A program made the translations under genes and the position numbers. DNA of 49,234 nucleotides, taken from an uncultured Myxococcales bacterium (GTDB lineage: Bacteria; UBA10199; 2-02-FULL-44-16; JAAZCA01). Under the pieces are notes generated by a model. It saw only the letters and a program-made list of their open reading frames with translations. It searched no databases and was not told where the DNA came from. The stretch is taken from contig CAYPII010000004.1 of the NCBI GenBank assembly GCA_964410765.1, positions 1 to 49,234 of the forward strand, in the 5' to 3' direction. This document shows positions 1 through 49,234 of this stretch, piece after piece. How positions within the stretch are numbered: the stretch's first letter is position 1; the number at the start of each line of letters is the position of its first letter.

Positions 1-43
1 AGGCGATCGACTCCCGGTAGCAGTCCAGTTTTTCATGCAGCAT
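1..43 (-). CDS. 5' end of a second four-helix-bundle protein (runs off the window edge)
   Basis: Reverse strand from ATG at 43 reads MLHEKLDCYRESIA, matching MNHEKLDCYRELIT of 181..516; preceded by SD GAGGAGG. Confidence 0.75.
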   Translation of the reverse strand, partial: MLHEKLDCYRESIA

Positions 44-213
44 GTTTGCCTCCTCTCTGTTTTTCGTTTTTTCGTTCGCGATGTGTTCTCCTTTTTCTCG
101 TCTCCCCGCCCAGGTGAGGAGACGAGAAAAAGGAGAACACAAACGGAGAACCGGAAACGAAAACAGAGAGGAGAGACGCTATGAATCATGAAAAACTGGA
201 CTGCTACCGGGAG
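11..213. repeat. Long imperfect inverted repeat centred near 111
   Basis: 11-37 is the perfect reverse complement of 187-213; 82-105 is the perfect reverse complement of 118-141; 50-69 pairs with 155-173 with one indel. Confidence 0.95.
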
Positions 214-516
214 CTCATCACGGTTTCGAAGGCGCTCGGGGGGCTCATGAAGGGATGGCCGAGGGGCTCTGGCTATCTGGTCGATCAGCTGAGGCGGGCC
301 ATCTCGTCTGCTGTGCTCAACCTGGCCGAGGGCAATGGCAAGTGGGGGCAAACGCGTGAACGAAAGCGCTTCTTTCAGATGTCGATGGGGTCAATCGCTG
401 AGGCGGCAGCGGCCCTGGATCTGGCTGCCGCCTTCTCCTTGATTCCGGCCAGGGTGCAGGAGGAGAACAAGGCGATCCTGCGAGCGGCATACAACCGGAT
501 CAGGAAGCTCTCCTGA
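181..516 (+). CDS. Four-helix-bundle protein (23S rRNA IVP / bAvd-like, TIGR02436-type)
   Basis: 111 aa with family motifs HEKLDCY, LVDQLRRAISSAVLNLAEG, RFFQMSMGSIAE. Confidence 0.9.
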   Translation: MNHEKLDCYRELITVSKALGGLMKGWPRGSGYLVDQLRRAISSAVLNLAEGNGKWGQTRERKRFFQMSMGSIAEAAAALDLAAAFSLIPARVQEENKAILRAAYNRIRKLS

Positions 517-668
517 TCCGGTTCCGTCATCGGTTCATCCGATATCCAGTTCCGTCTCTCCCGATCGGTTCTCGGATATTCCGTTCGTTTCCGAGTGTCA
601 GATCAGTGACAATGCCTCTTCGATACTGTCTGATGAAATGGTGGGCACTACAATTTATTCGATCCGTA

Positions 669-1271
669 TCAGCGCGGCGAAACGCTTCGGCGTTCTCGCT
701 CCGAGGCGGACGCCTCGGCGGTATCCGGAACGGCGGGGGCGTTCGTCGCATCGGTCGCTTCGTTCGCTTCGTTCGCCGCGCTCCCCGCAGGGGATTCCGG
801 CGCTGCGCCCTCCTCCTGCGCCTTGCGGATGCGCTCGAGGGCCTGGCGCGCGGTCAGGCGTCCGGAGAGGAGCGCCTGCGCCACGCTCGCGGGGATATTC
901 CCCTTGGAGATCCCCTCGATGCCGTCGCGGCCGAGCTCCTCTTTGAGGAGCTTGAGGGCGCGCGCCTTCGCATCGCCGCGACCGTTCATCGTCATCCCAC
1001 CGCGCTCCGCCGCTGCGCCCGTTGGCGCTCCGGGGGTTCCGCCGCCGGGCGCAACCTGCGGCTGCTCGAAGGCAACGGTCGGGACCGGTTCGCCGCCCAG
1101 ATAATCGTGCCCGCCGATCGCGGGAAAGGCCTGATCGGCGATCGGCTTGAGCCCCATCATCAACTGTGAGGCCCGCTGCCCTTCGGCGCCCTGCTCGCCC
1201 TCGCGCGTCGCATCGACGCCCGCGGGATCGCGGTAACCGTTCGGGACCTTCGTCAATTCGGAGACGGACAT
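669..1271 (-). CDS. Hypothetical protein, Ala/Gly/Pro-rich, no signal peptide
   Basis: 200-aa ORF with SD GAGGGGAG and an upstream GCCGATAA motif; no recognisable domain. Confidence 0.7.
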   Translation of the reverse strand: MSVSELTKVPNGYRDPAGVDATREGEQGAEGQRASQLMMGLKPIADQAFPAIGGHDYLGGEPVPTVAFEQPQVAPGGGTPGAPTGAAAERGGMTMNGRGDAKARALKLLKEELGRDGIEGISKGNIPASVAQALLSGRLTARQALERIRKAQEEGAAPESPAGSAANEANEATDATNAPAVPDTAEASASERERRSVSPR

Positions 1272-1304
1272 AATGCTCCCCTCGAAAGATTGGCTTCAGA
1301 GGGA

Positions 1305-1333
1305 TTATCGGCTGCGCGGGGGGGAAGAGTTGC
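1305..1333 (-). promoter_or_regulatory. sigma28/FliA-like promoter
   Basis: Minus strand GCAACT-N15-GCCGATAA ending 33 nt before the ATG at 1271. Confidence 0.6.
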
Positions 1334-1391
1334 GTCGGAACCGAAAAGGCGTGTTCAAGAGGATACGATAAAACAGAATAATACCCATTGG

Positions 1392-1979
1392 TTACAGATC
1401 GCGACGCTCGTCGAAGGCGCGGGAGAGCGTCGAGGCATCGATGTACTCCAGGTCGCCGCCGACCGGGATGCCGCTGGCCAGGCGCGTGAGCCGCACGCCG
1501 GTGGGCTTGATGAGCTTCTGCAGGTAGAGGGCGGTCGCCTCGCCCTCGACGTTGGCGTTCGTTGCGACGATGACCTCGCAGACTCCGCCGGCCTCGATGC
1601 GGCGAAGCAGCTCGGCGATCTTGATGTCGTCGGGGCCAATGCCGTCGAGCGGCGAGATCGCGCCATGCAGGATGTGATAGCGTCCGCGGTAGGCGTGCGC
1701 GCGCTCCACCGCCATGACGTCGGAGGGATCCTCGACGACACAGATCGTCTCCCCCTCGCGGCGCATATCCGCGCAGAGCGCACAGGGATCGTTTTCGGTG
1801 AGGTTCATGCACTCGGAACAGAGGCGGACCTTCGCCTTCACGTCCAGGAGCGCCGCGGAGAGGGCCTGCGCGTACTCCGCCGGCTGGCGCAGGATGAAGA
1901 AGGCCAGGCGCGTGGCGGTGCGCTCCCCCACGCCGGGGAGCTTCGCGAGTTCATGAACGAGTCGATCGATCGGTGTCAT
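1392..1979 (-). CDS. recR: Recombination mediator RecR
   Basis: LPGVGERTATRLAF HhH motif, C4 zinc finger (CSEC...CALC), TOPRIM motifs VVEDPSD, NVEGEATA, GGDLEYID. Confidence 0.97.
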   Translation of the reverse strand: MTPIDRLVHELAKLPGVGERTATRLAFFILRQPAEYAQALSAALLDVKAKVRLCSECMNLTENDPCALCADMRREGETICVVEDPSDVMAVERAHAYRGRYHILHGAISPLDGIGPDDIKIAELLRRIEAGGVCEVIVATNANVEGEATALYLQKLIKPTGVRLTRLASGIPVGGDLEYIDASTLSRAFDERRDL

Positions 1980-2000
1980 TGCATCCGTGACGACGAAACC

Positions 2001-2075
2001 CGTGACACGTGACCCGTACAAACAGCTTCGTTTCAATCGTCACATCCGTTTGGGTCACGTGTGACGTGTCACGTG
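2001..2075. repeat. Heptamer-based inverted repeat (GTGACAC/GTCACGT)
   Basis: cgtgacacgtgaccc (2001-2015) vs gggtcacgtgtgacg (2052-2066), 14/15 complementary; tandem tcacgtg/tgacgtg/tcacgtg. Confidence 0.7.
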
Positions 2076-2399
2076 TTACGAGAAAAGATTTTTCAGTCCG
2101 CCGAGGCCGCCCATGCCGCCGAGCATGCCGGACATCAGCTCCTGTGCCGCCTTGCCCGCCTTCTGCGCGCTGTCGTTGACCGCGACACGGACGAGGTCGG
2201 CGACCATCTGCGCATCGCCGCCGGCGACGAGCTGCGGTTCGATCGTGAGCTTGACCACCTCATGCTTACCGTTGACGACGGCGGTCACCATGCCGCCCCC
2301 GGCCGTTCCCTCGAAGGTGAGATGCTCGAGCTCCTTCTGCTTCTTCTTGAGCTCCTTCTGCATCGAGCGCGCCTGCTTCATCATCTCCATCATATCCAT
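2076..2399 (-). CDS. ybaB: YbaB/EbfC nucleoid-associated protein
   Basis: MMKQARSMQKEL...GTAGGGMVTAVVNGKHE...DLVRVAVNDS; canonical position between dnaX and recR. Confidence 0.95.
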   Translation of the reverse strand: MDMMEMMKQARSMQKELKKKQKELEHLTFEGTAGGGMVTAVVNGKHEVVKLTIEPQLVAGGDAQMVADLVRVAVNDSAQKAGKAAQELMSGMLGGMGGLGGLKNLFS

Positions 2400-2416
2400 C
2401 GTCGTCCTCCTCTCCC

Positions 2417-4084
2417 TCATTTTTCCCCGTCGACCTTCACCTCGTGCAGCTCGGCGCCCAGGATGTCGGCCGCCTGCTGAACCATGTCGCTGCCGAGCGC
2501 CTCGCGCTCCATCTGCCGGCGTCGCTTCGGGCGGTCGGCCGCAGCATCGGCCCCGTCGGCACGCGCCACCTGCAGGCGCACCGGACGCTGGAAGAATTCG
2601 GCGAGCAGTTGCGCCACCTGTCGGCTGCGCTCCTCCTCCTCGATCATGTCCCCGTAGAGGCGGTTGTCGAAGGCGACCGTCGCGACATCCCCCTCCATCC
2701 CCTGGAAGTGCCCGGCGGCGACGATTGAGGAAAGCTGTGGACGCTTGGCGGCGAGCCAGCGCATGAACTCCTGCCAGCGCTTCTCGTTCACCGCGAAGGC
2801 GGGGTTGGCCACCGCCTCGAAGGTCGGCTTGGCCTCGGACTTCTGTGCGGGGGGCGTCGGCGCAGGAGACGCCTGCTTCGTCGGCGGCACGGCGGGCCGC
2901 GATGACGCCGCCAGCGTGCTCGCGGAGGGCTGCGAAACGCCCTCCGTCCCGAGCGCCCCCTCGAGCTTCGCGATCAGCTCGTCGACCGAGGCGAACGAGC
3001 CGACGCGGCAGAGGCGGATGAGCCCCACCTCGAGGAGCATCTTCGGAAAGGGGGAACGCGCCACGCGCTCGGCGACGCCGTACCAGCTGGTGAACATCTG
3101 GTGGAGCATCGGCGCCGGCACCTTCTTCGCCAACGCCTGGAGCTGCTCGACCTCGTGCGGGAGCAGGTCGCCCATCGCGCGCGCGTCGTTCGTCTCGGCG
3201 AGCACCAGGAGGTGACGCAACATCTCGAGCAGGTCCATCGCGAAGCGCGCGAGGTCGACGCCGCGGCGGAAGACCTCGTCGAGCGTGCCGAGCGCACGCT
3301 GCGCGTCCGACGCCAGCAGCGCCCCGACCAGGTCGAAGAGGAGCCCGCGGTCGAGGATGCCCAGCATCGTCTCGATCGTGGAGACGGTCACCGCCTCGCC
3401 ACCGCAGGCGATCGCCTGGTCGAAGAGCGACTCGGCGTCGCGCAACGAACCGGTCGCCTCGTTCGCGATGAGGCGCACGGCGTCGTCGTCGATCGACACC
3501 GTCTCCTCGCGCGCAATGCGCTTGAGCGTCGCCGCGATGAGCTGCGGCGGGATGCGGCGGAAGTCGTAGCGCTGACAGCGCGAGAGGATCGTCGCCGGGA
3601 TCTTATGCGCCTCGGTGGTGGCGAAGATGAAGACGACGTGCGGCGGCGGCTCCTCGAGCGTCTTGAGCAGCGCGTTGAACGCGCTGGTCGAGAGCATGTG
3701 CACCTCGTCGATGATGTAGATCGTGTAGCGCCCATGCGAGGGCATGTACTTCACGCGCTCGCGGATCTCGCGCACATCGTCGACGCTGGTGTTCGAGGCG
3801 CCGTCGATCTCCTGGACGTCGAGCGAGGCGCCGCCGGTGATCTGGTTGCAGGAAGGGCAGCGGTTGCACGGCTCGCTCCCCTCGCGCGCCTCGCAGTTGA
3901 GCGCCTTGGCCAGGATGCGCGCGACCGTCGTCTTGCCGATGCCGCGCGCCCCGGCGAAGAGATAGGCGTGGTGCAGCCGCCCCGAGGCGATCGCGTTCGC
4001 GAGCGTCTGGGTCACGTGTTCCTGGCCGATCACCTCGGCGAAGGCCTGCGGACGGTATTTGCGGGCGAGGACCTGATAGGTCAT
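2417..4084 (-). CDS. dnaX: DNA polymerase III subunit gamma/tau
   Basis: YQVLARKYRPQ, Walker A GARGIGKTT, IIDEVHML, SRC motif. Confidence 0.98.
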   Translation of the reverse strand: MTYQVLARKYRPQAFAEVIGQEHVTQTLANAIASGRLHHAYLFAGARGIGKTTVARILAKALNCEAREGSEPCNRCPSCNQITGGASLDVQEIDGASNTSVDDVREIRERVKYMPSHGRYTIYIIDEVHMLSTSAFNALLKTLEEPPPHVVFIFATTEAHKIPATILSRCQRYDFRRIPPQLIAATLKRIAREETVSIDDDAVRLIANEATGSLRDAESLFDQAIACGGEAVTVSTIETMLGILDRGLLFDLVGALLASDAQRALGTLDEVFRRGVDLARFAMDLLEMLRHLLVLAETNDARAMGDLLPHEVEQLQALAKKVPAPMLHQMFTSWYGVAERVARSPFPKMLLEVGLIRLCRVGSFASVDELIAKLEGALGTEGVSQPSASTLAASSRPAVPPTKQASPAPTPPAQKSEAKPTFEAVANPAFAVNEKRWQEFMRWLAAKRPQLSSIVAAGHFQGMEGDVATVAFDNRLYGDMIEEEERSRQVAQLLAEFFQRPVRLQVARADGADAAADRPKRRRQMEREALGSDMVQQAADILGAELHEVKVDGEK

Positions 4085-4362
4085 TTCTTATCCGACGCTG
4101 TAAAAAAACCCGTTTCCGATCAACGATCTGCAGGAAAAACCTGTACAACCGCTTGATATCAAAAAGTTTTCCTGTTGCGGACCGGGGGCCCCATCGGTTT
4201 ACGATACGGATACATGGGCTCCAGGGGGCGTCTGCAGAGCCCTTGCCGCGTATCAGATGGTCCCGTGAAGGGCAAGGGATTTGCGGCGAAGAAGGACACA
4301 ACTTTTTTCGCGAATACGCGAAAAAGAGGCGCTGGCAAGGACAACGGTCTCCGGGAGGACCC

Positions 4363-6912
4363 ATGGCGAAGATCTCGAGCGAATTCCTCAAAGAGCTGCA
4401 GGGGCCGATGTGCGGAAGCGCGGCCTTCACCGAGGACGACCCCTGGTGCGCAGCCAATCCGGAGCCGATCGAATTCGACGACTATCTCGACGGCACCGGG
4501 ACGAAGTACCTCGACATCCTCCCCACCTGGGAGGAGGACGCCGTCCGCTTCTGTCGGCAGTTCGGCCGGACGCCGGAGCTCTTCGACGAGGCGCGCCGCT
4601 GCACGCCGCTGGGGACGGATGTCGCAACCGAACTCAACCGCATCATCGCCGCCCTCCCCGGTCCATCGGGCACAACGCCGCCGGCAGCGCCGTTGGATGC
4701 AGCGGGAACGGCAACCGCCCCCGTCGAGATTCCAACGCCATCGCAGATCTACGTCCTCCTGCGCCGCACGCAGCTCCCCCCCCAGAGCTTTGACGATCTC
4801 TTCCGTGCCCGGGCGCAGTCCATCCATGACCAACTTCAGCGGATCGCGCAGCTGAAAAAAGCCGGCGATCCGGGCCTCGACGCGGCAGTCATGGACTTGC
4901 AGGAAAAACTCTCGCACGTCTGCGTCGTCTCCGATCCCGAGGCCCTGCGGAAGATCAACGATGCCTGCGGGCGCGTAATCGCAACGCACGACAACATGAA
5001 GACGTGGTACCAGAAGGGGATTGCAGCGATCACCGGTTTGGGGGGCAGCATCTGGCTCTCGATCAAGATGGGGTGGCTCCCCAAGATGTGGACGGCGGGG
5101 AAGAACCAGTGGAAGGCCTCGCGAACAATCGACCCGAAGACGAAGAAGCCGGTCGAGGGCAAGCTCATGGCGGCGCTCAAGACGATCGGCGCCTTCTTCC
5201 GAATGCGCGATCCCTATGCGCCGCAGCAACCGCAACAGCCGCAGTATCCCTATCCCGGGCCGTATGGACCGTACAATGGGCCCTACATTCCGCCGTATAC
5301 CCCACCGACAGGACAGGGGCAGCAACCGCCCCCGGGGACCTCTCCCGGAGCGGGTGGTGCGATGCCGCCGACGGCGGGGAGCAGCACCCCCTGGAGCCCA
5401 TCATACCCGACCGGCTCGCTTCAGGTCCCGATCGAAGGGATATCGCAGGCGGACACCGGCCTCATCTACACGGATGATATGCGCGTCTCGGAGTTGCGCC
5501 AGACGGCGACAGCGGTCATCACCGCATTCGACCACCTCGCACAGCATCCCCAGAGCAGCGCGGCGCTCTCCGAACGGGCCACGGTGCTCCGGGAGAGCCT
5601 GGAACGGACGGCCTACATCGACGACCGTTCCGCCCTCGTCGAATTGATGCCACTGATCATGGACGAAAAGACGCTCGGGAGCTTCGAGGCCTTCATCGAA
5701 TCCTACACGCGCTGGATCGCGACGGAGCGCTTCGTAACGGTGGCCGCGCTGGCTAAACGCGGGCTGGGAGAGCTCGCCGAAGACGAGACCGCAGAGCTGC
5801 AGACGATCCTTGAGGAAGCGAATGAAGCGATCGGTACGATCCGGACGTCGGCGACGGAGATCGGCTACCTGATCAATCATCTCGGCACCGCAATTGGACG
5901 CATGGAGGAGGTCTTCTCCGTCACCGCCGAACAACGCGATCGCCATATCAAACTGCTCAAGCGGTGGACGGCCGGGCTGCAGGACGCCGGCGGACTGATG
6001 CACGATGTGAACAACGTCACGCAGCGGCTGGAGGGGAATATCCAGCTCGCGCATCGTCGGCTCGATCGGACCGCACTCGTTCAGGGACACCTGGAGGACT
6101 TGAGTCAGTACGATCTTTCGAACCTGCGCTTCACGCTCGATTTCGTCACCAAGCTCCATCGCCGCTTCGCCGAGGAGCGCCAGGTCGAGATCCGCGTAGG
6201 GGATGCGGCCGAGCTGATGATCCCGGATGAGGGCTCCCTGCGCTTCGACCTCTTCCGCATCGTCAACGAACTGGTCACGAATGCGATCAAGTACGCCAAT
6301 CCTGCCGAAACGGCGGTCAGCTACGTCGAAGTTCGGACGGAGCGCGAGGGCGATCTCCTGCGTATCATCGTGGAGGACAACGGCGTCGGCATCAGCGACG
6401 TCGAAAAGGTCCTCGCCTCCGGCGTGCGCGAACAGCCGGAGCTCGCCGAGGGCGACGGGGAGGGGCTCACGATCGTCCAGCGCCTGACCCAGGAACACGG
6501 CGTGGCGTTCCGGATCGAATCGACGGTCGGGCAGGGGAGCCGGATCACCCTCGAGAAGAACATTTCCGGATGGACGCCATCGCCTGGCGGCGGTTCGACG
6601 AACGGTACCGCCGGGGCGGGAAGCGATGGCGAGATGCCGATCGGTGGCAGCGCATCAATCGAAACGCACGAGGCGCGCGACATCGCGCTGGGCCGATCGC
6701 GCTTTGCGGGATTCGCGGATGTGGAGCAGAGCTCCGACCCAATGAGCGATGCGGCGATCCCCTTCTCTCTCCTCCAGGATGACGCAACCAATCCGCTGGG
6801 GATCGAAACCCCGGGTGCGATCGATGCCGCGACCGGCGTCCATCTGGGCACCGGCGTCTTCGTCGGCGTACCGAGTCAGACCGCCCGCCCGACCGCTGCA
6901 AGCGCACACTGA
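4363..6912 (+). CDS. Atypical histidine kinase: orphan N-terminus, Pro/Gln-rich linker, HATPase_c domain and FAGF tail
   Basis: H-box LMHDVNN, N-box ELVTNAIKY, G1 VEDNGVGI, G2 GDGEGLTIV; start MAKISSE follows SD GGGAGG. Confidence 0.8.
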   Translation: MAKISSEFLKELQGPMCGSAAFTEDDPWCAANPEPIEFDDYLDGTGTKYLDILPTWEEDAVRFCRQFGRTPELFDEARRCTPLGTDVATELNRIIAALPGPSGTTPPAAPLDAAGTATAPVEIPTPSQIYVLLRRTQLPPQSFDDLFRARAQSIHDQLQRIAQLKKAGDPGLDAAVMDLQEKLSHVCVVSDPEALRKINDACGRVIATHDNMKTWYQKGIAAITGLGGSIWLSIKMGWLPKMWTAGKNQWKASRTIDPKTKKPVEGKLMAALKTIGAFFRMRDPYAPQQPQQPQYPYPGPYGPYNGPYIPPYTPPTGQGQQPPPGTSPGAGGAMPPTAGSSTPWSPSYPTGSLQVPIEGISQADTGLIYTDDMRVSELRQTATAVITAFDHLAQHPQSSAALSERATVLRESLERTAYIDDRSALVELMPLIMDEKTLGSFEAFIESYTRWIATERFVTVAALAKRGLGELAEDETAELQTILEEANEAIGTIRTSATEIGYLINHLGTAIGRMEEVFSVTAEQRDRHIKLLKRWTAGLQDAGGLMHDVNNVTQRLEGNIQLAHRRLDRTALVQGHLEDLSQYDLSNLRFTLDFVTKLHRRFAEERQVEIRVGDAAELMIPDEGSLRFDLFRIVNELVTNAIKYANPAETAVSYVEVRTEREGDLLRIIVEDNGVGISDVEKVLASGVREQPELAEGDGEGLTIVQRLTQEHGVAFRIESTVGQGSRITLEKNISGWTPSPGGGSTNGTAGAGSDGEMPIGGSASIETHEARDIALGRSRFAGFADVEQSSDPMSDAAIPFSLLQDDATNPLGIETPGAIDAATGVHLGTGVFVGVPSQTARPTAASAH

Positions 6913-6950
6913 CCATCCTCGCGCTGCGGTGCAACGAACGCGATCGACCA

Positions 6951-7334
6951 GGGGACGGGCCTGTGGGGGTCCGTCCCCGATCTGTTTTCAACGATGTTCC
7001 AGAGCGCTCTTCTCTGCATTCGCGACGGGCGATGGGGGTTCGCAAAAACATCGCGCGGTGTGACGGGGGCTCTCGGGCCTGTCCCGCTCGGAACGGCGGC
7101 TCGGCTCAGGTGCCGCCTCCGCCGCCTGACACTCTTCGCGCCGGGCATCTTTCGGCTTGGATCCGGCGCTCATCGAGTCTCCCCGCGCAACAGCCCCTGC
7201 GCCCCTGATGTCACACCGCGTTCGCGACGACAGACGAAGGGGCGATCCCCCAGCGCCCGTCGCGGATGATCCGGGAGAGCCCCGTCACACCGCTGCAAAC
7301 AAATCGGGGACGGGCCCCTGCGGGGTCCGTCCCC
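6951..7334. repeat. ~384-bp intergenic element with terminal REP-like hairpins and nested inverted repeats (MITE/BIME-like)
   Basis: GGGGACGG..CCGTCCCC hairpins at 6951-6978 and 7306-7334; 6971-6987 is complementary to 7297-7313 (1 mismatch); internal IR 7055-7077 / 7271-7293. Confidence 0.65.
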
Positions 7335-7339
7335 TCTTT

Positions 7340-7753
7340 TCATTCGTGATGGTTCGAACGGACGGGGCGGCGGCGGGACTTCTTCTCCGACTGCTTTCGC
7401 TTCTCCTCCAGCACCTTCTCCTTCGCCCGCTTCGATCGCCGCTTCTTCTGCTTGCGAATCTTCCAGCGACGCTTCGCCGCGACGCTCCGGCGCTTGTGGA
7501 GGCGCTCCTCCAGGCGTTCGGCCAGGCGACGGCGCGCCATAAAGCGGTTCATCGCCTGACTGCGCTCGCTGTCGCACTTGATCTCGATACCACTGGGACG
7601 GTGAATCAGGACGACGCCGGTGGAGCTCTTGTTGACGTGCTGTCCGCCGGGTCCACGCGATCGAACGAACTGCTCCTCGAGCTCTTCCTCGCGCACTCCC
7701 AACTCCGCGAGGCGTTCCTCGAGCTGCCGCCGCTTGGCCACGGAGATGGGCAC
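7340..7753 (-). CDS. arfB: ArfB/YaeJ-like peptidyl-tRNA hydrolase (ribosome rescue)
   Basis: FVRSRGPGGQHVNK, ERSQAMNR, basic C-terminal tail. Confidence 0.85.
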   Translation of the reverse strand: MPISVAKRRQLEERLAELGVREEELEEQFVRSRGPGGQHVNKSSTGVVLIHRPSGIEIKCDSERSQAMNRFMARRRLAERLEERLHKRRSVAAKRRWKIRKQKKRRSKRAKEKVLEEKRKQSEKKSRRRPVRSNHHE

Positions 7754-7759
7754 GAAGGA

Positions 7760-7918
7760 TCAGTCCCCCATGACGATCGTCAACTCGCCGCTCTTCTTGT
7801 CGACGAGGACGACGCTATAATTCCCATCCGGCTGGCGCCCGGTGCGCACGGCGTACTTCTGGGTAAAGAAGATGAAGAGGGCGACGAGCAGGATGAGGAT
7901 CAGGATGAACTTCTTCAT
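7760..7918 (-). CDS. Small membrane-anchored or secreted protein (52 aa)
   Basis: MKKFILILILLVALFIFF hydrophobic N-terminus; strong SD AAGGGAGG. Confidence 0.7.
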   Translation of the reverse strand: MKKFILILILLVALFIFFTQKYAVRTGRQPDGNYSVVLVDKKSGELTIVMGD

Positions 7919-8027
7919 GGCACCTCCCTTTCTGGCGGGCATTATACGGATGGCGGGAAAAGAAGCAATGCGTTGAGCGAAATGCGAAAAGGATGTGGGT
8001 GTTTCGCGAAACAGAAAACAGGATGTT

Positions 8028-8119
8028 TGGCGGAGGGGGTGGGATTCGAACCCACGGACCTCCTTTCGAAGGTCAACGGTTTTCGAGACCGCCCCGTTCA
8101 ACCGCTCCGGCACCCCTCC
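8028..8119 (-). tRNA. tRNA-Ser(CGA)
   Basis: GGAGGGGTG..., anticodon loop CT-CGA-AA, long variable arm, GGTTCGAATCC, encoded CCA. Confidence 0.96.
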
Positions 8120-8152
8120 GCCAAACAGCCCATCAGATCGCTGCGGACCCTC

Positions 8153-8240
<88 letters not shown>

Positions 8241-8433
8241 GCCGAACGCCCGCCCTGTCAGAGAACTGGCGCAGAGGCCGCTCCAGAGGCCTTTCCGCGC
8301 TTGACTCCCGCGCGCAACGCCGTATGGAGGAGAGGGCGCGGGGGCGGATATACAGCATACCCGCCCTTCGGGTGCAACTAGAAATAGGGCCAAAATATGC
8401 GTTTTTCAGGCGGTTTTCGGCACCCTTTTCCGC

Positions 8434-8460
8434 GAAACTTTCTCCCTCGCGCGCCGATAA
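8434..8460 (+). promoter_or_regulatory. sigma28/FliA-like promoter
   Basis: GAAACTTT-N11-GCCGATAA (consensus TAAAGTTT-N11-GCCGATAA), 10 nt before the ATG at 8471. Confidence 0.7.
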
Positions 8461-8470
8461 CGGACTGACC

Positions 8471-10606
8471 ATGGATATCACCGACATCCGGATCACCGAT
8501 CTGGCACAGGAGCCCGTGCATGCATGGGTCAGCCGCATCGTCGAGGCAGCGGCGGCAATCGGCCGCGCCGACGATGCAAGGGCGATCGACCGCCTGCGCG
8601 ATTTTCTGGCGACGCCGCGCACGATCATGGATGCCGAGGAGGCAAACGCGCTGGAGGAGGACATCGTCCAGCTCTACCGACGCACCGTCCGAGGCGGCGT
8701 GGATGTCCTCCGCCTGGAACACCAACGCTTCGCAAAACAGTTCGACCGCTTTCAGGAGAGCGGCACCGTTGTCATAGAGGACAGTTGGGGCGAGCTCTCG
8801 CTGCGCAATCCGCCGAATGTGACGCTTACGGATGAAGAACTCTTCAGCGCCTACCCGGATATCGGCACCACGGCCCAGCAACTCACGTGGCGCGCCGGCG
8901 GACATGTCGCCACTTTCTCGAGCCCCTTTGTGCAGACCCACCTCGACGGCCTGCGTTCGCTTGCCGAGGAGATCGATCGCATCGGTCTGGAGCACCCGAT
9001 CGAGGCGCGCCGCACCCTCCACCGCATCAACAAACGCCTGCTCCTCATCGACCGCCTCCTGCACACGCCCCCCGATGTGATTCCCCAGGAGGCCATCGAA
9101 GCCATCGAGGCAATCGGCCTGGCCCTCTCCGACGAGACGGTCTTCGTCGGCGATGAGGCACCGATCAAGATGCTCTATCAGGTCATCAAGCAGTCCATTA
9201 CGGAGAAGCGCTTCGATGCCGACCTCATGCGTGCGATCATCGAGACCCGCCTGCGAATCCTGGAGGGGCATCCGGACGGACCGCTCGTCGACCCAATGCA
9301 TGTCATCGATCCCGTAAACGACAACCCCCGTTTGAATCAACAGCACATCGAACACCTCGTCACGGAACTGCGCACCGTGGTCGAACGGTATCGGGCCGAG
9401 GGTCGCCACATGCCGCTCGAAGACCTCGCCACCACCGCGATCGAACCCTCGCCCCTCTCCCACACGCGCGAGAAATTCATCCGGAGGGGAGTGGAACAGG
9501 TCGAGGATCCGGCCTTCTGGCTCGGCGTCGATGTCGCCGAAGGATACCTGCGCTCGGAGACTCCCCGAAACGCCCTCCTCGCTTTGGAGCTCTTCGAATT
9601 CAGCGCCTCCTATTCGAAGGCGATCCTGCTGATGGCGGCCTTTCGGATGAAGGTGGGAAGGGAGAGCACCCTCTTCACGCAGACGATCGTCCCGACAATC
9701 CTGGAGTCCTTCATCAACGACTTCCGCATCGGCTGGCTGATCCAGCAATTCGATGCCCGGCGCCAGGAGAAGGGAGAAGCGAATCTTCCGTCGGAGATCG
9801 TGGAACGTCTCCCGGAACGACTGGAACAACTGCTGTCGGAGGAACGTCCGATCCATCTCGAGTTCGGCGGCGGCATGACGCCGGACGGCATCCGCATCGC
9901 CCATCGCCGCCCCGAGGGCATCGTGCTCTCCATCGATCCCTTTGTGCAGCACGTCGTCTCCCCGCCAAACGCCTTCTCCCCCCCTCCCCTGAATTTCGAA
10001 CGCGTCCACGGCTACGCCGAGGAGCTCGTCCCCTTCGGCTCCTTCGCCGAAAGCGCGGTTGCGGTCGCGCCGCATCCGGATAATGCGCCGTTCATGCTCC
10101 TCGCAGCCCTGCTCACCGTGCAGCCGGGGGGAACGGTCGACTTCTATCTGTTCCGGAAGGAAACTGACCTGCAGGAGCTCGCACGCTCCTTCGGCTATGC
10201 GACCGAGACGATGCGCATCGCGGCCGGCGACGAGGACTTTCCGATGAGCACCGCCTTCCGGCAGGAGGCGGAGGTCGAACGACTGCGCATCCGCATCCCA
10301 TACCGCACACCCCCGGTCGAGGGGCCTCCCCCCTATCGGAGGCGTACGCCCCAAACGGAAGACGATTCCTCGGGAGGGGCCTCGGCCTCCGACGCCACCG
10401 TGACGCGCAGCGCTTCGCACTTCGCCGGTTTTACCGAGGGTGAAACCGCACAGACGATCGACACCTCGACCTGGCTCATGCTCGTCGGGGAAGAGGAACC
10501 GACGGCACTCGAAACCACGGTGACAGACGGGACGCTCCCCCTTCCTTCGGCAAGGGGAGCGGCGCCGGCGGCGAGCACCGCAGCGCGCCCGATCACGCCG
10601 AAGTAA
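8471..10606 (+). CDS. Orphan protein with a degenerate class I SAM-methyltransferase-like domain and FAGF tail (711 aa)
   Basis: IHLEFGGGMTPDGIRIAHRRPEGIVLSIDP resembles motifs I/II of TrmB-like MTases; LLTVQPGGTVDF resembles motif VI. Start chosen from paralogy with 10617 and to avoid the tRNAs. Confidence 0.75.
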   Translation: MDITDIRITDLAQEPVHAWVSRIVEAAAAIGRADDARAIDRLRDFLATPRTIMDAEEANALEEDIVQLYRRTVRGGVDVLRLEHQRFAKQFDRFQESGTVVIEDSWGELSLRNPPNVTLTDEELFSAYPDIGTTAQQLTWRAGGHVATFSSPFVQTHLDGLRSLAEEIDRIGLEHPIEARRTLHRINKRLLLIDRLLHTPPDVIPQEAIEAIEAIGLALSDETVFVGDEAPIKMLYQVIKQSITEKRFDADLMRAIIETRLRILEGHPDGPLVDPMHVIDPVNDNPRLNQQHIEHLVTELRTVVERYRAEGRHMPLEDLATTAIEPSPLSHTREKFIRRGVEQVEDPAFWLGVDVAEGYLRSETPRNALLALELFEFSASYSKAILLMAAFRMKVGRESTLFTQTIVPTILESFINDFRIGWLIQQFDARRQEKGEANLPSEIVERLPERLEQLLSEERPIHLEFGGGMTPDGIRIAHRRPEGIVLSIDPFVQHVVSPPNAFSPPPLNFERVHGYAEELVPFGSFAESAVAVAPHPDNAPFMLLAALLTVQPGGTVDFYLFRKETDLQELARSFGYATETMRIAAGDEDFPMSTAFRQEAEVERLRIRIPYRTPPVEGPPPYRRRTPQTEDDSSGGASASDATVTRSASHFAGFTEGETAQTIDTSTWLMLVGEEEPTALETTVTDGTLPLPSARGAAPAASTAARPITPK

Positions 10607-10616
10607 CGCAACCGAT

Positions 10617-13592
10617 ATGGATATCCGCGACCTCCAGCTTGCCGATTTTGCCGATCCCGCCGTGCGGCTGTGGGGAAGACGCGTCCTCATGCAGTCGGAA
10701 CTCGCCAACCTCGCCATCCCCGACGAAAACGCTTCGCTCTCCCGAGCGCTGGATTCGCCCTGGTACTATGGACCCACGGAGGCAGCGGCGATCCGACAGC
10801 AATTCGTCGATCTCTACGAGCGGGTCGTGGGACGATCCTCCGGACACGCGCTCGACATCGGCCGGCAGTCCTTTCCGGGAATAACACGCCTCTTCGCTCC
10901 CCATGTCCACGCTGCGGGGGGACGCTCGCTCGCCTCGCTCACCGACGACGCCCTCTTCGCGCGCTACGGCGATGTGGCCATCGCTGCGGAACACCTCTTT
11001 CAGCGTGCCGGCCACCTCGCCGGAGAATGCCCGCAGGAGACGATCCGAAGAGAGCTCGACGCAATCGCCCGGCTGCTGACGGCGATTGCCGAACGGGGCC
11101 GAGACCGCCCAGCGCTTGCGCGACAGTTGCTCGCGCGCGCCGAGGGGCGCATCATGCAACTCGAGACGCATCTGAACATGTCCGCAGCGTCCCGCGAGGC
11201 ATCGCTGCCGCTCCCACCAATCGACGGACTCGAAGGGGAGGGCGTGGCGGACTGGCAACGGCGCTTCGGAAGTGCAATTCCCCCGCCGACATCGTTCGAT
11301 CCGGCTGCGGATCGCGCCCTCGCCGCCGCCGCCGATCGTTTCCGCGAAGGGCGCAATCAGGTGTATGAGGAACTGGTTGCGTCGTCGCTCCAGGCGAGGA
11401 TGACCGAACAAGAAGTTGCGGAGGCAATCGCACAGACCGAAGACCCCTTCTTTTCCAATGCCGTCGACTCCATCTCGACACAGCTTGAACACGCAGCCCC
11501 GAACGCAGCGCTCGGTTTCCTCCGCACATTTTCACTCCGCTCCTCCTACGCCGGAACAATTCTTCTGACCGCCGTCGCCGAGCGGCGCTTCGGCCGCAAC
11601 AGCAATCTCTTTCAGGAACAGCTTAAGCCCCCGTTGCTCCGGGGCCTCGCCGGCGACCGCCTGCCTCCGGCGGAATGGGAGGAAGCACCGCAGGATGCAT
11701 CGCTGTTGCCGGAGAAGCTCTCGCTTCTCCTCGAGCAGGCGAAGCGTACCGGTCAACGCATCCATCTCGAATTCGGCGGCGCAACCCATCCGCAAGGGGC
11801 GATGATCGCGACCCAATATCATGATGACATGGTGATCTCGATCGACCCCCAGGCAAACAAAATCCTCTGGCGGAACTTGGTCGTCGTCCACGCACCGAAC
11901 AACTTCTTCTTCCTGCGGGGCTTCGCGGAAGAGGCCGCCCTCTTCGCCCACGATGACCCGTTCGCGGAGAGCGCCACGATCGTCCATCCGCAGGCCTACA
12001 ACCTGCCGCGGCTTCTGTTCTCGGCGCTGCTCTCCGTCCGTCCCGGGGGAACGATCGACCTCTATCATCGTTCCCTCGAAACGCCGGAGTATATGTGGCG
12101 GGAGGATGTCGCCTGGTTGGAGGAGCTCGGCGCGACGATCGACGTCAACACCTTCTCCTGGGACCGGTATGAGGGCCCGCACGCGGGCCAATTCGTAGAG
12201 GGGGAGGAGATCGTTCACCTCCGCATCACCGTCCCGGCGCTCGATACAAATGCAGCGGGAACGCCGGATGGCACCAACGGTTCGGAGGACCAGGCGACCG
12301 GGCCGCTGCGAACGATCTCCGGACCATCGGCGGCGGGGCATTCCGCACAGGAGGCCGCCCGCAAACGCATCCCGGCGCTTACCGCGCAACTCCAGAGCGA
12401 ATTCGACTTCCGTCGCGCAACGCGGCAACAGCTTCCCATGGAGGAACGTGTTTTCCGACGCGACATTCTTCGCGATAATGACCGGGATTGGATCCCCGAA
12501 CAGCGACGACTCGAGCGGCCCGGCGCCGACCGCCTCTTCGACGATGCGGCCGAACTCGTGGGCCTGCACCTCCATACGGAGACACCGGAGCACATCACTC
12601 CCCTGCTCGAAGGTTTTGCACTCCCGAAGAACTATGAACGGGCGATCCTGCTCTCGGGGGCCTACGCCTTTCGCGTCGGCGCGGAGAGCGATCTCTATCG
12701 AACACTCTTCTATCCGGCAATCGTCCGGCCGATCATCTCCTATCTCCCCCGTCCGGAACCGCTGGCCTTCGAAGATGCTCTCGTCCCGCCCGTGGAGGCG
12801 ATTTTTCCCACACTGCTCGCGACGGCGGAACGGGAAGGACGGGAGATCCATCTGGAATTCGGCGGCTTCATGACGCCCGACGGCATTCGCATCGCCAATG
12901 AGCAGCCGGAGCTGCTCGTCGCCTCGATCGATCCGACGGCGAGCACCATCGTGAAGGAGTTGATTCCCGCCACCGCACAATACGAAAACTTCATCCACCT
13001 GCGCGGCGATGCGGAGCGGATCGCCCCCTGGGCTGCCCTGAATCCGTTCGCCTCCAGCGCGTCGATCGTCGCCCCCTCCCCGGCAACCCTGGATGGCTTG
13101 ATGCTCTCCGCCCTGCTCGCCGTACGGCCGGGGGGAACGATCACGATCTTTTCCCTCGAACGCGAGAGCATGGATATCCCCTTTCTGCATCGTTTGAATC
13201 TTCCGGTCGAACAGCGTTCCTTCCGATGGTCATTGCAGGAGGGACCCTACAGCACTTACCTGCGGGAGGGGGAGATCGTCACCCGGACGGACATCCGGGT
13301 CCGTGCGTTCGGAGAAACGGGAATGGGCTCGCCGCCGCTGGAAGGGACGGACGATGCAAAATCGAGCGCGATCCCAAACACGCCGGCCGGAAATGCGGCG
13401 AGCGCGGCACACTTCGCGGGCTTCGCGGATGATCCGACCACAGCATCGCCCTCGATCGCTCTCCAGATCCTGCTCCAGGATGGCGGGAACGAGAGCGAAC
13501 CCCTCCTCGATGTCGCAAACGCCCCGGCGGCGCCCTTCCCCGCCGCAGCCGCCGCCCGTATTCGCCCGACGCATCTGCCCAAGGCGAAGTAA
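10617..13592 (+). CDS. Paralogous orphan protein with two tandem MTase-like modules and FAGF tail (991 aa)
   Basis: IHLEFGG...SIDP and VRPGGTI each occur twice; N-terminus MDIRDLQLADFA resembles MDITDIRITDLA. Confidence 0.8.
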   Translation: MDIRDLQLADFADPAVRLWGRRVLMQSELANLAIPDENASLSRALDSPWYYGPTEAAAIRQQFVDLYERVVGRSSGHALDIGRQSFPGITRLFAPHVHAAGGRSLASLTDDALFARYGDVAIAAEHLFQRAGHLAGECPQETIRRELDAIARLLTAIAERGRDRPALARQLLARAEGRIMQLETHLNMSAASREASLPLPPIDGLEGEGVADWQRRFGSAIPPPTSFDPAADRALAAAADRFREGRNQVYEELVASSLQARMTEQEVAEAIAQTEDPFFSNAVDSISTQLEHAAPNAALGFLRTFSLRSSYAGTILLTAVAERRFGRNSNLFQEQLKPPLLRGLAGDRLPPAEWEEAPQDASLLPEKLSLLLEQAKRTGQRIHLEFGGATHPQGAMIATQYHDDMVISIDPQANKILWRNLVVVHAPNNFFFLRGFAEEAALFAHDDPFAESATIVHPQAYNLPRLLFSALLSVRPGGTIDLYHRSLETPEYMWREDVAWLEELGATIDVNTFSWDRYEGPHAGQFVEGEEIVHLRITVPALDTNAAGTPDGTNGSEDQATGPLRTISGPSAAGHSAQEAARKRIPALTAQLQSEFDFRRATRQQLPMEERVFRRDILRDNDRDWIPEQRRLERPGADRLFDDAAELVGLHLHTETPEHITPLLEGFALPKNYERAILLSGAYAFRVGAESDLYRTLFYPAIVRPIISYLPRPEPLAFEDALVPPVEAIFPTLLATAEREGREIHLEFGGFMTPDGIRIANEQPELLVASIDPTASTIVKELIPATAQYENFIHLRGDAERIAPWAALNPFASSASIVAPSPATLDGLMLSALLAVRPGGTITIFSLERESMDIPFLHRLNLPVEQRSFRWSLQEGPYSTYLREGEIVTRTDIRVRAFGETGMGSPPLEGTDDAKSSAIPNTPAGNAASAAHFAGFADDPTTASPSIALQILLQDGGNESEPLLDVANAPAAPFPAAAAARIRPTHLPKAK

Positions 13593-13597
13593 TCGGC

Positions 13598-14074
13598 CTA
13601 GCCTTTTTTTCCCTTCCGACGATCGCGAAAGAAATCGGTGAGGAGCTGCCCGCACTCCTCGGCGAGGACGCTGTGGATAACCTCGATGCGGTGGTTGAGG
13701 CGCGCGTCGTCGTGCACGTGGTAGAGCGAGCCCATCGCCCCCGCCTTTGCATCAGCGCAGCCGTAGACAACGCGCGGGACGCGCGCCTGCAGCAGGGCCC
13801 CCGAACACATGAGGCATGGCTCGCAGGTGACGTAGATCGTGATCCGTTCCAGCCGCCAGCTGCGCAACTCGCGAGAAATTTTTTCGAGCAAGAGCAGTTC
13901 CGCATGGCCGAGCGGATCGTGCGTCGCCTCGCGCACGTTGTGCGCGCGCGCGACGATCCCGTCGCCCGAAACCGCAACGGCGCCCACCGGGACCTCGCCG
14001 GCTGACGCGGCTTTGCGGGCCTCCGCGATCGCCTCGCGCATCCATCGTTCATGCGTTTCCATCGTCGTCGTCAT
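13598..14074 (-). CDS. tadA: tRNA adenosine(34) deaminase
   Basis: GEVPVGAV, HAE, EPCLMC, DAKAGA, LNHR. Start could instead be 14062. Confidence 0.95.
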   Translation of the reverse strand: MTTTMETHERWMREAIAEARKAASAGEVPVGAVAVSGDGIVARAHNVREATHDPLGHAELLLLEKISRELRSWRLERITIYVTCEPCLMCSGALLQARVPRVVYGCADAKAGAMGSLYHVHDDARLNHRIEVIHSVLAEECGQLLTDFFRDRRKGKKG

Positions 14075-14148
14075 GCCGCGCTCCGTTCTCACGAGAGAAG
14101 AAAGACGGGAAACCGTTTTGTCAACAGCATTCGCCGTGCGATTTCGTA

Positions 14149-14177
14149 TTGCATTTCGAAAAGCTTTTCTCCATTAT
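14149..14177 (+). promoter_or_regulatory. sigma70-like promoter, probably leaderless
   Basis: TTGCAT-N17-CATTAT, 8 nt before ATG 14186; no SD. Confidence 0.5.
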
Positions 14178-14185
14178 CCGCCGCC

Positions 14186-15157
14186 ATGTTACTCAAATAC
14201 ATCCAAATCTCAAACCTGAACATCAACGACGACAGCTTCCGCATCACCTTTGCGCCGAAGCTGGAGTCCCTCGAGGCCTCCATTCGGTCGGTCGGGATCA
14301 TCGTCCCGATCATCGTGCGGCACACGCCGGAGGGAACCTACCAGATCGTCAGCGGCTACAAGCGCGTGCTGGCCATGCAGAACCTGGCACGCCAGTCGCT
14401 GCCAGCGCTGGTGCACGAGGCGAACGACCTCTCGCCCACGCAGGCCTTCCTGTGGAATTTGCACGAGAACGCCTCCGCGCGGCGTTTGAACATCATCGAG
14501 CAGGCGGTCGCCGTGCAGAAGCTCCACCAGTTTCTCTCGATCCCCGAACAGGAACTCGTCAACCAGTTCCTCCCGCTGCTCGGCGAAGCACCCAGCTACA
14601 AGATCCTGCACCAGCTCCTCTCGCTGGGCAGCTTGACGGAACCGCTGAAAAACCACGTCGTGCAGAAGGATGTGGCGCTCTCGTCGGCCGCGCGCATCGC
14701 GGAGTTCACGCCGGCCACGCAGCAGGAGTTGCTCGGCGTGCTCACGCACATCAAGCCCTCCACGAATAAGCTCAACGAGCTGCTCGCCCTCCTGCGCGAG
14801 ATCTCCGCACGCGACGGGCTCTCCGTCGAGGAGATCCTTTCGCGCTATCAGCTCCTGCAGGTCGTCGCCGACCCGAACGCCTCGCCGGCCGACAAGGTCC
14901 GTGCGTTGCGCCAGGCGCTGCGCGGCGTACGCCTCCCGCAGCTCACCGAGCGGCAGAAGCAGCTCGCGTCGCTCATCGAGAGTCTCAACCTCCCGACGAC
15001 GGCGAAGGTCGTCGCGGATCCCTACTTCGAGAACGACAAGATCAAGCTCGAGTACCAGTTCTCGCAACCGGAGGAGCTGGGAGAGCTCATCAAGCAGATC
15101 CAGCAGGCCTTCGAGCAGCAGAAGTGGCAGCAGATATTCGAGTGGTATCGCGCGTAA
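14186..15157 (+). CDS. ParB/Srx N-terminal domain protein
   Basis: LEASIRSVGIIVPIIV...YQIVSGYKR...ENASARRLNIIEQA matches the ParB N-domain pattern. Confidence 0.85.
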   Translation: MLLKYIQISNLNINDDSFRITFAPKLESLEASIRSVGIIVPIIVRHTPEGTYQIVSGYKRVLAMQNLARQSLPALVHEANDLSPTQAFLWNLHENASARRLNIIEQAVAVQKLHQFLSIPEQELVNQFLPLLGEAPSYKILHQLLSLGSLTEPLKNHVVQKDVALSSAARIAEFTPATQQELLGVLTHIKPSTNKLNELLALLREISARDGLSVEEILSRYQLLQVVADPNASPADKVRALRQALRGVRLPQLTERQKQLASLIESLNLPTTAKVVADPYFENDKIKLEYQFSQPEELGELIKQIQQAFEQQKWQQIFEWYRA

Positions 15158-15163
15158 CCGGAC

Positions 15164-16321
15164 ATGGCTTCGTTTCCCAACGTTCAGCGATTGGCGGATC
15201 GGCGAAGGAAGCGCAAGGCGCTCCCCTTCGCGCCCGAGCAGGTCTGGGTCGATCGCGCCGTGGCGAATCATCCGCAGACGCTGCGCATCCTCAACCGGCT
15301 CGCCGGCGTGCGCGTCGACGTCGCCGAGGACCTCAAGCGCCTCAAGCGCCCAATGCCCGCCGACGAGGCGAAGCGTCAGCTCCTGCTGACCGCCCATCGC
15401 GGCGCCGCCTTCAAGCCCTGTCAGGGGATCGGCCCCGGGCACCGCTGCTGCGACTACCGCGTGATCGATCTCGTCTCCGGCTGCCCGATGGCGTGCAGCT
15501 ACTGCATCCTGCAGTCCTACCTCGCGAACAATCCGATGACGACGGTCGCCGTCAACCTCGAGGAGATCCTGGGCGAAGTCTCGGCCTTCCTCGACGCCCA
15601 TCCGCAGCGCACCTTCCGGATCGGCACCGGCGAACTGGGCGATAGTTTGGCGCTCGATCCGATCCTCGACTTCGCCAGCATCCTCGTCCCCTTCTTCGCG
15701 GGGAGGAAGAACGCGATCTTCGAGCTCAAGACGAAGAGCGCCTTCGTCGATGGGCTACTGGACCTGCGCCACGAGGGACGCACCGTCATCGCCTGGTCGC
15801 TCAACACCCCCGCGATCGTGGAGCATGACGAGCGCGGCACCGCCACGCTCGACGAACGTTTTTCCGCGGCGGCGAAGGCGGCGGCGGCCGGCTACCGCGT
15901 CGCCTTCCACTTCGACCCGATCGTCCTCATCACCGGTTCGCGCGAGGAGATCGCCGAATACGAAGCGGTAATCGACCGTCTCTTCGCGGCGGTGGAACCG
16001 CACCGCATCGCCTGGGTGAGCTTAGGCCTGCTGCGCTATCCGCCCGATCTCCCGCAGCGCGCACGCGAACAGTTCCCCGAGACGCGGCTCTACACCGGCG
16101 AGCTCGTCCCCACCGGCGACAAAATGCGCTACCCGCGCTTCATCCGCCAGGCCGCGTACAAGCCGCTCTGGGAGAAGCTCACCGCAAAGCTCTCGCCCCA
16201 CAAGGTCTATCTCTGCATGGAGACACAAGCGGTGTGGGACCGGATCGATCCCACCGTCCAGTCGAACCGCTGCATCGAGAAGCGCCTCGCCAGCGGCGCG
16301 GCCGACCCCTTCTCATCATAA
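15164..16321 (+). CDS. Spore photoproduct lyase (SplB)-like radical SAM protein
   Basis: GCPMACSYC (CxxxCxxC), RIGTGELGDSLALD, ELKTKS, WSLN, HFDPIV, YLCME. Confidence 0.88.
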   Translation: MASFPNVQRLADRRRKRKALPFAPEQVWVDRAVANHPQTLRILNRLAGVRVDVAEDLKRLKRPMPADEAKRQLLLTAHRGAAFKPCQGIGPGHRCCDYRVIDLVSGCPMACSYCILQSYLANNPMTTVAVNLEEILGEVSAFLDAHPQRTFRIGTGELGDSLALDPILDFASILVPFFAGRKNAIFELKTKSAFVDGLLDLRHEGRTVIAWSLNTPAIVEHDERGTATLDERFSAAAKAAAAGYRVAFHFDPIVLITGSREEIAEYEAVIDRLFAAVEPHRIAWVSLGLLRYPPDLPQRAREQFPETRLYTGELVPTGDKMRYPRFIRQAAYKPLWEKLTAKLSPHKVYLCMETQAVWDRIDPTVQSNRCIEKRLASGAADPFSS

Positions 16322-16335
16322 TCGCGAATAGACGA

Positions 16336-17226
16336 TCAACTGCCGGAACCGCCGGGCTTGCGCGGGACCTGCGGCGGTGTGATTTCCACCGAGGAGACGA
16401 CGCCGGTGTCAAATGAGGCGATGAGGATGCTCTTCTCGGCCCGATGGAAGGCGACCCCGGCGGGCGAGGAGATGCCCAGGGCGAAGTCGAAGAGGGCGAA
16501 GTTGGGCGCCACGCGGAAGACTGCACCCAGCGCCGTACTGCCCACGTACGCATTACCGGCGTCGTCGGCCGCCGCCCCCTCGACGGTGCTCAGAAAGACA
16601 TTCGGCATCGGCTGCTGTTTTCCCGACCGATCCAGGGCGATGACCTGCCCCGCGCTCCAACCGGCCACGACGAAGAGCTGCCGGCCGCTCGCCCAGGCGA
16701 TGCCGTGCGGCTGGCCCAGCATCGCGCCGGTGACGAAGGGGGTCACCTCGTGCTGGCGCTCCGGATCGATGCGGTAGATCGCATTCCCCGGGCCGTCGGT
16801 GACATAGAGCGCGCCGTCCGGCCCGATCGCGATGTCGTAGAGGTGCTGCACCGGCAATTCGCCGAAGTTGATGTCGTAGAGCGGCTTCTTCTTCCCCAGG
16901 TCGAAGACGTGCAGCTCGTCGATGTCGGCCACGTAAAGGCGTTCTGCGATGATCTCCATTCCCTTCGGGGCGTGCAGCGTGATCCCGCGCTTCGCTCCAT
17001 CGATGAAGCGCATGTCGTCGACCGTCCCGTCCCCCTTGAGCCGCGAGATGAAGCCATTGCCGTCGCGGGAGTTCGGGTTGCCGTTGACGTTGGAGACATA
17101 GAGGTAGTTGTGCCGGGCATCCACGGTGATGCCGTAGGGCCCCGAGAAGTCCTTCGCTTCGAAGGCATGCGCTGCAAGGGGTGCGAGGAAAACGGCCAGA
17201 GCCAGAAATAGTGTTGTTGTTTTCAT
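16336..17226 (-). CDS. Secreted beta-propeller protein (SMP-30/gluconolactonase-like)
   Basis: Signal peptide ending AHA; repeats PYGI, LYVSNVNG, APKGM, LYVAD, PHGI. Confidence 0.8.
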   Translation of the reverse strand: MKTTTLFLALAVFLAPLAAHAFEAKDFSGPYGITVDARHNYLYVSNVNGNPNSRDGNGFISRLKGDGTVDDMRFIDGAKRGITLHAPKGMEIIAERLYVADIDELHVFDLGKKKPLYDINFGELPVQHLYDIAIGPDGALYVTDGPGNAIYRIDPERQHEVTPFVTGAMLGQPHGIAWASGRQLFVVAGWSAGQVIALDRSGKQQPMPNVFLSTVEGAAADDAGNAYVGSTALGAVFRVAPNFALFDFALGISSPAGVAFHRAEKSILIASFDTGVVSSVEITPPQVPRKPGGSGS

Positions 17227-17259
17227 GGGTTAGGAGGGTACTCGTTTCCCCGCGCCCTG

Positions 17260-17934
17260 TCAACGCGCGCGCTTGATCGCGCCGACCAGGCGGTCCGCCT
17301 CGCGGGTCGGCGTGGGAATCCGCGTGCGGTCGAGGCAACCGAGTACGATCTCGATCGCGGAGGGGAGGTCGATGCGGTGGCCGATCGAGACATAGATCGG
17401 CTTCACGTTCCTTCGCGTGCGCAGGACCGCGCCGACGACCTCGCCCTTGTCGACAAGCGGCATCCCGTCACCGACCTCCGGACCGGGCTCGGCGTGCTCG
17501 CCGCAGAGGCGCGACTTGGCCACGCCGATCGTCGGAAGCCCCAGCCACAACCCCATGTGCGTCGCCAACCCCATCCCGCGCGGATGGGCGATCCCCTGCC
17601 CGTCGAAGAGGACGACGTCCGGGACGCAGTCAATCTCCGCAAAGGCCTTCAGGAGGACCGGCGCCTCGCGAAAGGTCAGCAGCCCCGGTATATATGGATA
17701 CGTGAGCTTCGCGCGCAACGTTTGCCGCTCGATCTCCGCGAACTCCGGGAACGAGAAGACGATGACCGCGCCGATCCCCTCGTTTCGTTTCGTATCGATC
17801 GCCATGTCGCACCCGGCGACCGTGCGCACGACCTTGAAATCACGCTTGCGCACGACCTTCGCACGCAGCTCTTCCTGTAGGGCGATGGCCTCCTTTGGGG
17901 TGAGATCCCAGCGATGGAGCGGAGGGAACTTCAT
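17260..17934 (-). CDS. nfi: Endonuclease V (deoxyinosine 3' endonuclease)
   Basis: VAGCD, PYIPGLLTFREAP, DGQGIAHPR, GVAKS, SIGH, PTREAD. Confidence 0.97.
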   Translation of the reverse strand: MKFPPLHRWDLTPKEAIALQEELRAKVVRKRDFKVVRTVAGCDMAIDTKRNEGIGAVIVFSFPEFAEIERQTLRAKLTYPYIPGLLTFREAPVLLKAFAEIDCVPDVVLFDGQGIAHPRGMGLATHMGLWLGLPTIGVAKSRLCGEHAEPGPEVGDGMPLVDKGEVVGAVLRTRRNVKPIYVSIGHRIDLPSAIEIVLGCLDRTRIPTPTREADRLVGAIKRAR

Positions 17935-18452
17935 GTGCGCTCGGCTGAGCCGATGAAGGGGAGCTCCCGATAGCGCTGCGCGTAATCGATGCCGTAGCCG
18001 ACGACAAAGACGTCGGGGAGGGTGAGGCCGAGATAGTCGATCGCCTCCTTCGGATAGCTCTGGCGCTCCGATTCCTTGTAGAGCAGCACGCCGGTCGCCA
18101 CACTCTTCGCACCCTTCCGCTCGAGGCGCTCGCGGGCGAAGCGCAGCGACTGTCCCGTGTCGACGATGTCCTCGATGATGATCACGTCGCGGCCCTCGAC
18201 CGGCAGCGTCACGTCGAGGAGCAGCTTGATCTCGCCGGCGGTCATCCGGTCCTCGTAGCTGGATATCTTGAGGAAGTCGCAGGCACAGGGGATTGCCGCC
18301 CTGCGAATCAGGTCGGCCAGGAACATGAACGATCCGGTGAGGATGCCGACGAGCAACGGATTACGATCGGCGTAATCGCGCCGGATATCCTCCGCCAGGC
18401 GCGCGACCGCCTCGGCGATCTGCTGTTCGGAAAAGAGCGGGGTGACGTTCAC
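17931..18452 (-). CDS. hpt: Hypoxanthine phosphoribosyltransferase
   Basis: VIIIEDIVDTGQSL PRPP motif, FVVGYGIDY; GTG start after GGGAGG. Confidence 0.95.
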   Translation of the reverse strand: MNVTPLFSEQQIAEAVARLAEDIRRDYADRNPLLVGILTGSFMFLADLIRRAAIPCACDFLKISSYEDRMTAGEIKLLLDVTLPVEGRDVIIIEDIVDTGQSLRFARERLERKGAKSVATGVLLYKESERQSYPKEAIDYLGLTLPDVFVVGYGIDYAQRYRELPFIGSAERT

Positions 18453-18478
18453 GGCGCCTCCCATCTCAGGAAAGAGCA

Positions 18479-20056
18479 TCACTCGAAGCGCACCAGCTGG
18501 GCGTCGGTCACCGCGTCGTCGGCACGGATGGCGGCCAGCGCCTCGTCGGAGAGGGATTCGTCGACGCCGATGAGCGTGAGCGCGTCCTTTCCCTTCCCGT
18601 GGCGGACGTTCTGCATCTCGGCGATGTTGACCTCGTGCCTACCGAGGATCGTCGCGACGCGGCCGATCACGCCCGGCACATCGGTATTGGTGATCACCAA
18701 CACCGTGCCGACCGGATCGATGTCGACGTGGTAGTCGTCCAGCCGCACAATCTTCGGAGTCCCATCGGCCATCAGCCGCCCCCAGACCTCGGTCGTCTCC
18801 CCCTTCGTCTCGATACAGACGCCGATCGCGTCGCCCAGATCGCCCTTCTCCGAGTGCACCTCCTCGACGATGCCGATGCCGCGCTCGCCGGCCATCTGAG
18901 CCGCGTTGACGAAGGTGACCGCGTCGCTGACCGCGCGCGCGAGCACCCCGCGCACCGCCGAGAGCGTCACGAGCTTCGTCGCGCGCACAGTGGAGCGGAA
19001 GGTGATGCGGCCGACCTCCCCGCCGGCGAGCTGCGAGGCGAAGGACCCCACGCGCTCGGCCAGCAGCATCTGCTCGCGGAACTCCGCGAGGCGCTGCGGA
19101 TCGGCGCCGGGGAGGTTGACCGCGTTAAAGCTCACACCGTCGGCGAAGAACTGCGCCACCGCGCGCGCCGCCTCCTCGGCGACCGCCTCCTGCGCCTCGA
19201 CGGTGGAGGCGCCCAGGTGCGGCGTGAGGATGACGTTCTCGAGCCCCTGGAAGGTGGGCTTCGCGTAGGGCTCCTCGGTGTAGACGTCGAGCGCCGCGCC
19301 GGCGATCGTCTTCTCGCGGAGCGCGTCGGCCAGCGCCTCCTCGTTGACGATCCCGCCGCGCGCGCAGTTGACGAGACAGGCGGTCGGCTTCATCGACTGC
19401 AGCTGCTCCGCGCCGATGAGATCGCGCGTCTCGTCGGTGAGCGGCGTGTGGATCGTCACGAAGTCGGCCTCGCGCAACAGCTCCGGCAGCGCGCGCGGCT
19501 GGACGCCGATCGCCTCGGCCTTCTCGTCGGAGAGATAGGGATCGAAGCCGACGACGCGCATCCGGAAGGCCTGTCCGCGTGCGGCGACCTCCCGGCCGAT
19601 ACGCCCCAGGCCGATCACCCCGAGCGTCTTGTAGGCGAGCTGGTGCCCCTGAAACTTCTTCTTCTCCCAACGCCCCTCGCGCATCGCCGCCGCGCTCTGC
19701 GGAATGTGGCGCGCGACCGCCAGCAGGAGCGAGAAGGCGAGCTCGGCGGTGGAGAGCGTGTTGCCCGCGGGGGCGTTCACCACGAGGATGCCGCGCTCGG
19801 TGGCGGCGGCGATGTCGATGTTGTCGGTGCCCACGCCCGCGCGGGCGACGATCTTGAGGTTCGCCCCCGCCTCGATGACGTCGCGCGTAACCTCGGAGGC
19901 GCTGCGGACGACGAGACCGTCGACGTCACCGATACGCTTCAGAAGCTCATCGTGGGAAAGCTTCTTTTCGAAGATCACCTCGAGGTCGGCGTGCTTCGCC
20001 AACTCGTCGAGACCGGCCTGGGAGAAACCGTCGGTGCAGAGGATCTTGTAGGCCAT
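18479..20056 (-). CDS. serA: D-3-phosphoglycerate dehydrogenase with ASB/ACT domains
   Basis: RAGVGTDNID, GLGRIG, NCARGG, TPHLGAST, ACT domain DVPGVIG. Confidence 0.97.
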   Translation of the reverse strand: MAYKILCTDGFSQAGLDELAKHADLEVIFEKKLSHDELLKRIGDVDGLVVRSASEVTRDVIEAGANLKIVARAGVGTDNIDIAAATERGILVVNAPAGNTLSTAELAFSLLLAVARHIPQSAAAMREGRWEKKKFQGHQLAYKTLGVIGLGRIGREVAARGQAFRMRVVGFDPYLSDEKAEAIGVQPRALPELLREADFVTIHTPLTDETRDLIGAEQLQSMKPTACLVNCARGGIVNEEALADALREKTIAGAALDVYTEEPYAKPTFQGLENVILTPHLGASTVEAQEAVAEEAARAVAQFFADGVSFNAVNLPGADPQRLAEFREQMLLAERVGSFASQLAGGEVGRITFRSTVRATKLVTLSAVRGVLARAVSDAVTFVNAAQMAGERGIGIVEEVHSEKGDLGDAIGVCIETKGETTEVWGRLMADGTPKIVRLDDYHVDIDPVGTVLVITNTDVPGVIGRVATILGRHEVNIAEMQNVRHGKGKDALTLIGVDESLSDEALAAIRADDAVTDAQLVRFE

Positions 20057-20074
20057 ATTTCCTCTAATATTTTG

Positions 20075-20144
20075 TTGTCATTCCCGCATGAAGTAAGCGG
20101 GAATCCAGACTGGATCCCCCGACTTCTCCACTCGGGGATGACAA
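20075..20144. repeat. REP/RPE-like palindromic element (GTCATTCCCGC...GCGGGAATCCAG type)
   Basis: ttgtcattcccgc-N-gcgggaatccag-a-ctggatcccc-N-cggggatgacaa. Confidence 0.8.
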
Positions 20145-20152
20145 AAAAATTC

Positions 20153-21226
20153 TTATCCGTTCTTTTCAAACGCTTTCATATACTCGACCAGCTTCGCCAC
20201 CCCTTCCACCGGCATGGCATTATAGATCGACGCGCGCACGCCATCGACGGAACGGTGGCCTTTGAGCCCCATCATCCCCGCCTCGGCCGCGCCGTCCAGG
20301 AAACGCTTTGCAACATCCTCGGAAGGAAGCGTGAAGGTAACGTTCATCATCGAGCGGCTCTCCGCCTCGGCGTTTCCCCTATACAATGATGAGCGGTCGA
20401 TCGCGTCGTAGAGCATCGCCGCCTTCTTTCGGTTGCGCGCCTCGATCGCCGGCACCCCGCCCTGCCCCTTGAGCCAACGGAGGGTGAGCAGCGTCGCCCA
20501 GATGGCGAAGACCGGCGGCGTGTTCGAACACGACCCCGCCTCGGCGTGCGTGCGATAGCGCAGGATATTCGGCACCGACCGCGGCGCGCGCTCCAGCAGG
20601 TCGTCGCGGATGACGACGAGGGTCACGCCGGCGGGGCCGAGGTTCTTCTGCGCCCCGGCATAGACCAGCCCGAAGCGGCTGGGTTCAATCATGCGCGAGA
20701 GGATGTCGGAGGACATATCGGCGACGAGCGGCACCGTTCCCGTCTCGGGAAAGAGCGCGTACTGCGTCCCGAAGATCGTGTTGTTCGAGGTGATGTGCAG
20801 GTAACTCGACCCCTCCGCGACCGAAACCTCCTCGGGGAGCGGCACGCGGCTGAAGTGCGACCCCTCGGAGGTGAAGGCGACCCGCGCCTCGCCGAAGAGC
20901 GCCGCCTCGGCGAGCGCCTTCTGCGACCAGGCGCCGGTGATCGCATAGTCCGCGCCCCCCTCCAGGAGGTTCATCGGGACCATCGCAAACTGCTGCGTGG
21001 CGCCCCCCTGAAGGAAGAGGACGGAGTACCCCTTCGGCAGGCCCATCAGTTCCGTCACGAGCGCGCGCGCCTCCTCGAGGATCGCCTGCACGCGCTCGCC
21101 GCGGTGGCTGATCTCCAGGATCGATGCCCCGCCGAAGTGCGGGAGCTTGCGCGTGATCTCGTCGATGACCTCGGCGGGGAGCGTGGCCGGTCCGGCGGAG
21201 AAGTTGAAGCAGCGCTCGGTTGACAT
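20153..21226 (-). CDS. serC: Phosphoserine aminotransferase
   Basis: FNFSAGPA, LQGGA, NNTIFGT, DMSSD, GAQKNLGPAG (PLP lysine), KGHRSV. Confidence 0.97.
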   Translation of the reverse strand: MSTERCFNFSAGPATLPAEVIDEITRKLPHFGGASILEISHRGERVQAILEEARALVTELMGLPKGYSVLFLQGGATQQFAMVPMNLLEGGADYAITGAWSQKALAEAALFGEARVAFTSEGSHFSRVPLPEEVSVAEGSSYLHITSNNTIFGTQYALFPETGTVPLVADMSSDILSRMIEPSRFGLVYAGAQKNLGPAGVTLVVIRDDLLERAPRSVPNILRYRTHAEAGSCSNTPPVFAIWATLLTLRWLKGQGGVPAIEARNRKKAAMLYDAIDRSSLYRGNAEAESRSMMNVTFTLPSEDVAKRFLDGAAEAGMMGLKGHRSVDGVRASIYNAMPVEGVAKLVEYMKAFEKNG

Positions 21227-21262
21227 GGGGCGCGATTATCCACTAAAGCGCCTCCATGTCAA
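21220..21262. promoter_or_regulatory. Overlapping divergent promoter region of serC and the DUF1015 gene
   Basis: IR TTGACATGG / CCATGTCAA covers both start codons; minus strand reads TTGACA-N16-GATAAT-N8-ATG. Confidence 0.55.
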
Positions 21263-22152
21263 AAATTATCCCCTTTCCCGCCCTTCTCCCGCGCGCCGAT
21301 CTCGTCGATCGCATCATGGCACCACCGTATGACATCGTCGATACGACAGAAGCGCGCCGGATCGCGGCGGACAACCCGCACTCTTTCCTGCACCTGACGC
21401 GTCCGGAGATCGACCTCGACCACGAGGTGAACGCCTACGACGACGATGTCTACCGCACCGCGCGCGCCAACCGCGAGCGCTTCGAACGGGAGGGGTGGCT
21501 CGTGCGCGACGAACCGGCGCTCTACGCCTACCGCGCGACGCGCGGCGGACACACGCAGACCGGTTTCGTCTGCGGCGCCTCGGTGGCGGAGTACGAGAAC
21601 GGCGCGATCAAGCGCCACGAGAAGACGCGGATGCAGGCGGAGGACGAGCGCACGCAGCTGGCCCTCTCGGTGCGCGCCCATCTGGAGCCGGTCCTCTATG
21701 CACATAAACGGAACGATGCGATCGCGACGATTCTGGAAGAGGCCACGCGCGCAGCGCCGCTCTTCGACTGCACCTGCCCGGCGGGCATCCGCCACCAACT
21801 CTGGCGCGTCCCGCGCCCGGATGAACTCGTCGCCGCGGCGGCGGAGCTCGCAGCGCTCTATATCGCCGACGGCCACCACCGCTCGGCGGCGGCCGCGCGC
21901 GTCTTCCGAACGCTGCGCGAGGAGGACCCCGAAACCGCAGACGAGGCCGCCTTCTTTCCCGCCGTCGTCTTCCCCGACGACGAGTTGCGCGTCTATCGCT
22001 ATGACTGGGAGGGGCCGGCCGAGGAGCGGCCCTTAGCGGATGTGACGATGGCCGACATCATGGCCGTCGCAGACCGAAACGAGGTGATGCCGCCGAAGTC
22101 GACCTGGTTTGCGCCCAAGCTCGCAAGCGGGTTCTTCGTGTACACGTTTTGA
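21256..22152 (+). CDS. DUF1015 family protein (ParB/Srx-like DGHHR motif)
   Basis: PPYD, IKRHEKTR, YIADGHHR, MPPKSTWFAPKL; adjacent to serC/serA. Confidence 0.9.
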   Translation: MSKIIPFPALLPRADLVDRIMAPPYDIVDTTEARRIAADNPHSFLHLTRPEIDLDHEVNAYDDDVYRTARANRERFEREGWLVRDEPALYAYRATRGGHTQTGFVCGASVAEYENGAIKRHEKTRMQAEDERTQLALSVRAHLEPVLYAHKRNDAIATILEEATRAAPLFDCTCPAGIRHQLWRVPRPDELVAAAAELAALYIADGHHRSAAAARVFRTLREEDPETADEAAFFPAVVFPDDELRVYRYDWEGPAEERPLADVTMADIMAVADRNEVMPPKSTWFAPKLASGFFVYTF

Positions 22153-22170
22153 TGACCCCACTTCGTCCCA

Positions 22171-22266
22171 TTGTCATTCTGGGCGACCTGCTGACAAGCA
22201 GGAGCGAAGAATCCCCTGAAGGAAATGGCATGCGGAGATTCTTCGGCTAACGCCTCAGAATGACAA
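22171..22266. repeat. REP-like palindromic element (GTCATTCTG...GAAGAATC / GATTCTTC...CAGAATGAC type)
   Basis: Ends ttgtcattctg and cagaatgacaa are complementary; internal gaagaatc / gattcttc. Confidence 0.8.
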
Positions 22267-22296
22267 ACAGATCAACTGCACGACGAAGACGACCGG

Positions 22297-22908
22297 CTAG
22301 AAACCCACCTGAATGCTCAGGCGCACCGGAATGGCGATGATGGAGGTCCCGTTCGAGGAAAGGTGGCTGCCGAAGTAGTAGATCCAGCGAAAGGGGACCT
22401 CGAAGGCGAGCGCCGCGGAGAGCGTCTCGGTCCGTGAAAAGTAATAGGAGAGCCCCGGGCCGGCGCTGACGGTGATGCCCGCCGCAGCGGTCCGATCGTC
22501 GTACTTGCCCTCGGTGATGTAGGTCCACCCCGCTCCCGCCAGCAGGTGCACGTCGAGGCCGTTTGGCCACTCTACCAGATGCAGCACCCCCTCGATCGAC
22601 GAGCCAAACTGGTTCACCCACTCCGAATTGTTGAGCTTCAGTCGCGTGAATTCGAAGGGAAGCTGGATCCCCCAGCGCGAACCGCAGAAATCGTAGCCGA
22701 CCAGGGCGTTCGCACCGAAGCCGGGACCGAAGTTGATGCGCTGGCCGGTGTTGCCCAGGCGATGCTCGGTGCTGAGCATGAAGAGCTGCGTATAGCCCGC
22801 GCCGATGTAGAAGCCGTCATGGCCGCAGGCGAGCGCCCGGGCGGGCGCGACGAAGAGAGCGGCGGCGAGCGCCGCGGCTGCGAGGACGGAGCAGTATCGC
22901 GCTATCAT
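22297..22908 (-). CDS. Outer-membrane beta-barrel protein
   Basis: Signal peptide, GFYIGAGY first strand, alternating beta-strand pattern, C-terminal Phe (IQVGF). Confidence 0.8.
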   Translation of the reverse strand: MIARYCSVLAAAALAAALFVAPARALACGHDGFYIGAGYTQLFMLSTEHRLGNTGQRINFGPGFGANALVGYDFCGSRWGIQLPFEFTRLKLNNSEWVNQFGSSIEGVLHLVEWPNGLDVHLLAGAGWTYITEGKYDDRTAAAGITVSAGPGLSYYFSRTETLSAALAFEVPFRWIYYFGSHLSSNGTSIIAIPVRLSIQVGF

Positions 22909-23025
22909 CGTTCATCCTCCCCCTCCCCCAGCTGGCTCTCTATCCCGTTTTCCGCGCCGCCTGCAAGCCCTTTTGCCCCGGAGGCCGCCGTTGACAAACG
23001 CGCGGCGTCCCTCCATGAATCACCC

Positions 23026-24069
23026 ATGGCCGATTCCCCCGTTTTCTGGCTCCCCTGGGAAGAGCGCGACCGCCTGCCCGAGCTGCTCGCGGCGGGCGGC
23101 CTGCCGGAGCTGCTGCGCCCGAGCGACGTCGTCGCGGTCAAGATGCACTTCGGCGAGAGCGGCGGCGACGGTTTCATCAAGCCGGCGTGGACGCGCCCGG
23201 TGCTGCGCGCGATCCGCGCCGCGAAGGCAACCCCCTTCCTCACCGACACGAACACGATCTACCACAGCAAGCGCTCCAACGCCGTCGGGCATCTGGAGGT
23301 GGCGGCGAACCACGGCTTCACGCAGACGAAGCTGCAGACGCCGGTCATCATCGCCGACGGCCTGCGCGGCGACGACTACGTGCCGATCCCGGTGGAGGGA
23401 ACGCACTTCGAGACCGTGAAGATCGCGACGGGGATCGTGCGCGCCGACGCGATCGTCGCCCTCTCCCACTTCAAGGGACACATCCTCTGCGGCATCGGCG
23501 GCGCCATCAAGAACCTGGGGATGGGGTGCGGTTGCCGGCTGGGGAAATTCGAGATGCACTCGCAGGCAACGCCCACCGTGGCGGCGGAGCGCTGCACTGC
23601 CTGCGGCGCCTGCATCAAGCGCTGTGCGCAGGACGCACTCTCGCTCCAGGAGAAACGCATCCAACTGGACGAGTCGCGCTGCGTCGGCTGCGGCGAGTGC
23701 GTCGTGGAATGCGCCTTCGGCGCACTCTCCATCACCTGGACGCAGAAGGCCGCGTGGGTACAGGAGCGGCTGGCGGAGTACGCCGCGGGCGCGGTGGCAG
23801 GCAAGCGCGCGTACTACATCAACTTCGTCAACCACATCACGCCCAACTGCGACTGCATGGGAGTCAAGGAAGAGCCGCTCTGCCCCGACGTGGGGCTGCT
23901 CGTCTCGCGCGATCCGGTGGCGATCGACCAGGCGAGCTACGACCTCGTCGTGGAGGCGCACGGCGACGTCTTCGCAAAGGCCCATCCCGGCATCGATGGG
24001 ACGGTGCAGATCGCGCATGCGGAGCGGATGGGGCTGGGGTCGCGGCGCTACGAGCTCGTCCGCATCTAG
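23026..24069 (+). CDS. DUF362 domain protein with 2[4Fe-4S] ferredoxin domain
   Basis: VAVKMHFGE, SHFKGH, GGAIKNLGMG, CTACGAC..C, CVGCGEC..C, DPVAIDQA; TTGACA at 22991 upstream. Confidence 0.9.
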   Translation: MADSPVFWLPWEERDRLPELLAAGGLPELLRPSDVVAVKMHFGESGGDGFIKPAWTRPVLRAIRAAKATPFLTDTNTIYHSKRSNAVGHLEVAANHGFTQTKLQTPVIIADGLRGDDYVPIPVEGTHFETVKIATGIVRADAIVALSHFKGHILCGIGGAIKNLGMGCGCRLGKFEMHSQATPTVAAERCTACGACIKRCAQDALSLQEKRIQLDESRCVGCGECVVECAFGALSITWTQKAAWVQERLAEYAAGAVAGKRAYYINFVNHITPNCDCMGVKEEPLCPDVGLLVSRDPVAIDQASYDLVVEAHGDVFAKAHPGIDGTVQIAHAERMGLGSRRYELVRI

Positions 24070-24079
24070 AGGGGATGTC

Positions 24080-25336
24080 ATGCCCGAACACTCGCTCGAC
24101 ACGATCGGCCGATACGAGATCATCCGCGTCTGCGGGCGCGGGGGCTTCGCCACGGTCTACCTGGGGCGCGATCCCTACATCAACCGTCAGCTGGCGCTCA
24201 AGGTCAGCAACACGAACGAGTCGAAGGGGCGCACCTCGACGCTCACACGCCTCTTCCAGGAGGCGGAGGCGGCCGGGCAGCTGCTGCACCCGAACATCGT
24301 CACGATCTACGACGCGGGCATCAAGGAGCCGCAGTGCTACATCGCCATGGAGTACGTCGAGGGGACGACGCTGCACAAGTTCACGAAGCCCGAGCGGCTG
24401 CTGCCGGTCGCCGACGTGCTCGACACGATCATCAAGGTCTGCCACGGGCTGGACTACGCGCACCAGCGCGGCGTGATTCACCGCGACGTGAAGCCCAGCA
24501 ACATTCTCATCGGGATCAACGGCGAGATCAAGATCGCCGACTTCGGCCTTGCCTGCTTCTCCGAACTCGCCAGCAGCGAGCGGCGCACGGTGGGAACCCC
24601 CTCCTATATGCCGCCCGAACAGGTGCGCGGAGAGGGCTCCACGGCGCAGAGCGACCTCTTCTCAACGGGCGTCATCCTCTACCAACTTCTGACCGGCGCC
24701 AAGCCGTGGAACGCGGAGACCTCGCTGGAGATGCGCCACAAGATCGTCCAGGAGCGGCACATTCCGCTCCTCGAGCGCAAGGTGGACCTCCCCCCGGCGC
24801 TGGCTCCCATCGTCGACCGCTGCCTCGAGAAGGATCCGGCAAAGCGCTATCGCAGCGGATTTGAACTCGCGCGCGATCTCGAGGCGGTGCTCCTCGATCC
24901 GGCCGAGACGATCGACGGCAAGGTGAGCGAGCGCGTTCGAGGGCTGCGGAACCTGAGCTTCTTCGAGCCCTTCTCGGATGAAGAGATCGCCGCGCTGCTC
25001 ACCATCGGCACGTGGCTGACGCACAGCGCCGGCGAGACCATCGTGCAGGAGAACGAGCGCGGTCAGTCCTTCTACGTCCTCGTCACCGGCGCCGCATCGG
25101 TGATGGTAGGCGATCGCGGGGTCAACGTCCTCTCGCGCGGCGACAGCTTCGGCGAGGTCTCCTTCCTCCTCGACCGAAAGCGCACCGCCACCGTCACGGC
25201 GCTCGAGGGGTGCGAACTGCTGCGGCTCAACCCCAAGAAGATCGACATCCTCAAGCCGGAGACACAGATCACGCTCTACCGCGTCTTCGCGCGCACCATC
25301 GCGCAGTACCTCGTGCAGGCCGACCGGCAGCTCTAA
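24080..25336 (+). CDS. Hanks-type Ser/Thr kinase with C-terminal cyclic-nucleotide-binding domain
   Basis: GRGGFATV, HRDVKPSN, DFG, GTPSYMPPE; cNMP motifs GDSFGEVSFL and RTATV. Confidence 0.92.
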   Translation: MPEHSLDTIGRYEIIRVCGRGGFATVYLGRDPYINRQLALKVSNTNESKGRTSTLTRLFQEAEAAGQLLHPNIVTIYDAGIKEPQCYIAMEYVEGTTLHKFTKPERLLPVADVLDTIIKVCHGLDYAHQRGVIHRDVKPSNILIGINGEIKIADFGLACFSELASSERRTVGTPSYMPPEQVRGEGSTAQSDLFSTGVILYQLLTGAKPWNAETSLEMRHKIVQERHIPLLERKVDLPPALAPIVDRCLEKDPAKRYRSGFELARDLEAVLLDPAETIDGKVSERVRGLRNLSFFEPFSDEEIAALLTIGTWLTHSAGETIVQENERGQSFYVLVTGAASVMVGDRGVNVLSRGDSFGEVSFLLDRKRTATVTALEGCELLRLNPKKIDILKPETQITLYRVFARTIAQYLVQADRQL

Positions 25337-25379
25337 CCCATCGTTGCATTTTTTCCGGCCGCGCCGGATACTCGCGCCC

Positions 25380-26234
25380 ATGACGCCCAAGTCCAAGGCA
25401 GCGCTCTGGTCGGTAGCGGTGGCGGGCGGCCTCGCCGTCATCAAGCTCGCCGTCGCGCTCTTCACGATGTCGCTGGCGGTGCTCGCCAGCGCCCTCGACT
25501 CGCTGATGGACACCCTCTCGACGGCGATCGCCTTCATCGCCGTGCGCACGGCCGACAAGCCCGCCGACGGAAAGCACCCCTTCGGCCACGGCAAGGCGGA
25601 GGGGATCGCCGGCCTCTTCCAGGCCACCTTCATCGCACTGAGCGCCGGATACCTGATCTACACGTCCTTCGTGCGGATCATGCACGGATACGAACTCCAG
25701 AGCGAGGTGGTGGGGCTCGCCGCAATCGTCGTCTCGCTCGTCGCGAGCATCTTTCTCGCGCGGCACCTCAAGCGCGTCAGCCGCGAGACCGAGTCGACGG
25801 CGCTCGCCGCCGGGGCACTCAACTTCGGCGCCGACATCTGGACGAACCTGGGGGTGCTCGTCGCCCTCGCCCTGGAACGGTGGGCGGCGGTGAAGAACGC
25901 CGACCCGATCATCTCGATCCTCATCTCGATCTACATCGTCATCTCGGCGGTGCGCATCGGCATCGATGCGATCAACCAGCTGATGGACAGGACGCTCCCC
26001 GACGAGATGCTGATGATCATCGACGCGTGCATCCGCACGCGCGAGCCCTTCGTGAAGGGCTATCACAATCTGCGCACGCGGCGCGTGGGCGATGAGCGCT
26101 ACATCGAATTTCACGTGGAGATCGACCGGACGCTCTCGTTCGAGAAGGCGCACGACGTGACCGAGGGGATCATCCACGAGATCCGCGAGACCATCCCGCG
26201 CGCGAAGATTACCGTTCACACCGACCCGGCGTAA
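25380..26234 (+). CDS. Cation diffusion facilitator transporter (FieF-like)
   Basis: SLAVLASALDSLMD, HPFGHGKAE, ITVHTDP; upstream TTGCAT-N17-GATACT-N7-ATG. Confidence 0.92.
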   Translation: MTPKSKAALWSVAVAGGLAVIKLAVALFTMSLAVLASALDSLMDTLSTAIAFIAVRTADKPADGKHPFGHGKAEGIAGLFQATFIALSAGYLIYTSFVRIMHGYELQSEVVGLAAIVVSLVASIFLARHLKRVSRETESTALAAGALNFGADIWTNLGVLVALALERWAAVKNADPIISILISIYIVISAVRIGIDAINQLMDRTLPDEMLMIIDACIRTREPFVKGYHNLRTRRVGDERYIEFHVEIDRTLSFEKAHDVTEGIIHEIRETIPRAKITVHTDPA

Positions 26235-26271
26235 AAGACCGTTCGTGCCGTACTGAGCACGAACGGTCTTT
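26234..26271. terminator. Bidirectional terminator / REP-like hairpin between convergent genes
   Basis: Perfect 15-bp stem aaagaccgttcgtgc / gcacgaacggtcttt. Confidence 0.75.
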
Positions 26272-26294
26272 GTCTCCCAAACAAATGTCTCTTC

Positions 26295-26984
26295 TCATTC
26301 GCCGTCGGTTCCCTCCGGCCGGACGGGATTGAACTCGTGCCTCTGCGGAATCCGTTGCACCGCTGGCGGCATGTCCGTGTTATCCCGGTGGAGATGCACA
26401 TCGGTCGGGATGTTGCGAATATCGTACTCCTCGCAGACCGAGACGACGATGCGATCGGCGACCGCCGCGGGACCGGCGATCTCCGCGATCATCGTCGGCT
26501 CCTCCTCCTTGAGCTTCGGCCGCAGCGCGTAGCTCGTCACAACACCCTCATCCTCATGACGGACCGCGATCGCCGGGCTCTCGGGAATCGGTTCGAAGCC
26601 GGCGCCCGCCCATTCGAGCAGCTCGTCGAGCGAGATCATCGGCTGCACCGGCGCCTCGAAGACGATCGTGGCCGTCCCCTCGTCGGCGATCAGCTGCGCT
26701 CCCTCGCCATCCGCCACCACGTCGGCGGGAAGCGATGTGCGGAAGCAGAAACAGTGCTTGGCAAAGCGGCAGTCCTCGCCCACCGGACGCACCACGTCGC
26801 CCTCCTCCTCCGTCGGGTTGCCGACGCCGGTGCCGGCGACGACGATGTCGGTCTCGTCCGGGGCGCCTTCGTCACCCTGTGCGCCACCGCCCATCCCCGC
26901 GCCCAATCCGCCGCCGGGCGTGCAGCCCGCCAGGGCGATGAGGAATGCAGCGACGATCAAGAGGATTGAGAGTCTATTTCTCAT
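26295..26984 (-). CDS. Putative lipoprotein
   Basis: Lipobox LAGC after a hydrophobic leader; GTGVGNP motif; overlaps the stop of the upstream gene. Confidence 0.8.
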   Translation of the reverse strand: MRNRLSILLIVAAFLIALAGCTPGGGLGAGMGGGAQGDEGAPDETDIVVAGTGVGNPTEEEGDVVRPVGEDCRFAKHCFCFRTSLPADVVADGEGAQLIADEGTATIVFEAPVQPMISLDELLEWAGAGFEPIPESPAIAVRHEDEGVVTSYALRPKLKEEEPTMIAEIAGPAAVADRIVVSVCEEYDIRNIPTDVHLHRDNTDMPPAVQRIPQRHEFNPVRPEGTDGE

Positions 26985-27798
26985 GGCGCACCTCGCTTAA
27001 GGGAAAGAACTGAATGTTCAGCTGATAGACGCTCTCGTGCTGCGTCGATTCCGAGAGGTCGGCGTGCAGCTTGCGGTGAAACTCCTGGATGCGGCGCTTG
27101 GCCTTCTCGAAATCGTCGCGGGAGATGGCGACGGTGAGCGCCGAGAGCTCCCGATCGCGCGAGTTGACGAGATCGAGCGACTCCGCCGAGCGCTGCATCA
27201 TCTCGCGATGGAATTTCCACGCCGCCATAGCGGCGATCTCCGCCGGCGTCCCGATGTTGCGGTCGACCTGCTCGTAGCGCCCCTTCGCGATCCTGCGGAT
27301 GAGGCCGAGGCGCAACAGCAGCTCCATCGCCTCGTGCGCCGCCTTCATCGTGATGTTGGGCGTGAGCGTGCGCGCGATCCACTCCGGGTCGTCGGAGAAG
27401 TCGGGCAACAGCACCAGCTCGCGCACGGCGGCGTAGTACCACTTCGAAAAGTATTCGTACTGATCGTGTTCCAGGTGTTTGAGGGCGATGTACTTCTTCG
27501 AGGCGTTGAGCTTCTCGAAGTAGTACTGCTTCTGCTCTGTCTTCTTCGCCTGGTTCATGAGGACGAGATTTTCGAAGAACTCGCGCTCCGCCCCCTTGAA
27601 CTTGAAGTAGTCGACGAGCTTCGCCATCGAAGCGGGGCTCACGTTGCGGCGCCCCTCGATGATGAGCTGCATGTAGTTGGGCGACTTGAAGCCGGCGCGC
27701 TTCGAGACGGCGCGCGCCGAGATGCCGCGGTCCTTGCGCTCCTCGATGTAGTCGGCGAGGAATTGACGGTAGTCGAGGTATTCGAAGATCGTCTTCAC
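26974..27798 (-). CDS. TIGR02147 family (DUF4423) HTH protein
   Basis: IFEYLDYRQFL, AGFKSPNY, WYYAAVREL, FHREMM, VYQLNIQFFPLS; GTG start after GGAGG. Confidence 0.9.
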   Translation of the reverse strand: MKTIFEYLDYRQFLADYIEERKDRGISARAVSKRAGFKSPNYMQLIIEGRRNVSPASMAKLVDYFKFKGAEREFFENLVLMNQAKKTEQKQYYFEKLNASKKYIALKHLEHDQYEYFSKWYYAAVRELVLLPDFSDDPEWIARTLTPNITMKAAHEAMELLLRLGLIRRIAKGRYEQVDRNIGTPAEIAAMAAWKFHREMMQRSAESLDLVNSRDRELSALTVAISRDDFEKAKRRIQEFHRKLHADLSESTQHESVYQLNIQFFPLSEVRHEK

Positions 27799-27861
27799 GC
27801 CTGGGCCTCCCCGCAAATCCTCGCCCCGCAAGGATTCGCGCCGTTACCACCCTCTATCCTG

Positions 27862-27877
27862 AGCAAGAAATATGCCA
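27862..27877 (-). promoter_or_regulatory. sigma54 -24/-12 promoter
   Basis: Minus strand TGGCATA-TTTC-TTGCT upstream of the TIGR02147 gene. Confidence 0.7.
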
Positions 27878-27938
27878 CCCCCGCCCCATTCTCGCCAAAA
27901 GCGATTTGAAATCAAACGAGAATTCCCCTTCCTCCTCA

Positions 27939-27967
27939 TTATCGGCCGGTTGCAAGGTAGGAGTTTC
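27939..27967 (-). promoter_or_regulatory. sigma28/FliA-like promoter
   Basis: Minus strand GAAACT-N15-GCCGATAA. Confidence 0.55.
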
Positions 27968-28070
27968 CCGGCAGCGCAAGGGAATGCAGACAGTTGTCTT
28001 CAGGGGGCACCGAACGCCCTCTCAAAGGGAGAGGATAGCGTCAATTCTTTGACAAGGGTCCGGGACGAAA

Positions 28071-28652
28071 TCAGCTCATGCCCGGCTTGCACTCGGCGAG
28101 GAAGCGCTCGATCTGGTGGTCGAGGGAGGCCAGCGATTTGAGATAACAGCCGGCGCTGATCTGGGAGAGCTGAAAGGAAAAGCGCTCGCAGTCGAGCGTC
28201 TCCTGGGCGGGCGGGACGCATTCGGTGACATCGTCGTCGGGCTCGAAGCTCTCGTTGGGGCTCTCCACGCCGTGTTTCCAGGCGATCAGGTCGACGGCGA
28301 GCTTGAGCCAGGCGACCTCCCAGGTGCGGATCGTGCCGACCTCCGTCTCCATCGTTGCATCGGGCGGATACTTGCGCACCATGTCGAGGCGCAGGAAGTC
28401 GAAGATCGGACGCGCGTTCTTTCCGTAGAGCGCCTGCATCTCCTCGAAGGTCAGCTTTCCATCCTTGTTCGGATCGATGTAGCGCATGCTGATCCCGACC
28501 GCGTCGACGCCGGAGACCTTCCCCGTGGCATCCTCCTTCGGCACGATCTCGGAGTAGTCGATCGCGGGAACGCGCACGCGCGAGCCCATGAAGTCCTGCT
28601 CGATCTGGACGTGACGAAATCCGGCGTGCGTCTTCTGGGGACCATCAGCCAT
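28071..28652 (-). CDS. Hypothetical protein with EF-hand-like loop
   Basis: DPNKDGKLTFEE matches an EF-hand loop; SD GAGGAG. Confidence 0.7.
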   Translation of the reverse strand: MADGPQKTHAGFRHVQIEQDFMGSRVRVPAIDYSEIVPKEDATGKVSGVDAVGISMRYIDPNKDGKLTFEEMQALYGKNARPIFDFLRLDMVRKYPPDATMETEVGTIRTWEVAWLKLAVDLIAWKHGVESPNESFEPDDDVTECVPPAQETLDCERFSFQLSQISAGCYLKSLASLDHQIERFLAECKPGMS

Positions 28653-28662
28653 AAACGGCTCC

Positions 28663-29388
28663 TCACTTCGGGAAGAGAATGCGGCACCCGCCCGACTCCT
28701 GGTAGGTGCGGTAGTGAACGAGGTCGATGCGATAGCGGGCGAGCTCCTCCGCCGAATAGGGGAGCTTGACCATGTGCGCGACGGCGCGAAGCATCAGCTT
28801 CTGCGTATTGCAGAGGACGATGCGCTCCTCCGCCGTGCGCGGGGTGAGGCCGATCTGCTCCTCATTCGTGCGCATCTGGCGGCGCGCCTCCTTGAGCAGC
28901 GCCATCCGTTCGGGGAGCGGAAGCGTTCCTGCCGTCTCTTTATCGGAACGCGTGAGGACACGCGTCGCGAGCTGAAAGAGCGAGTAGGCGAGGTAGTCGC
29001 GCGTGACGATGTGATTCGGTTCCAGCTCCAGGGCGGCGGTCAGCAGCGCGATGCTCCTGCGCGCCTCGGCCTCGTCCAGCACGACGCCCTCGTCCTGCTT
29101 CGCCGGGGGACCGATGACGAGACCGGCGTAGCGGACGGAATGCGCCAACTCCTTGCGCCGCTGCACGCAGTCCTGTCGGGATATCCCCTTGGGGCAGAGC
29201 TCGCGGAAGCGCTTGATCAGCGCCGTCTGCGCCTTCGCCGGGTCCCCCTTCATCCGTTGCGCCAGGTGGTCGGCGTCGTCCAGCGTCAGCTCGCCGTCGC
29301 CGTCGAAGTCGAGCGCCTCGGCCGTCGATGCGGCGGCAATTTTCTGCACGGGGGTCTGGCCCCGATCCGGACCGTTGATATCGCCCAT
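28663..29388 (-). CDS. Hypothetical protein with EF-hand-like loop and a TPR-like helix pair
   Basis: DFDGDGELTLDD; IALLTAALELEPNHIVTRDYLAYSL; strong SD AAGGAGGAGG before MGDING. Confidence 0.75.
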   Translation of the reverse strand: MGDINGPDRGQTPVQKIAAASTAEALDFDGDGELTLDDADHLAQRMKGDPAKAQTALIKRFRELCPKGISRQDCVQRRKELAHSVRYAGLVIGPPAKQDEGVVLDEAEARRSIALLTAALELEPNHIVTRDYLAYSLFQLATRVLTRSDKETAGTLPLPERMALLKEARRQMRTNEEQIGLTPRTAEERIVLCNTQKLMLRAVAHMVKLPYSAEELARYRIDLVHYRTYQESGGCRILFPK

Positions 29389-29407
29389 CGTCGCTCCTCC
29401 TCCTTCA

Positions 29408-29434
29408 TTATCGGCAGCGGGACCCGTGAGTTTC
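29408..29434 (-). promoter_or_regulatory. sigma28/FliA-like promoter
   Basis: Minus strand GAAACTCA-N11-GCCGATAA, 19 nt before ATG 29388. Confidence 0.7.
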
Positions 29435-29547
29435 GGCATTCGATCGCGGATGAAAAGGGAAAACACAGCGATGGGTCGGAAAACCCCGTTTCCTGCGGAT
29501 GTGGGCGAATACAGCTGTCTTCGATAAATGCCGCGCACCTCTGCTGA

Positions 29548-30876
29548 TCAGCTCCGGTTCTGGAAGGAGGCGATCGCCGACGGCACGAGGCAACGTCTGC
29601 CGAAGTGCACGTACTTCGGACAGGCGATCCAGGGCATCACCGGCGCGCGCCCCTCGCTGCCGGGAACGCCGATGCAGACGGCGGGGATCTCCTTGGGTAC
29701 GCAGGGGGCTCCGGGATTGCCCAGGTCGTCGCAGATGACCTGCACCTCCGGACAATTGGTCCCCGCGATTCCCATCTCGCCCGGGACGATCGGGTCGGCC
29801 TGCGCGCACCACCCCTTGTCGTCGAGCGCGCCGTAGAGGAAGCGCATGTCGCCCTCGCACCACATCTTCTGCAGGAAGTAGAAGCGGAAGAACTGCCGCA
29901 TGAAGTTCTCCACCGCGTCCTTCTCCGGAAAGAAGGCGTGCACCTGCGGCGAGACGAGCCGGCGACCGTCGCGGAGAGATCGGCTCAGCACGCCGTTGGC
30001 CGCAAAACCGCCGCGCAGTACGCCCCCCTCCGTCGCGGTGTTGATCTCCATGTTGTTCGCCGGGATACGCAAGGCGGTTCGCGAGCTCCAGCCGTCCTCA
30101 GCCCGCTCCGCCTCCAGGCGCGCGCGGAAGGCGTTCATCGTGGCGTCGCGCGCACGGCAGCGCTCTCCATGGACCAGCACGTTTGCGATGAAGAAGAGGC
30201 GTCCCGCATCGATGAGCGTCCTGCCGGCGATGACCGCATCGCCGATGAGGAAGGCAGCGCGCTTCGCCTCCTCGCGGCGGAGCGCGTCGAGCTTCGCCGC
30301 CCCCGCCATCCCCTCCGCATCGAGCGCACCCTCCTCCTTCAGTTCGATCGTCACGGGACAGGCCCCCGCCTCCGCGGCGATCAGACGAAGCAGGACCTCC
30401 TTCGCCCGCCCGTCGTAGGGGGGAATCGCGACGAAACTCTCGCCCCCCACAGCGCGCTTCGCCGAACCGTACTCCGCAAGCGCGCGCGCATCGGCGTCTC
30501 CGCCCGGGCGGCGCAGGGCGATCGCGAAGGGGCGCGCCAGCGTCCCCACGACATCCCAGCGCATGCCGCGCAGGTGTTCGTCCTGCCAGGAGCGCGTCTC
30601 CGGAAGGGCGATCTCCTCGACGTTGAAGATGCTGCGCGGAAGCTCCGCCGAAAAAGCGAGCTCGGGAACGAAGGTCACGCCCTGCACGACGGGCTCTGGC
30701 TTCACCCCGAAACCGATCGCCTGCTTGATGCGATCGAGGAAGGTCGGCTTCGCCGGTACGGCGCGCTGCACCGTCGGCCCGCGCGGCCTGACCTTCGCCG
30801 CGCGCTGCGCCATCGCCACATCGACGGCGAGGAACGCCACGACGGCTATCGCGATTGCACACCATCCTCTCTTCAT
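29548..30876 (-). CDS. Secreted hypothetical protein with Cys-rich C-terminus
   Basis: Signal peptide MKRGWCAIAIAVVAFLAVDVAMA; SD GGGAGG; many Cys in the last ~100 aa. Confidence 0.75.
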   Translation of the reverse strand: MKRGWCAIAIAVVAFLAVDVAMAQRAAKVRPRGPTVQRAVPAKPTFLDRIKQAIGFGVKPEPVVQGVTFVPELAFSAELPRSIFNVEEIALPETRSWQDEHLRGMRWDVVGTLARPFAIALRRPGGDADARALAEYGSAKRAVGGESFVAIPPYDGRAKEVLLRLIAAEAGACPVTIELKEEGALDAEGMAGAAKLDALRREEAKRAAFLIGDAVIAGRTLIDAGRLFFIANVLVHGERCRARDATMNAFRARLEAERAEDGWSSRTALRIPANNMEINTATEGGVLRGGFAANGVLSRSLRDGRRLVSPQVHAFFPEKDAVENFMRQFFRFYFLQKMWCEGDMRFLYGALDDKGWCAQADPIVPGEMGIAGTNCPEVQVICDDLGNPGAPCVPKEIPAVCIGVPGSEGRAPVMPWIACPKYVHFGRRCLVPSAIASFQNRS

Positions 30877-30898
30877 CGTCTCCTCCCGCGCTCTTTCC

Positions 30899-33800
30899 TC
30901 ATTGGGCGCGCTCCTGCTCCACCGCACCCTCCATCTCCTGCTCGATCTTCACCCAGTCTTCGGGGGTCACGCCGAAGGGCGCACCGGCATCATCGGCCTC
31001 GGCATCCTCGTCCGTCGCCGACGGATCGACGTACTTCACATCGCCCGCGGGATCGAAGCGAGGTCCCCCGAAGGCGCCGCCGGACGAATCGCCCGACGTG
31101 CCGCCGTCGGGACCGTCCTCGAGTTTCACATCGCCCGAGGGATCAAGACCGCCGGGGCCGGTCACACCGCCACCGCCACGCCGCCCCCCGGTGCCCCCCC
31201 CGTCGCTCTCCGGATCGACGAGTGCATCGGGACGCCCCGGTCCCCAGGGGCCGACACCGCCGTCGTCGCCATCGGCATCGCCGACCGGATCGCCCATGCC
31301 GCTGCCGCCGCAACCGGCACCGCTGCAGGGTTGCTCCTCCGTCGTGAACCCATCTTCGTCCGTCTCCACCGTCGCATCGCGATAGGGATTTTCGAAGAAA
31401 CCCTCCGTCCAGACATCCGATGCATCGGAGGTCGAATCATAGGATTGGCCTTCGCTTGAGGATGGCCCGCCCGACTCCTCATCGCCGAAGAGCGTCGACG
31501 ACCCGCCGCTGCCGCCGTGATCGTGCGTATCCCACGTATCGTAGCCGGCATCGTAGGGGGAGTTCTGCAAGGGATCGTCGCGCCTTCCCCCTGTTCGGTC
31601 ATCGTCGCTCGTATGGCGCTCATCCTCGCGGCGCGGCATTCCGCCACCACCGCCGCCGCCGCCGTTGATCTCCTCCCAGATGCGCTCCTGCGCCGTCTTG
31701 AGCTCTTCCGGGCGCCCCGGCTCCACCTGCTGCTCCGCGTCGGGGACCGCCCCCTCGAGCGTCACCTCGGAGAAATCGATCACCATCGACCCGGTCTCGG
31801 TCGCGACCTTGTTCGTCGAGGTATTCCGCGGCTTGATCGGCGATGGCTCCGGAACCGTCCCCCACTTCATAATAAGGATATCCGTATCATCCAACTCCGT
31901 GAGCGAATAATAGGGGCCCGGCTTGCCGTCCTTGTCCGGATCACCGTCGGGATTGTTCTCCTCCTCCTTCGCCTTCTTCTTGAAGAGCTCGCGCAGCTTC
32001 ACGCTCGGCGGTTCACCCTCTTCTGCCGGTCCGCCCGGTCCACCACCACCACCTCCTCCTCCCAGGTTTCCCAGTCCCTCGCGAACGGTGGCGGTCGCCT
32101 CCGCCCAGTTCCCCCAGCCGGTGTAGTCCGGATTCATGACCCGCTTCATCCAGACAGCGAGGAGGCGTGCAAAGCTGATGGCGCGCTCGAGCAGACTCAC
32201 GATATCCTCGTAGAGACCGAGGAGAAATTCCCCGGTCTTGTTCCAATTGGCCAGGAAGGTCTTGCACATATTCTCCAGCATATACGCGGTGAGTTCCCGC
32301 AAAAGCATACGCGAGGAGATGTCGACGTCGGTCTTCGCCTTCTCGTTGTTTCCTCCATCATGGTTGTGGAAGATCTCGTGGAGGACGACGCCGACGCTGT
32401 TGATCTCCTGGTTCTTCACCCCCGCCTTGCTCTTCTCGTTGATGTGCGGCGCGATGGTGATCTTTCCCTTGACGTTTTGTCCGTCGACACCGCGCGGGAG
32501 GATGCCGACCTCGATTTCATCGAGCGTCTCGGCGAGCTTGCCCAGATCGCCGGTCACCTCCTCGATCGTATCGAGCCAGATGTCCATCATCTCGCTTCCG
32601 CCGTTGGTGTTGTTCTGATAGGCCGAGCTCCCGTGCAGTGCGGTTCGGAACTTCCCGACCGCCTGGTTGATCTTTCCCGCCGCGTCGAGGACCGCCTGCT
32701 TGAGCTCGTTGGAGATCCCCTGCTTCGACGCCGCGTGCGCGGTGGAGATAAAGGAGAAGCCCTCGCGCGCGGAGCCCATCGGCCCCACGCGAACGCCCTC
32801 GCGACGGCGGTGGATCGAATCGATCTCGATCTCCCCCTCCACCGGGATCTTGCTGATCAGGTCCTCGACGATATCGCCGGTCACGCCATCCTGGAGGTAG
32901 CCCGCCGGGATGATGAAGCGGTTGAAGTGGATCAGCCGCAGAAACTCGTCCTCCAACGGAGCGGTATCGCGATAGGCGCTGGAATCCTCATCCTCCCAGT
33001 ACGCCTGAAAGATGCGGGTTTCCTTCCGGAAGGCCCAGTCCTCGCGCACCGCCTCGCCCCACGAGATGAGCGCCTTCGGGAAGCGCGGCTGGTCGATCGG
33101 TTCCGCGGGGAGATAGGTGATGAGCTTCGGATAGAGCCAGGCGAGGTAGCCGATGACGAGGACGCGTTCGCGATCGTCGAGCAGGAGGTGATCGATCAAT
33201 CCCAGGATCCCCGGCTCGCTCGAGGGGAGGCAGACGATCGCTGCGCGATCCCCACCGCTCCGGCAGGCCTCCGCATCGCGCGCGTGCACCAGGTGCTGCA
33301 GGAGCAGGCCGAAGGCCGCCGCCTGCGACTGACGGTCCAGATGGTCGAGCGCCTGCGGCCGATAGACGCCGTAGTCGTCGGCAGGCATCCCCCATTCCGA
33401 GGAGCCGCCGAGACCCGTCGTGGCGAGCACCCCCTCCTGGAAGGAGAGCCCTGCGCTGCGCTCATCGACATTTTTCTTCCGGCTCGTGCCGCCGCGACCC
33501 TTGGGCTTCGACCCTCCGCTCAGCCACGCGCGCGCAAATTTTCGGAAGGCGGCGCCGGCGATCTCCGCGCGGGAGGGAATCCACTTGCCGATCTCCAAAC
33601 GCAGGACGACATCGGGCGAGAGCTCGTCGAACCCGTACCACTCCGGCAACGGCGCGGCGGCGAAGGACTGCAGCGCGTGCTCGAAATCCTCGAGAAAATG
33701 CGCCGCCCAGCTCCCCGTACGAATGCGATCGTCGGCGAGCAGGCGCAGGTCACCTCGCACGGCCAAAGCGGCTCGCTGCACCTCGGCAATCGAGGGCGCC

Positions 33801-33961
33801 TCCTGCAGGGCGGAGAAGCGGCGCGATGCTTGGAAGTCATCGCGGCCAGGCGTTCCGATGCGCGAACGCGAGAGGGCCACCGGCGGGGCGATCGTGCTCG
33901 CCAGGAAGAAGGCGATCGTGGCCACCGCCCACCGGCGCAACGAAAAGCGTGAAAAACCCAT
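30899..33961 (-). CDS. Large secreted protein, putative zincin metallopeptidase with acidic Gly/Asp-rich tail
   Basis: Signal peptide; VVLHEIFHN followed by RELTAY; low-complexity C-terminal third. Confidence 0.7.
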   Translation of the reverse strand: MGFSRFSLRRWAVATIAFFLASTIAPPVALSRSRIGTPGRDDFQASRRFSALQEAPSIAEVQRAALAVRGDLRLLADDRIRTGSWAAHFLEDFEHALQSFAAAPLPEWYGFDELSPDVVLRLEIGKWIPSRAEIAGAAFRKFARAWLSGGSKPKGRGGTSRKKNVDERSAGLSFQEGVLATTGLGGSSEWGMPADDYGVYRPQALDHLDRQSQAAAFGLLLQHLVHARDAEACRSGGDRAAIVCLPSSEPGILGLIDHLLLDDRERVLVIGYLAWLYPKLITYLPAEPIDQPRFPKALISWGEAVREDWAFRKETRIFQAYWEDEDSSAYRDTAPLEDEFLRLIHFNRFIIPAGYLQDGVTGDIVEDLISKIPVEGEIEIDSIHRRREGVRVGPMGSAREGFSFISTAHAASKQGISNELKQAVLDAAGKINQAVGKFRTALHGSSAYQNNTNGGSEMMDIWLDTIEEVTGDLGKLAETLDEIEVGILPRGVDGQNVKGKITIAPHINEKSKAGVKNQEINSVGVVLHEIFHNHDGGNNEKAKTDVDISSRMLLRELTAYMLENMCKTFLANWNKTGEFLLGLYEDIVSLLERAISFARLLAVWMKRVMNPDYTGWGNWAEATATVREGLGNLGGGGGGGGPGGPAEEGEPPSVKLRELFKKKAKEEENNPDGDPDKDGKPGPYYSLTELDDTDILIMKWGTVPEPSPIKPRNTSTNKVATETGSMVIDFSEVTLEGAVPDAEQQVEPGRPEELKTAQERIWEEINGGGGGGGGMPRREDERHTSDDDRTGGRRDDPLQNSPYDAGYDTWDTHDHGGSGGSSTLFGDEESGGPSSSEGQSYDSTSDASDVWTEGFFENPYRDATVETDEDGFTTEEQPCSGAGCGGSGMGDPVGDADGDDGGVGPWGPGRPDALVDPESDGGGTGGRRGGGGVTGPGGLDPSGDVKLEDGPDGGTSGDSSGGAFGGPRFDPAGDVKYVDPSATDEDAEADDAGAPFGVTPEDWVKIEQEMEGAVEQERAQ

Positions 33962-34003
33962 ACCGGCCCCTTTCGACGAACGGTCGTACCAGGAGCTTTT
34001 TTC

Positions 34004-34019
34004 TGCATAGAATGTGCCA
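34004..34019 (-). promoter_or_regulatory. sigma54 -24/-12 promoter
   Basis: Minus strand TGGCACA-TTCT-ATGCA, 42 nt before ATG 33961. Confidence 0.65.
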
Positions 34020-34169
34020 GCAAAAACGAGAAAAGAGCATCAAAACCAACTGGTTTCGAAGACAAGTGTCTTCATTTCCGGACCAGTAGGACACACCAAA
34101 ATTTGATCCCGTTCGATAATACTCATGTCGGGGGAGTTCGTTCATCGTTCGAAGCAAGGAGGCACGCTC

Positions 34170-34445
34170 ATGTCGACACGCATCGCCGGAATCAGTCAAG
34201 CCGTCGCCGCGGCTCGGACCGCTCAGGAACCAAAGGCGGAGGTCTCGCAGCGCGGCGGCAAGAAGATCATCAAGATCCTGGACAGCGTCTCGATCCAGGG
34301 CGAGATCCTGCGCCCGCAGATGGCCATCAGCATGCAGCGTAGCCAGATCAACTTCGACGCGCTCAAGCCCAAGAAGAGTTTTCTCGATCGGATCATCCGC
34401 GGAACGGCGACGGTCGACGCGCTGAAGTCGGAGCCGAAGGAATAG
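34170..34445 (+). CDS. CglF/GltF-like small protein
   Basis: KKIIKILDSVSIQGEILRPQ...QRSQINFDAL...SFLDRI resembles myxobacterial CglF-type proteins (recalled similarity); SD AAGGAGG. Confidence 0.6.
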   Translation: MSTRIAGISQAVAAARTAQEPKAEVSQRGGKKIIKILDSVSIQGEILRPQMAISMQRSQINFDALKPKKSFLDRIIRGTATVDALKSEPKE

Positions 34446-34474
34446 CGCCGGACGCATGACGAGACGAATGCACG

Positions 34475-34508
34475 GCGGGGCGTCCACACGGACGCCCCGC
34501 TTTGTCTT
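34475..34508 (+). terminator. Rho-independent terminator
   Basis: gcggggcgtcc-acac-ggacgccccgc followed by tttgtctt. Confidence 0.7.
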
Positions 34509-34662
34509 CCTGCGTTCGGCAACTTCCAGAATTGCAAAAAGCGTCAAGATTTCGGCAAGATGTGGTGGATATTGACATGCCCATCACCACTCTCCTCACG
34601 GCGGTCGCTCAAGAATCACTGAAAATTCAATTGGTTTGCAAGCCCCCCCCCACCGGGTCCCG

Positions 34663-34678
34663 TGGCACGATCCTTGCT
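34663..34678 (+). promoter_or_regulatory. sigma54 -24/-12 promoter
   Basis: TGGCACG-ATCC-TTGCT, a consensus match. Confidence 0.8.
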
Positions 34679-34747
34679 TTTGTATGAAGCAGGAAAGCGG
34701 AAGGGATTCAATCGGCTCTGCGATTTTTCGAAGGGGAGGTGGGGGCG

Positions 34748-37075
34748 ATGAAACGCACACGGAGATGGTCGACAACCCTGGTGATCGTCATGGGATCGCT
34801 GCTCTTCTGGCTCGCCTGCGGCGGCGGGGGGAGCATCCAGGGCGGCGGTGGCGAGACGACATCGGGCGGCGGGGAGCAGGAGGAGCCGGCCGCCGGGAGC
34901 GCGGGCCTGCTCACCGGAACGATCGAGGATCCCTCGACGGTTATCAGCGCATCGATCGCTGCCGACATCTCGTTCGATCCATCGGCGATCGCGGTCGACG
35001 TCACACTCGACGGCGAATCGATCGGCAGCTGCAGCATCGATGCGGCGGCACTCACGTACCGCTGCGACCTCACCCTCCTGCCATCGGTGGGCGACGTCCT
35101 GCTCGTGAGCGCCGGACCATTGATGAGCTACTGCACCGTCGAATCGGTGGAGGGCGATACGATTGCCTGCGGCGAGACGAGTGTGGCGACGACGCTGGCC
35201 TCCTCCGCCGTGGAGTCGGCGAGCGCCAGCGCCAGCATCAGCCCGGCGCTGAGCGCGGAGGAGAGCTCTGTCTATCTCTTCTTCTTCGGCCTCTTCGATG
35301 AATTGGTGATCTTCGAAATCGACGGCACGACACTTATGGATGCGCTCGCCACATTTGCGGAGGGACTCCTCTCCGAGTCCGCAACGGCGAACGCCTCCTT
35401 CGACGCCTTCGTCGCCGGCGTGTGGGGAAAGCGCGATGCCATCGTCGATGACCCGGGCGCCATCATGTTTGCGCTGGCCAGTCTTGATGAAGACATCATC
35501 ACGAGCAGCGCCTTCGGCACATTCCTCGATCTCGCCCTCGATGGCGAGGGACAGGATGAACGCATCTTCAACGCGGGCATCTATGTCGGGATGACGCTCG
35601 ATCTCGGATCAGTCGTCTCCATCGAACAGTTTCTCGACTACGTGGGTCTCGGCGTCCCGTATGCTGAATACATCGCCACCTTCAACGACGCCCTCAGCCG
35701 CATTCGCGCCGATATCGATATGAAGACGATGAACTCCCCCTCGGCGATGCGCAGGCGCAAGGGGATGAACAAGGCAGTCGCATTCACGTGGCAGGTGCTC
35801 CAGGATCCCGAGATGAGCGGGGGGGTCGATGTCGTCCCCGGAGACCTCGTCATGCTCAAATCGATCAGCGAATGTGTTCTGGAAACGGACATCATCGCAA
35901 CGATCGATGAGAGCCAGACCTCTGAGATGATGGACGGAGCGGCGGCGGAGTGGATCCCGATCATCTTCGGTCAGGACGGAGGGCAGTTCATGACCGACAA
36001 TCCGGATGCGCAATCGTGTCTCCTCGATGCCATGCAGGCGAACACCGAGACGAACTTTCCGCAGGAGATGCTCGGCCAAGTCCTCCCGACGCACGCGATC
36101 ATGACCCTCTATCACGCCGGGCGCTACACGACGACGGGCGATGACGGCGGCGGCGATATCGATCCGGCGATCCAGCAACTCCTGGGGACCTGGGAACGGC
36201 AGAGCGAAGAGAATTGTACCAACGTCTATACGCTGAACGGTGATATCGAGGCCGGACTCGTTTCAGCGGGTGACTCCGAAATCCTTTTGAGCTTTGCCAC
36301 CGTCGCCGGAGCAAGCCAGGTCTTCGACGACGCCGCGATCCCCATCGTTGCAACGACGATGCAGGATATGGACGTGTATGCCTCGTCTCCGCCCATGAGC
36401 TTCACACATGGCCTCACCGGCTGGGACGAGGAGGGCCAAGATCAGGGTTGCGCATTCATCTTCATGAATGAGGGGAGCGCCCTCTCGATCGCCTGTCAAA
36501 TGGGGGGTGGAGATCCCTGCGTGGTCGAATATGCAAAGGAGGGCGGTGGCGGTGGTGGTAACGACGATGATGATAACTACCTGATGTCTCAGTGGAGCGA
36601 ACGCACGGAGGGAGCATGGGACGGCGACGCGTGCACCGATTTCCCCACACCGCCGTATTACGTTGATTACCCAGACTACTTCGGTTTCGGGACCTGCATG
36701 GCGCATTCCGGCCAGGTCCCTGTCGAACTCGAAGTGGGGGACCAGGTAGCGGTTTCGCTCGGCAGCGGTCTGTATGATGGAGGGGGATGCAGTGGGTCGG
36801 CAGACAACTGGAACCTCATTGGGGATACTGTTCAGGACAATACCATTATGATGGAGATCATGAACGACACACTCTGGGAAGCGGTCGGCGGGCGTGTCTA
36901 CACGCTCAACAACCCCTCCGATGAGAATCCCGCTTACCCGGACTGGTCGGCGCTCGAATGCAGCATCTACTTTGATTCGCTCAACGACGAGGCCTTCCTT
37001 GCCTTCGTCTGTCGAAACGAGGTGGAGGGAGGAAACGTCTGCTACAAATACTATGATCGCGATAGCGGCGAATAG
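34748..37075 (+). CDS. Large acidic lipoprotein, copy 1 (775 aa)
   Basis: MKRTRRW...LLFWLAC-GGGG lipobox; Cys-containing modules separated by poly-Gly linkers. Confidence 0.85.
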   Translation: MKRTRRWSTTLVIVMGSLLFWLACGGGGSIQGGGGETTSGGGEQEEPAAGSAGLLTGTIEDPSTVISASIAADISFDPSAIAVDVTLDGESIGSCSIDAAALTYRCDLTLLPSVGDVLLVSAGPLMSYCTVESVEGDTIACGETSVATTLASSAVESASASASISPALSAEESSVYLFFFGLFDELVIFEIDGTTLMDALATFAEGLLSESATANASFDAFVAGVWGKRDAIVDDPGAIMFALASLDEDIITSSAFGTFLDLALDGEGQDERIFNAGIYVGMTLDLGSVVSIEQFLDYVGLGVPYAEYIATFNDALSRIRADIDMKTMNSPSAMRRRKGMNKAVAFTWQVLQDPEMSGGVDVVPGDLVMLKSISECVLETDIIATIDESQTSEMMDGAAAEWIPIIFGQDGGQFMTDNPDAQSCLLDAMQANTETNFPQEMLGQVLPTHAIMTLYHAGRYTTTGDDGGGDIDPAIQQLLGTWERQSEENCTNVYTLNGDIEAGLVSAGDSEILLSFATVAGASQVFDDAAIPIVATTMQDMDVYASSPPMSFTHGLTGWDEEGQDQGCAFIFMNEGSALSIACQMGGGDPCVVEYAKEGGGGGGNDDDDNYLMSQWSERTEGAWDGDACTDFPTPPYYVDYPDYFGFGTCMAHSGQVPVELEVGDQVAVSLGSGLYDGGGCSGSADNWNLIGDTVQDNTIMMEIMNDTLWEAVGGRVYTLNNPSDENPAYPDWSALECSIYFDSLNDEAFLAFVCRNEVEGGNVCYKYYDRDSGE

Positions 37076-37104
37076 GTCGTTCCGACCGGCTCTGACCGCA
37101 GACC

Positions 37105-37136
37105 ACCCCGGCACCGCAAGGTGTCGGGGTTTTTTT
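37105..37136 (+). terminator. Rho-independent terminator
   Basis: accccggcacc-gcaa-ggtgtcggggt followed by a T-run. Confidence 0.85.
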
Positions 37137-37157
37137 GCACCCCGTGGCCCTACCCTT

Positions 37158-37211
37158 ACCACTCCGAACCTGCTTCCTACTGGTACCAATAGGAAGCAGG
37201 TTCGGAGTGGT
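37158..37211. repeat. 54-bp near-perfect palindrome, copy 1
   Basis: accactccgaacctgcttccta-c-tggtacca-a-taggaagcaggttcggagtggt; one mismatched pair. Confidence 0.95.
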
Positions 37212-37375
37212 CGGCATCGACAGGTGTCGGGGTTTTCTATAATTGCAAAATATCGTCAAAGAACCGTCGAGGTGTGTGGATTTTGACTCGTTTTTTGCCT
37301 GTTCTTATCTGCCGCCTCTTTCGCAATGCCTTCAGAAAACGAGACCTTGTCTCGGTCCTCACCACAAGGAGCCAT

Positions 37376-37391
37376 TGGCACGCCTCTTGTT
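37376..37391 (+). promoter_or_regulatory. sigma54-like promoter (variant -12)
   Basis: TGGCACG-CCTC-TTGTT at the position equivalent to 34663; duplicated at 40085-40100. Confidence 0.55.
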
Positions 37392-37456
37392 TCAAAAGGG
37401 GATGAAAGCGGAGTCATTACAGAAAGTTCCATAATTTCTCGAAAGGGGTCAGGGTC

Positions 37457-39784
37457 ATGAAACAGACACGGAAATGGTTGGCAACGGTGGTGATCGTCAC
37501 CGGTTCGCTCCTCTTCTGGCTCGCCTGCGGCGGCGGGGGGAGCATCCAGGGCGGCGGTGGCGAGACGACATCGGGCGGCGGGGAGCAGGAGGAGCCGGCC
37601 GCCGGGAGCGCGGGCCTGCTCACCGGAACGATCGAGGATCCCTCGACGGTTATCAGCGCATCGATCGCTGCCGACATCTCGTTCGATCCATCGGCGATCG
37701 CGGTCGACGTCACACTCGACGGCGAATCGATCGGCAGCTGCAGCATCGATGCGGCGGCACTCACGTACCGCTGCGACCTCACCCTCCTGCCATCGGTGGG
37801 CGACGTCCTGCTCGTGAGCGCCGGACCATTGATGAGCTACTGCACCGTCGAATCGGTGGAGGGCGATACGATTGCCTGCGGCGAGACGAGTGTGGCGACG
37901 ACGCTGGCCTCCTCCGCCGTGGAGTCGGCGAGCGCCAGCGCCAGCATCAGCCCGGCGCTGAGCGCGGAGGAGAGCTCTGTCTATCTCTTCTTCTTCGGCC
38001 TCTTCGATGAATTGGTGATCTTCGAAATCGACGGCACGACACTTATGGATGCGCTCGCCACATTTGCGGAGGGACTCCTCTCCGAGTCCGCAACGGCGAA
38101 CGCCTCCTTCGACGCCTTCGTCGCCGGCGTGTGGGGAAAGCGCGATGCCATCGTCGATGACCCGGGCGCCATCATGTTTGCGCTGGCCAGTCTTGATGAA
38201 GACATCATCACGAGCAGCGCCTTCGGCACATTCCTCGATCTCGCCCTCGATGGCGAGGGACAGGATGAACGCATCTTCAACGCGGGCATCTATGTCGGGA
38301 TGACGCTCGATCTCGGATCAGTCGTCTCCATCGAACAGTTTCTCGACTACGTGGGTCTCGGCGTCCCGTATGCTGAATACATCGCCACCTTCAACGACGC
38401 CCTCAGCCGCATTCGCGCCGATATCGATATGAAGACGATGAACTCCCCCTCGGCGATGCGCAGGCGCAAGGGGATGAACAAGGCAGTCGCATTCACGTGG
38501 CAGGTGCTCCAGGATCCCGAGATGAGCGGGGGGGTCGATGTCGTCCCCGGAGACCTCGTCATGCTCAAATCGATCAGCGAATGTGTTCTGGAAACGGACA
38601 TCATCGCAACGATCGATGAGAGCCAGACCTCTGAGATGATGGACGGAGCGGCGGCGGAGTGGATCCCGATCATCTTCGGTCAGGACGGAGGGCAGTTCAT
38701 GACCGACAATCCGGATGCGCAATCGTGTCTCCTCGATGCCATGCAGGCGAACACCGAGACGAACTTTCCGCAGGAGATGCTCGGCCAAGTCCTCCCGACG
38801 CACGCGATCATGACCCTCTATCACGCCGGGCGCTACACGACGACGGGCGATGACGGCGGCGGCGATATCGATCCGGCGATCCAGCAACTCCTGGGGACCT
38901 GGGAACGGCAGAGCGAAGAGAATTGTACCAACGTCTATACGCTGAACGGTGATATCGAGGCCGGACTCGTTTCAGCGGGTGACTCCGAAATCCTTTTGAG
39001 CTTTGCCACCGTCGCCGGAGCAAGCCAGGTCTTCGACGACGCCGCGATCCCCATCGTTGCAACGACGATGCAGGATATGGACGTGTATGCCTCGTCTCCG
39101 CCCATGAGCTTCACACATGGCCTCACCGGCTGGGACGAGGAGGGCCAAGATCAGGGTTGCGCATTCATCTTCATGAATGAGGGGAGCGCCCTCTCGATCG
39201 CCTGTCAAATGGGGGGTGGAGATCCCTGCGTGGTCGAATATGCAAAGGAGGGCGGTGGCGGTGGTGGTAACGACGATGATGATAACTACCTGATGTCTCA
39301 GTGGAGCGAACGCACGGAGGGAGCATGGGACGGCGACGCGTGCACCGATTTCCCCACACCGCCGTATTACGTTGATTACCCAGACTACTTCGGTTTCGGG
39401 ACCTGCATGGCGCATTCCGGCCAGGTCCCTGTCGAACTCGAAGTGGGGGACCAGGTAGCGGTTTCGCTCGGCAGCGGTCTGTATGATGGAGGGGGATGCA
39501 GTGGGTCGGCAGACAACTGGAACCTCATTGGGGATACTGTTCAGGACAATACCATTATGATGGAGATCATGAACGACACACTCTGGGAAGCGGTCGGCGG
39601 GCGTGTCTACACGCTCAACAACCCCTCCGATGAGAATCCCGCTTACCCGGACTGGTCGGCGCTCGAATGCAGCATCTACTTTGATTCGCTCAACGACGAG
39701 GCCTTCCTTGCCTTCGTCTGTCGAAACGAGGTGGAGGGAGGAAACGTCTGCTACAAATACTATGATCGCGATAGCGGCGAATAG
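37457..39784 (+). CDS. Large acidic lipoprotein, copy 2 (chimera: leader of the 40166 paralog, body of copy 1)
   Basis: Leader MKQTRKWLATVVIVTGSLLFWLAC is identical to that of 40166; the mature part is identical to 34748. Confidence 0.85.
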   Translation: MKQTRKWLATVVIVTGSLLFWLACGGGGSIQGGGGETTSGGGEQEEPAAGSAGLLTGTIEDPSTVISASIAADISFDPSAIAVDVTLDGESIGSCSIDAAALTYRCDLTLLPSVGDVLLVSAGPLMSYCTVESVEGDTIACGETSVATTLASSAVESASASASISPALSAEESSVYLFFFGLFDELVIFEIDGTTLMDALATFAEGLLSESATANASFDAFVAGVWGKRDAIVDDPGAIMFALASLDEDIITSSAFGTFLDLALDGEGQDERIFNAGIYVGMTLDLGSVVSIEQFLDYVGLGVPYAEYIATFNDALSRIRADIDMKTMNSPSAMRRRKGMNKAVAFTWQVLQDPEMSGGVDVVPGDLVMLKSISECVLETDIIATIDESQTSEMMDGAAAEWIPIIFGQDGGQFMTDNPDAQSCLLDAMQANTETNFPQEMLGQVLPTHAIMTLYHAGRYTTTGDDGGGDIDPAIQQLLGTWERQSEENCTNVYTLNGDIEAGLVSAGDSEILLSFATVAGASQVFDDAAIPIVATTMQDMDVYASSPPMSFTHGLTGWDEEGQDQGCAFIFMNEGSALSIACQMGGGDPCVVEYAKEGGGGGGNDDDDNYLMSQWSERTEGAWDGDACTDFPTPPYYVDYPDYFGFGTCMAHSGQVPVELEVGDQVAVSLGSGLYDGGGCSGSADNWNLIGDTVQDNTIMMEIMNDTLWEAVGGRVYTLNNPSDENPAYPDWSALECSIYFDSLNDEAFLAFVCRNEVEGGNVCYKYYDRDSGE

Positions 39785-39813
39785 GTCGTTCCGACCGGCT
39801 CTGACCGCAGACC

Positions 39814-39845
39814 ACCCCGGCACCGCAAGGTGTCGGGGTTTTTTT
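39814..39845 (+). terminator. Rho-independent terminator (duplicate)
   Basis: Same sequence as 37105-37136. Confidence 0.85.
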
Positions 39846-39866
39846 GCACCCCGTGGCCCTACCCTT

Positions 39867-39920
39867 ACCACTCCGAACCTGCTTCCTACTGGTACCAATA
39901 GGAAGCAGGTTCGGAGTGGT
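39867..39920. repeat. 54-bp near-perfect palindrome, copy 2
   Basis: Identical to 37158-37211. Confidence 0.95.
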
Positions 39921-40165
39921 CGGCATCGACAGGTGTCGGGGTTTTCTATAATTGCAAAATATCGTCAAAGAACCGTCGAGGTGTGTGGATTTTGACTCGT
40001 TTTTTGCCTGTTCTTATCTGCCGCCTCTTTCGCAATGCCTTCAGAAAACGAGACCTTGTCTCGGTCCTCACCACAAGGAGCCATTGGCACGCCTCTTGTT
40101 TCAAAAGGGGATGAAAGCGGAGTCATTACAGAAAGTTCCATAATTTCTCGAAAGGGGTCAGGGTC

Positions 40166-42124
40166 ATGAAACAGACACGGAAATGGTTGGCAACGGTGGT
40201 GATCGTCACCGGTTCGCTCCTCTTCTGGCTCGCCTGCGGCGGCGGCGGTGGGAGCGGCGGTGGTGGCGGTGGAAGCGCCGGAACAGTCACGGGAACGATC
40301 GAGGATCCCTCGTCGGTCATCGCGTCGATCTCGCCGGAGAAGGCGATCTCGATCCCGAGTCTCGCAGTCAGCGTCACGCTCGACAGCGAGTCGATCGGCG
40401 AGTGCACGGTCGCGACCGACCTCTCCTACAGCTGCGATCTCTCGGCACTCCCGGCGGTGGGCGATGTCCTCATCGTCTCGGTCGGCGGTCTCCTCGAGAG
40501 CCGCTGCACCGTCGCCTCGGTCGAGGGCAACGCGATCGACTGCGGCGAGACGAATCTCGCCACCTCGCTCGCGCACTGGGGCGTACAGTACGCCGAGGAG
40601 AATGTGGATGCCTCGATCAGCCCGGCGCTCAGCGCGGAGGATGCGGCCACGTACTATGCGTTGTACGTTTCGGTCCTCGCACACTTGAGCATCATCGACA
40701 CCTCTTCCCTCGCCCTCGATAATCCGCGCATGATGCAGGAGCTCCACGATGCGGTGCAGGCCTTTGTGGAAGGGGGCGATGCCTCGCTCATCACCGAAGA
40801 CGAGTCGATTCAGGGGCTCTTCCGCTTCATCGCGCAACAGGTCGAATCCTTTTCGGAGCTCTCCGATGAGCAGAAGCAGGAAGTCCTCGCCGCAATTCTC
40901 TCGATCCCGGCGGACACCGTCATCGACCCGACCTACCTGTCATATTTGTTGGCCATCGCGGGCGATGTGAACGTGGATATCCCGCTGGCAATCTTCGGTG
41001 CGGGGATGATCGCCGATTTCGCCTTCGAGGTCTTCGGGGTCAGCGCGGTGGAATTGTATGCAACGCTCGAACAGGCCGGTCTGGAGGACGACACGCTCGA
41101 CCAGGTCTTCGCAAGCGTCCTCAGGGGCATGCGCTTTGCGTCGGACGATGTCGATCTGAGCCAGGCGATCAGCACCGACATCCTGAGTTTCTGGCGGATT
41201 CACGGCATGAGCTTCGGCTACCTGCTCTTCTTCGCGTACACCGATGTCCTCATGGGAGGGGATATCCCCGAAGCCGCCCTGACGGACGCGATGCTGCGCG
41301 GCGCCAGCGACATGGCCCGGTGTACGTATGAGATGAGCGATCTCTCTGAGGTCTCCAACCTCTTCAGTCAGGACGGAGGGGGAGAGCCAGAGATGCAGAA
41401 CATCGGCGTCATGCCGAGCATGAGCAAGTACAAGGAGAACGTCGTCGATATCCTGATGGATCAGGACAACATGAACGCGCTGCTCGCGGCGGGCGGAAAC
41501 GATCTCCTCTCCTGTTTCAGCGGCTGTTCCGCCAAAGGCGATCTGGATGAAAATTCGGAGATGCTCGTCTGCTCGATGGGCTTCGTCTTCACGGCGGTGA
41601 CGCGTGAAGGGCAGCTGGCGCAGTTCGCCGACGCCTTCGGTGGCGGTGGCGGCAGCGGCGATGCTGACGGCGGCCTCGACTACGACTTCTTCGAGCAGGT
41701 CACGGTGGGGGGCTGGGAGGTCGACGAATCGCATGGGGATTGTAACATGATCGGCGCTCCGCTCGGAGCACTCTCGTCGAATATGATGTCGTATTGGGCA
41801 CCGGAGAGCGGCGATGTCGAGATCGTGAATATTGAATATTGGAACAACGAAGAGCAAAATAATGGTTCGCCCTTCCTCGATGGGGAAACGACACACCAGC
41901 ATGAGAGCTATCAGGCACCGACCTCCGGTCGACTGAAGCTCTACGGGTGGAGTGACGGTGATCATGGCGCCGACTCGAACACTTACGGTTGCACCGTCCG
42001 GACCTACGGCGTGGATGCAGACGCGCGACTCAAGTTCGAGTGCGTCTTTCAGGATCCGAACGGCATGGGAGGCGCTGACATCACCTGCGTGAAGCTCTAT
42101 CAGCCGGGCGGTGGTGGCGATTGA
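40166..42124 (+). CDS. Paralogous acidic lipoprotein (652 aa)
   Basis: Lipobox WLAC; N-domain GTIEDPS...SIG.C...CDL..LP.VGDVL...CGET shared with copies 1 and 2; diverged thereafter. Confidence 0.85.
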   Translation: MKQTRKWLATVVIVTGSLLFWLACGGGGGSGGGGGGSAGTVTGTIEDPSSVIASISPEKAISIPSLAVSVTLDSESIGECTVATDLSYSCDLSALPAVGDVLIVSVGGLLESRCTVASVEGNAIDCGETNLATSLAHWGVQYAEENVDASISPALSAEDAATYYALYVSVLAHLSIIDTSSLALDNPRMMQELHDAVQAFVEGGDASLITEDESIQGLFRFIAQQVESFSELSDEQKQEVLAAILSIPADTVIDPTYLSYLLAIAGDVNVDIPLAIFGAGMIADFAFEVFGVSAVELYATLEQAGLEDDTLDQVFASVLRGMRFASDDVDLSQAISTDILSFWRIHGMSFGYLLFFAYTDVLMGGDIPEAALTDAMLRGASDMARCTYEMSDLSEVSNLFSQDGGGEPEMQNIGVMPSMSKYKENVVDILMDQDNMNALLAAGGNDLLSCFSGCSAKGDLDENSEMLVCSMGFVFTAVTREGQLAQFADAFGGGGGSGDADGGLDYDFFEQVTVGGWEVDESHGDCNMIGAPLGALSSNMMSYWAPESGDVEIVNIEYWNNEEQNNGSPFLDGETTHQHESYQAPTSGRLKLYGWSDGDHGADSNTYGCTVRTYGVDADARLKFECVFQDPNGMGGADITCVKLYQPGGGGD

Positions 42125-42149
42125 TAACGGAATGAGACATGTGGTCTTC

Positions 42150-42181
42150 ACCCCGGCACCGACAGGTGTCGGGGTTTTTTT
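42150..42181 (+). terminator. Rho-independent terminator
   Basis: accccggcacc-gaca-ggtgtcggggt followed by a T-run. Confidence 0.85.
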
Positions 42182-42202
42182 GCACCCCGTGGCCCTCCCC
42201 TT

Positions 42203-42256
42203 ACCACTGCGAACCTGCTTCCTACTGGTACCAATACGAAGCAGGTTCGGAGTGGT
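42203..42256. repeat. 54-bp palindrome, copy 3 (two substitutions)
   Basis: accactgcgaacctgcttcctactggtaccaatacgaagcaggttcggagtggt. Confidence 0.93.
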
Positions 42257-42298
42257 GTGTTTTCCTGTTAAATGCCCTCCCCTCCTCATCCGCTGCAA

Positions 42299-42327
42299 TT
42301 GACAAGCCACCCCTATAGGATATGAAT
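42299..42327 (+). promoter_or_regulatory. sigma70-like promoter of the oxidoreductase operon
   Basis: TTGACA-N17-ATGAAT upstream of 42347. Confidence 0.5.
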
Positions 42328-42346
42328 GAGGGGCTAGGGGGTGCGT

Positions 42347-42943
42347 ATGATCGAAATCCGGTTTCACGGGCGTGGCGGACAGGGGGCGGTCATCGGGGGG
42401 AAGATCCTCGCCACCGCCCTCTTTTCCGAGGGCCAGTTCGTCCAGGCCTTCCCCACCTTCGGGGTGGAGCGGCGCGGCGCCCCGCTGATGGCCTTCGTCC
42501 GGGCCGACGACCGTCGCATCGACCTGCGCAGCCAGATCTACGAGCCCGATCATCTCGTCATCCTCGACCCCACGCTGCTGGCCAACCCCGCCACCTTCGA
42601 GGGCTTCAAGGGGGAGGGATGGGTCCTCGTCAACACGGCCGAGCCGCTGGAGAAGCTGGAGCGCATCGAGCGCTTCGCTCCGTATCGCCTGGCGGCGGTC
42701 GATGCCGGGGCAATCGCCGTGCGCCACCGGCTGGGCTCGGCCACCAGCCCCATCGTCAACACCGCGATCCTGGGCGCGTTCTGCCGCGTCACCGGCCTCT
42801 GTTCGATCGATGCGGTGCTCGCTGCGATCGCAAAGGGGGTCCCGATCAAGCCGGAGCAGAACGCCGCGGCGGCGCGCGAGGCCTACGAAAACGTCCAGTT
42901 CCGCACGACCGCCCCCGCGAAGGAGGACGACGATGACGCGTGA
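42347..42943 (+). CDS. 2-oxoacid:acceptor oxidoreductase gamma subunit
   Basis: [31 protein letters not shown]. Confidence 0.93.
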
Positions 42944-44774
42944 GAAGCGCACGCCCGACCCGATCGCCTTCGAGGGGATGCACGACATGCCCTTCTCCAC
43001 CGTCTCGATGGGAACGATGGAGTGGAACCGCACCGGCTCGTGGCGCTACATGCGCCCGCGCTACACCGAGCTCGTCCCCGCCTGCCAGTTCGCCTGCCCC
43101 ACCGGAAACGACATCGAAGCGTGGATCCGCCTGATGGAGAAGGGGGAGCTCGCCGCCGCCTGGGAAGCAGCCACACTCGAGAACCCCTTCCCCGGCATCA
43201 TGGGGCGCATCTGCTTTCACCCCTGCACGCGCGGCTGCAACCGGCAGGAGCTGGGCGGCGCGGTGAACATCCCGCTGCTCGAGCGCGCGCTGGCCGACCG
43301 CATGGGCGAGGAGCTCCCCGCGCCGGCGCCGCTCTTCGAAAAGAGCGGCAAGCGCATCGCCGTGGTCGGCTCCGGTCCGGCGGGGCTCGCCTGCGCCTAC
43401 CACGCCCAGCGGCTCGGGCACGCGGTCACCGTCTTCGAAAAGGAACGCGAGGCGGGCGGCATGCTGCGCTACGGCATCCCCGCCTACCGCCTGCCCAAGG
43501 GAGTCGTCGACCGCGAGATCCGGCGGCTGGAGAAGATGGGCGTGCAGTTCGAACTGGGCCGCGGCGTGCAGGACGCCACGAAGATGCAGGCGCTGCGCCA
43601 GGACTTCGACGCGGTCTTCCTGGCCCCCGGCGCATGGAAGTCGCGTGCGCTCAGCATCCCGGGCGAGAAGAGCCCGGGGGTGATGCCGGCGCTCGACTTC
43701 CTCAAGCGCGTGGCGGCGCGGCAGTCGGTGGCCTCGGCCAAGAACGTGCTCGTGGTCGGCGGCGGCAACTCGGCGGTCGACGCCGCGCGCACCGCACGCC
43801 GCCTGGGTGCCGCGGTCACCCTCCTCTACCGGCGCACGAAGGCGGAGATGCCCGCCTTCGAGGAGGAGGTGCGGGCCGCCGAGGAGGAGGGGGTGCGCGT
43901 CGAGACGCTCCTCGCCCCGACGGAGGTCACCATTTCCAACGGCCGCGCGGCGGGACTCGTCTGCCAAAAGATGCAGCTGGGCGCCCCCGACAAGAGCGGG
44001 CGGCGACGCCCCGAACCGGTGGCCGATGCGGAGCCGATCGCCTTCGCGGGGGAGCTCATCCTCACCGCCATCGGCGAGGGGATCGACACCACGATCATCC
44101 CCTCCGCCCTCCCGATCGAGAAGGATGCGATCAAGACGGCGGAAGGCGGGCGCACCGAGTGGACGAACGTCTTCGCCGGCGGCGACTTCGCGGGCGAGGC
44201 GCGCACGGTGGTCGATGCGCTGGGGTCGGGCAAGCGCAGTGCGATCGCCATCGACTGCCTCCTGCGCGGCGAGCACTTCGACCGCGTCCTGGAGGCGATC
44301 TGCCTGGACGACGCCGATCCGGCCGCGGCCGATGCGGGGCGCGACACCGCACTCATGGCGCGCTACCGGCAATGGCGTACCGGCGAAGCACCGCCGACGG
44401 CGACCGCTTCGGAGACGACGCACGTCAACCGGGTGGTGCGCTTCGAGGACCTCAACCCCGTCTACTTCACCGCATCGGAGCCCACGCCGACGCCGGCGCT
44501 GGCCGCGGCGGAGCGGCTCGCCGCCGATCCGCACACGGAGGTCCATCCGCGCGCGGCCGACGAGGCGATCGCGCGCGAGATCGAGCGCTGCTTTCACTGC
44601 GGACGCTGCACCGAATGCGACAACTGCTTCATCTATTGCCCCGACATCGCCATCGCGAAGCAGGCCGGCGGCTTCGCCTTCGACCTGGACTACTGCAAGG
44701 GGTGCGGGCTCTGCAGGACCGAATGCCCGCGCGCCGCGATCGAAATGATTCCGGAGCCGATGGAACTGGAGTGA
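42933..44774 (+). CDS. GltD-like FAD/NAD(P) oxidoreductase fused to a PorD-like 2[4Fe-4S] domain
   Basis: TGSWRYMRP, ACQFACP, GRICFHPC, GSGPAG, GGGNSAVD, C-terminal CFIYCPD...YCKGCGLC..ECP. Confidence 0.9.
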   Translation: MTREKRTPDPIAFEGMHDMPFSTVSMGTMEWNRTGSWRYMRPRYTELVPACQFACPTGNDIEAWIRLMEKGELAAAWEAATLENPFPGIMGRICFHPCTRGCNRQELGGAVNIPLLERALADRMGEELPAPAPLFEKSGKRIAVVGSGPAGLACAYHAQRLGHAVTVFEKEREAGGMLRYGIPAYRLPKGVVDREIRRLEKMGVQFELGRGVQDATKMQALRQDFDAVFLAPGAWKSRALSIPGEKSPGVMPALDFLKRVAARQSVASAKNVLVVGGGNSAVDAARTARRLGAAVTLLYRRTKAEMPAFEEEVRAAEEEGVRVETLLAPTEVTISNGRAAGLVCQKMQLGAPDKSGRRRPEPVADAEPIAFAGELILTAIGEGIDTTIIPSALPIEKDAIKTAEGGRTEWTNVFAGGDFAGEARTVVDALGSGKRSAIAIDCLLRGEHFDRVLEAICLDDADPAAADAGRDTALMARYRQWRTGEAPPTATASETTHVNRVVRFEDLNPVYFTASEPTPTPALAAAERLAADPHTEVHPRAADEAIAREIERCFHCGRCTECDNCFIYCPDIAIAKQAGGFAFDLDYCKGCGLCRTECPRAAIEMIPEPMELE

Positions 44775-44787
44775 GGAGAGAAGCGCT

Positions 44788-45963
44788 ATGCCGCACACCG
44801 AAGTCCTCATGGGCAACCACGCCACCTCGCACGGGGTGCGCCTGGCCCGCGCGCAGGTGATCGCCGCCTACCCCATCACGCCGCAGACGCAGGTGGTGGA
44901 GGAGCTCTCCGAGATGTGCGCGCGCGGCGAGCTGGCCGCGCGCTTCATCAAGGTGGAGTCGGAGCACTCGGCGATGGCCTGCGTCATCGGCGCCTCCCAG
45001 GCGGGGGCGCGCGCCTTCACCGCCACCTCCTCGCAGGGATTGGCGCTGATGCACGAGATGCTCTTCTGGGCCGCCTACGGACGGCTGCCGATCGTGCTCA
45101 CCAACGTCAACCGCGCGATGGCGCCGGGCTGGAACATCTGGAGCGATCAGACCGATTCGCTCGCACAACGCGACACCGGCTGGATTCAGATCTACTGCGA
45201 GACGAACCAGGAGGTCCTCGACACGATCCTCATGGCCTATAAGCTCGCCGAGCAGGTGCAGCTCCCGGTGATGGTCGTCTACGACGCCTTCATCCTCTCG
45301 CACACCTATGAACCGGTGGAGGTCCCCGACCAGAAGACGGTCGACCGCTTCCTGCCCAAGCGCCGGGACGAACGGCGCCTGGACCCCGCCAATCCGCAGG
45401 CCTTCAACCCGCTGACGACGCCGGAGCACTACATGGAATTCCGCGCGATCATGGAGCAGGCGCACGAGGAGGCAAAGGAGGTCGTCGGGACGATCGCACG
45501 CGACTTCGCAAAGCAGTTCGGACGCCGCTACGAGATCGTGGAGCTCATCGATGCGGAGGACGCCGAGACGCTGCTCGTGACCACCGGCTCGCTCACCTCG
45601 ACCGCGCGCGTGGCGCTGCGCGAACTGCGGGAGGCGGGCGAAAAGGTGGGGCTGGCGAAGATCCGGCTCTTCCGCCCCTTTCCGGCCGAAGCGATTCGAA
45701 CGGCCTTCGGCAATGCTGGCGGCGAGCGGCGCTTTGCGAAGATCGCGGTGCTCGACCGCAACATCAGCCATGGCTCCGGCGGCATCTGGGCGAACGAGAT
45801 CAAGGCGGCGCTGGCGGAATCGCCGAACGCGCCGACGCTCTTCTCCTTCCACATCGGCCTGGGCGGACGCGACGTCACCCCCGCGGCGGTGCGGGAGGCG
45901 TATCAGTATATGAAGGACCACGAGACGCAGGAGTCGCCCGTCTGGATCGGGCTGAAGCGATAA
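44788..45963 (+). CDS. porA: Pyruvate/2-oxoacid:ferredoxin oxidoreductase alpha subunit
   Basis: AYPITPQT, VESEHSAM, TATSSQGLALMHE, GLGGRD. Confidence 0.93.
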   Translation: MPHTEVLMGNHATSHGVRLARAQVIAAYPITPQTQVVEELSEMCARGELAARFIKVESEHSAMACVIGASQAGARAFTATSSQGLALMHEMLFWAAYGRLPIVLTNVNRAMAPGWNIWSDQTDSLAQRDTGWIQIYCETNQEVLDTILMAYKLAEQVQLPVMVVYDAFILSHTYEPVEVPDQKTVDRFLPKRRDERRLDPANPQAFNPLTTPEHYMEFRAIMEQAHEEAKEVVGTIARDFAKQFGRRYEIVELIDAEDAETLLVTTGSLTSTARVALRELREAGEKVGLAKIRLFRPFPAEAIRTAFGNAGGERRFAKIAVLDRNISHGSGGIWANEIKAALAESPNAPTLFSFHIGLGGRDVTPAAVREAYQYMKDHETQESPVWIGLKR

Positions 45964-45971
45964 CACCTCTA

Positions 45972-46002
45972 CCCCCTCCTGCTCCCCCTTACAAAGGGGG
46001 AG
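45972..46002. repeat. Short intra-operon hairpin, REP-like
   Basis: ctccccctt-aca-aagggggag preceded by ccccctcct. Confidence 0.55.
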
Positions 46003-46017
46003 GGAGATGGAGTCCAC

Positions 46018-46950
46018 ATGCATACCGATCCACAACTCTTCGGACAGGGGACGCGGCCGCAGCAGTACGAGCAAGCCGAGAACATGACCAGCGGGCATCT
46101 CGCCTGCCCCGGCTGCGGCGCGGCGATCGCGATGCGCCTGGCCCTCAAGGCATTGGGGACCGACACGGTGGTCGTCATCCCCGCCTGCTGCTGGGCGGTC
46201 ATCCCCGGCCCCTTCCCCTACACGAACCTCAAGACCCCGCTGGTGCACACCGCCTTCGAGACGACCGGCGCGGTGATCTCCGGCATCCGCGCGGCGCTGG
46301 ACGTGGAGGGGAAGACCGAGACACAGGTGATGGGCTGGGCGGGCGACGGCGGCACCTTCGACATCGGCCTGCAGTCGCTCTCGGCGGCCGCCGAGCGCAA
46401 CGAAAACGTCATCGCCGTCTGCTACGACAACGAGGCGTATATGAACACCGGCATCCAGCGCTCGGGCGCCACGCCGCAGTTCGCCTGGACGACGACGACG
46501 CCGACCGACCACCCGAAGCTCGTGAAGAAGAAGGACATCGACCGCATCATGGAGGCGCACGACATCCCGTATCTCGCCACGGCCTCGCCCGCCTTCCCGC
46601 ACGACCTGATGGCGAAGTTTTCGAAGGCGCGCGGCATCGTCGGCTTCCGCTTCATCCACATCCTCGCCTCCTGCACGGCCGGCTGGAAGATCGACTCCGC
46701 GCAGAGCGTCGAGGTGATGCGCCGGGCGGTCGACTGCAAGCTCTTCCCCCTCTACGAGATCGAAAACGGCCGCGTGACGATCAACGTGCAGCCGCGTGGC
46801 ACGCCCGTGAAGGACTATCTGCGCCTGCAGGGGCGCTTCCGCCATCTCACCGACGAGCAGATCGCCGCCCTGGAGCAGGGCGTCGAACGCGACTGGAGGC
46901 GGCTGCAGCAACGGACCGCTGCCGACTGCGGAAGGGACGACCGACCATGA
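46018..46950 (+). CDS. porB: Pyruvate/2-oxoacid:ferredoxin oxidoreductase beta subunit (TPP-binding)
   Basis: GHLACPGCG, GDGGTFDIG, DNEAYMNTGIQRS. Confidence 0.93.
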   Translation: MHTDPQLFGQGTRPQQYEQAENMTSGHLACPGCGAAIAMRLALKALGTDTVVVIPACCWAVIPGPFPYTNLKTPLVHTAFETTGAVISGIRAALDVEGKTETQVMGWAGDGGTFDIGLQSLSAAAERNENVIAVCYDNEAYMNTGIQRSGATPQFAWTTTTPTDHPKLVKKKDIDRIMEAHDIPYLATASPAFPHDLMAKFSKARGIVGFRFIHILASCTAGWKIDSAQSVEVMRRAVDCKLFPLYEIENGRVTINVQPRGTPVKDYLRLQGRFRHLTDEQIAALEQGVERDWRRLQQRTAADCGRDDRP

Positions 46951-48188
46951 CCGCCACGCCGATCACGAACCGCGAGTTTCTACAGGCGATCCCGAAGACC
47001 GATCTGCACGTCCACCTCGACGGCAGCTTGCGCCTGGGCACGCTCATCGAACTCGCGCGCGACCAGAAGATCGCCCTCCCCTCGACGACCGAGGAGGGTT
47101 TGCTGGAGACGGTCTTCAAAGAACGCTACGAGGACCTCGTCGACTACCTGCGCGGCTTCTCCTACACCTGCGCGGTCATGCAGACGCCGGAGGCGATCGA
47201 GCGCGTCGCCTACGAGTTCGCGCTCGACTGCTTCGCCGAGGGGATCCGCTATGTCGAGCCGCGCTTCGCGCCGCAGCTGCACATCAACCCGGCGCTCTCG
47301 ATGGAGGAGGTGCTCGCCTGCGTGCACCGGGGGCTCGATCGCGGCAAGCGCGAGATCAACGCGCGCCCGGAGATCGCGAAGGGCGAAGACCCTCCCTTCG
47401 ACTACGGCATCATCGGCTGCGCGCTGCGCATGTTCACCGGCCAGTTCTCGGGCTACTACCGACGGCTGACCGAACTGCACCCGCACATGCCCAAGGACGA
47501 TCTGCAGGGGCTCGCCTCGCTCGATCTCGTGCGCGAGCTCATCTATGCACGCGACGAACGGGGGATCCCGATCGTCGCCTTCGACCTGGCCGGCGCCGAG
47601 AAGGGCTATCCGGCGGAGGATCACAAGCGCGCCTACGAACTCGCGCACAAGAACTTTTTGAAGAAGACGGTGCACGCCGGCGAGGCCTTTGGCCCCGAGT
47701 CGATCTTCCAGGCGATCACCGACTGCCACGCCGACCGCATCGGACACGGCACGCACCTCTTCGACACCGACGCCGTCTCGGAGGGGACGCCGCAGGAACG
47801 CGAGGCCTATGTGCGCGCGCTGTGGGAGTACATCGCCGACCGGCGGATCACGATCGAGGTCTGCCTGACCTCGAACCTGCAGACGATGCCGAATCTCACG
47901 AATATCGCCGATCACCCCTTCGTGCAGATGCTCGACAAGCGGCTCTCAATCACCTTCTGCACCGACAACCGCCTAGTCTCCCGCACGACCGTCACCGATG
48001 AGATCGCCCTCGCGCTCAGCGCCATCGATGTCGACCCGCGCAAGCTCAAGGACCTGATCATCTACGGCTTCAAGCGCAGCTTTTATCCGGGAAACTACAT
48101 CGAGAAGCGCCACTACGTCCGCGATATCATCGATTATTACGAACGGATGGAACGGAAGTTCGGCGTGGAATCGAAGAAGAAGCAGTAG
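46947..48188 (+). CDS. add: Adenosine deaminase family protein
   Basis: PKTDLHVHLDGSLR, DLAGAE, TVHAGE, RIGHG, EVCLTSN, TDN. Confidence 0.92.
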   Translation: MTATPITNREFLQAIPKTDLHVHLDGSLRLGTLIELARDQKIALPSTTEEGLLETVFKERYEDLVDYLRGFSYTCAVMQTPEAIERVAYEFALDCFAEGIRYVEPRFAPQLHINPALSMEEVLACVHRGLDRGKREINARPEIAKGEDPPFDYGIIGCALRMFTGQFSGYYRRLTELHPHMPKDDLQGLASLDLVRELIYARDERGIPIVAFDLAGAEKGYPAEDHKRAYELAHKNFLKKTVHAGEAFGPESIFQAITDCHADRIGHGTHLFDTDAVSEGTPQEREAYVRALWEYIADRRITIEVCLTSNLQTMPNLTNIADHPFVQMLDKRLSITFCTDNRLVSRTTVTDEIALALSAIDVDPRKLKDLIIYGFKRSFYPGNYIEKRHYVRDIIDYYERMERKFGVESKKKQ

Positions 48189-48340
48189 GCCCTATTGCTT
48201 CTTTGCCCGCTTGATCTCCTCGCGAACTTCATCTTGACCTGTGAACGAACTCAAATGTATGCTTCTCAGATGGGCGGAAAACAAATGAAACACTTTGATA
48301 TCATTTGCCTTTTAACGGCGCCCCTCCCCCACACACTATT

Positions 48341-49165
48341 ATGAAAAACACTCATCCCGATATTTCGAGGTTTATCGATCGCGTCCATTGCATCGATTGC
48401 GTGAAGGGAATGCGCAAGCTTCCCGATGCCTCCGTAGATATGGTTGTCACTTCCCCCCCATATGATCAGGTGAGAAAATATAATGGTTTTTCCTATGATC
48501 TCCATTCTACGGGTGCAGAGATATTCAGAGTATTGAAGGACGGCGGCATTGCTGCAATGGTGATACAGGATCAGACGAAAAATTTCGGCAAAAGCTTAAC
48601 GTCATTTAGAACGATTGTTGATTGGTGCGATAATATTGGATTTAAGCTTTTCGAATGCGTTGTATACAAAAAACACGGCACTGAAGGTGCCTGGTGGAAA
48701 CAGCGCTTTCGAGTGGATCATGAGTATATACCACTTTTTTTAAAGGGAGAGCGTCCACGATATTTTGATAAAGAACCGCTCAAAATTGAGTCAAAACATG
48801 GAGGGCGTGTATTAAGTGGTTCTGGCAATCGGCGTACCGATGGGAAAACAACAAAAACCGTACGAAGGCCGATTAATAAAAAGAAGTGCAGAGGAACTGT
48901 TTGGAATTATCTCATGGCTGGCGACAAGAATCCGCTGAAAAGAAAACACCCCGCCGTATTCCCTGACGCCATACCGCGGGATTTGATCCAGTGTTTCTGC
49001 CCAAAAGAAGGAGTTGTCTTAGATCCATACCTCGGAAGCGGTTCAACAGCTGTTGTTTCTCGACAGCTCGAACGTCGATTCATTGGATTCGAGATATGCC
49101 CTGAATACTGTACGTTGGCAAACCAGCGAATAAAGAAAGATGCATCTGAAATATCTTTGTTCTGA
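48341..49165 (+). CDS. Beta-class N4-cytosine/N6-adenine DNA methyltransferase
   Basis: TSPPY (motif IV) precedes HPAVFP and VLDPYLGSGST (motif I); AT-rich relative to the window. Confidence 0.92.
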   Translation: MKNTHPDISRFIDRVHCIDCVKGMRKLPDASVDMVVTSPPYDQVRKYNGFSYDLHSTGAEIFRVLKDGGIAAMVIQDQTKNFGKSLTSFRTIVDWCDNIGFKLFECVVYKKHGTEGAWWKQRFRVDHEYIPLFLKGERPRYFDKEPLKIESKHGGRVLSGSGNRRTDGKTTKTVRRPINKKKCRGTVWNYLMAGDKNPLKRKHPAVFPDAIPRDLIQCFCPKEGVVLDPYLGSGSTAVVSRQLERRFIGFEICPEYCTLANQRIKKDASEISLF

Positions 49166-49234
49166 ATCTCAATTTTCCATCGTATACTCGCAATTATCCC
49201 TGCTGGTGATCGCCCACGAAAACGGCCTTTTCTT

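Follow-up and report, generated by a model that had tools for sequence, protein, structure and literature searches.

Four motif copies in the window and the genes behind them

The window, i.e. the whole stretch of 49,234 nucleotides analyzed here, contains the octamer GCCGATAA four times, at 1305-1312(-), 8453-8460(+), 27939-27946(-) and 29408-29415(-); about 0.99 copies are expected, and four were reached in 1 of 100 shuffles. All four are intergenic and oriented toward the next open reading frame (ORF), and the spacers separating them from the upstream element G[AC]AACT were found to be N15, N13, N15 and N13, in keeping with an earlier note on this DNA, which had reported distances of 13 or 15 nt. 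By themselves, these four copies are weak evidence; the case is made by the whole genome.

Site 1 (1305..1332, minus strand) reads GCAACT-N15-GCCGATAA and belongs to the long-spacer class, with CAAC at -20. The ATG at 1271, 33 nt after the octamer, opens an orphan ORF of 200 aa (669..1271, minus strand), which has neither a Pfam family nor a signal-peptide-like N-terminus, and no homologue of which was found among the 30 relatives searched. Site 2 (8435..8460, plus strand; GAAACT-N13-GCCGATAA, short-spacer class) is flanked on one side by two tRNA genes (8031-8119 and 8155-8240, minus strand) and on the other by an ORF of 711 aa without any Pfam family (8471..10606, plus strand). Since its ATG at 8471 is only 10 nt from the octamer, the mRNA would be nearly leaderless, unless the real start is located further downstream. 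Weak homologues of this ORF (28-33% identity) occur in 6 of 12 genomes of the same family, several of them with the motif upstream. A paralogue of 991 aa (10617..13592, plus strand; 33-34% identity) starts 10 nt after it and is probably co-transcribed with it.

Site 3 (27939..27966, minus strand; GAAACT-N15-GCCGATAA, long-spacer class) precedes a regulator gene carrying HTH and DUF4423 domains (26974..27798, minus strand), which is one of eight paralogues, seven of which have the motif upstream at up to two mismatches. The GTG at 27798, 140 nt after the octamer, was taken as the start because the resulting N-terminus agrees with those of the paralogues, which gives a leader of about 130-140 nt; an Rfam search of the window returned the two tRNAs only and no match in this leader. 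An ORF of 229 aa without a Pfam family (26295..26984, minus strand) overlaps the 3' end of the regulator gene and is probably on the same transcript. At site 4 (29408..29433, minus strand; GAAACT-N13-GCCGATAA, short-spacer class), the octamer is followed by GGAGGAGG and then, 19 nt downstream, by the ATG at 29388 of an orphan ORF of 241 aa (28663..29388, minus strand), which has no Pfam family and no homologue among the 30 relatives searched. For these two targets in the window (669..1271 and 28663..29388), no homologue was found even among genomes of the organism's own family. The next gene (28071..28652, minus strand), which encodes a protein of 193 aa with a weak EF-hand match, begins 10 nt after this orphan and is probably co-transcribed with it. 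The top scores obtained in the ESM Atlas with the products of 8471-10606 and 28663-29388 were 0.88, which is under the meaningful level. The sequencing runs listed as containing the part of the window from 26900 to 30000 are all DNA runs, labelled as microbial mat metagenomes, and no RNA run is among them.

The two weaker variants listed in the earlier note did not hold up: that at 4298-4324 has three mismatches in the octamer and a poor -35 element, while that at 34112-34119, TTCGATAA, has two octamer mismatches, a poor -35 element and no CAAC at -18 to -20. Both fail the scan at two combined mismatches and look like chance occurrences. Among 38 ORFs in the window, no match to a flagellar family was found, in line with what the same note had stated.

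Distribution of the motif in the genome

The bipartite motif [C/A]AAC-N14-16-GCCGATAA was searched across the whole genome (2.35 Mb, completeness 96.55%), the mismatches being counted over both parts combined and the genes and start codons being those of the crude GC3-trained caller of this analysis. It occurs 40, 87 and 300 times at 0, 1 and 2 mismatches, as compared with 0-2, 14-23 and 205-230 times in three Markov simulations. Enrichment upstream of gene starts, which the earlier note had named beforehand as a test of its proposal, was clearly observed: 30, 40 and 33 gene-facing upstream sites were found at 0, 1 and 2 mismatches, versus 0, 0-3 and 7-37 with eight scrambled octamers. Seventy upstream, gene-oriented sites are therefore available at up to one mismatch, and the median distance between the octamer and the start codon is 33 nt (71 intergenic sites).

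The consensus built from the 40 exact seeds is cgCAACtt-N(11-13)-GCCGATAAt. The canonical FliA consensus is TAAAGTTT-N11-GCCGATAA. The -10 element of sigma-28 promoters, GCCGATAA, is thus present exactly in the 40 bipartite copies, and the next base is T in 26 of them. With the distances kept equal, the -35 block, c-g-C-A-A-C-t-t, shares 5 of its 8 positions with TAAAGTTT, and does not show the TAAA(GTTT) sequence. The FliA-like promoter proposed in the earlier note is therefore borne out in its -10 half, which is identical, but not in its -35 half, which is CAAC/AAAC and not TAAA. The spacer is bimodal: most seeds have CAAC at -18 (23 of 40) or at -20 (12), and only 5 have it at -19. Taken together, the abundance, orientation and composition of these sites suggest that the repeated motif is very probably a real sigma-28-type promoter, placed in front of about 100 genes of mostly unknown function.

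The genes downstream of the motif are strongly enriched in orphans, as had been suspected: 67 of 106 candidate targets have no Pfam family, as against 7 of 70 random genes (p=4e-13; of 148 non-target genes drawn at random, the first 70 served as the baseline). Thirty-six of these 106 targets belong to the 'alt' class, in which several sites, internal to housekeeping genes (LytB, PGK, DnaA, DnaG, GyrA, and CoA-transferase), are probably false. The targets that can be named include six DUF4423 regulators, cell-wall hydrolases, a subtilase, OmpA/TSP3 surface proteins, a GGDEF protein (c-di-GMP), a PilZ protein and EF-hand-like calcium-binding proteins; no flagellar family was found among the targets. 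Contrary to what had been claimed, these genes do not generally lack signal peptides: signal-peptide-like N-termini, called by a crude rule, occur in 16 of 70 targets versus 26% of the other genes (p=0.68), and only the subset with exact sites shows a lower frequency (3 of 30, p=0.056). Since such N-termini are about as frequent in the targets as elsewhere, many targets would use the Sec route.

The FliA/WhiG-family sigma factor and its type III secretion cluster

A sigma-28-family gene, the existence of which the proposal implied, was identified: the genome encodes a single sigma factor of the FliA/WhiG family (G000:C21:1523-2377(-), 284 aa). Its best NCBIfam family is FliA_WhiG (TIGR02479, 135.4 bits), followed by the WhiG and FliA models; this score is below the curated cut-off of 189.6, and is still ahead of those of the SigB/F/G, ECF and RpoD models. 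The match is full-length over regions 2, 3 and 4 (profile positions 1-219 of 224). The PDB matches are, best first, 6pfv/6pfj (deposited as 'RNA polymerase sigma factor'), FliA (9wsf, 9wsm, and 6pmi), WhiG (7lq4) and FliA (1rp3). The other sigma factors in the genome are RpoD, RpoH and three ECFs (on contigs C9, C6 and C191), and the motif was not found upstream of any of their genes.

The sigma gene is located inside an injectisome-type type III secretion system (T3SS) cluster, which comprises SctJ, a 141-aa gene, a fast-evolving ORF of about 120 aa, the sigma gene, a 163-aa gene and a weakly FliG_C-like gene (29 bits). Two copies of the motif are present in this cluster, one ahead of a putative chaperone-SctJ operon and the other ahead of the sigma operon, and the synteny of both is conserved in the family and the order. 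The latter copy is an exact one (C21:3436-3463) and is placed ahead of the 141-aa gene, so that the sigma factor probably reinforces its own expression. GCAACTT...CCGATAATA occurs with an equally long spacer at the equivalent place in other loci (L116, L118, L119, L123, and L136-L143), the spacer sequence itself being variable.

As regards the secretion system, the FHIPEP protein passes the SctV/hrcV equivalog model (TIGR01399, 801.2 > 692) and does not pass the FlhA model (TIGR01398, 695.5 < 772): judging from these scores, the export gate is of the SctV type and not of the FlhA type. The SctJ-like protein adjoining the sigma factor has III_secr_YscJ as its best family (134.6, below the cut-off of 161.95), and the adjoining SycD/LcrH-like protein scores 37.5 (below the cut-off of 104.8). 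FliP, FliMN_C and Bac_export_2, which are families common to flagella too, are present, along with three unassigned secretins. The motif was not detected at up to one mismatch at the core export-gate genes on contigs C19, C42 and C72, and the T3SS itself would therefore be only partly under its control. Flagellin_N, Flagellin_C, Flg_bb_rod (rod/hook) and MCPsignal (chemoreceptor) gave no match in this 96.55% complete genome. The search for type III export genes recommended in the earlier note thus gave a positive result, while flagellar structural genes were not found. Genome G002 has a second FliA-like gene beside its flagellar genes; a search of its flagellar island (39.6% G+C) for TAAA-type promoters, as a contrast, yielded nothing clear.

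FlgM, the anti-sigma factor that usually partners members of the FliA/WhiG family (RsiG in the case of WhiG), was not found with Pfam FlgM or hhalign. The Pfam FlgM model gave no matches in this genome and exceeded its cut-off in only 1 of 21 genomes (G002), and no similarity with the FlgM of G002 was detected for the family of fast-evolving ORFs that precedes the sigma gene (hhalign probability 0.2). Nor was any meaningful match obtained when the small targets and the small ORFs surrounding the sigma gene were compared with Pfam at a relaxed threshold (E up to 5).

Conservation among relatives

CAAC-N14-16-GCCGATAA is present in 31 of 31 relatives, at 2-71 copies each versus 0-3 for the reversed control, and the motif was found in 81 of the 81 genomes sampled in the phylum, only 11 of which carry flagellin. 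An orthologue of the sigma factor was identified in 30 of 31 relatives (59-76% identity), and in six class-level relatives the sigma and SctV genes are 8-18 kb apart on one contig. The ECFs of C9 and C6, the two that were compared across the relatives, each have counterparts in 9 of 31 of them, mostly at 26-35% identity; neither was found in any of the eight genomes of families f2 and f4, which carry 10-54 copies of the motif each.

Which factor may read the motif, and what it may control

The explanation that we consider the best one as a whole, and that is in our opinion likely to be correct, is that an alternative RNA polymerase holoenzyme, with the FliA/WhiG-family protein as its sigma subunit, uses the motif as its -35/-10 promoter. 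This holoenzyme would initiate a few bases downstream of GCCGATAA, which would yield short leaders, and would drive about 80-110 transcription units encoding mostly lineage-specific proteins of unknown function, with the DUF4423 HTH regulators acting as a second regulatory tier. The sigma factor is assigned to the motif because of the identity of the -10 element, the co-conservation of the two and the site at the sigma operon, while the -35 element CAAC/AAAC differs from TAAA; we infer from these features that this sigma factor most likely reads the motif.

The -35 element CAAC/AAAC is similar to the 'AAC' -35 element of ECF sigma factors. AAC-N16-CGAT has the geometry of an ECF promoter, GCAAC/GAAAC plus TT at 16 nt from CG resembling the Bacillus SigW/SigX/SigM promoters, and since three ECFs are encoded in the genome, one of them might be thought to read the motif. 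The complete octamer GCCGATAA(T) is however the sigma-28 -10 element, no copy of the motif is present upstream of the ECF genes or of their upstream neighbours, although ECFs are usually autoregulated, and the patchy distribution of the C9 and C6 ECFs (9 of 31 relatives each, none in the eight motif-bearing f2 and f4 genomes) contrasts with that of the motif (31 of 31), all of which makes a reading by an ECF very unlikely. The motif might also be the operator of a DNA-binding regulator, such as the DUF4423 HTH family itself, rather than a promoter: its presence upstream of seven of the eight DUF4423 paralogues can be read as autoregulation, and two spacer classes exist. An operator would have to be reconciled with the asymmetry of the motif, its strict orientation toward genes at promoter distance from their start codons, and its two conserved blocks, between which 14-16 nt of spacer are not conserved and of which the -10 block is identical to the element of a known sigma factor; we regard it as very improbable.

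A more serious alternative accepts the sigma-28-like promoters and detaches the regulon from type III secretion: they would serve a general stationary-phase, dispersal or developmental programme, the products of which would be intracellular or Sec-exported, the location of the sigma gene being purely historical. The 16 of 70 targets with signal-peptide-like N-termini, several of which are cell-wall enzymes or outer-membrane proteins, the lack of motif at the core T3SS gate genes, and the fact that WhiG, a regulator of development rather than of secretion, ranks among the best PDB matches are all consistent with this possibility. It is weakened by the two syntenic motif copies inside the T3SS cluster and by the proximity of sigma and SctV in the six class-level relatives, and we give it a somewhat less than even chance. 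We consider it an even bet that the FliA/WhiG-type regulon is coupled to the T3SS and forms a late or stage-specific programme, by analogy with flagellar class 3 or the attack-phase genes of Bdellovibrio. The earlier note had proposed stage-specific expression and a non-Sec export route, and both remain inferences. Export of the targets by the T3SS is plausible, and it is possible, if rather doubtful, that part of the targets lacking signal peptides are T3SS substrates. The boldest reading, which we put forward only tentatively, is the following: throughout an uncultured phylum, a flagellar-sigma paralogue would act as master switch for a programme linked to the injectisome, its promoter serving as a bar-code for a fast-turning-over secreted or stage-specific arsenal (effectors, predatory or host-associated life). 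A small FlgM-like protein, fast-evolving and encoded immediately before the sigma gene, would couple the release of the sigma factor to secretion, and the two spacer classes would correspond to two temporal tiers, the long one comprising regulators and T3SS genes and the short one orphans.

Comparison with known systems

In the canonical system, FliA/FlgM controls the late (class 3) flagellar genes. The present case shares with it the identical -10 octamer, the equal distance between the two blocks in the short-spacer class, and a sigma factor of the same family tied to a type III export machine; it differs from it in having no flagellar targets, no detectable FlgM, another -35 element, and a predicted regulon of several times the size, made up for the most part of orphans. 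HrpL with its hrp box in Pseudomonas syringae and Erwinia and BtrS/BtrA in Bordetella are cases in which an alternative sigma factor is encoded in a T3SS cluster and its motif marks late genes and effectors, so that candidate effectors can be listed. HrpL and BtrS are ECF-type sigma factors, whereas the factor described here belongs to the FliA/WhiG family and its predicted targets are only putative secretion substrates.

The known system that comes closest is the global FliA regulon of Bdellovibrio bacteriovorus, in which 92 of 140 attack-phase promoters carry TTAAG-N16-CCGATA, a motif ascribed to FliA (Karunker et al., 2013, PMC3627812). The genes preceded by these roughly 90 promoters include those for proteases and surface proteins and many uncharacterised ones, and in both organisms a sigma-28-type promoter is found before many tens of mostly non-flagellar genes. 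DUF4423 proteins occur in Bdellovibrio too (Bd3700; PMC12546842). Bdellovibrio, however, has a flagellum, and the genes that its FliA controls in the motile attack phase include flagellar and chemotaxis ones, whereas flagellin, rod/hook and MCP genes were not found in the present genome. Here, moreover, an injectisome-type cluster houses the sigma gene, the -35 element is CAAC and the trait spans an uncultured phylum.

Chlamydia trachomatis likewise combines a sigma-28-family factor with an injectisome in a non-flagellated bacterium, where this factor serves a late developmental stage; only two promoters, hctB and tsp, were bound in ChIP-seq there (Rizvi et al., 2025, PMC12282069), while about 70-110 sites are predicted here. 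An early-branching non-flagellar T3SS has been described in Myxococcales (Abby and Rocha, 2012, PMC3459982), and that system and the present one are both non-flagellar T3SSs of organisms once filed under Deltaproteobacteria; the main text of that article does not mention a sigma factor. The T3SS cluster studied here has kept two flagellum-like traits, the FliG_C-like gene and the FliA-family sigma factor. No published description of this system was found in the literature searched, subscription journals and supplementary files lying outside the search.

Significance

If the assignment of the motif to the sigma factor is true, one short motif would provide a catalogue of co-activated lineage-specific genes for a whole uncultured phylum, amounting to about 100 genes per genome, most of which have no known family and at least some of which are limited to a single genus. 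Type III effectors were mined by means of such catalogues, using the hrp box. After Bdellovibrio, sigma-28 would then have left its flagellar role in a second and independent instance, this time in cells from which the flagellum has been lost and which have an injectisome, either retained or acquired; this would bear on the reuse of the flagellar regulatory hierarchy during the origin of non-flagellar type III systems. The catalogue would give a lead to the biology, whether predation, symbiosis or a developmental stage, of organisms that only metagenomes have revealed.

Motif Copies in the Window

The sigma-28-type octamer GCCGATAA is present in four copies in the window, where about one is expected, and four copies were reached in only 1/100 shuffles. 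The sites described in the earlier note were recounted and confirmed: sites 1, 2, 3, and 4 lie at 1305..1332(-), 8435..8460(+), 27939..27966(-), and 29408..29433(-), and on reading the sequence, a -35 block (GCAACT or GAAACT) was found to precede their octamers by 15, 13, 15, and 13 nt, respectively. All four are intergenic and point to the next open reading frame. The start codons are ATG 1271 (33 nt downstream of the octamer of site 1), ATG 8471 (10 nt, site 2), GTG 27798 (140 nt, site 3), and ATG 29388 (19 nt, after GGAGGAGG, site 4); GTG 27798 was selected since the resulting N-terminus agrees with those of the paralogues. Site 2 is located between ORF 8471-10606 and two tRNA genes directly upstream, 8031-8119 and 8155-8240 (-). 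The leader of about 130-140 nt running from site 3 to the DUF4423 gene (27799-27938, -) holds an inverted repeat (aatcct...aggatt) and has no match in Rfam. The weaker variants previously proposed at 4298-4324 and 34112-34119 did not hold up: they show 3 and 2 octamer mismatches, respectively, and poor -35 parts, and since they fail a scan allowing 2 combined mismatches, they were treated as chance occurrences.

Three tandem paralogous ORFs of 778, 775, and 652 aa (34739-37075, 37457-39784, and 40166-42124, +), in which no Pfam family was found, occupy direct repeats with a spacing of 2709 nt, the identity of which reaches 95-100%. The G+C content of this region (0.58-0.60) is lower than that of the remaining window, and no motif occurs in front of these ORFs at up to 2 combined mismatches.

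Distribution of the Motif in the Genome

The assembly, in which the window is contig C4 (2.35 Mb in total, 229 contigs, 65% G+C, rated 96.55% complete), contains 81 exact octamers, 41 of which are intergenic according to in-house gene calls, the genes and starts being those of a crude caller trained on codon usage. [C/A]AAC is present 18-20 nt upstream of the octamer in 33/41 intergenic vs. 7/40 in-gene copies. When 0, 1, and 2 mismatches in the octamer are considered, the genome holds 40, 87, and 300 copies of the bipartite pattern, as compared with 0-2, 14-23, and 205-230 in three second-order Markov simulations. The enrichment upstream of starts that the earlier note proposed to look for was clearly present: intergenic, gene-oriented sites within 150 nt of a called gene number 30, 40, and 33 at 0, 1, and 2 mismatches, vs. 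0, 0-3, and 7-37 with eight scrambled octamers. Overall, the occurrence of the motif far exceeds chance. The 40 exact copies yield the consensus c-g-C-A-A-C-t-t ... G-C-C-G-A-T-A-A-t, and the median distance from octamer to start codon is 33 nt (71 sites). We estimate that there are 80-110 real sites: nearly all of the 70 upstream sites with at most 1 mismatch are real, and the 2-mismatch class probably contains a minority of real ones. Some sites called in-gene are due to miscalled starts, as in the case of site 2 in the window.

Spacer length is bimodal, CAAC being followed by either 14 or 16 nt: CAAC starts 18 nt before the octamer in 43, 19 nt in 9, and 20 nt in 18 of the 70 upstream sites. 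Both classes are represented in the window, with a long spacer at sites 1 and 3 and a short one at sites 2 and 4. [quoted passage not shown] 0/52 others, p=5e-6), the sequence of which is GCAACTTyG. One possibility is that the spacer classes correspond to two temporal tiers.

Motif copies with at most 1 mismatch that lack a plausible ORF in the 150 nt following them were observed at C1:10633-10660(+), C198:120-146(-), which is at a contig end, C8:7516-7542(+), C129:3998-4024(-), and C56:8842-8867(+). These copies could drive small RNAs, by analogy with Bdellovibrio, where three sRNAs carry the FliA motif (PMC3627812). Another 1-mismatch copy (48849-48875) lies inside an N6/N4 DNA methylase gene of the window (48305-49165, +), which shows an atypical GC3 (0.42 vs. 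about 0.85 elsewhere) and is probably acquired DNA.

Genes Located Downstream of the Motif

The 106 candidate targets include 70 called genes and 36 alternative ORFs directly downstream of sites called in-gene; several of the latter are positions inside LytB, PGK, DnaA, DnaG, GyrA, and CoA-transferase, and are probably false. No Pfam family was detected at E <= 1e-5 in 67/106 targets (44/70 called genes; 20/30 of those with an exact site). In line with the link to orphan genes previously suggested, the corresponding figure was only 7/70 (Fisher p = 4e-13) in the baseline. Of 148 non-target genes drawn from 14 random contigs, this baseline comprised the first 70, which are spread over 6 contigs. 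The named targets include six HTH + DUF4423 regulators, cell wall enzymes (Peptidase_M15, AmiA-like, and SLT), a subtilase, one GGDEF and one PilZ protein, and OmpA, TSP3-repeat, EF-hand, TPR, and HEAT proteins. Among the eight DUF4423 paralogues, six carry the motif at up to 1 mismatch and seven at up to 2.

The four window targets do lack signal-peptide-like N-termini, in line with the earlier claim, but this feature is not general: based on a crude hydrophobicity rule, Sec-type N-termini were predicted in 16/70 called targets vs. 454/1742 other genes (p=0.68), and in 3/30 exact-site targets (p=0.056). Cysteine pairs recur in the first 40 residues of motif-driven orphans (e.g., C54:1960, C16:16372, C1:43264, and C14:23765) and DxDxDG-like calcium-binding motifs in several targets; both may mark paralogous families among the orphans. 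Intein_splicing domains were also observed inside GyrA and an SMC/RecF-type ATPase (G000:C31:2182-6003 and G000:C84:2-1861), accompanied in the ATPase by a LAGLIDADG domain.

The Sigma Factor Probably Reading the Motif

When the FliA_WhiG model and the Sigma70_r2 domain were used to search the genome, a candidate for the fliA paralog that had been sought was obtained: a single-copy gene at C21:1523-2377(-) encoding a 284-aa FliA/WhiG-like protein, along with RpoH (C78), RpoD (edge of C114), and three ECF sigma factors (C9, C6, and C191). FliA_WhiG is the best family of the C21 protein (135.4 bits, positions 1-219 of 224), although the score is below the curated cut-off of 189.6. Its best two solved relatives by sequence (6pfv and 6pfj) bear no deposited name more specific than "RNA polymerase sigma factor," and the next ones are chains named FliA (9wsf, 6pmi, and 1rp3) and WhiG (7lq4).

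The motif and the sigma-28 element have an identical -10 block. The -35 block differs from TAAA and agrees with TAAAGTTT at 5/8 positions, the distance being equal. CCGATA is given for Bdellovibrio and equated with the E. coli FliA site by Karunker et al. (PMC3627812). Since the -35 block resembles the AAC of ECF promoters, we considered whether an ECF-type sigma factor might read the motif instead. The motif is absent upstream of all three ECF genes and of their upstream neighbours, and the two ECF sigma factors compared across the relatives, C9 and C6, are limited to 9/31 genomes each, with an identity of 26-35% in most cases, whereas the motif is found in 31/31 and the sigma-28-like gene in 30/31 at 59-76% identity, which makes an ECF reader very improbable. 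The earlier proposal that a FliA-like sigma factor controls a regulon of lineage-specific proteins is well supported in silico by the enrichment, the sigma gene, and the family-less targets, and we regard it as likely.

Secretion Genes and the Sigma Gene Cluster

The check for flagellar or T3SS export genes gave a divided result: injectisome-type genes are present, and Flagellin_N, Flagellin_C, Flg_bb_rod, and MCPsignal had no match in this genome, the control genomes matching as expected. The FHIPEP protein scores above the SctV equivalog cut-off (801 > 692) and below that of FlhA (695 < 772). FliP, FliMN_C, and Bac_export_2 homologues and three secretins were also identified, and FHA/YscD-like proteins adjoin SctV.

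The genes of the C21 cluster are arranged in the following order: an ORF of 176 aa; a small TPR protein that is SycD/LcrH-like but scores below cut-off; a lipoprotein whose best family is YscJ/SctJ, again with a score below cut-off; two ORFs of 141 and 129 aa; the sigma factor; an ORF of 163 aa; and a FliG_C-like ORF. The C-terminus of the 163-aa protein presumably resembles inner-rod proteins, judging by eye. Motif copies precede the 176-aa ORF (C21:5700-5727, 1 mismatch) and the 141-aa ORF (C21:3436-3463, exact); none was found at up to 1 mismatch at the export-gate genes on C19, C42, and C72. A second promoter could fit into the 192-nt gap in front of the sigma gene.

Conservation in Related Genomes

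Gene order is preserved across the loci of the relatives, with SctJ, the 141-aa gene, sigma, the 163-aa gene, and the FliG_C-like gene in succession. GCAACTT...CCGATAATA precedes the 141-aa gene in every locus extending there (L116, L118, L119, L123, and L136-L143), with the same long spacer length and a varying spacer sequence. The conservation of this site is the strongest single argument both for its being functional and for the predicted feedback of the sigma factor on its own operon. Most relatives carry a barely alignable 110-130-aa ORF (mean column identity 31%) between the 141-aa gene and sigma; given where this ORF lies and how fast it changes, a FlgM-like anti-sigma factor was considered, but the sequence did not support this.

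CAAC-N14-16-GCCGATAA occurs in 81/81 genomes of a phylum sample, all listed under one class, in 1-71 copies vs. 0-3 for the reversed control. FHIPEP is present in 30/31 relatives. Flagellin_N was detected in 1/31 relatives and 11/81 phylum-sample genomes, and therefore most of the members searched are without it and some are flagellated. The sole flagellated relative in the family (G002) has its flagellar genes next to a second FHIPEP, FlgM, and a further FliA-like gene; the identity of the latter to the sigma factor studied here is only 29%, which hints that the sigma factor studied here would be a paralogue distinct from the flagellar sigma. Its full-looking flagellar island (G002:C1:21552-54578), including two flagellins and a 3.2-kb stretch at 39.6% G+C, was seen in 1/31 relatives; it may stem from a flagellum that was truly retained, from transfer, or from contamination. 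The public records closest in sigma sequence are metagenome-assembled genomes, mostly under the titles "Deltaproteobacteria bacterium," "bacterium," or "Pseudomonadota bacterium"; a single one is titled "uncultured Victivallales bacterium."

Relation to Known Systems

HrpL is an ECF sigma factor encoded in a T3SS cluster, and the hrp box marks effectors; the presence of the sigma gene in a T3SS cluster functionally recalls this arrangement. The nearest precedent is Bdellovibrio, where TTAAG-N16-CCGATA occurs at 92/140 mapped attack-phase promoters and FliA is proposed as a global regulator (PMC3627812); Bdellovibrio is flagellated, whereas the flagellin and rod families had no match in the present genome. 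In Chlamydia, too, a sigma-28 is accompanied by an injectisome in the absence of flagella, but only two bound promoters were detected there by ChIP-seq (PMC12282069). No description of such a system was found in the literature searched, subscription journals being outside its scope.

Neither ORF 669-1271 nor ORF 28663-29388 has a homologue among 30 relatives, 12 of which belong to the same family. ORF 8471-10606, whose neighbour 10617-13592 is a paralogue, has only partial matches (28-33% identity) in 6/12 same-family genomes; the motif (up to 1 mismatch) is on the strand of the homologues in the loci of 5/6 genomes, and near the inferred start in about three by our own arithmetic. It follows that the promoter has been conserved, whereas the genes downstream of it undergo rapid turnover. 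Judging from the location of the sigma gene, there is an even chance that the regulon is a late programme linked to the T3SS, and its targets might possibly be exported by this system, which seems the less probable of the two.

Follow-up and report, generated by a model that had tools for sequence, protein, structure and literature searches.

The C-terminal tail described here resembles several known secretion and sorting signals, and its closest described counterparts include the substrate signals of T4SS. Examples of these are the positive end of VirB/D4 substrates, the acidic E-block of Dot/Icm substrates and the XVIPCD of the Xanthomonas-type killing T4SS. Like the tail, they lie at the extreme C-terminus of cargo without a Sec signal, are unstructured, run from an acidic block to a basic end, and occur on many unrelated effector bodies. 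The tail differs from them in having an aromatic motif that is sharply conserved and whose distance to the end is fixed at about 60 residues, and it matches no sequence family. Papers listed by a literature search tie C-terminal signals to T4SS, a point against export of the tail proteins by a T3SS as proposed below. The C-terminal signals of T1SS likewise occupy the last 50-60 or so residues, are unfolded and permit very large cargo, but they end in hydrophobic residues whereas the end of the tail is basic.

The T9SS CTD (Por_Secre_tail) is, like the tail, a C-terminal tag of about 70 residues common to diverse cargo. In Bacteroidota, where its cargo depends on Sec, it folds as a beta-sandwich, and the tail was ruled out as a T9SS CTD since it has no predicted fold, no Sec signal and no Pfam or NCBIfam match. 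PEP-CTERM, GlyGly-CTERM, MYXO-CTERM, LPXTG and PGF-CTERM share with the tail an order of elements in which a signature motif, a hydrophobic patch and a basic cluster follow one another. Such tripartite sorting signals measure 25-35 residues, compared with about 60 for the tail, and a PEP-CTERM-like signal was ruled out because the tail proteins have neither a TM helix (KD19 <1.5) nor a signal peptide. Other proteins of the same genome, separate from the tail set, do combine a Sec signal with a classical hydrophobic helix and an RRRR end.

In type III systems, chaperone-binding regions (FliS-FliC, FlgN-FlgK/L, FliT-FliD and the second CesT site in the Tir C-terminus) also provide a disordered substrate C-terminus, with a dedicated chaperone docking at the export gate. 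Each of these sites serves one or few substrates, whereas the tail motif is common to about 20 unrelated proteins. In the excerpts of two reports on Myxococcus, a needleless T3SS* and the Kil Tad-like pilus are proposed to act jointly, and the effectors are described as not identified (PMC12075869, PMC12428579). Myxococcus resembles the present organism in being an environmental bacterium with a non-flagellar T3SS-like apparatus and a Tad-type secretin. The SctJ-like protein and the SycD/LcrH-like chaperone found here suggest a more injectisome-like system.

The genome under study (G000) is a 96.55% complete draft of 2.35 Mb from an uncultured Myxococcales bacterium. The window is the whole stretch of 49,234 nt that was analysed on contig CAYPII010000004.1. 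DNA runs with this sequence are microbial mat metagenomes from a single study, and no RNA run is among those listed. We propose, with a probability of about 0.4, that a co-regulated set of effectors carries the tail as a modular signal for export or loading. This role, the link to a T3SS and the adaptor invoked below are what we infer from the observations that follow.

Three tailed proteins in the window

The three tails that an earlier note on this DNA had recognised by their FAGF motifs were all recovered, at the positions and behind the gene starts listed in Table 1. As described there, each tail of about 60-70 residues follows a Gly/Ser/Pro linker: the three linkers consist to 60-65% of G/S/P/T/A, and the tails measure 61-71 residues if the count starts two residues ahead of the motif and runs up to the stop. 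The kinase-like protein is otherwise unrelated to the other two, as had been claimed, and shows no BLASTP similarity to proteins 2 and 3 outside the tail. A search for related loci with the kinase among genome contigs (own genome's records excluded) returned three unrelated HATPase proteins only. For protein 2, just one homologue turned up in 5.8 billion clusters.

Table 1. Features of the three-gene locus in window coordinates
Feature	Position	Strand	Basis or remark
Degenerate sigma-28-type promoter, AAC-N15-GCGAAA	4300..4323	+	39 nt upstream of kinase start
Kinase-like protein, 849 aa: HATPase_c, then linker, then tail	4363..6912	+	Pfam for HATPase_c
HATPase_c (histidine-kinase-type ATPase domain) of kinase-like protein	6247..6555 (aa 629-731)	+	Pfam
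Tail of kinase-like protein, SRFAGFAD ... ARPTAASAH	6697..6909	+	FAGF at 6703-6714; profile HMM
Canonical sigma-28-type promoter, GAAACTTT-N11-GCCGATAA	8436..8460	+	10 nt upstream of ATG at 8471
Protein 2, 711 aa, orphan: single MTase-like domain and tail	8471..10606	+	Modelled region nt 9398-10330
Tail of protein 2, SHFAGFTE ... AARPITPK	10415..10603	+	FAGF at 10421-10432; profile HMM
Protein 3, 991 aa, paralogue of protein 2: two MTase-like domains (nt 11346-12266, 12567-13346) and tail	10617..13592	+	
Tail of protein 3, AHFAGFAD ... IRPTHLPKAK	13407..13589	+	FAGF at 13413-13424; profile HMM

Promoter-like sites had been noticed before two loci, and both are present. The one before the kinase gene is degenerate, and before the gene for protein 2 the element GCCGATAA occurs without mismatch at 8453-8460. 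The protein 3 gene is probably co-transcribed with the protein 2 gene upstream. A CCGATA-like string just upstream of 10617 overlaps the start codon of the protein 3 gene and is probably a chance occurrence, because this gene begins 11 nt past the preceding stop.

Proteins 2 and 3 gave no Pfam, NCBIfam or PDB-sequence match, nor did a profile built on the MTase-like region pick up any sequence of solved structure at E<=1. The AF2 model of the region in protein 2 had a pLDDT of 66 overall and of 75-91 across most of the Rossmann-like part. Foldseek matched this model to class I SAM methyltransferases (best E 3e-8, TM(target) 0.55-0.60), with 16S rRNA A1408 MTases (KamB/NpmA type) and TrmB as top matches. 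ESM Atlas neighbours of the region were class I MTases at 0.90, and the alignment of the MTase-like domains shows a GxGxG-like 'LEFGGG' and 'SIDP'. The earlier label 'MTase-like' holds for both proteins at the level of the predicted fold, because the AlphaFold model matches class I SAM methyltransferases in Foldseek, and fails as a sequence family; activity is only putative.

Detection and design of the tail

A profile HMM of the tails was run against the 23,854 stop-to-stop ORFs of the genome and identified 18 canonical copies, with E values of 1e-10 to 1e-18. Three further, partial matches proved to be insert-bearing copies, bringing the set to 21 tail proteins instead of the three first noticed. 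All 21 copies sit at the extreme C-terminus, the canonical ones ending 0-5 residues from the stop (18/18). With the same ORFs reversed as a control, the profile gave 0 matches at E<=10, which ruled out an origin by chance or low complexity. The GC content of the tails (0.79 at third codon positions versus 0.59 at second) is that of translated sequence. A translated DNA repeat was ruled out as well, the similarity found by blastn between tails being limited to 17-31 nt at the motif.

From its N-terminal side, the tail begins with the G/S/P linker and the motif [RH]-F-A-G-F-x-[DE]; an acidic stretch that contains an LL patch comes next, and the end is basic. In all 18 canonical tails the distance from the motif F to the C-terminal end is 57-69 residues, the middle has a charge of -3 to -11 and the last 12 residues one of +1 to +4. 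Ser and Thr are abundant in the tails. AF2 applied to the 18-row tail alignment returned no secondary structure (mean pLDDT 62, pTM 0.18), and the tail is predicted to be intrinsically disordered. Against Pfam and NCBIfam at E<=10, the 18 tails produced three isolated matches to unrelated models (best E 0.054). The tail thus matches no known domain and is neither a T9SS CTD nor PEP-CTERM-like, in agreement with the earlier note, which recognised no known sorting system in it. No description of such a tail came up in a literature search.

Proteins that carry the tail

The bodies preceding the tail are diverse, mostly orphan, and mutually unrelated apart from two paralogue pairs. Pfam recognised HATPase_c, pentapeptide, TPR (two) and HAD among them; one more body fell below cut-off and 15/21 have no family. 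The idea that the set was built from repurposed enzyme domains is thus borne out for 5/21 bodies by Pfam, and for the MTase-like fold. One tail protein has 2,707 aa, and the median GC3 of the bodies is 0.81 compared with 0.86 for the genome.

The three proteins of the window had been said to lack a Sec signal, and their tail a TM anchor, and this extends to all 18 tail proteins with a defined start, none of which has a TM-like or signal-peptide-like hydrophobic stretch (max KD19 <1.5). No hydrophobic core is present in their N-terminal 40 residues (max KD10 1.52 or less), and the N-termini are polar and unremarkable.

The tail is a modular feature. In the orthologue pair P0013/C5_5051, identity amounts to 86% in the tail and 32% in the body; the tail of P0017 is chimeric; and a paralogue on contig C50 stops exactly at the position where the linker of its tailed relative starts. 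In most orthologue pairs the body is conserved as well as the tail, or better.

Promoters of the tail genes

The sigma-28 (FliA) promoter consensus is bipartite, of the TAAAGTTT-N11-GCCGATAA type, and in flagellar systems the genes for chaperone-served type III substrates are under this late-gene control. In the genome studied here, AAC-N15-CCGATA occurs at 53 sites, compared with 5-7 at spacings of 12-14, 18 and 19. A sigma-28-type bipartite promoter with GCCGATAA as its -10 element is found at about 80 genome sites, including genes for Sec-signal proteins. Its relaxed form lies upstream of 6/18 tail genes, with an odds ratio of about 11 based on crude gene calls; the remaining 12 have no motif or a position inside an operon. 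Genes with the strict motif mostly lack a tail (41/45), and some of these encode Sec-signal proteins. Co-regulation of the tail genes, as originally put forward, holds only in part, and the promoter is not specific to the tail.

A FliA/WhiG-like sigma factor is encoded two genes from the SctJ-like gene, in the T3SS cluster. In NCBIfam it matches four FliA/WhiG models best, scoring 135 bits where the cut-off is 189.6. Two small ORFs separate the sigma factor gene from the SctJ-like gene on contig C21; other ORFs of the T3SS clusters include two of 395 and 325 aa next to the SycD-like TPR protein on C19, and TPR and FHA proteins on C72. Judged from promoter sequence and the presence of this FliA-family sigma factor, six of the 18 tail genes would belong to a sigma-28 (FliA) regulon.

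Secretion machinery

The T3SS parts found in the genome are FHIPEP, SctU, SctR, SctN, a SctJ-like protein, FliH/SctL, and FliM-like (SctQ) and FliK/HpaP-like proteins. FHA/YscD-type (SctD-like) proteins and a SycD/LcrH-like TPR protein were found as well, several of the T3SS matches lying below curated cut-offs. Flagellin and rod protein were not found, nor were T6SS sheath and phage sheath. Three secretins look to be of T2SS, T4P and Tad type; a T3SS-type secretin was not identified, and needle and translocon were neither identified nor excluded. By its gene content the T3SS appears injectisome-like and non-flagellar, and it would be the only dedicated cytoplasm-to-outside protein exporter found. 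Of the machinery sought as a partner of the tail, a T3SS was found, and a T4SS, searched with two family models, was not. T3SS classically read N-terminal signals, and no other kind is known from the systems studied, which counts against a link between the tail and this machine.

We suggest that the tail would act as a portable, disordered C-terminal targeting peptide in which an R-F-x-G aromatic motif precedes an acidic stretch that includes a short Leu-rich patch, the free terminus being basic and some 60 residues beyond the motif. About 21 lineage-specific, cytoplasmically made, mostly orphan and effector-like proteins would be tagged by it so that they are exported or loaded onto a machine that delivers them, most likely the injectisome-like non-flagellar T3SS. 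The FliA-like sigma factor of the T3SS cluster and the sigma-28-type promoters on part of the tail genes may tie the tail set to this apparatus.

The machine could instead be one that was not recognised: a divergent T4SS or T1SS, a Tad or T2SS-like system acting with the T3SS, or a new one. The known unstructured C-terminal signals of about 60 residues that finish in charged residues are those of T1SS and T4SS. The genome has a T2SS besides the Tad-type and T4P-type secretins, and joint action of T3SS* and a Tad-like pilus has been proposed in Myxococcus (PMC12075869, PMC12428579). The searches for such machines speak against this reading. VirB4 and T4CP gave 0 matches in the 96.55% complete draft with two models (PF03135 and PF02534), and with the one T1SS model used, TIGR01843 for the HlyD-type MFP, the best match reached 28.5 bits against a cut-off of 208.65. 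No Pfam family of RTX or similar repeats occurs in the 21 bodies, and no transporter gene, ABC and MFP genes included, recurs beside tail genes in this genome. We regard export by another machine as improbable.

FHA-domain proteins and a Ser/Thr kinase adjoin the T3SS genes and, together with the Ser/Thr-rich tails, speak for a cytoplasmic role. The tail would then bring its proteins to one common partner inside the cell, such as a scaffold, a compartment, an FHA-domain protein or a polar hub, or would control their level as a degron. Domains of kinds usual in cytoplasmic proteins (HK-type ATPase, MTase-like fold, HAD, TPR) do occur among the bodies. Lineage-restricted orphan bodies, a GC3 below that of the genome and reshuffled tails are, however, typical of interaction or effector genes and not of housekeeping regulation. 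A member of 2,707 aa is unlikely as compartment cargo, and the end residues vary and match no known degron. A purely intracellular function is accordingly given little credence.

Distribution among relatives

Among 1.84 billion representative proteins the tail had 17 matches, all within this lineage. In the sister genus G005, a collinear variant, RRFGG[VI]A, is carried by at least nine other unrelated proteins, whose bodies differ from those of G000. On contigs that extend to the stop, the variant motif precedes it by 52-65 residues, and the tails that carry the variant end Lys/Arg-rich; in six full-length proteins of the G005 lineage that were checked, the motif F is 56-67 residues from the end. 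The tail therefore diverges fast, and no fewer than two genera of the family have it. Of three G005 tail genes examined by eye, two have AAC-N15-GCGATA upstream and the third a weaker TCGATT.

Weak matches of the G000 tail profile in G001 and G005 (E 0.05-0.4), one of them presumably a DUF488-like protein, were rejected as chance on reading. In G003, the tail of a kinase homologue matched only itself. This says little, because in a control with single G000 tails as queries the number of recovered relatives ranged from 0 to 8 out of 17, with 5/18 recovering none.

Altogether the tail was detected in 2/10 family genera searched and in 0/28 relatives outside the family, although a T3SS is present in 39/40 relatives sampled across the class. 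The tail is therefore no general requirement of the T3SS, unless versions elsewhere are too diverged for detection. For SctV_C, the T3SS gate, identity amounts to 79-94% in 20 relatives sampled from the class. Because the tail differs between genera while the gate is so conserved, a fast-co-evolving adaptor or chaperone would be a likelier reader of the tail than the gate itself.

The same divergence would also be expected if the tail tracked a changing target. The tail proteins might be delivered by ordinary N-terminal T3SS signals. After delivery, the tail would act as a short-linear-motif module and dock them to something common in the target cell, be it a structure or a protein, or to the producer surface. 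A disordered tail with few conserved short motifs and polar N-termini without a signal peptide would suit this role, and the swapping of tails between bodies resembles the terminal reassortment of effectors. The extreme C-terminal placement, the distance of 56-69 residues to the basic end in two genera and the invariable linker nevertheless fit better with a signal that is recognised from the C-terminal end, and eukaryote-like motifs gave no rigorous match. Docking after delivery is on balance unlikely, though it deserves more weight than the two alternatives above.

Returning to the export or loading signal, its most specific form would be a new class of export signal. A disordered, fast-evolving 'R-F-x-G tail', recognised jointly with its free basic end, would route sigma-28-controlled orphan effectors via the non-flagellar T3SS or an undescribed exporter. 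In this full form the proposal is tentative and rather doubtful.

Significance

Shared trafficking tags are the most productive handle on effectors, as exemplified by T9SS CTDs, XVIPCD, MIX and LXG. In two genera of a lineage that is uncultured and whose flagellin-less T3SS has no known substrates, the tail points to 9 to 21 candidate effectors per genome. The genus-specific divergence of the tail on a conserved plan constitutes a natural experiment for finding its receptor by co-evolution. Even if the tail acted after delivery or intracellularly, it would be an undescribed case of one disordered module spread by recombination over unrelated proteins. Should it serve for export or loading, it would either widen the range of signals that T3SS are known to recognise or imply an exporter yet to be described, and would supply a compact peptide testable as a delivery tag. 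If it does represent a new class of export signal, the T3SS found in 39/40 sampled relatives of this uncultured class would gain its first effector repertoire in the tail proteins.

Composition of the tail family

The three window genes whose products end in the 'FAGF' tail (linker, R-F-x-G motif, acidic stretch and basic end) are listed in the table; the FAGF coordinates of the earlier note were correct for all of them. A profile built from the tails was searched against 23,854 stop-to-stop ORFs (minimum length 50 aa) from the source genome G000, a draft of 2,348,487 bases on 229 contigs (96.55% complete, 2.17% contaminated; the window is its contig C4). It retrieved 18 canonical tail proteins (E values 1e-10 to 1e-18), in all of which the match reaches to within 0-5 residues of the stop, and three additional proteins with inserts between motif and basic end (C27, C137 and C28 minus strand). 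Reversed G000 ORFs gave no matches at E <= 10. The profile search proposed in the earlier note thus returned 21 proteins rather than three, with all 18 canonical matches C-terminal.

The motif, [SA]-[RH]-[FW]-[ARL]-G-F-x-[DE], follows a linker whose G/S/P/T/A content is 57-78% in 15 of the 18 proteins and 28-50% in the remaining three. It precedes an acidic stretch (net charge -3 to -11) containing a short Leu-rich patch, an Ala/Pro-rich stretch and a basic end, often A-R-P, with a net charge of +1 to +4 over the last 12 residues. The motif F lies 57-69 residues from the protein end in every canonical tail. The tails are genuinely coding (GC 0.79 at third versus 0.59 at second codon positions), and a DNA repeat was ruled out, blastn similarity among them being confined to 17-31 nt at the motif.

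Two family members are fragments at contig ends. C186 abuts C65, giving three tail genes in succession; the ends of these two contigs have 16 identical residues in common and together code for a single protein of ~213 aa (orthologue P0004). Several tail genes lie at contig breaks, possibly caused by strain differences there.

Locations of features in the window (plain coordinates) and on other G000 contigs (C-numbers)
Feature	Location	Strand	Detail
Kinase-like gene	4363-6912	+	FAGF at 6703-6714
Its promoter, relaxed -10	4300-4323		
Small GGQ-motif protein	7340-7753	-	release-factor/ArfB-like by eye
tRNA-Ser genes	8028-8119; 8153-8240	-	
Full promoter element	8436-8460	+	GCCGATAA at 8453-8460
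Protein 2 gene	8471-10606	+	FAGF at 10421-10432
Protein 3 gene	10617-13592	+	FAGF at 13413-13424
MTase-like domains	9398-10330; 11346-12266; 12567-13346		closest solved folds A1408 methyltransferases, tRNA m7G methyltransferase TrmB
Further GCCGATAA copies	29415; 27946; 1312	-	
~275-300-aa family	~26975-27950	-	also on C16, C96, C107, C27
Joined tail gene ends	C186:2307-2678; C65:3-332		
T3SS core	C72		FHIPEP/SctV adjoining two FHA/YscD-type proteins
FHA/PEGA/TPR proteins	C72:2964-4112; C72:6574-8838	-; +	adjoin sctV
T3SS core	C42		SctU
Ser/Thr kinase with PEGA domains	C42:9515-11644	+	adjoins sctU
T3SS core	C19		FliH/SctL, SctN (616 bits), FliK/HpaP-like, FliM-like, SctRST, TPR protein
T3SS core	C21		SctJ-like protein, FliG_C-like protein, sigma factor

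Bodies ahead of the tail

The kinase-like protein carries a HATPase_c domain (aa 629-731, E 9e-16 in Pfam, with NCBIfam concurring); outside the tail, BLASTP shows no resemblance between it and the other two, as claimed earlier. Proteins 2 and 3, which match no family in Pfam or NCBIfam, are paralogues with a repeated domain in common; protein 2 has one copy and protein 3 has two. The AlphaFold model of the MTase-like domain (pLDDT 66 overall, 75-91 across most of the Rossmann-like part) was matched by Foldseek to class I SAM methyltransferases (E 3e-8), most closely 16S rRNA A1408 methyltransferases of the KamB/NpmA type and TrmB; its ESM Atlas neighbours are likewise methyltransferases. No sequence family (Pfam, NCBIfam, solved-structure sequences) claims it. 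At fold level, then, the label 'MTase-like' is correct, since Foldseek and ESM Atlas agree, but it does not denote sequence family membership. An RNA substrate for this orphan domain would be a testable guess. The GGQ-motif gene and both tRNA-Ser genes separate the kinase-like gene from that of protein 2; a long predicted ORF (7157-10606) runs through them, and the real gene begins only at 8471.

Among the 21 bodies, Pfam matches exceeded the cut-off in five (HATPase_c, pentapeptide repeats, TPR in two, HAD hydrolase) and fell below it in one, and 15 had no Pfam family. Protein 2 has a single homologue (80% identity) among 5.8 billion clusters. GC3 is lower in the tail genes than in the genome as a whole (median 0.81 versus 0.86, p = 2e-5, against a crude, GC3-filtered comparison set). 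In one orthologue pair the tails are 86% and the bodies 32% identical; another orthologue's tail is a chimera of tails from two neighbouring genes, and one paralogue ends exactly at the linker start of its tailed relative. Judged from these alignments, the tail behaves as a swappable module.

Comparison with known signals

Scanning the 18 tails against Pfam and NCBIfam found no family, only three isolated matches to unrelated models (best E 0.054), bearing out the earlier impression that no recognised tail family is involved. AlphaFold on the 18-row alignment gave no secondary structure (pLDDT 62, pTM 0.18); as modelled, the tail is a disordered peptide carrying short conserved motifs. It differs in this from the T9SS CTD, which is folded.

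All 18 proteins lack hydrophobic windows of TM grade as well as N-termini that resemble signal peptides. The earlier statement on the absence of Sec signal peptides and TM anchors thus extends to all of them, and a sortase/exosortase-type signal or Sec-dependent route does not fit. Other G000 proteins (C1, C7, C49, C67, C192) combine a Sec signal with a classical hydrophobic helix and RRRR end resembling GlyGly-CTERM or MYXO-CTERM; a conventional C-terminal sorting system therefore coexists separately with the tail.

Distribution among relatives

None of 40 relatives (12 from the family of G000, 9 from its order and 19 from its class) matched the 18-tail profile, and among 1,835,955,588 representative proteins it matched only 17, ten from G000 itself and seven close orthologues in another assembly. 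The first impression of a single-genus invention was, however, overturned by the kinase-like homologue in G005, from another genus of the family. Distant homologues of the kinase-like protein occur in 11 of the 40 relatives, eight of them among the 12 same-family genomes; in all seven inspected, the ATPase domain is followed by a Gly/Ser linker and 50-125 further residues that are not conserved. The G005 copy ends '...EARRFGGVASS...KKLLVDSNESD...KTTGGK', and two unrelated G005 proteins retrieved with this tail end alike. The resulting three-row profile had nine matches, all in G005; neither G000 nor any of the other 39 relatives gave one. All six new matches contain [KRE]-R-F-G-G-[VI]; in the five with a stop on the contig, the motif lies 52-65 residues ahead of it and the end is Lys/Arg-rich, while the sixth extends past its contig end. 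The bodies of these six differ, and signal peptides and Pfam families are absent where full-length proteins were seen.

Tails of the two genomes are collinear: R-F-x-G is followed after ~20 residues by an acid-containing LL/LI patch and then by a basic end. With a joint profile, the matches numbered 22 in G000 and 12 in G005; G003 had one marginal match and the other genomes had none. By these matches, the tail is present in two or more of the ten genera of the family that were searched, as one plan with genus-specific sequence. The remaining genera may have versions diverged beyond detection, or none at all.

Promoters of tail genes

GCCGATAA is the -10 half of GAAACTTT-N11-GCCGATAA, the layout of sigma-28 (FliA) promoters. 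AAC-N15-CCGATA occurs at 53 sites in G000. With the spacer changed to 12-14, 18 or 19 nt the count drops to 5-7, and with 16 or 17 nt it is 20 or 28, respectively. Tail genes lie downstream of four of the 45 N15 sites that have a downstream ORF. Relaxing the -10 to [CG]CGA[TA]A brings the tail genes with this promoter to 6 of 18, the kinase-like gene among them; several others are second genes in operons. Enrichment at tail genes (odds ratio ~11, p = 0.001, with crude gene calls) is real but partial. The proposed co-regulation stands as far as these six genes go, but is incomplete, and the regulon also takes in Sec-signal proteins. Upstream of the G005 tail genes, AAC-N15-GCGATA was read by eye in two of three and a weaker TCGATT in the third.

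The sigma-28-type promoter is used at ~80 sites in a genome without flagellin. Many sites end 0-25 nt ahead of a predicted start codon, suggesting mRNAs with a short leader or none. A multi-copy family of ~275-300-aa proteins (N-terminal I-Y-x-Y-L-D/N-Y-R, C-terminal Q-L-N/I-N-h-Q-h-F) repeatedly lies downstream.

Export machinery

Family models run against the six-frame translation of G000 found no VirB4, T4SS coupling protein, T6SS sheath or phage/eCIS sheath, and no T1SS-type HlyD above cut-off. A T3SS core is distributed over four contigs. The C19 TPR protein has the SycD/LcrH chaperone as its top NCBIfam model, below cut-off; on C21, the SctJ-like protein scores higher with the SctJ than the FliF model, and the top four NCBIfam models of the sigma factor are all FliA/WhiG (135 bits, under the 189.6 cut-off). 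Flagellin and rod/hook proteins were not found in G000. Its three secretins resemble T2SS, T4P and Tad types, and neither a secretin of T3SS type nor a needle or translocon was identified.

FHIPEP is present in 39 of 40 relatives and flagellin in two, and the SctV cytoplasmic domain is 79-94% identical across 20 relatives, unusually conserved for such depth. These data point to a class-wide, highly conserved, non-flagellar T3SS-like system in the relatives sampled. Best matches mix flagellar-like (FliG_C, FliM, FliH, FliK) with injectisome-like components (SctJ, SycD, YscD/FHA), and the kinase and FHA neighbours of sctU and sctV hint at phospho-dependent control of the apparatus. The source habitat is a microbial mat according to the sequencing-run label. 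Studies of Myxococcus show that environmental predators can have T3SS-like systems without known effectors (PMC12075869, PMC12428579).

Possible function of the tail

The T3SS-like system is the sole recognisable one-step exporter in G000, and its cluster contains the FliA-like sigma factor. Because the tag is anchored at the terminus and no other such exporter is recognisable, the favored reading, at a probability of roughly 0.4, is a candidate signal that would mark orphan proteins for export or loading, and whose reader would probably be an adaptor or chaperone specific to the lineage. Flagellar export chaperones bind substrate C-termini, which is the nearest mechanistic precedent. Nevertheless, T3SS signals are to our knowledge N-terminal wherever studied, and most relatives with a T3SS have no detectable tail; both points count against an export or loading signal. 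A module that targets the proteins after delivery is unlikely, albeit a better candidate than two further readings, a signal for an unrecognised exporter and an intracellular role in recruitment or as a degron, which are equally improbable.

Shared trafficking tails are already known as a kind; this one fits no described family, and a full-text literature search found no comparable tail. It is at odds with the machinery that usually accompanies C-terminal signals, and genus-specific sequence on a conserved plan is an unusual pattern. What the analysis supports is a disordered, portable tag anchored at the terminus and borne by a set of orphan proteins that evolves fast and is partly under sigma-28 control.
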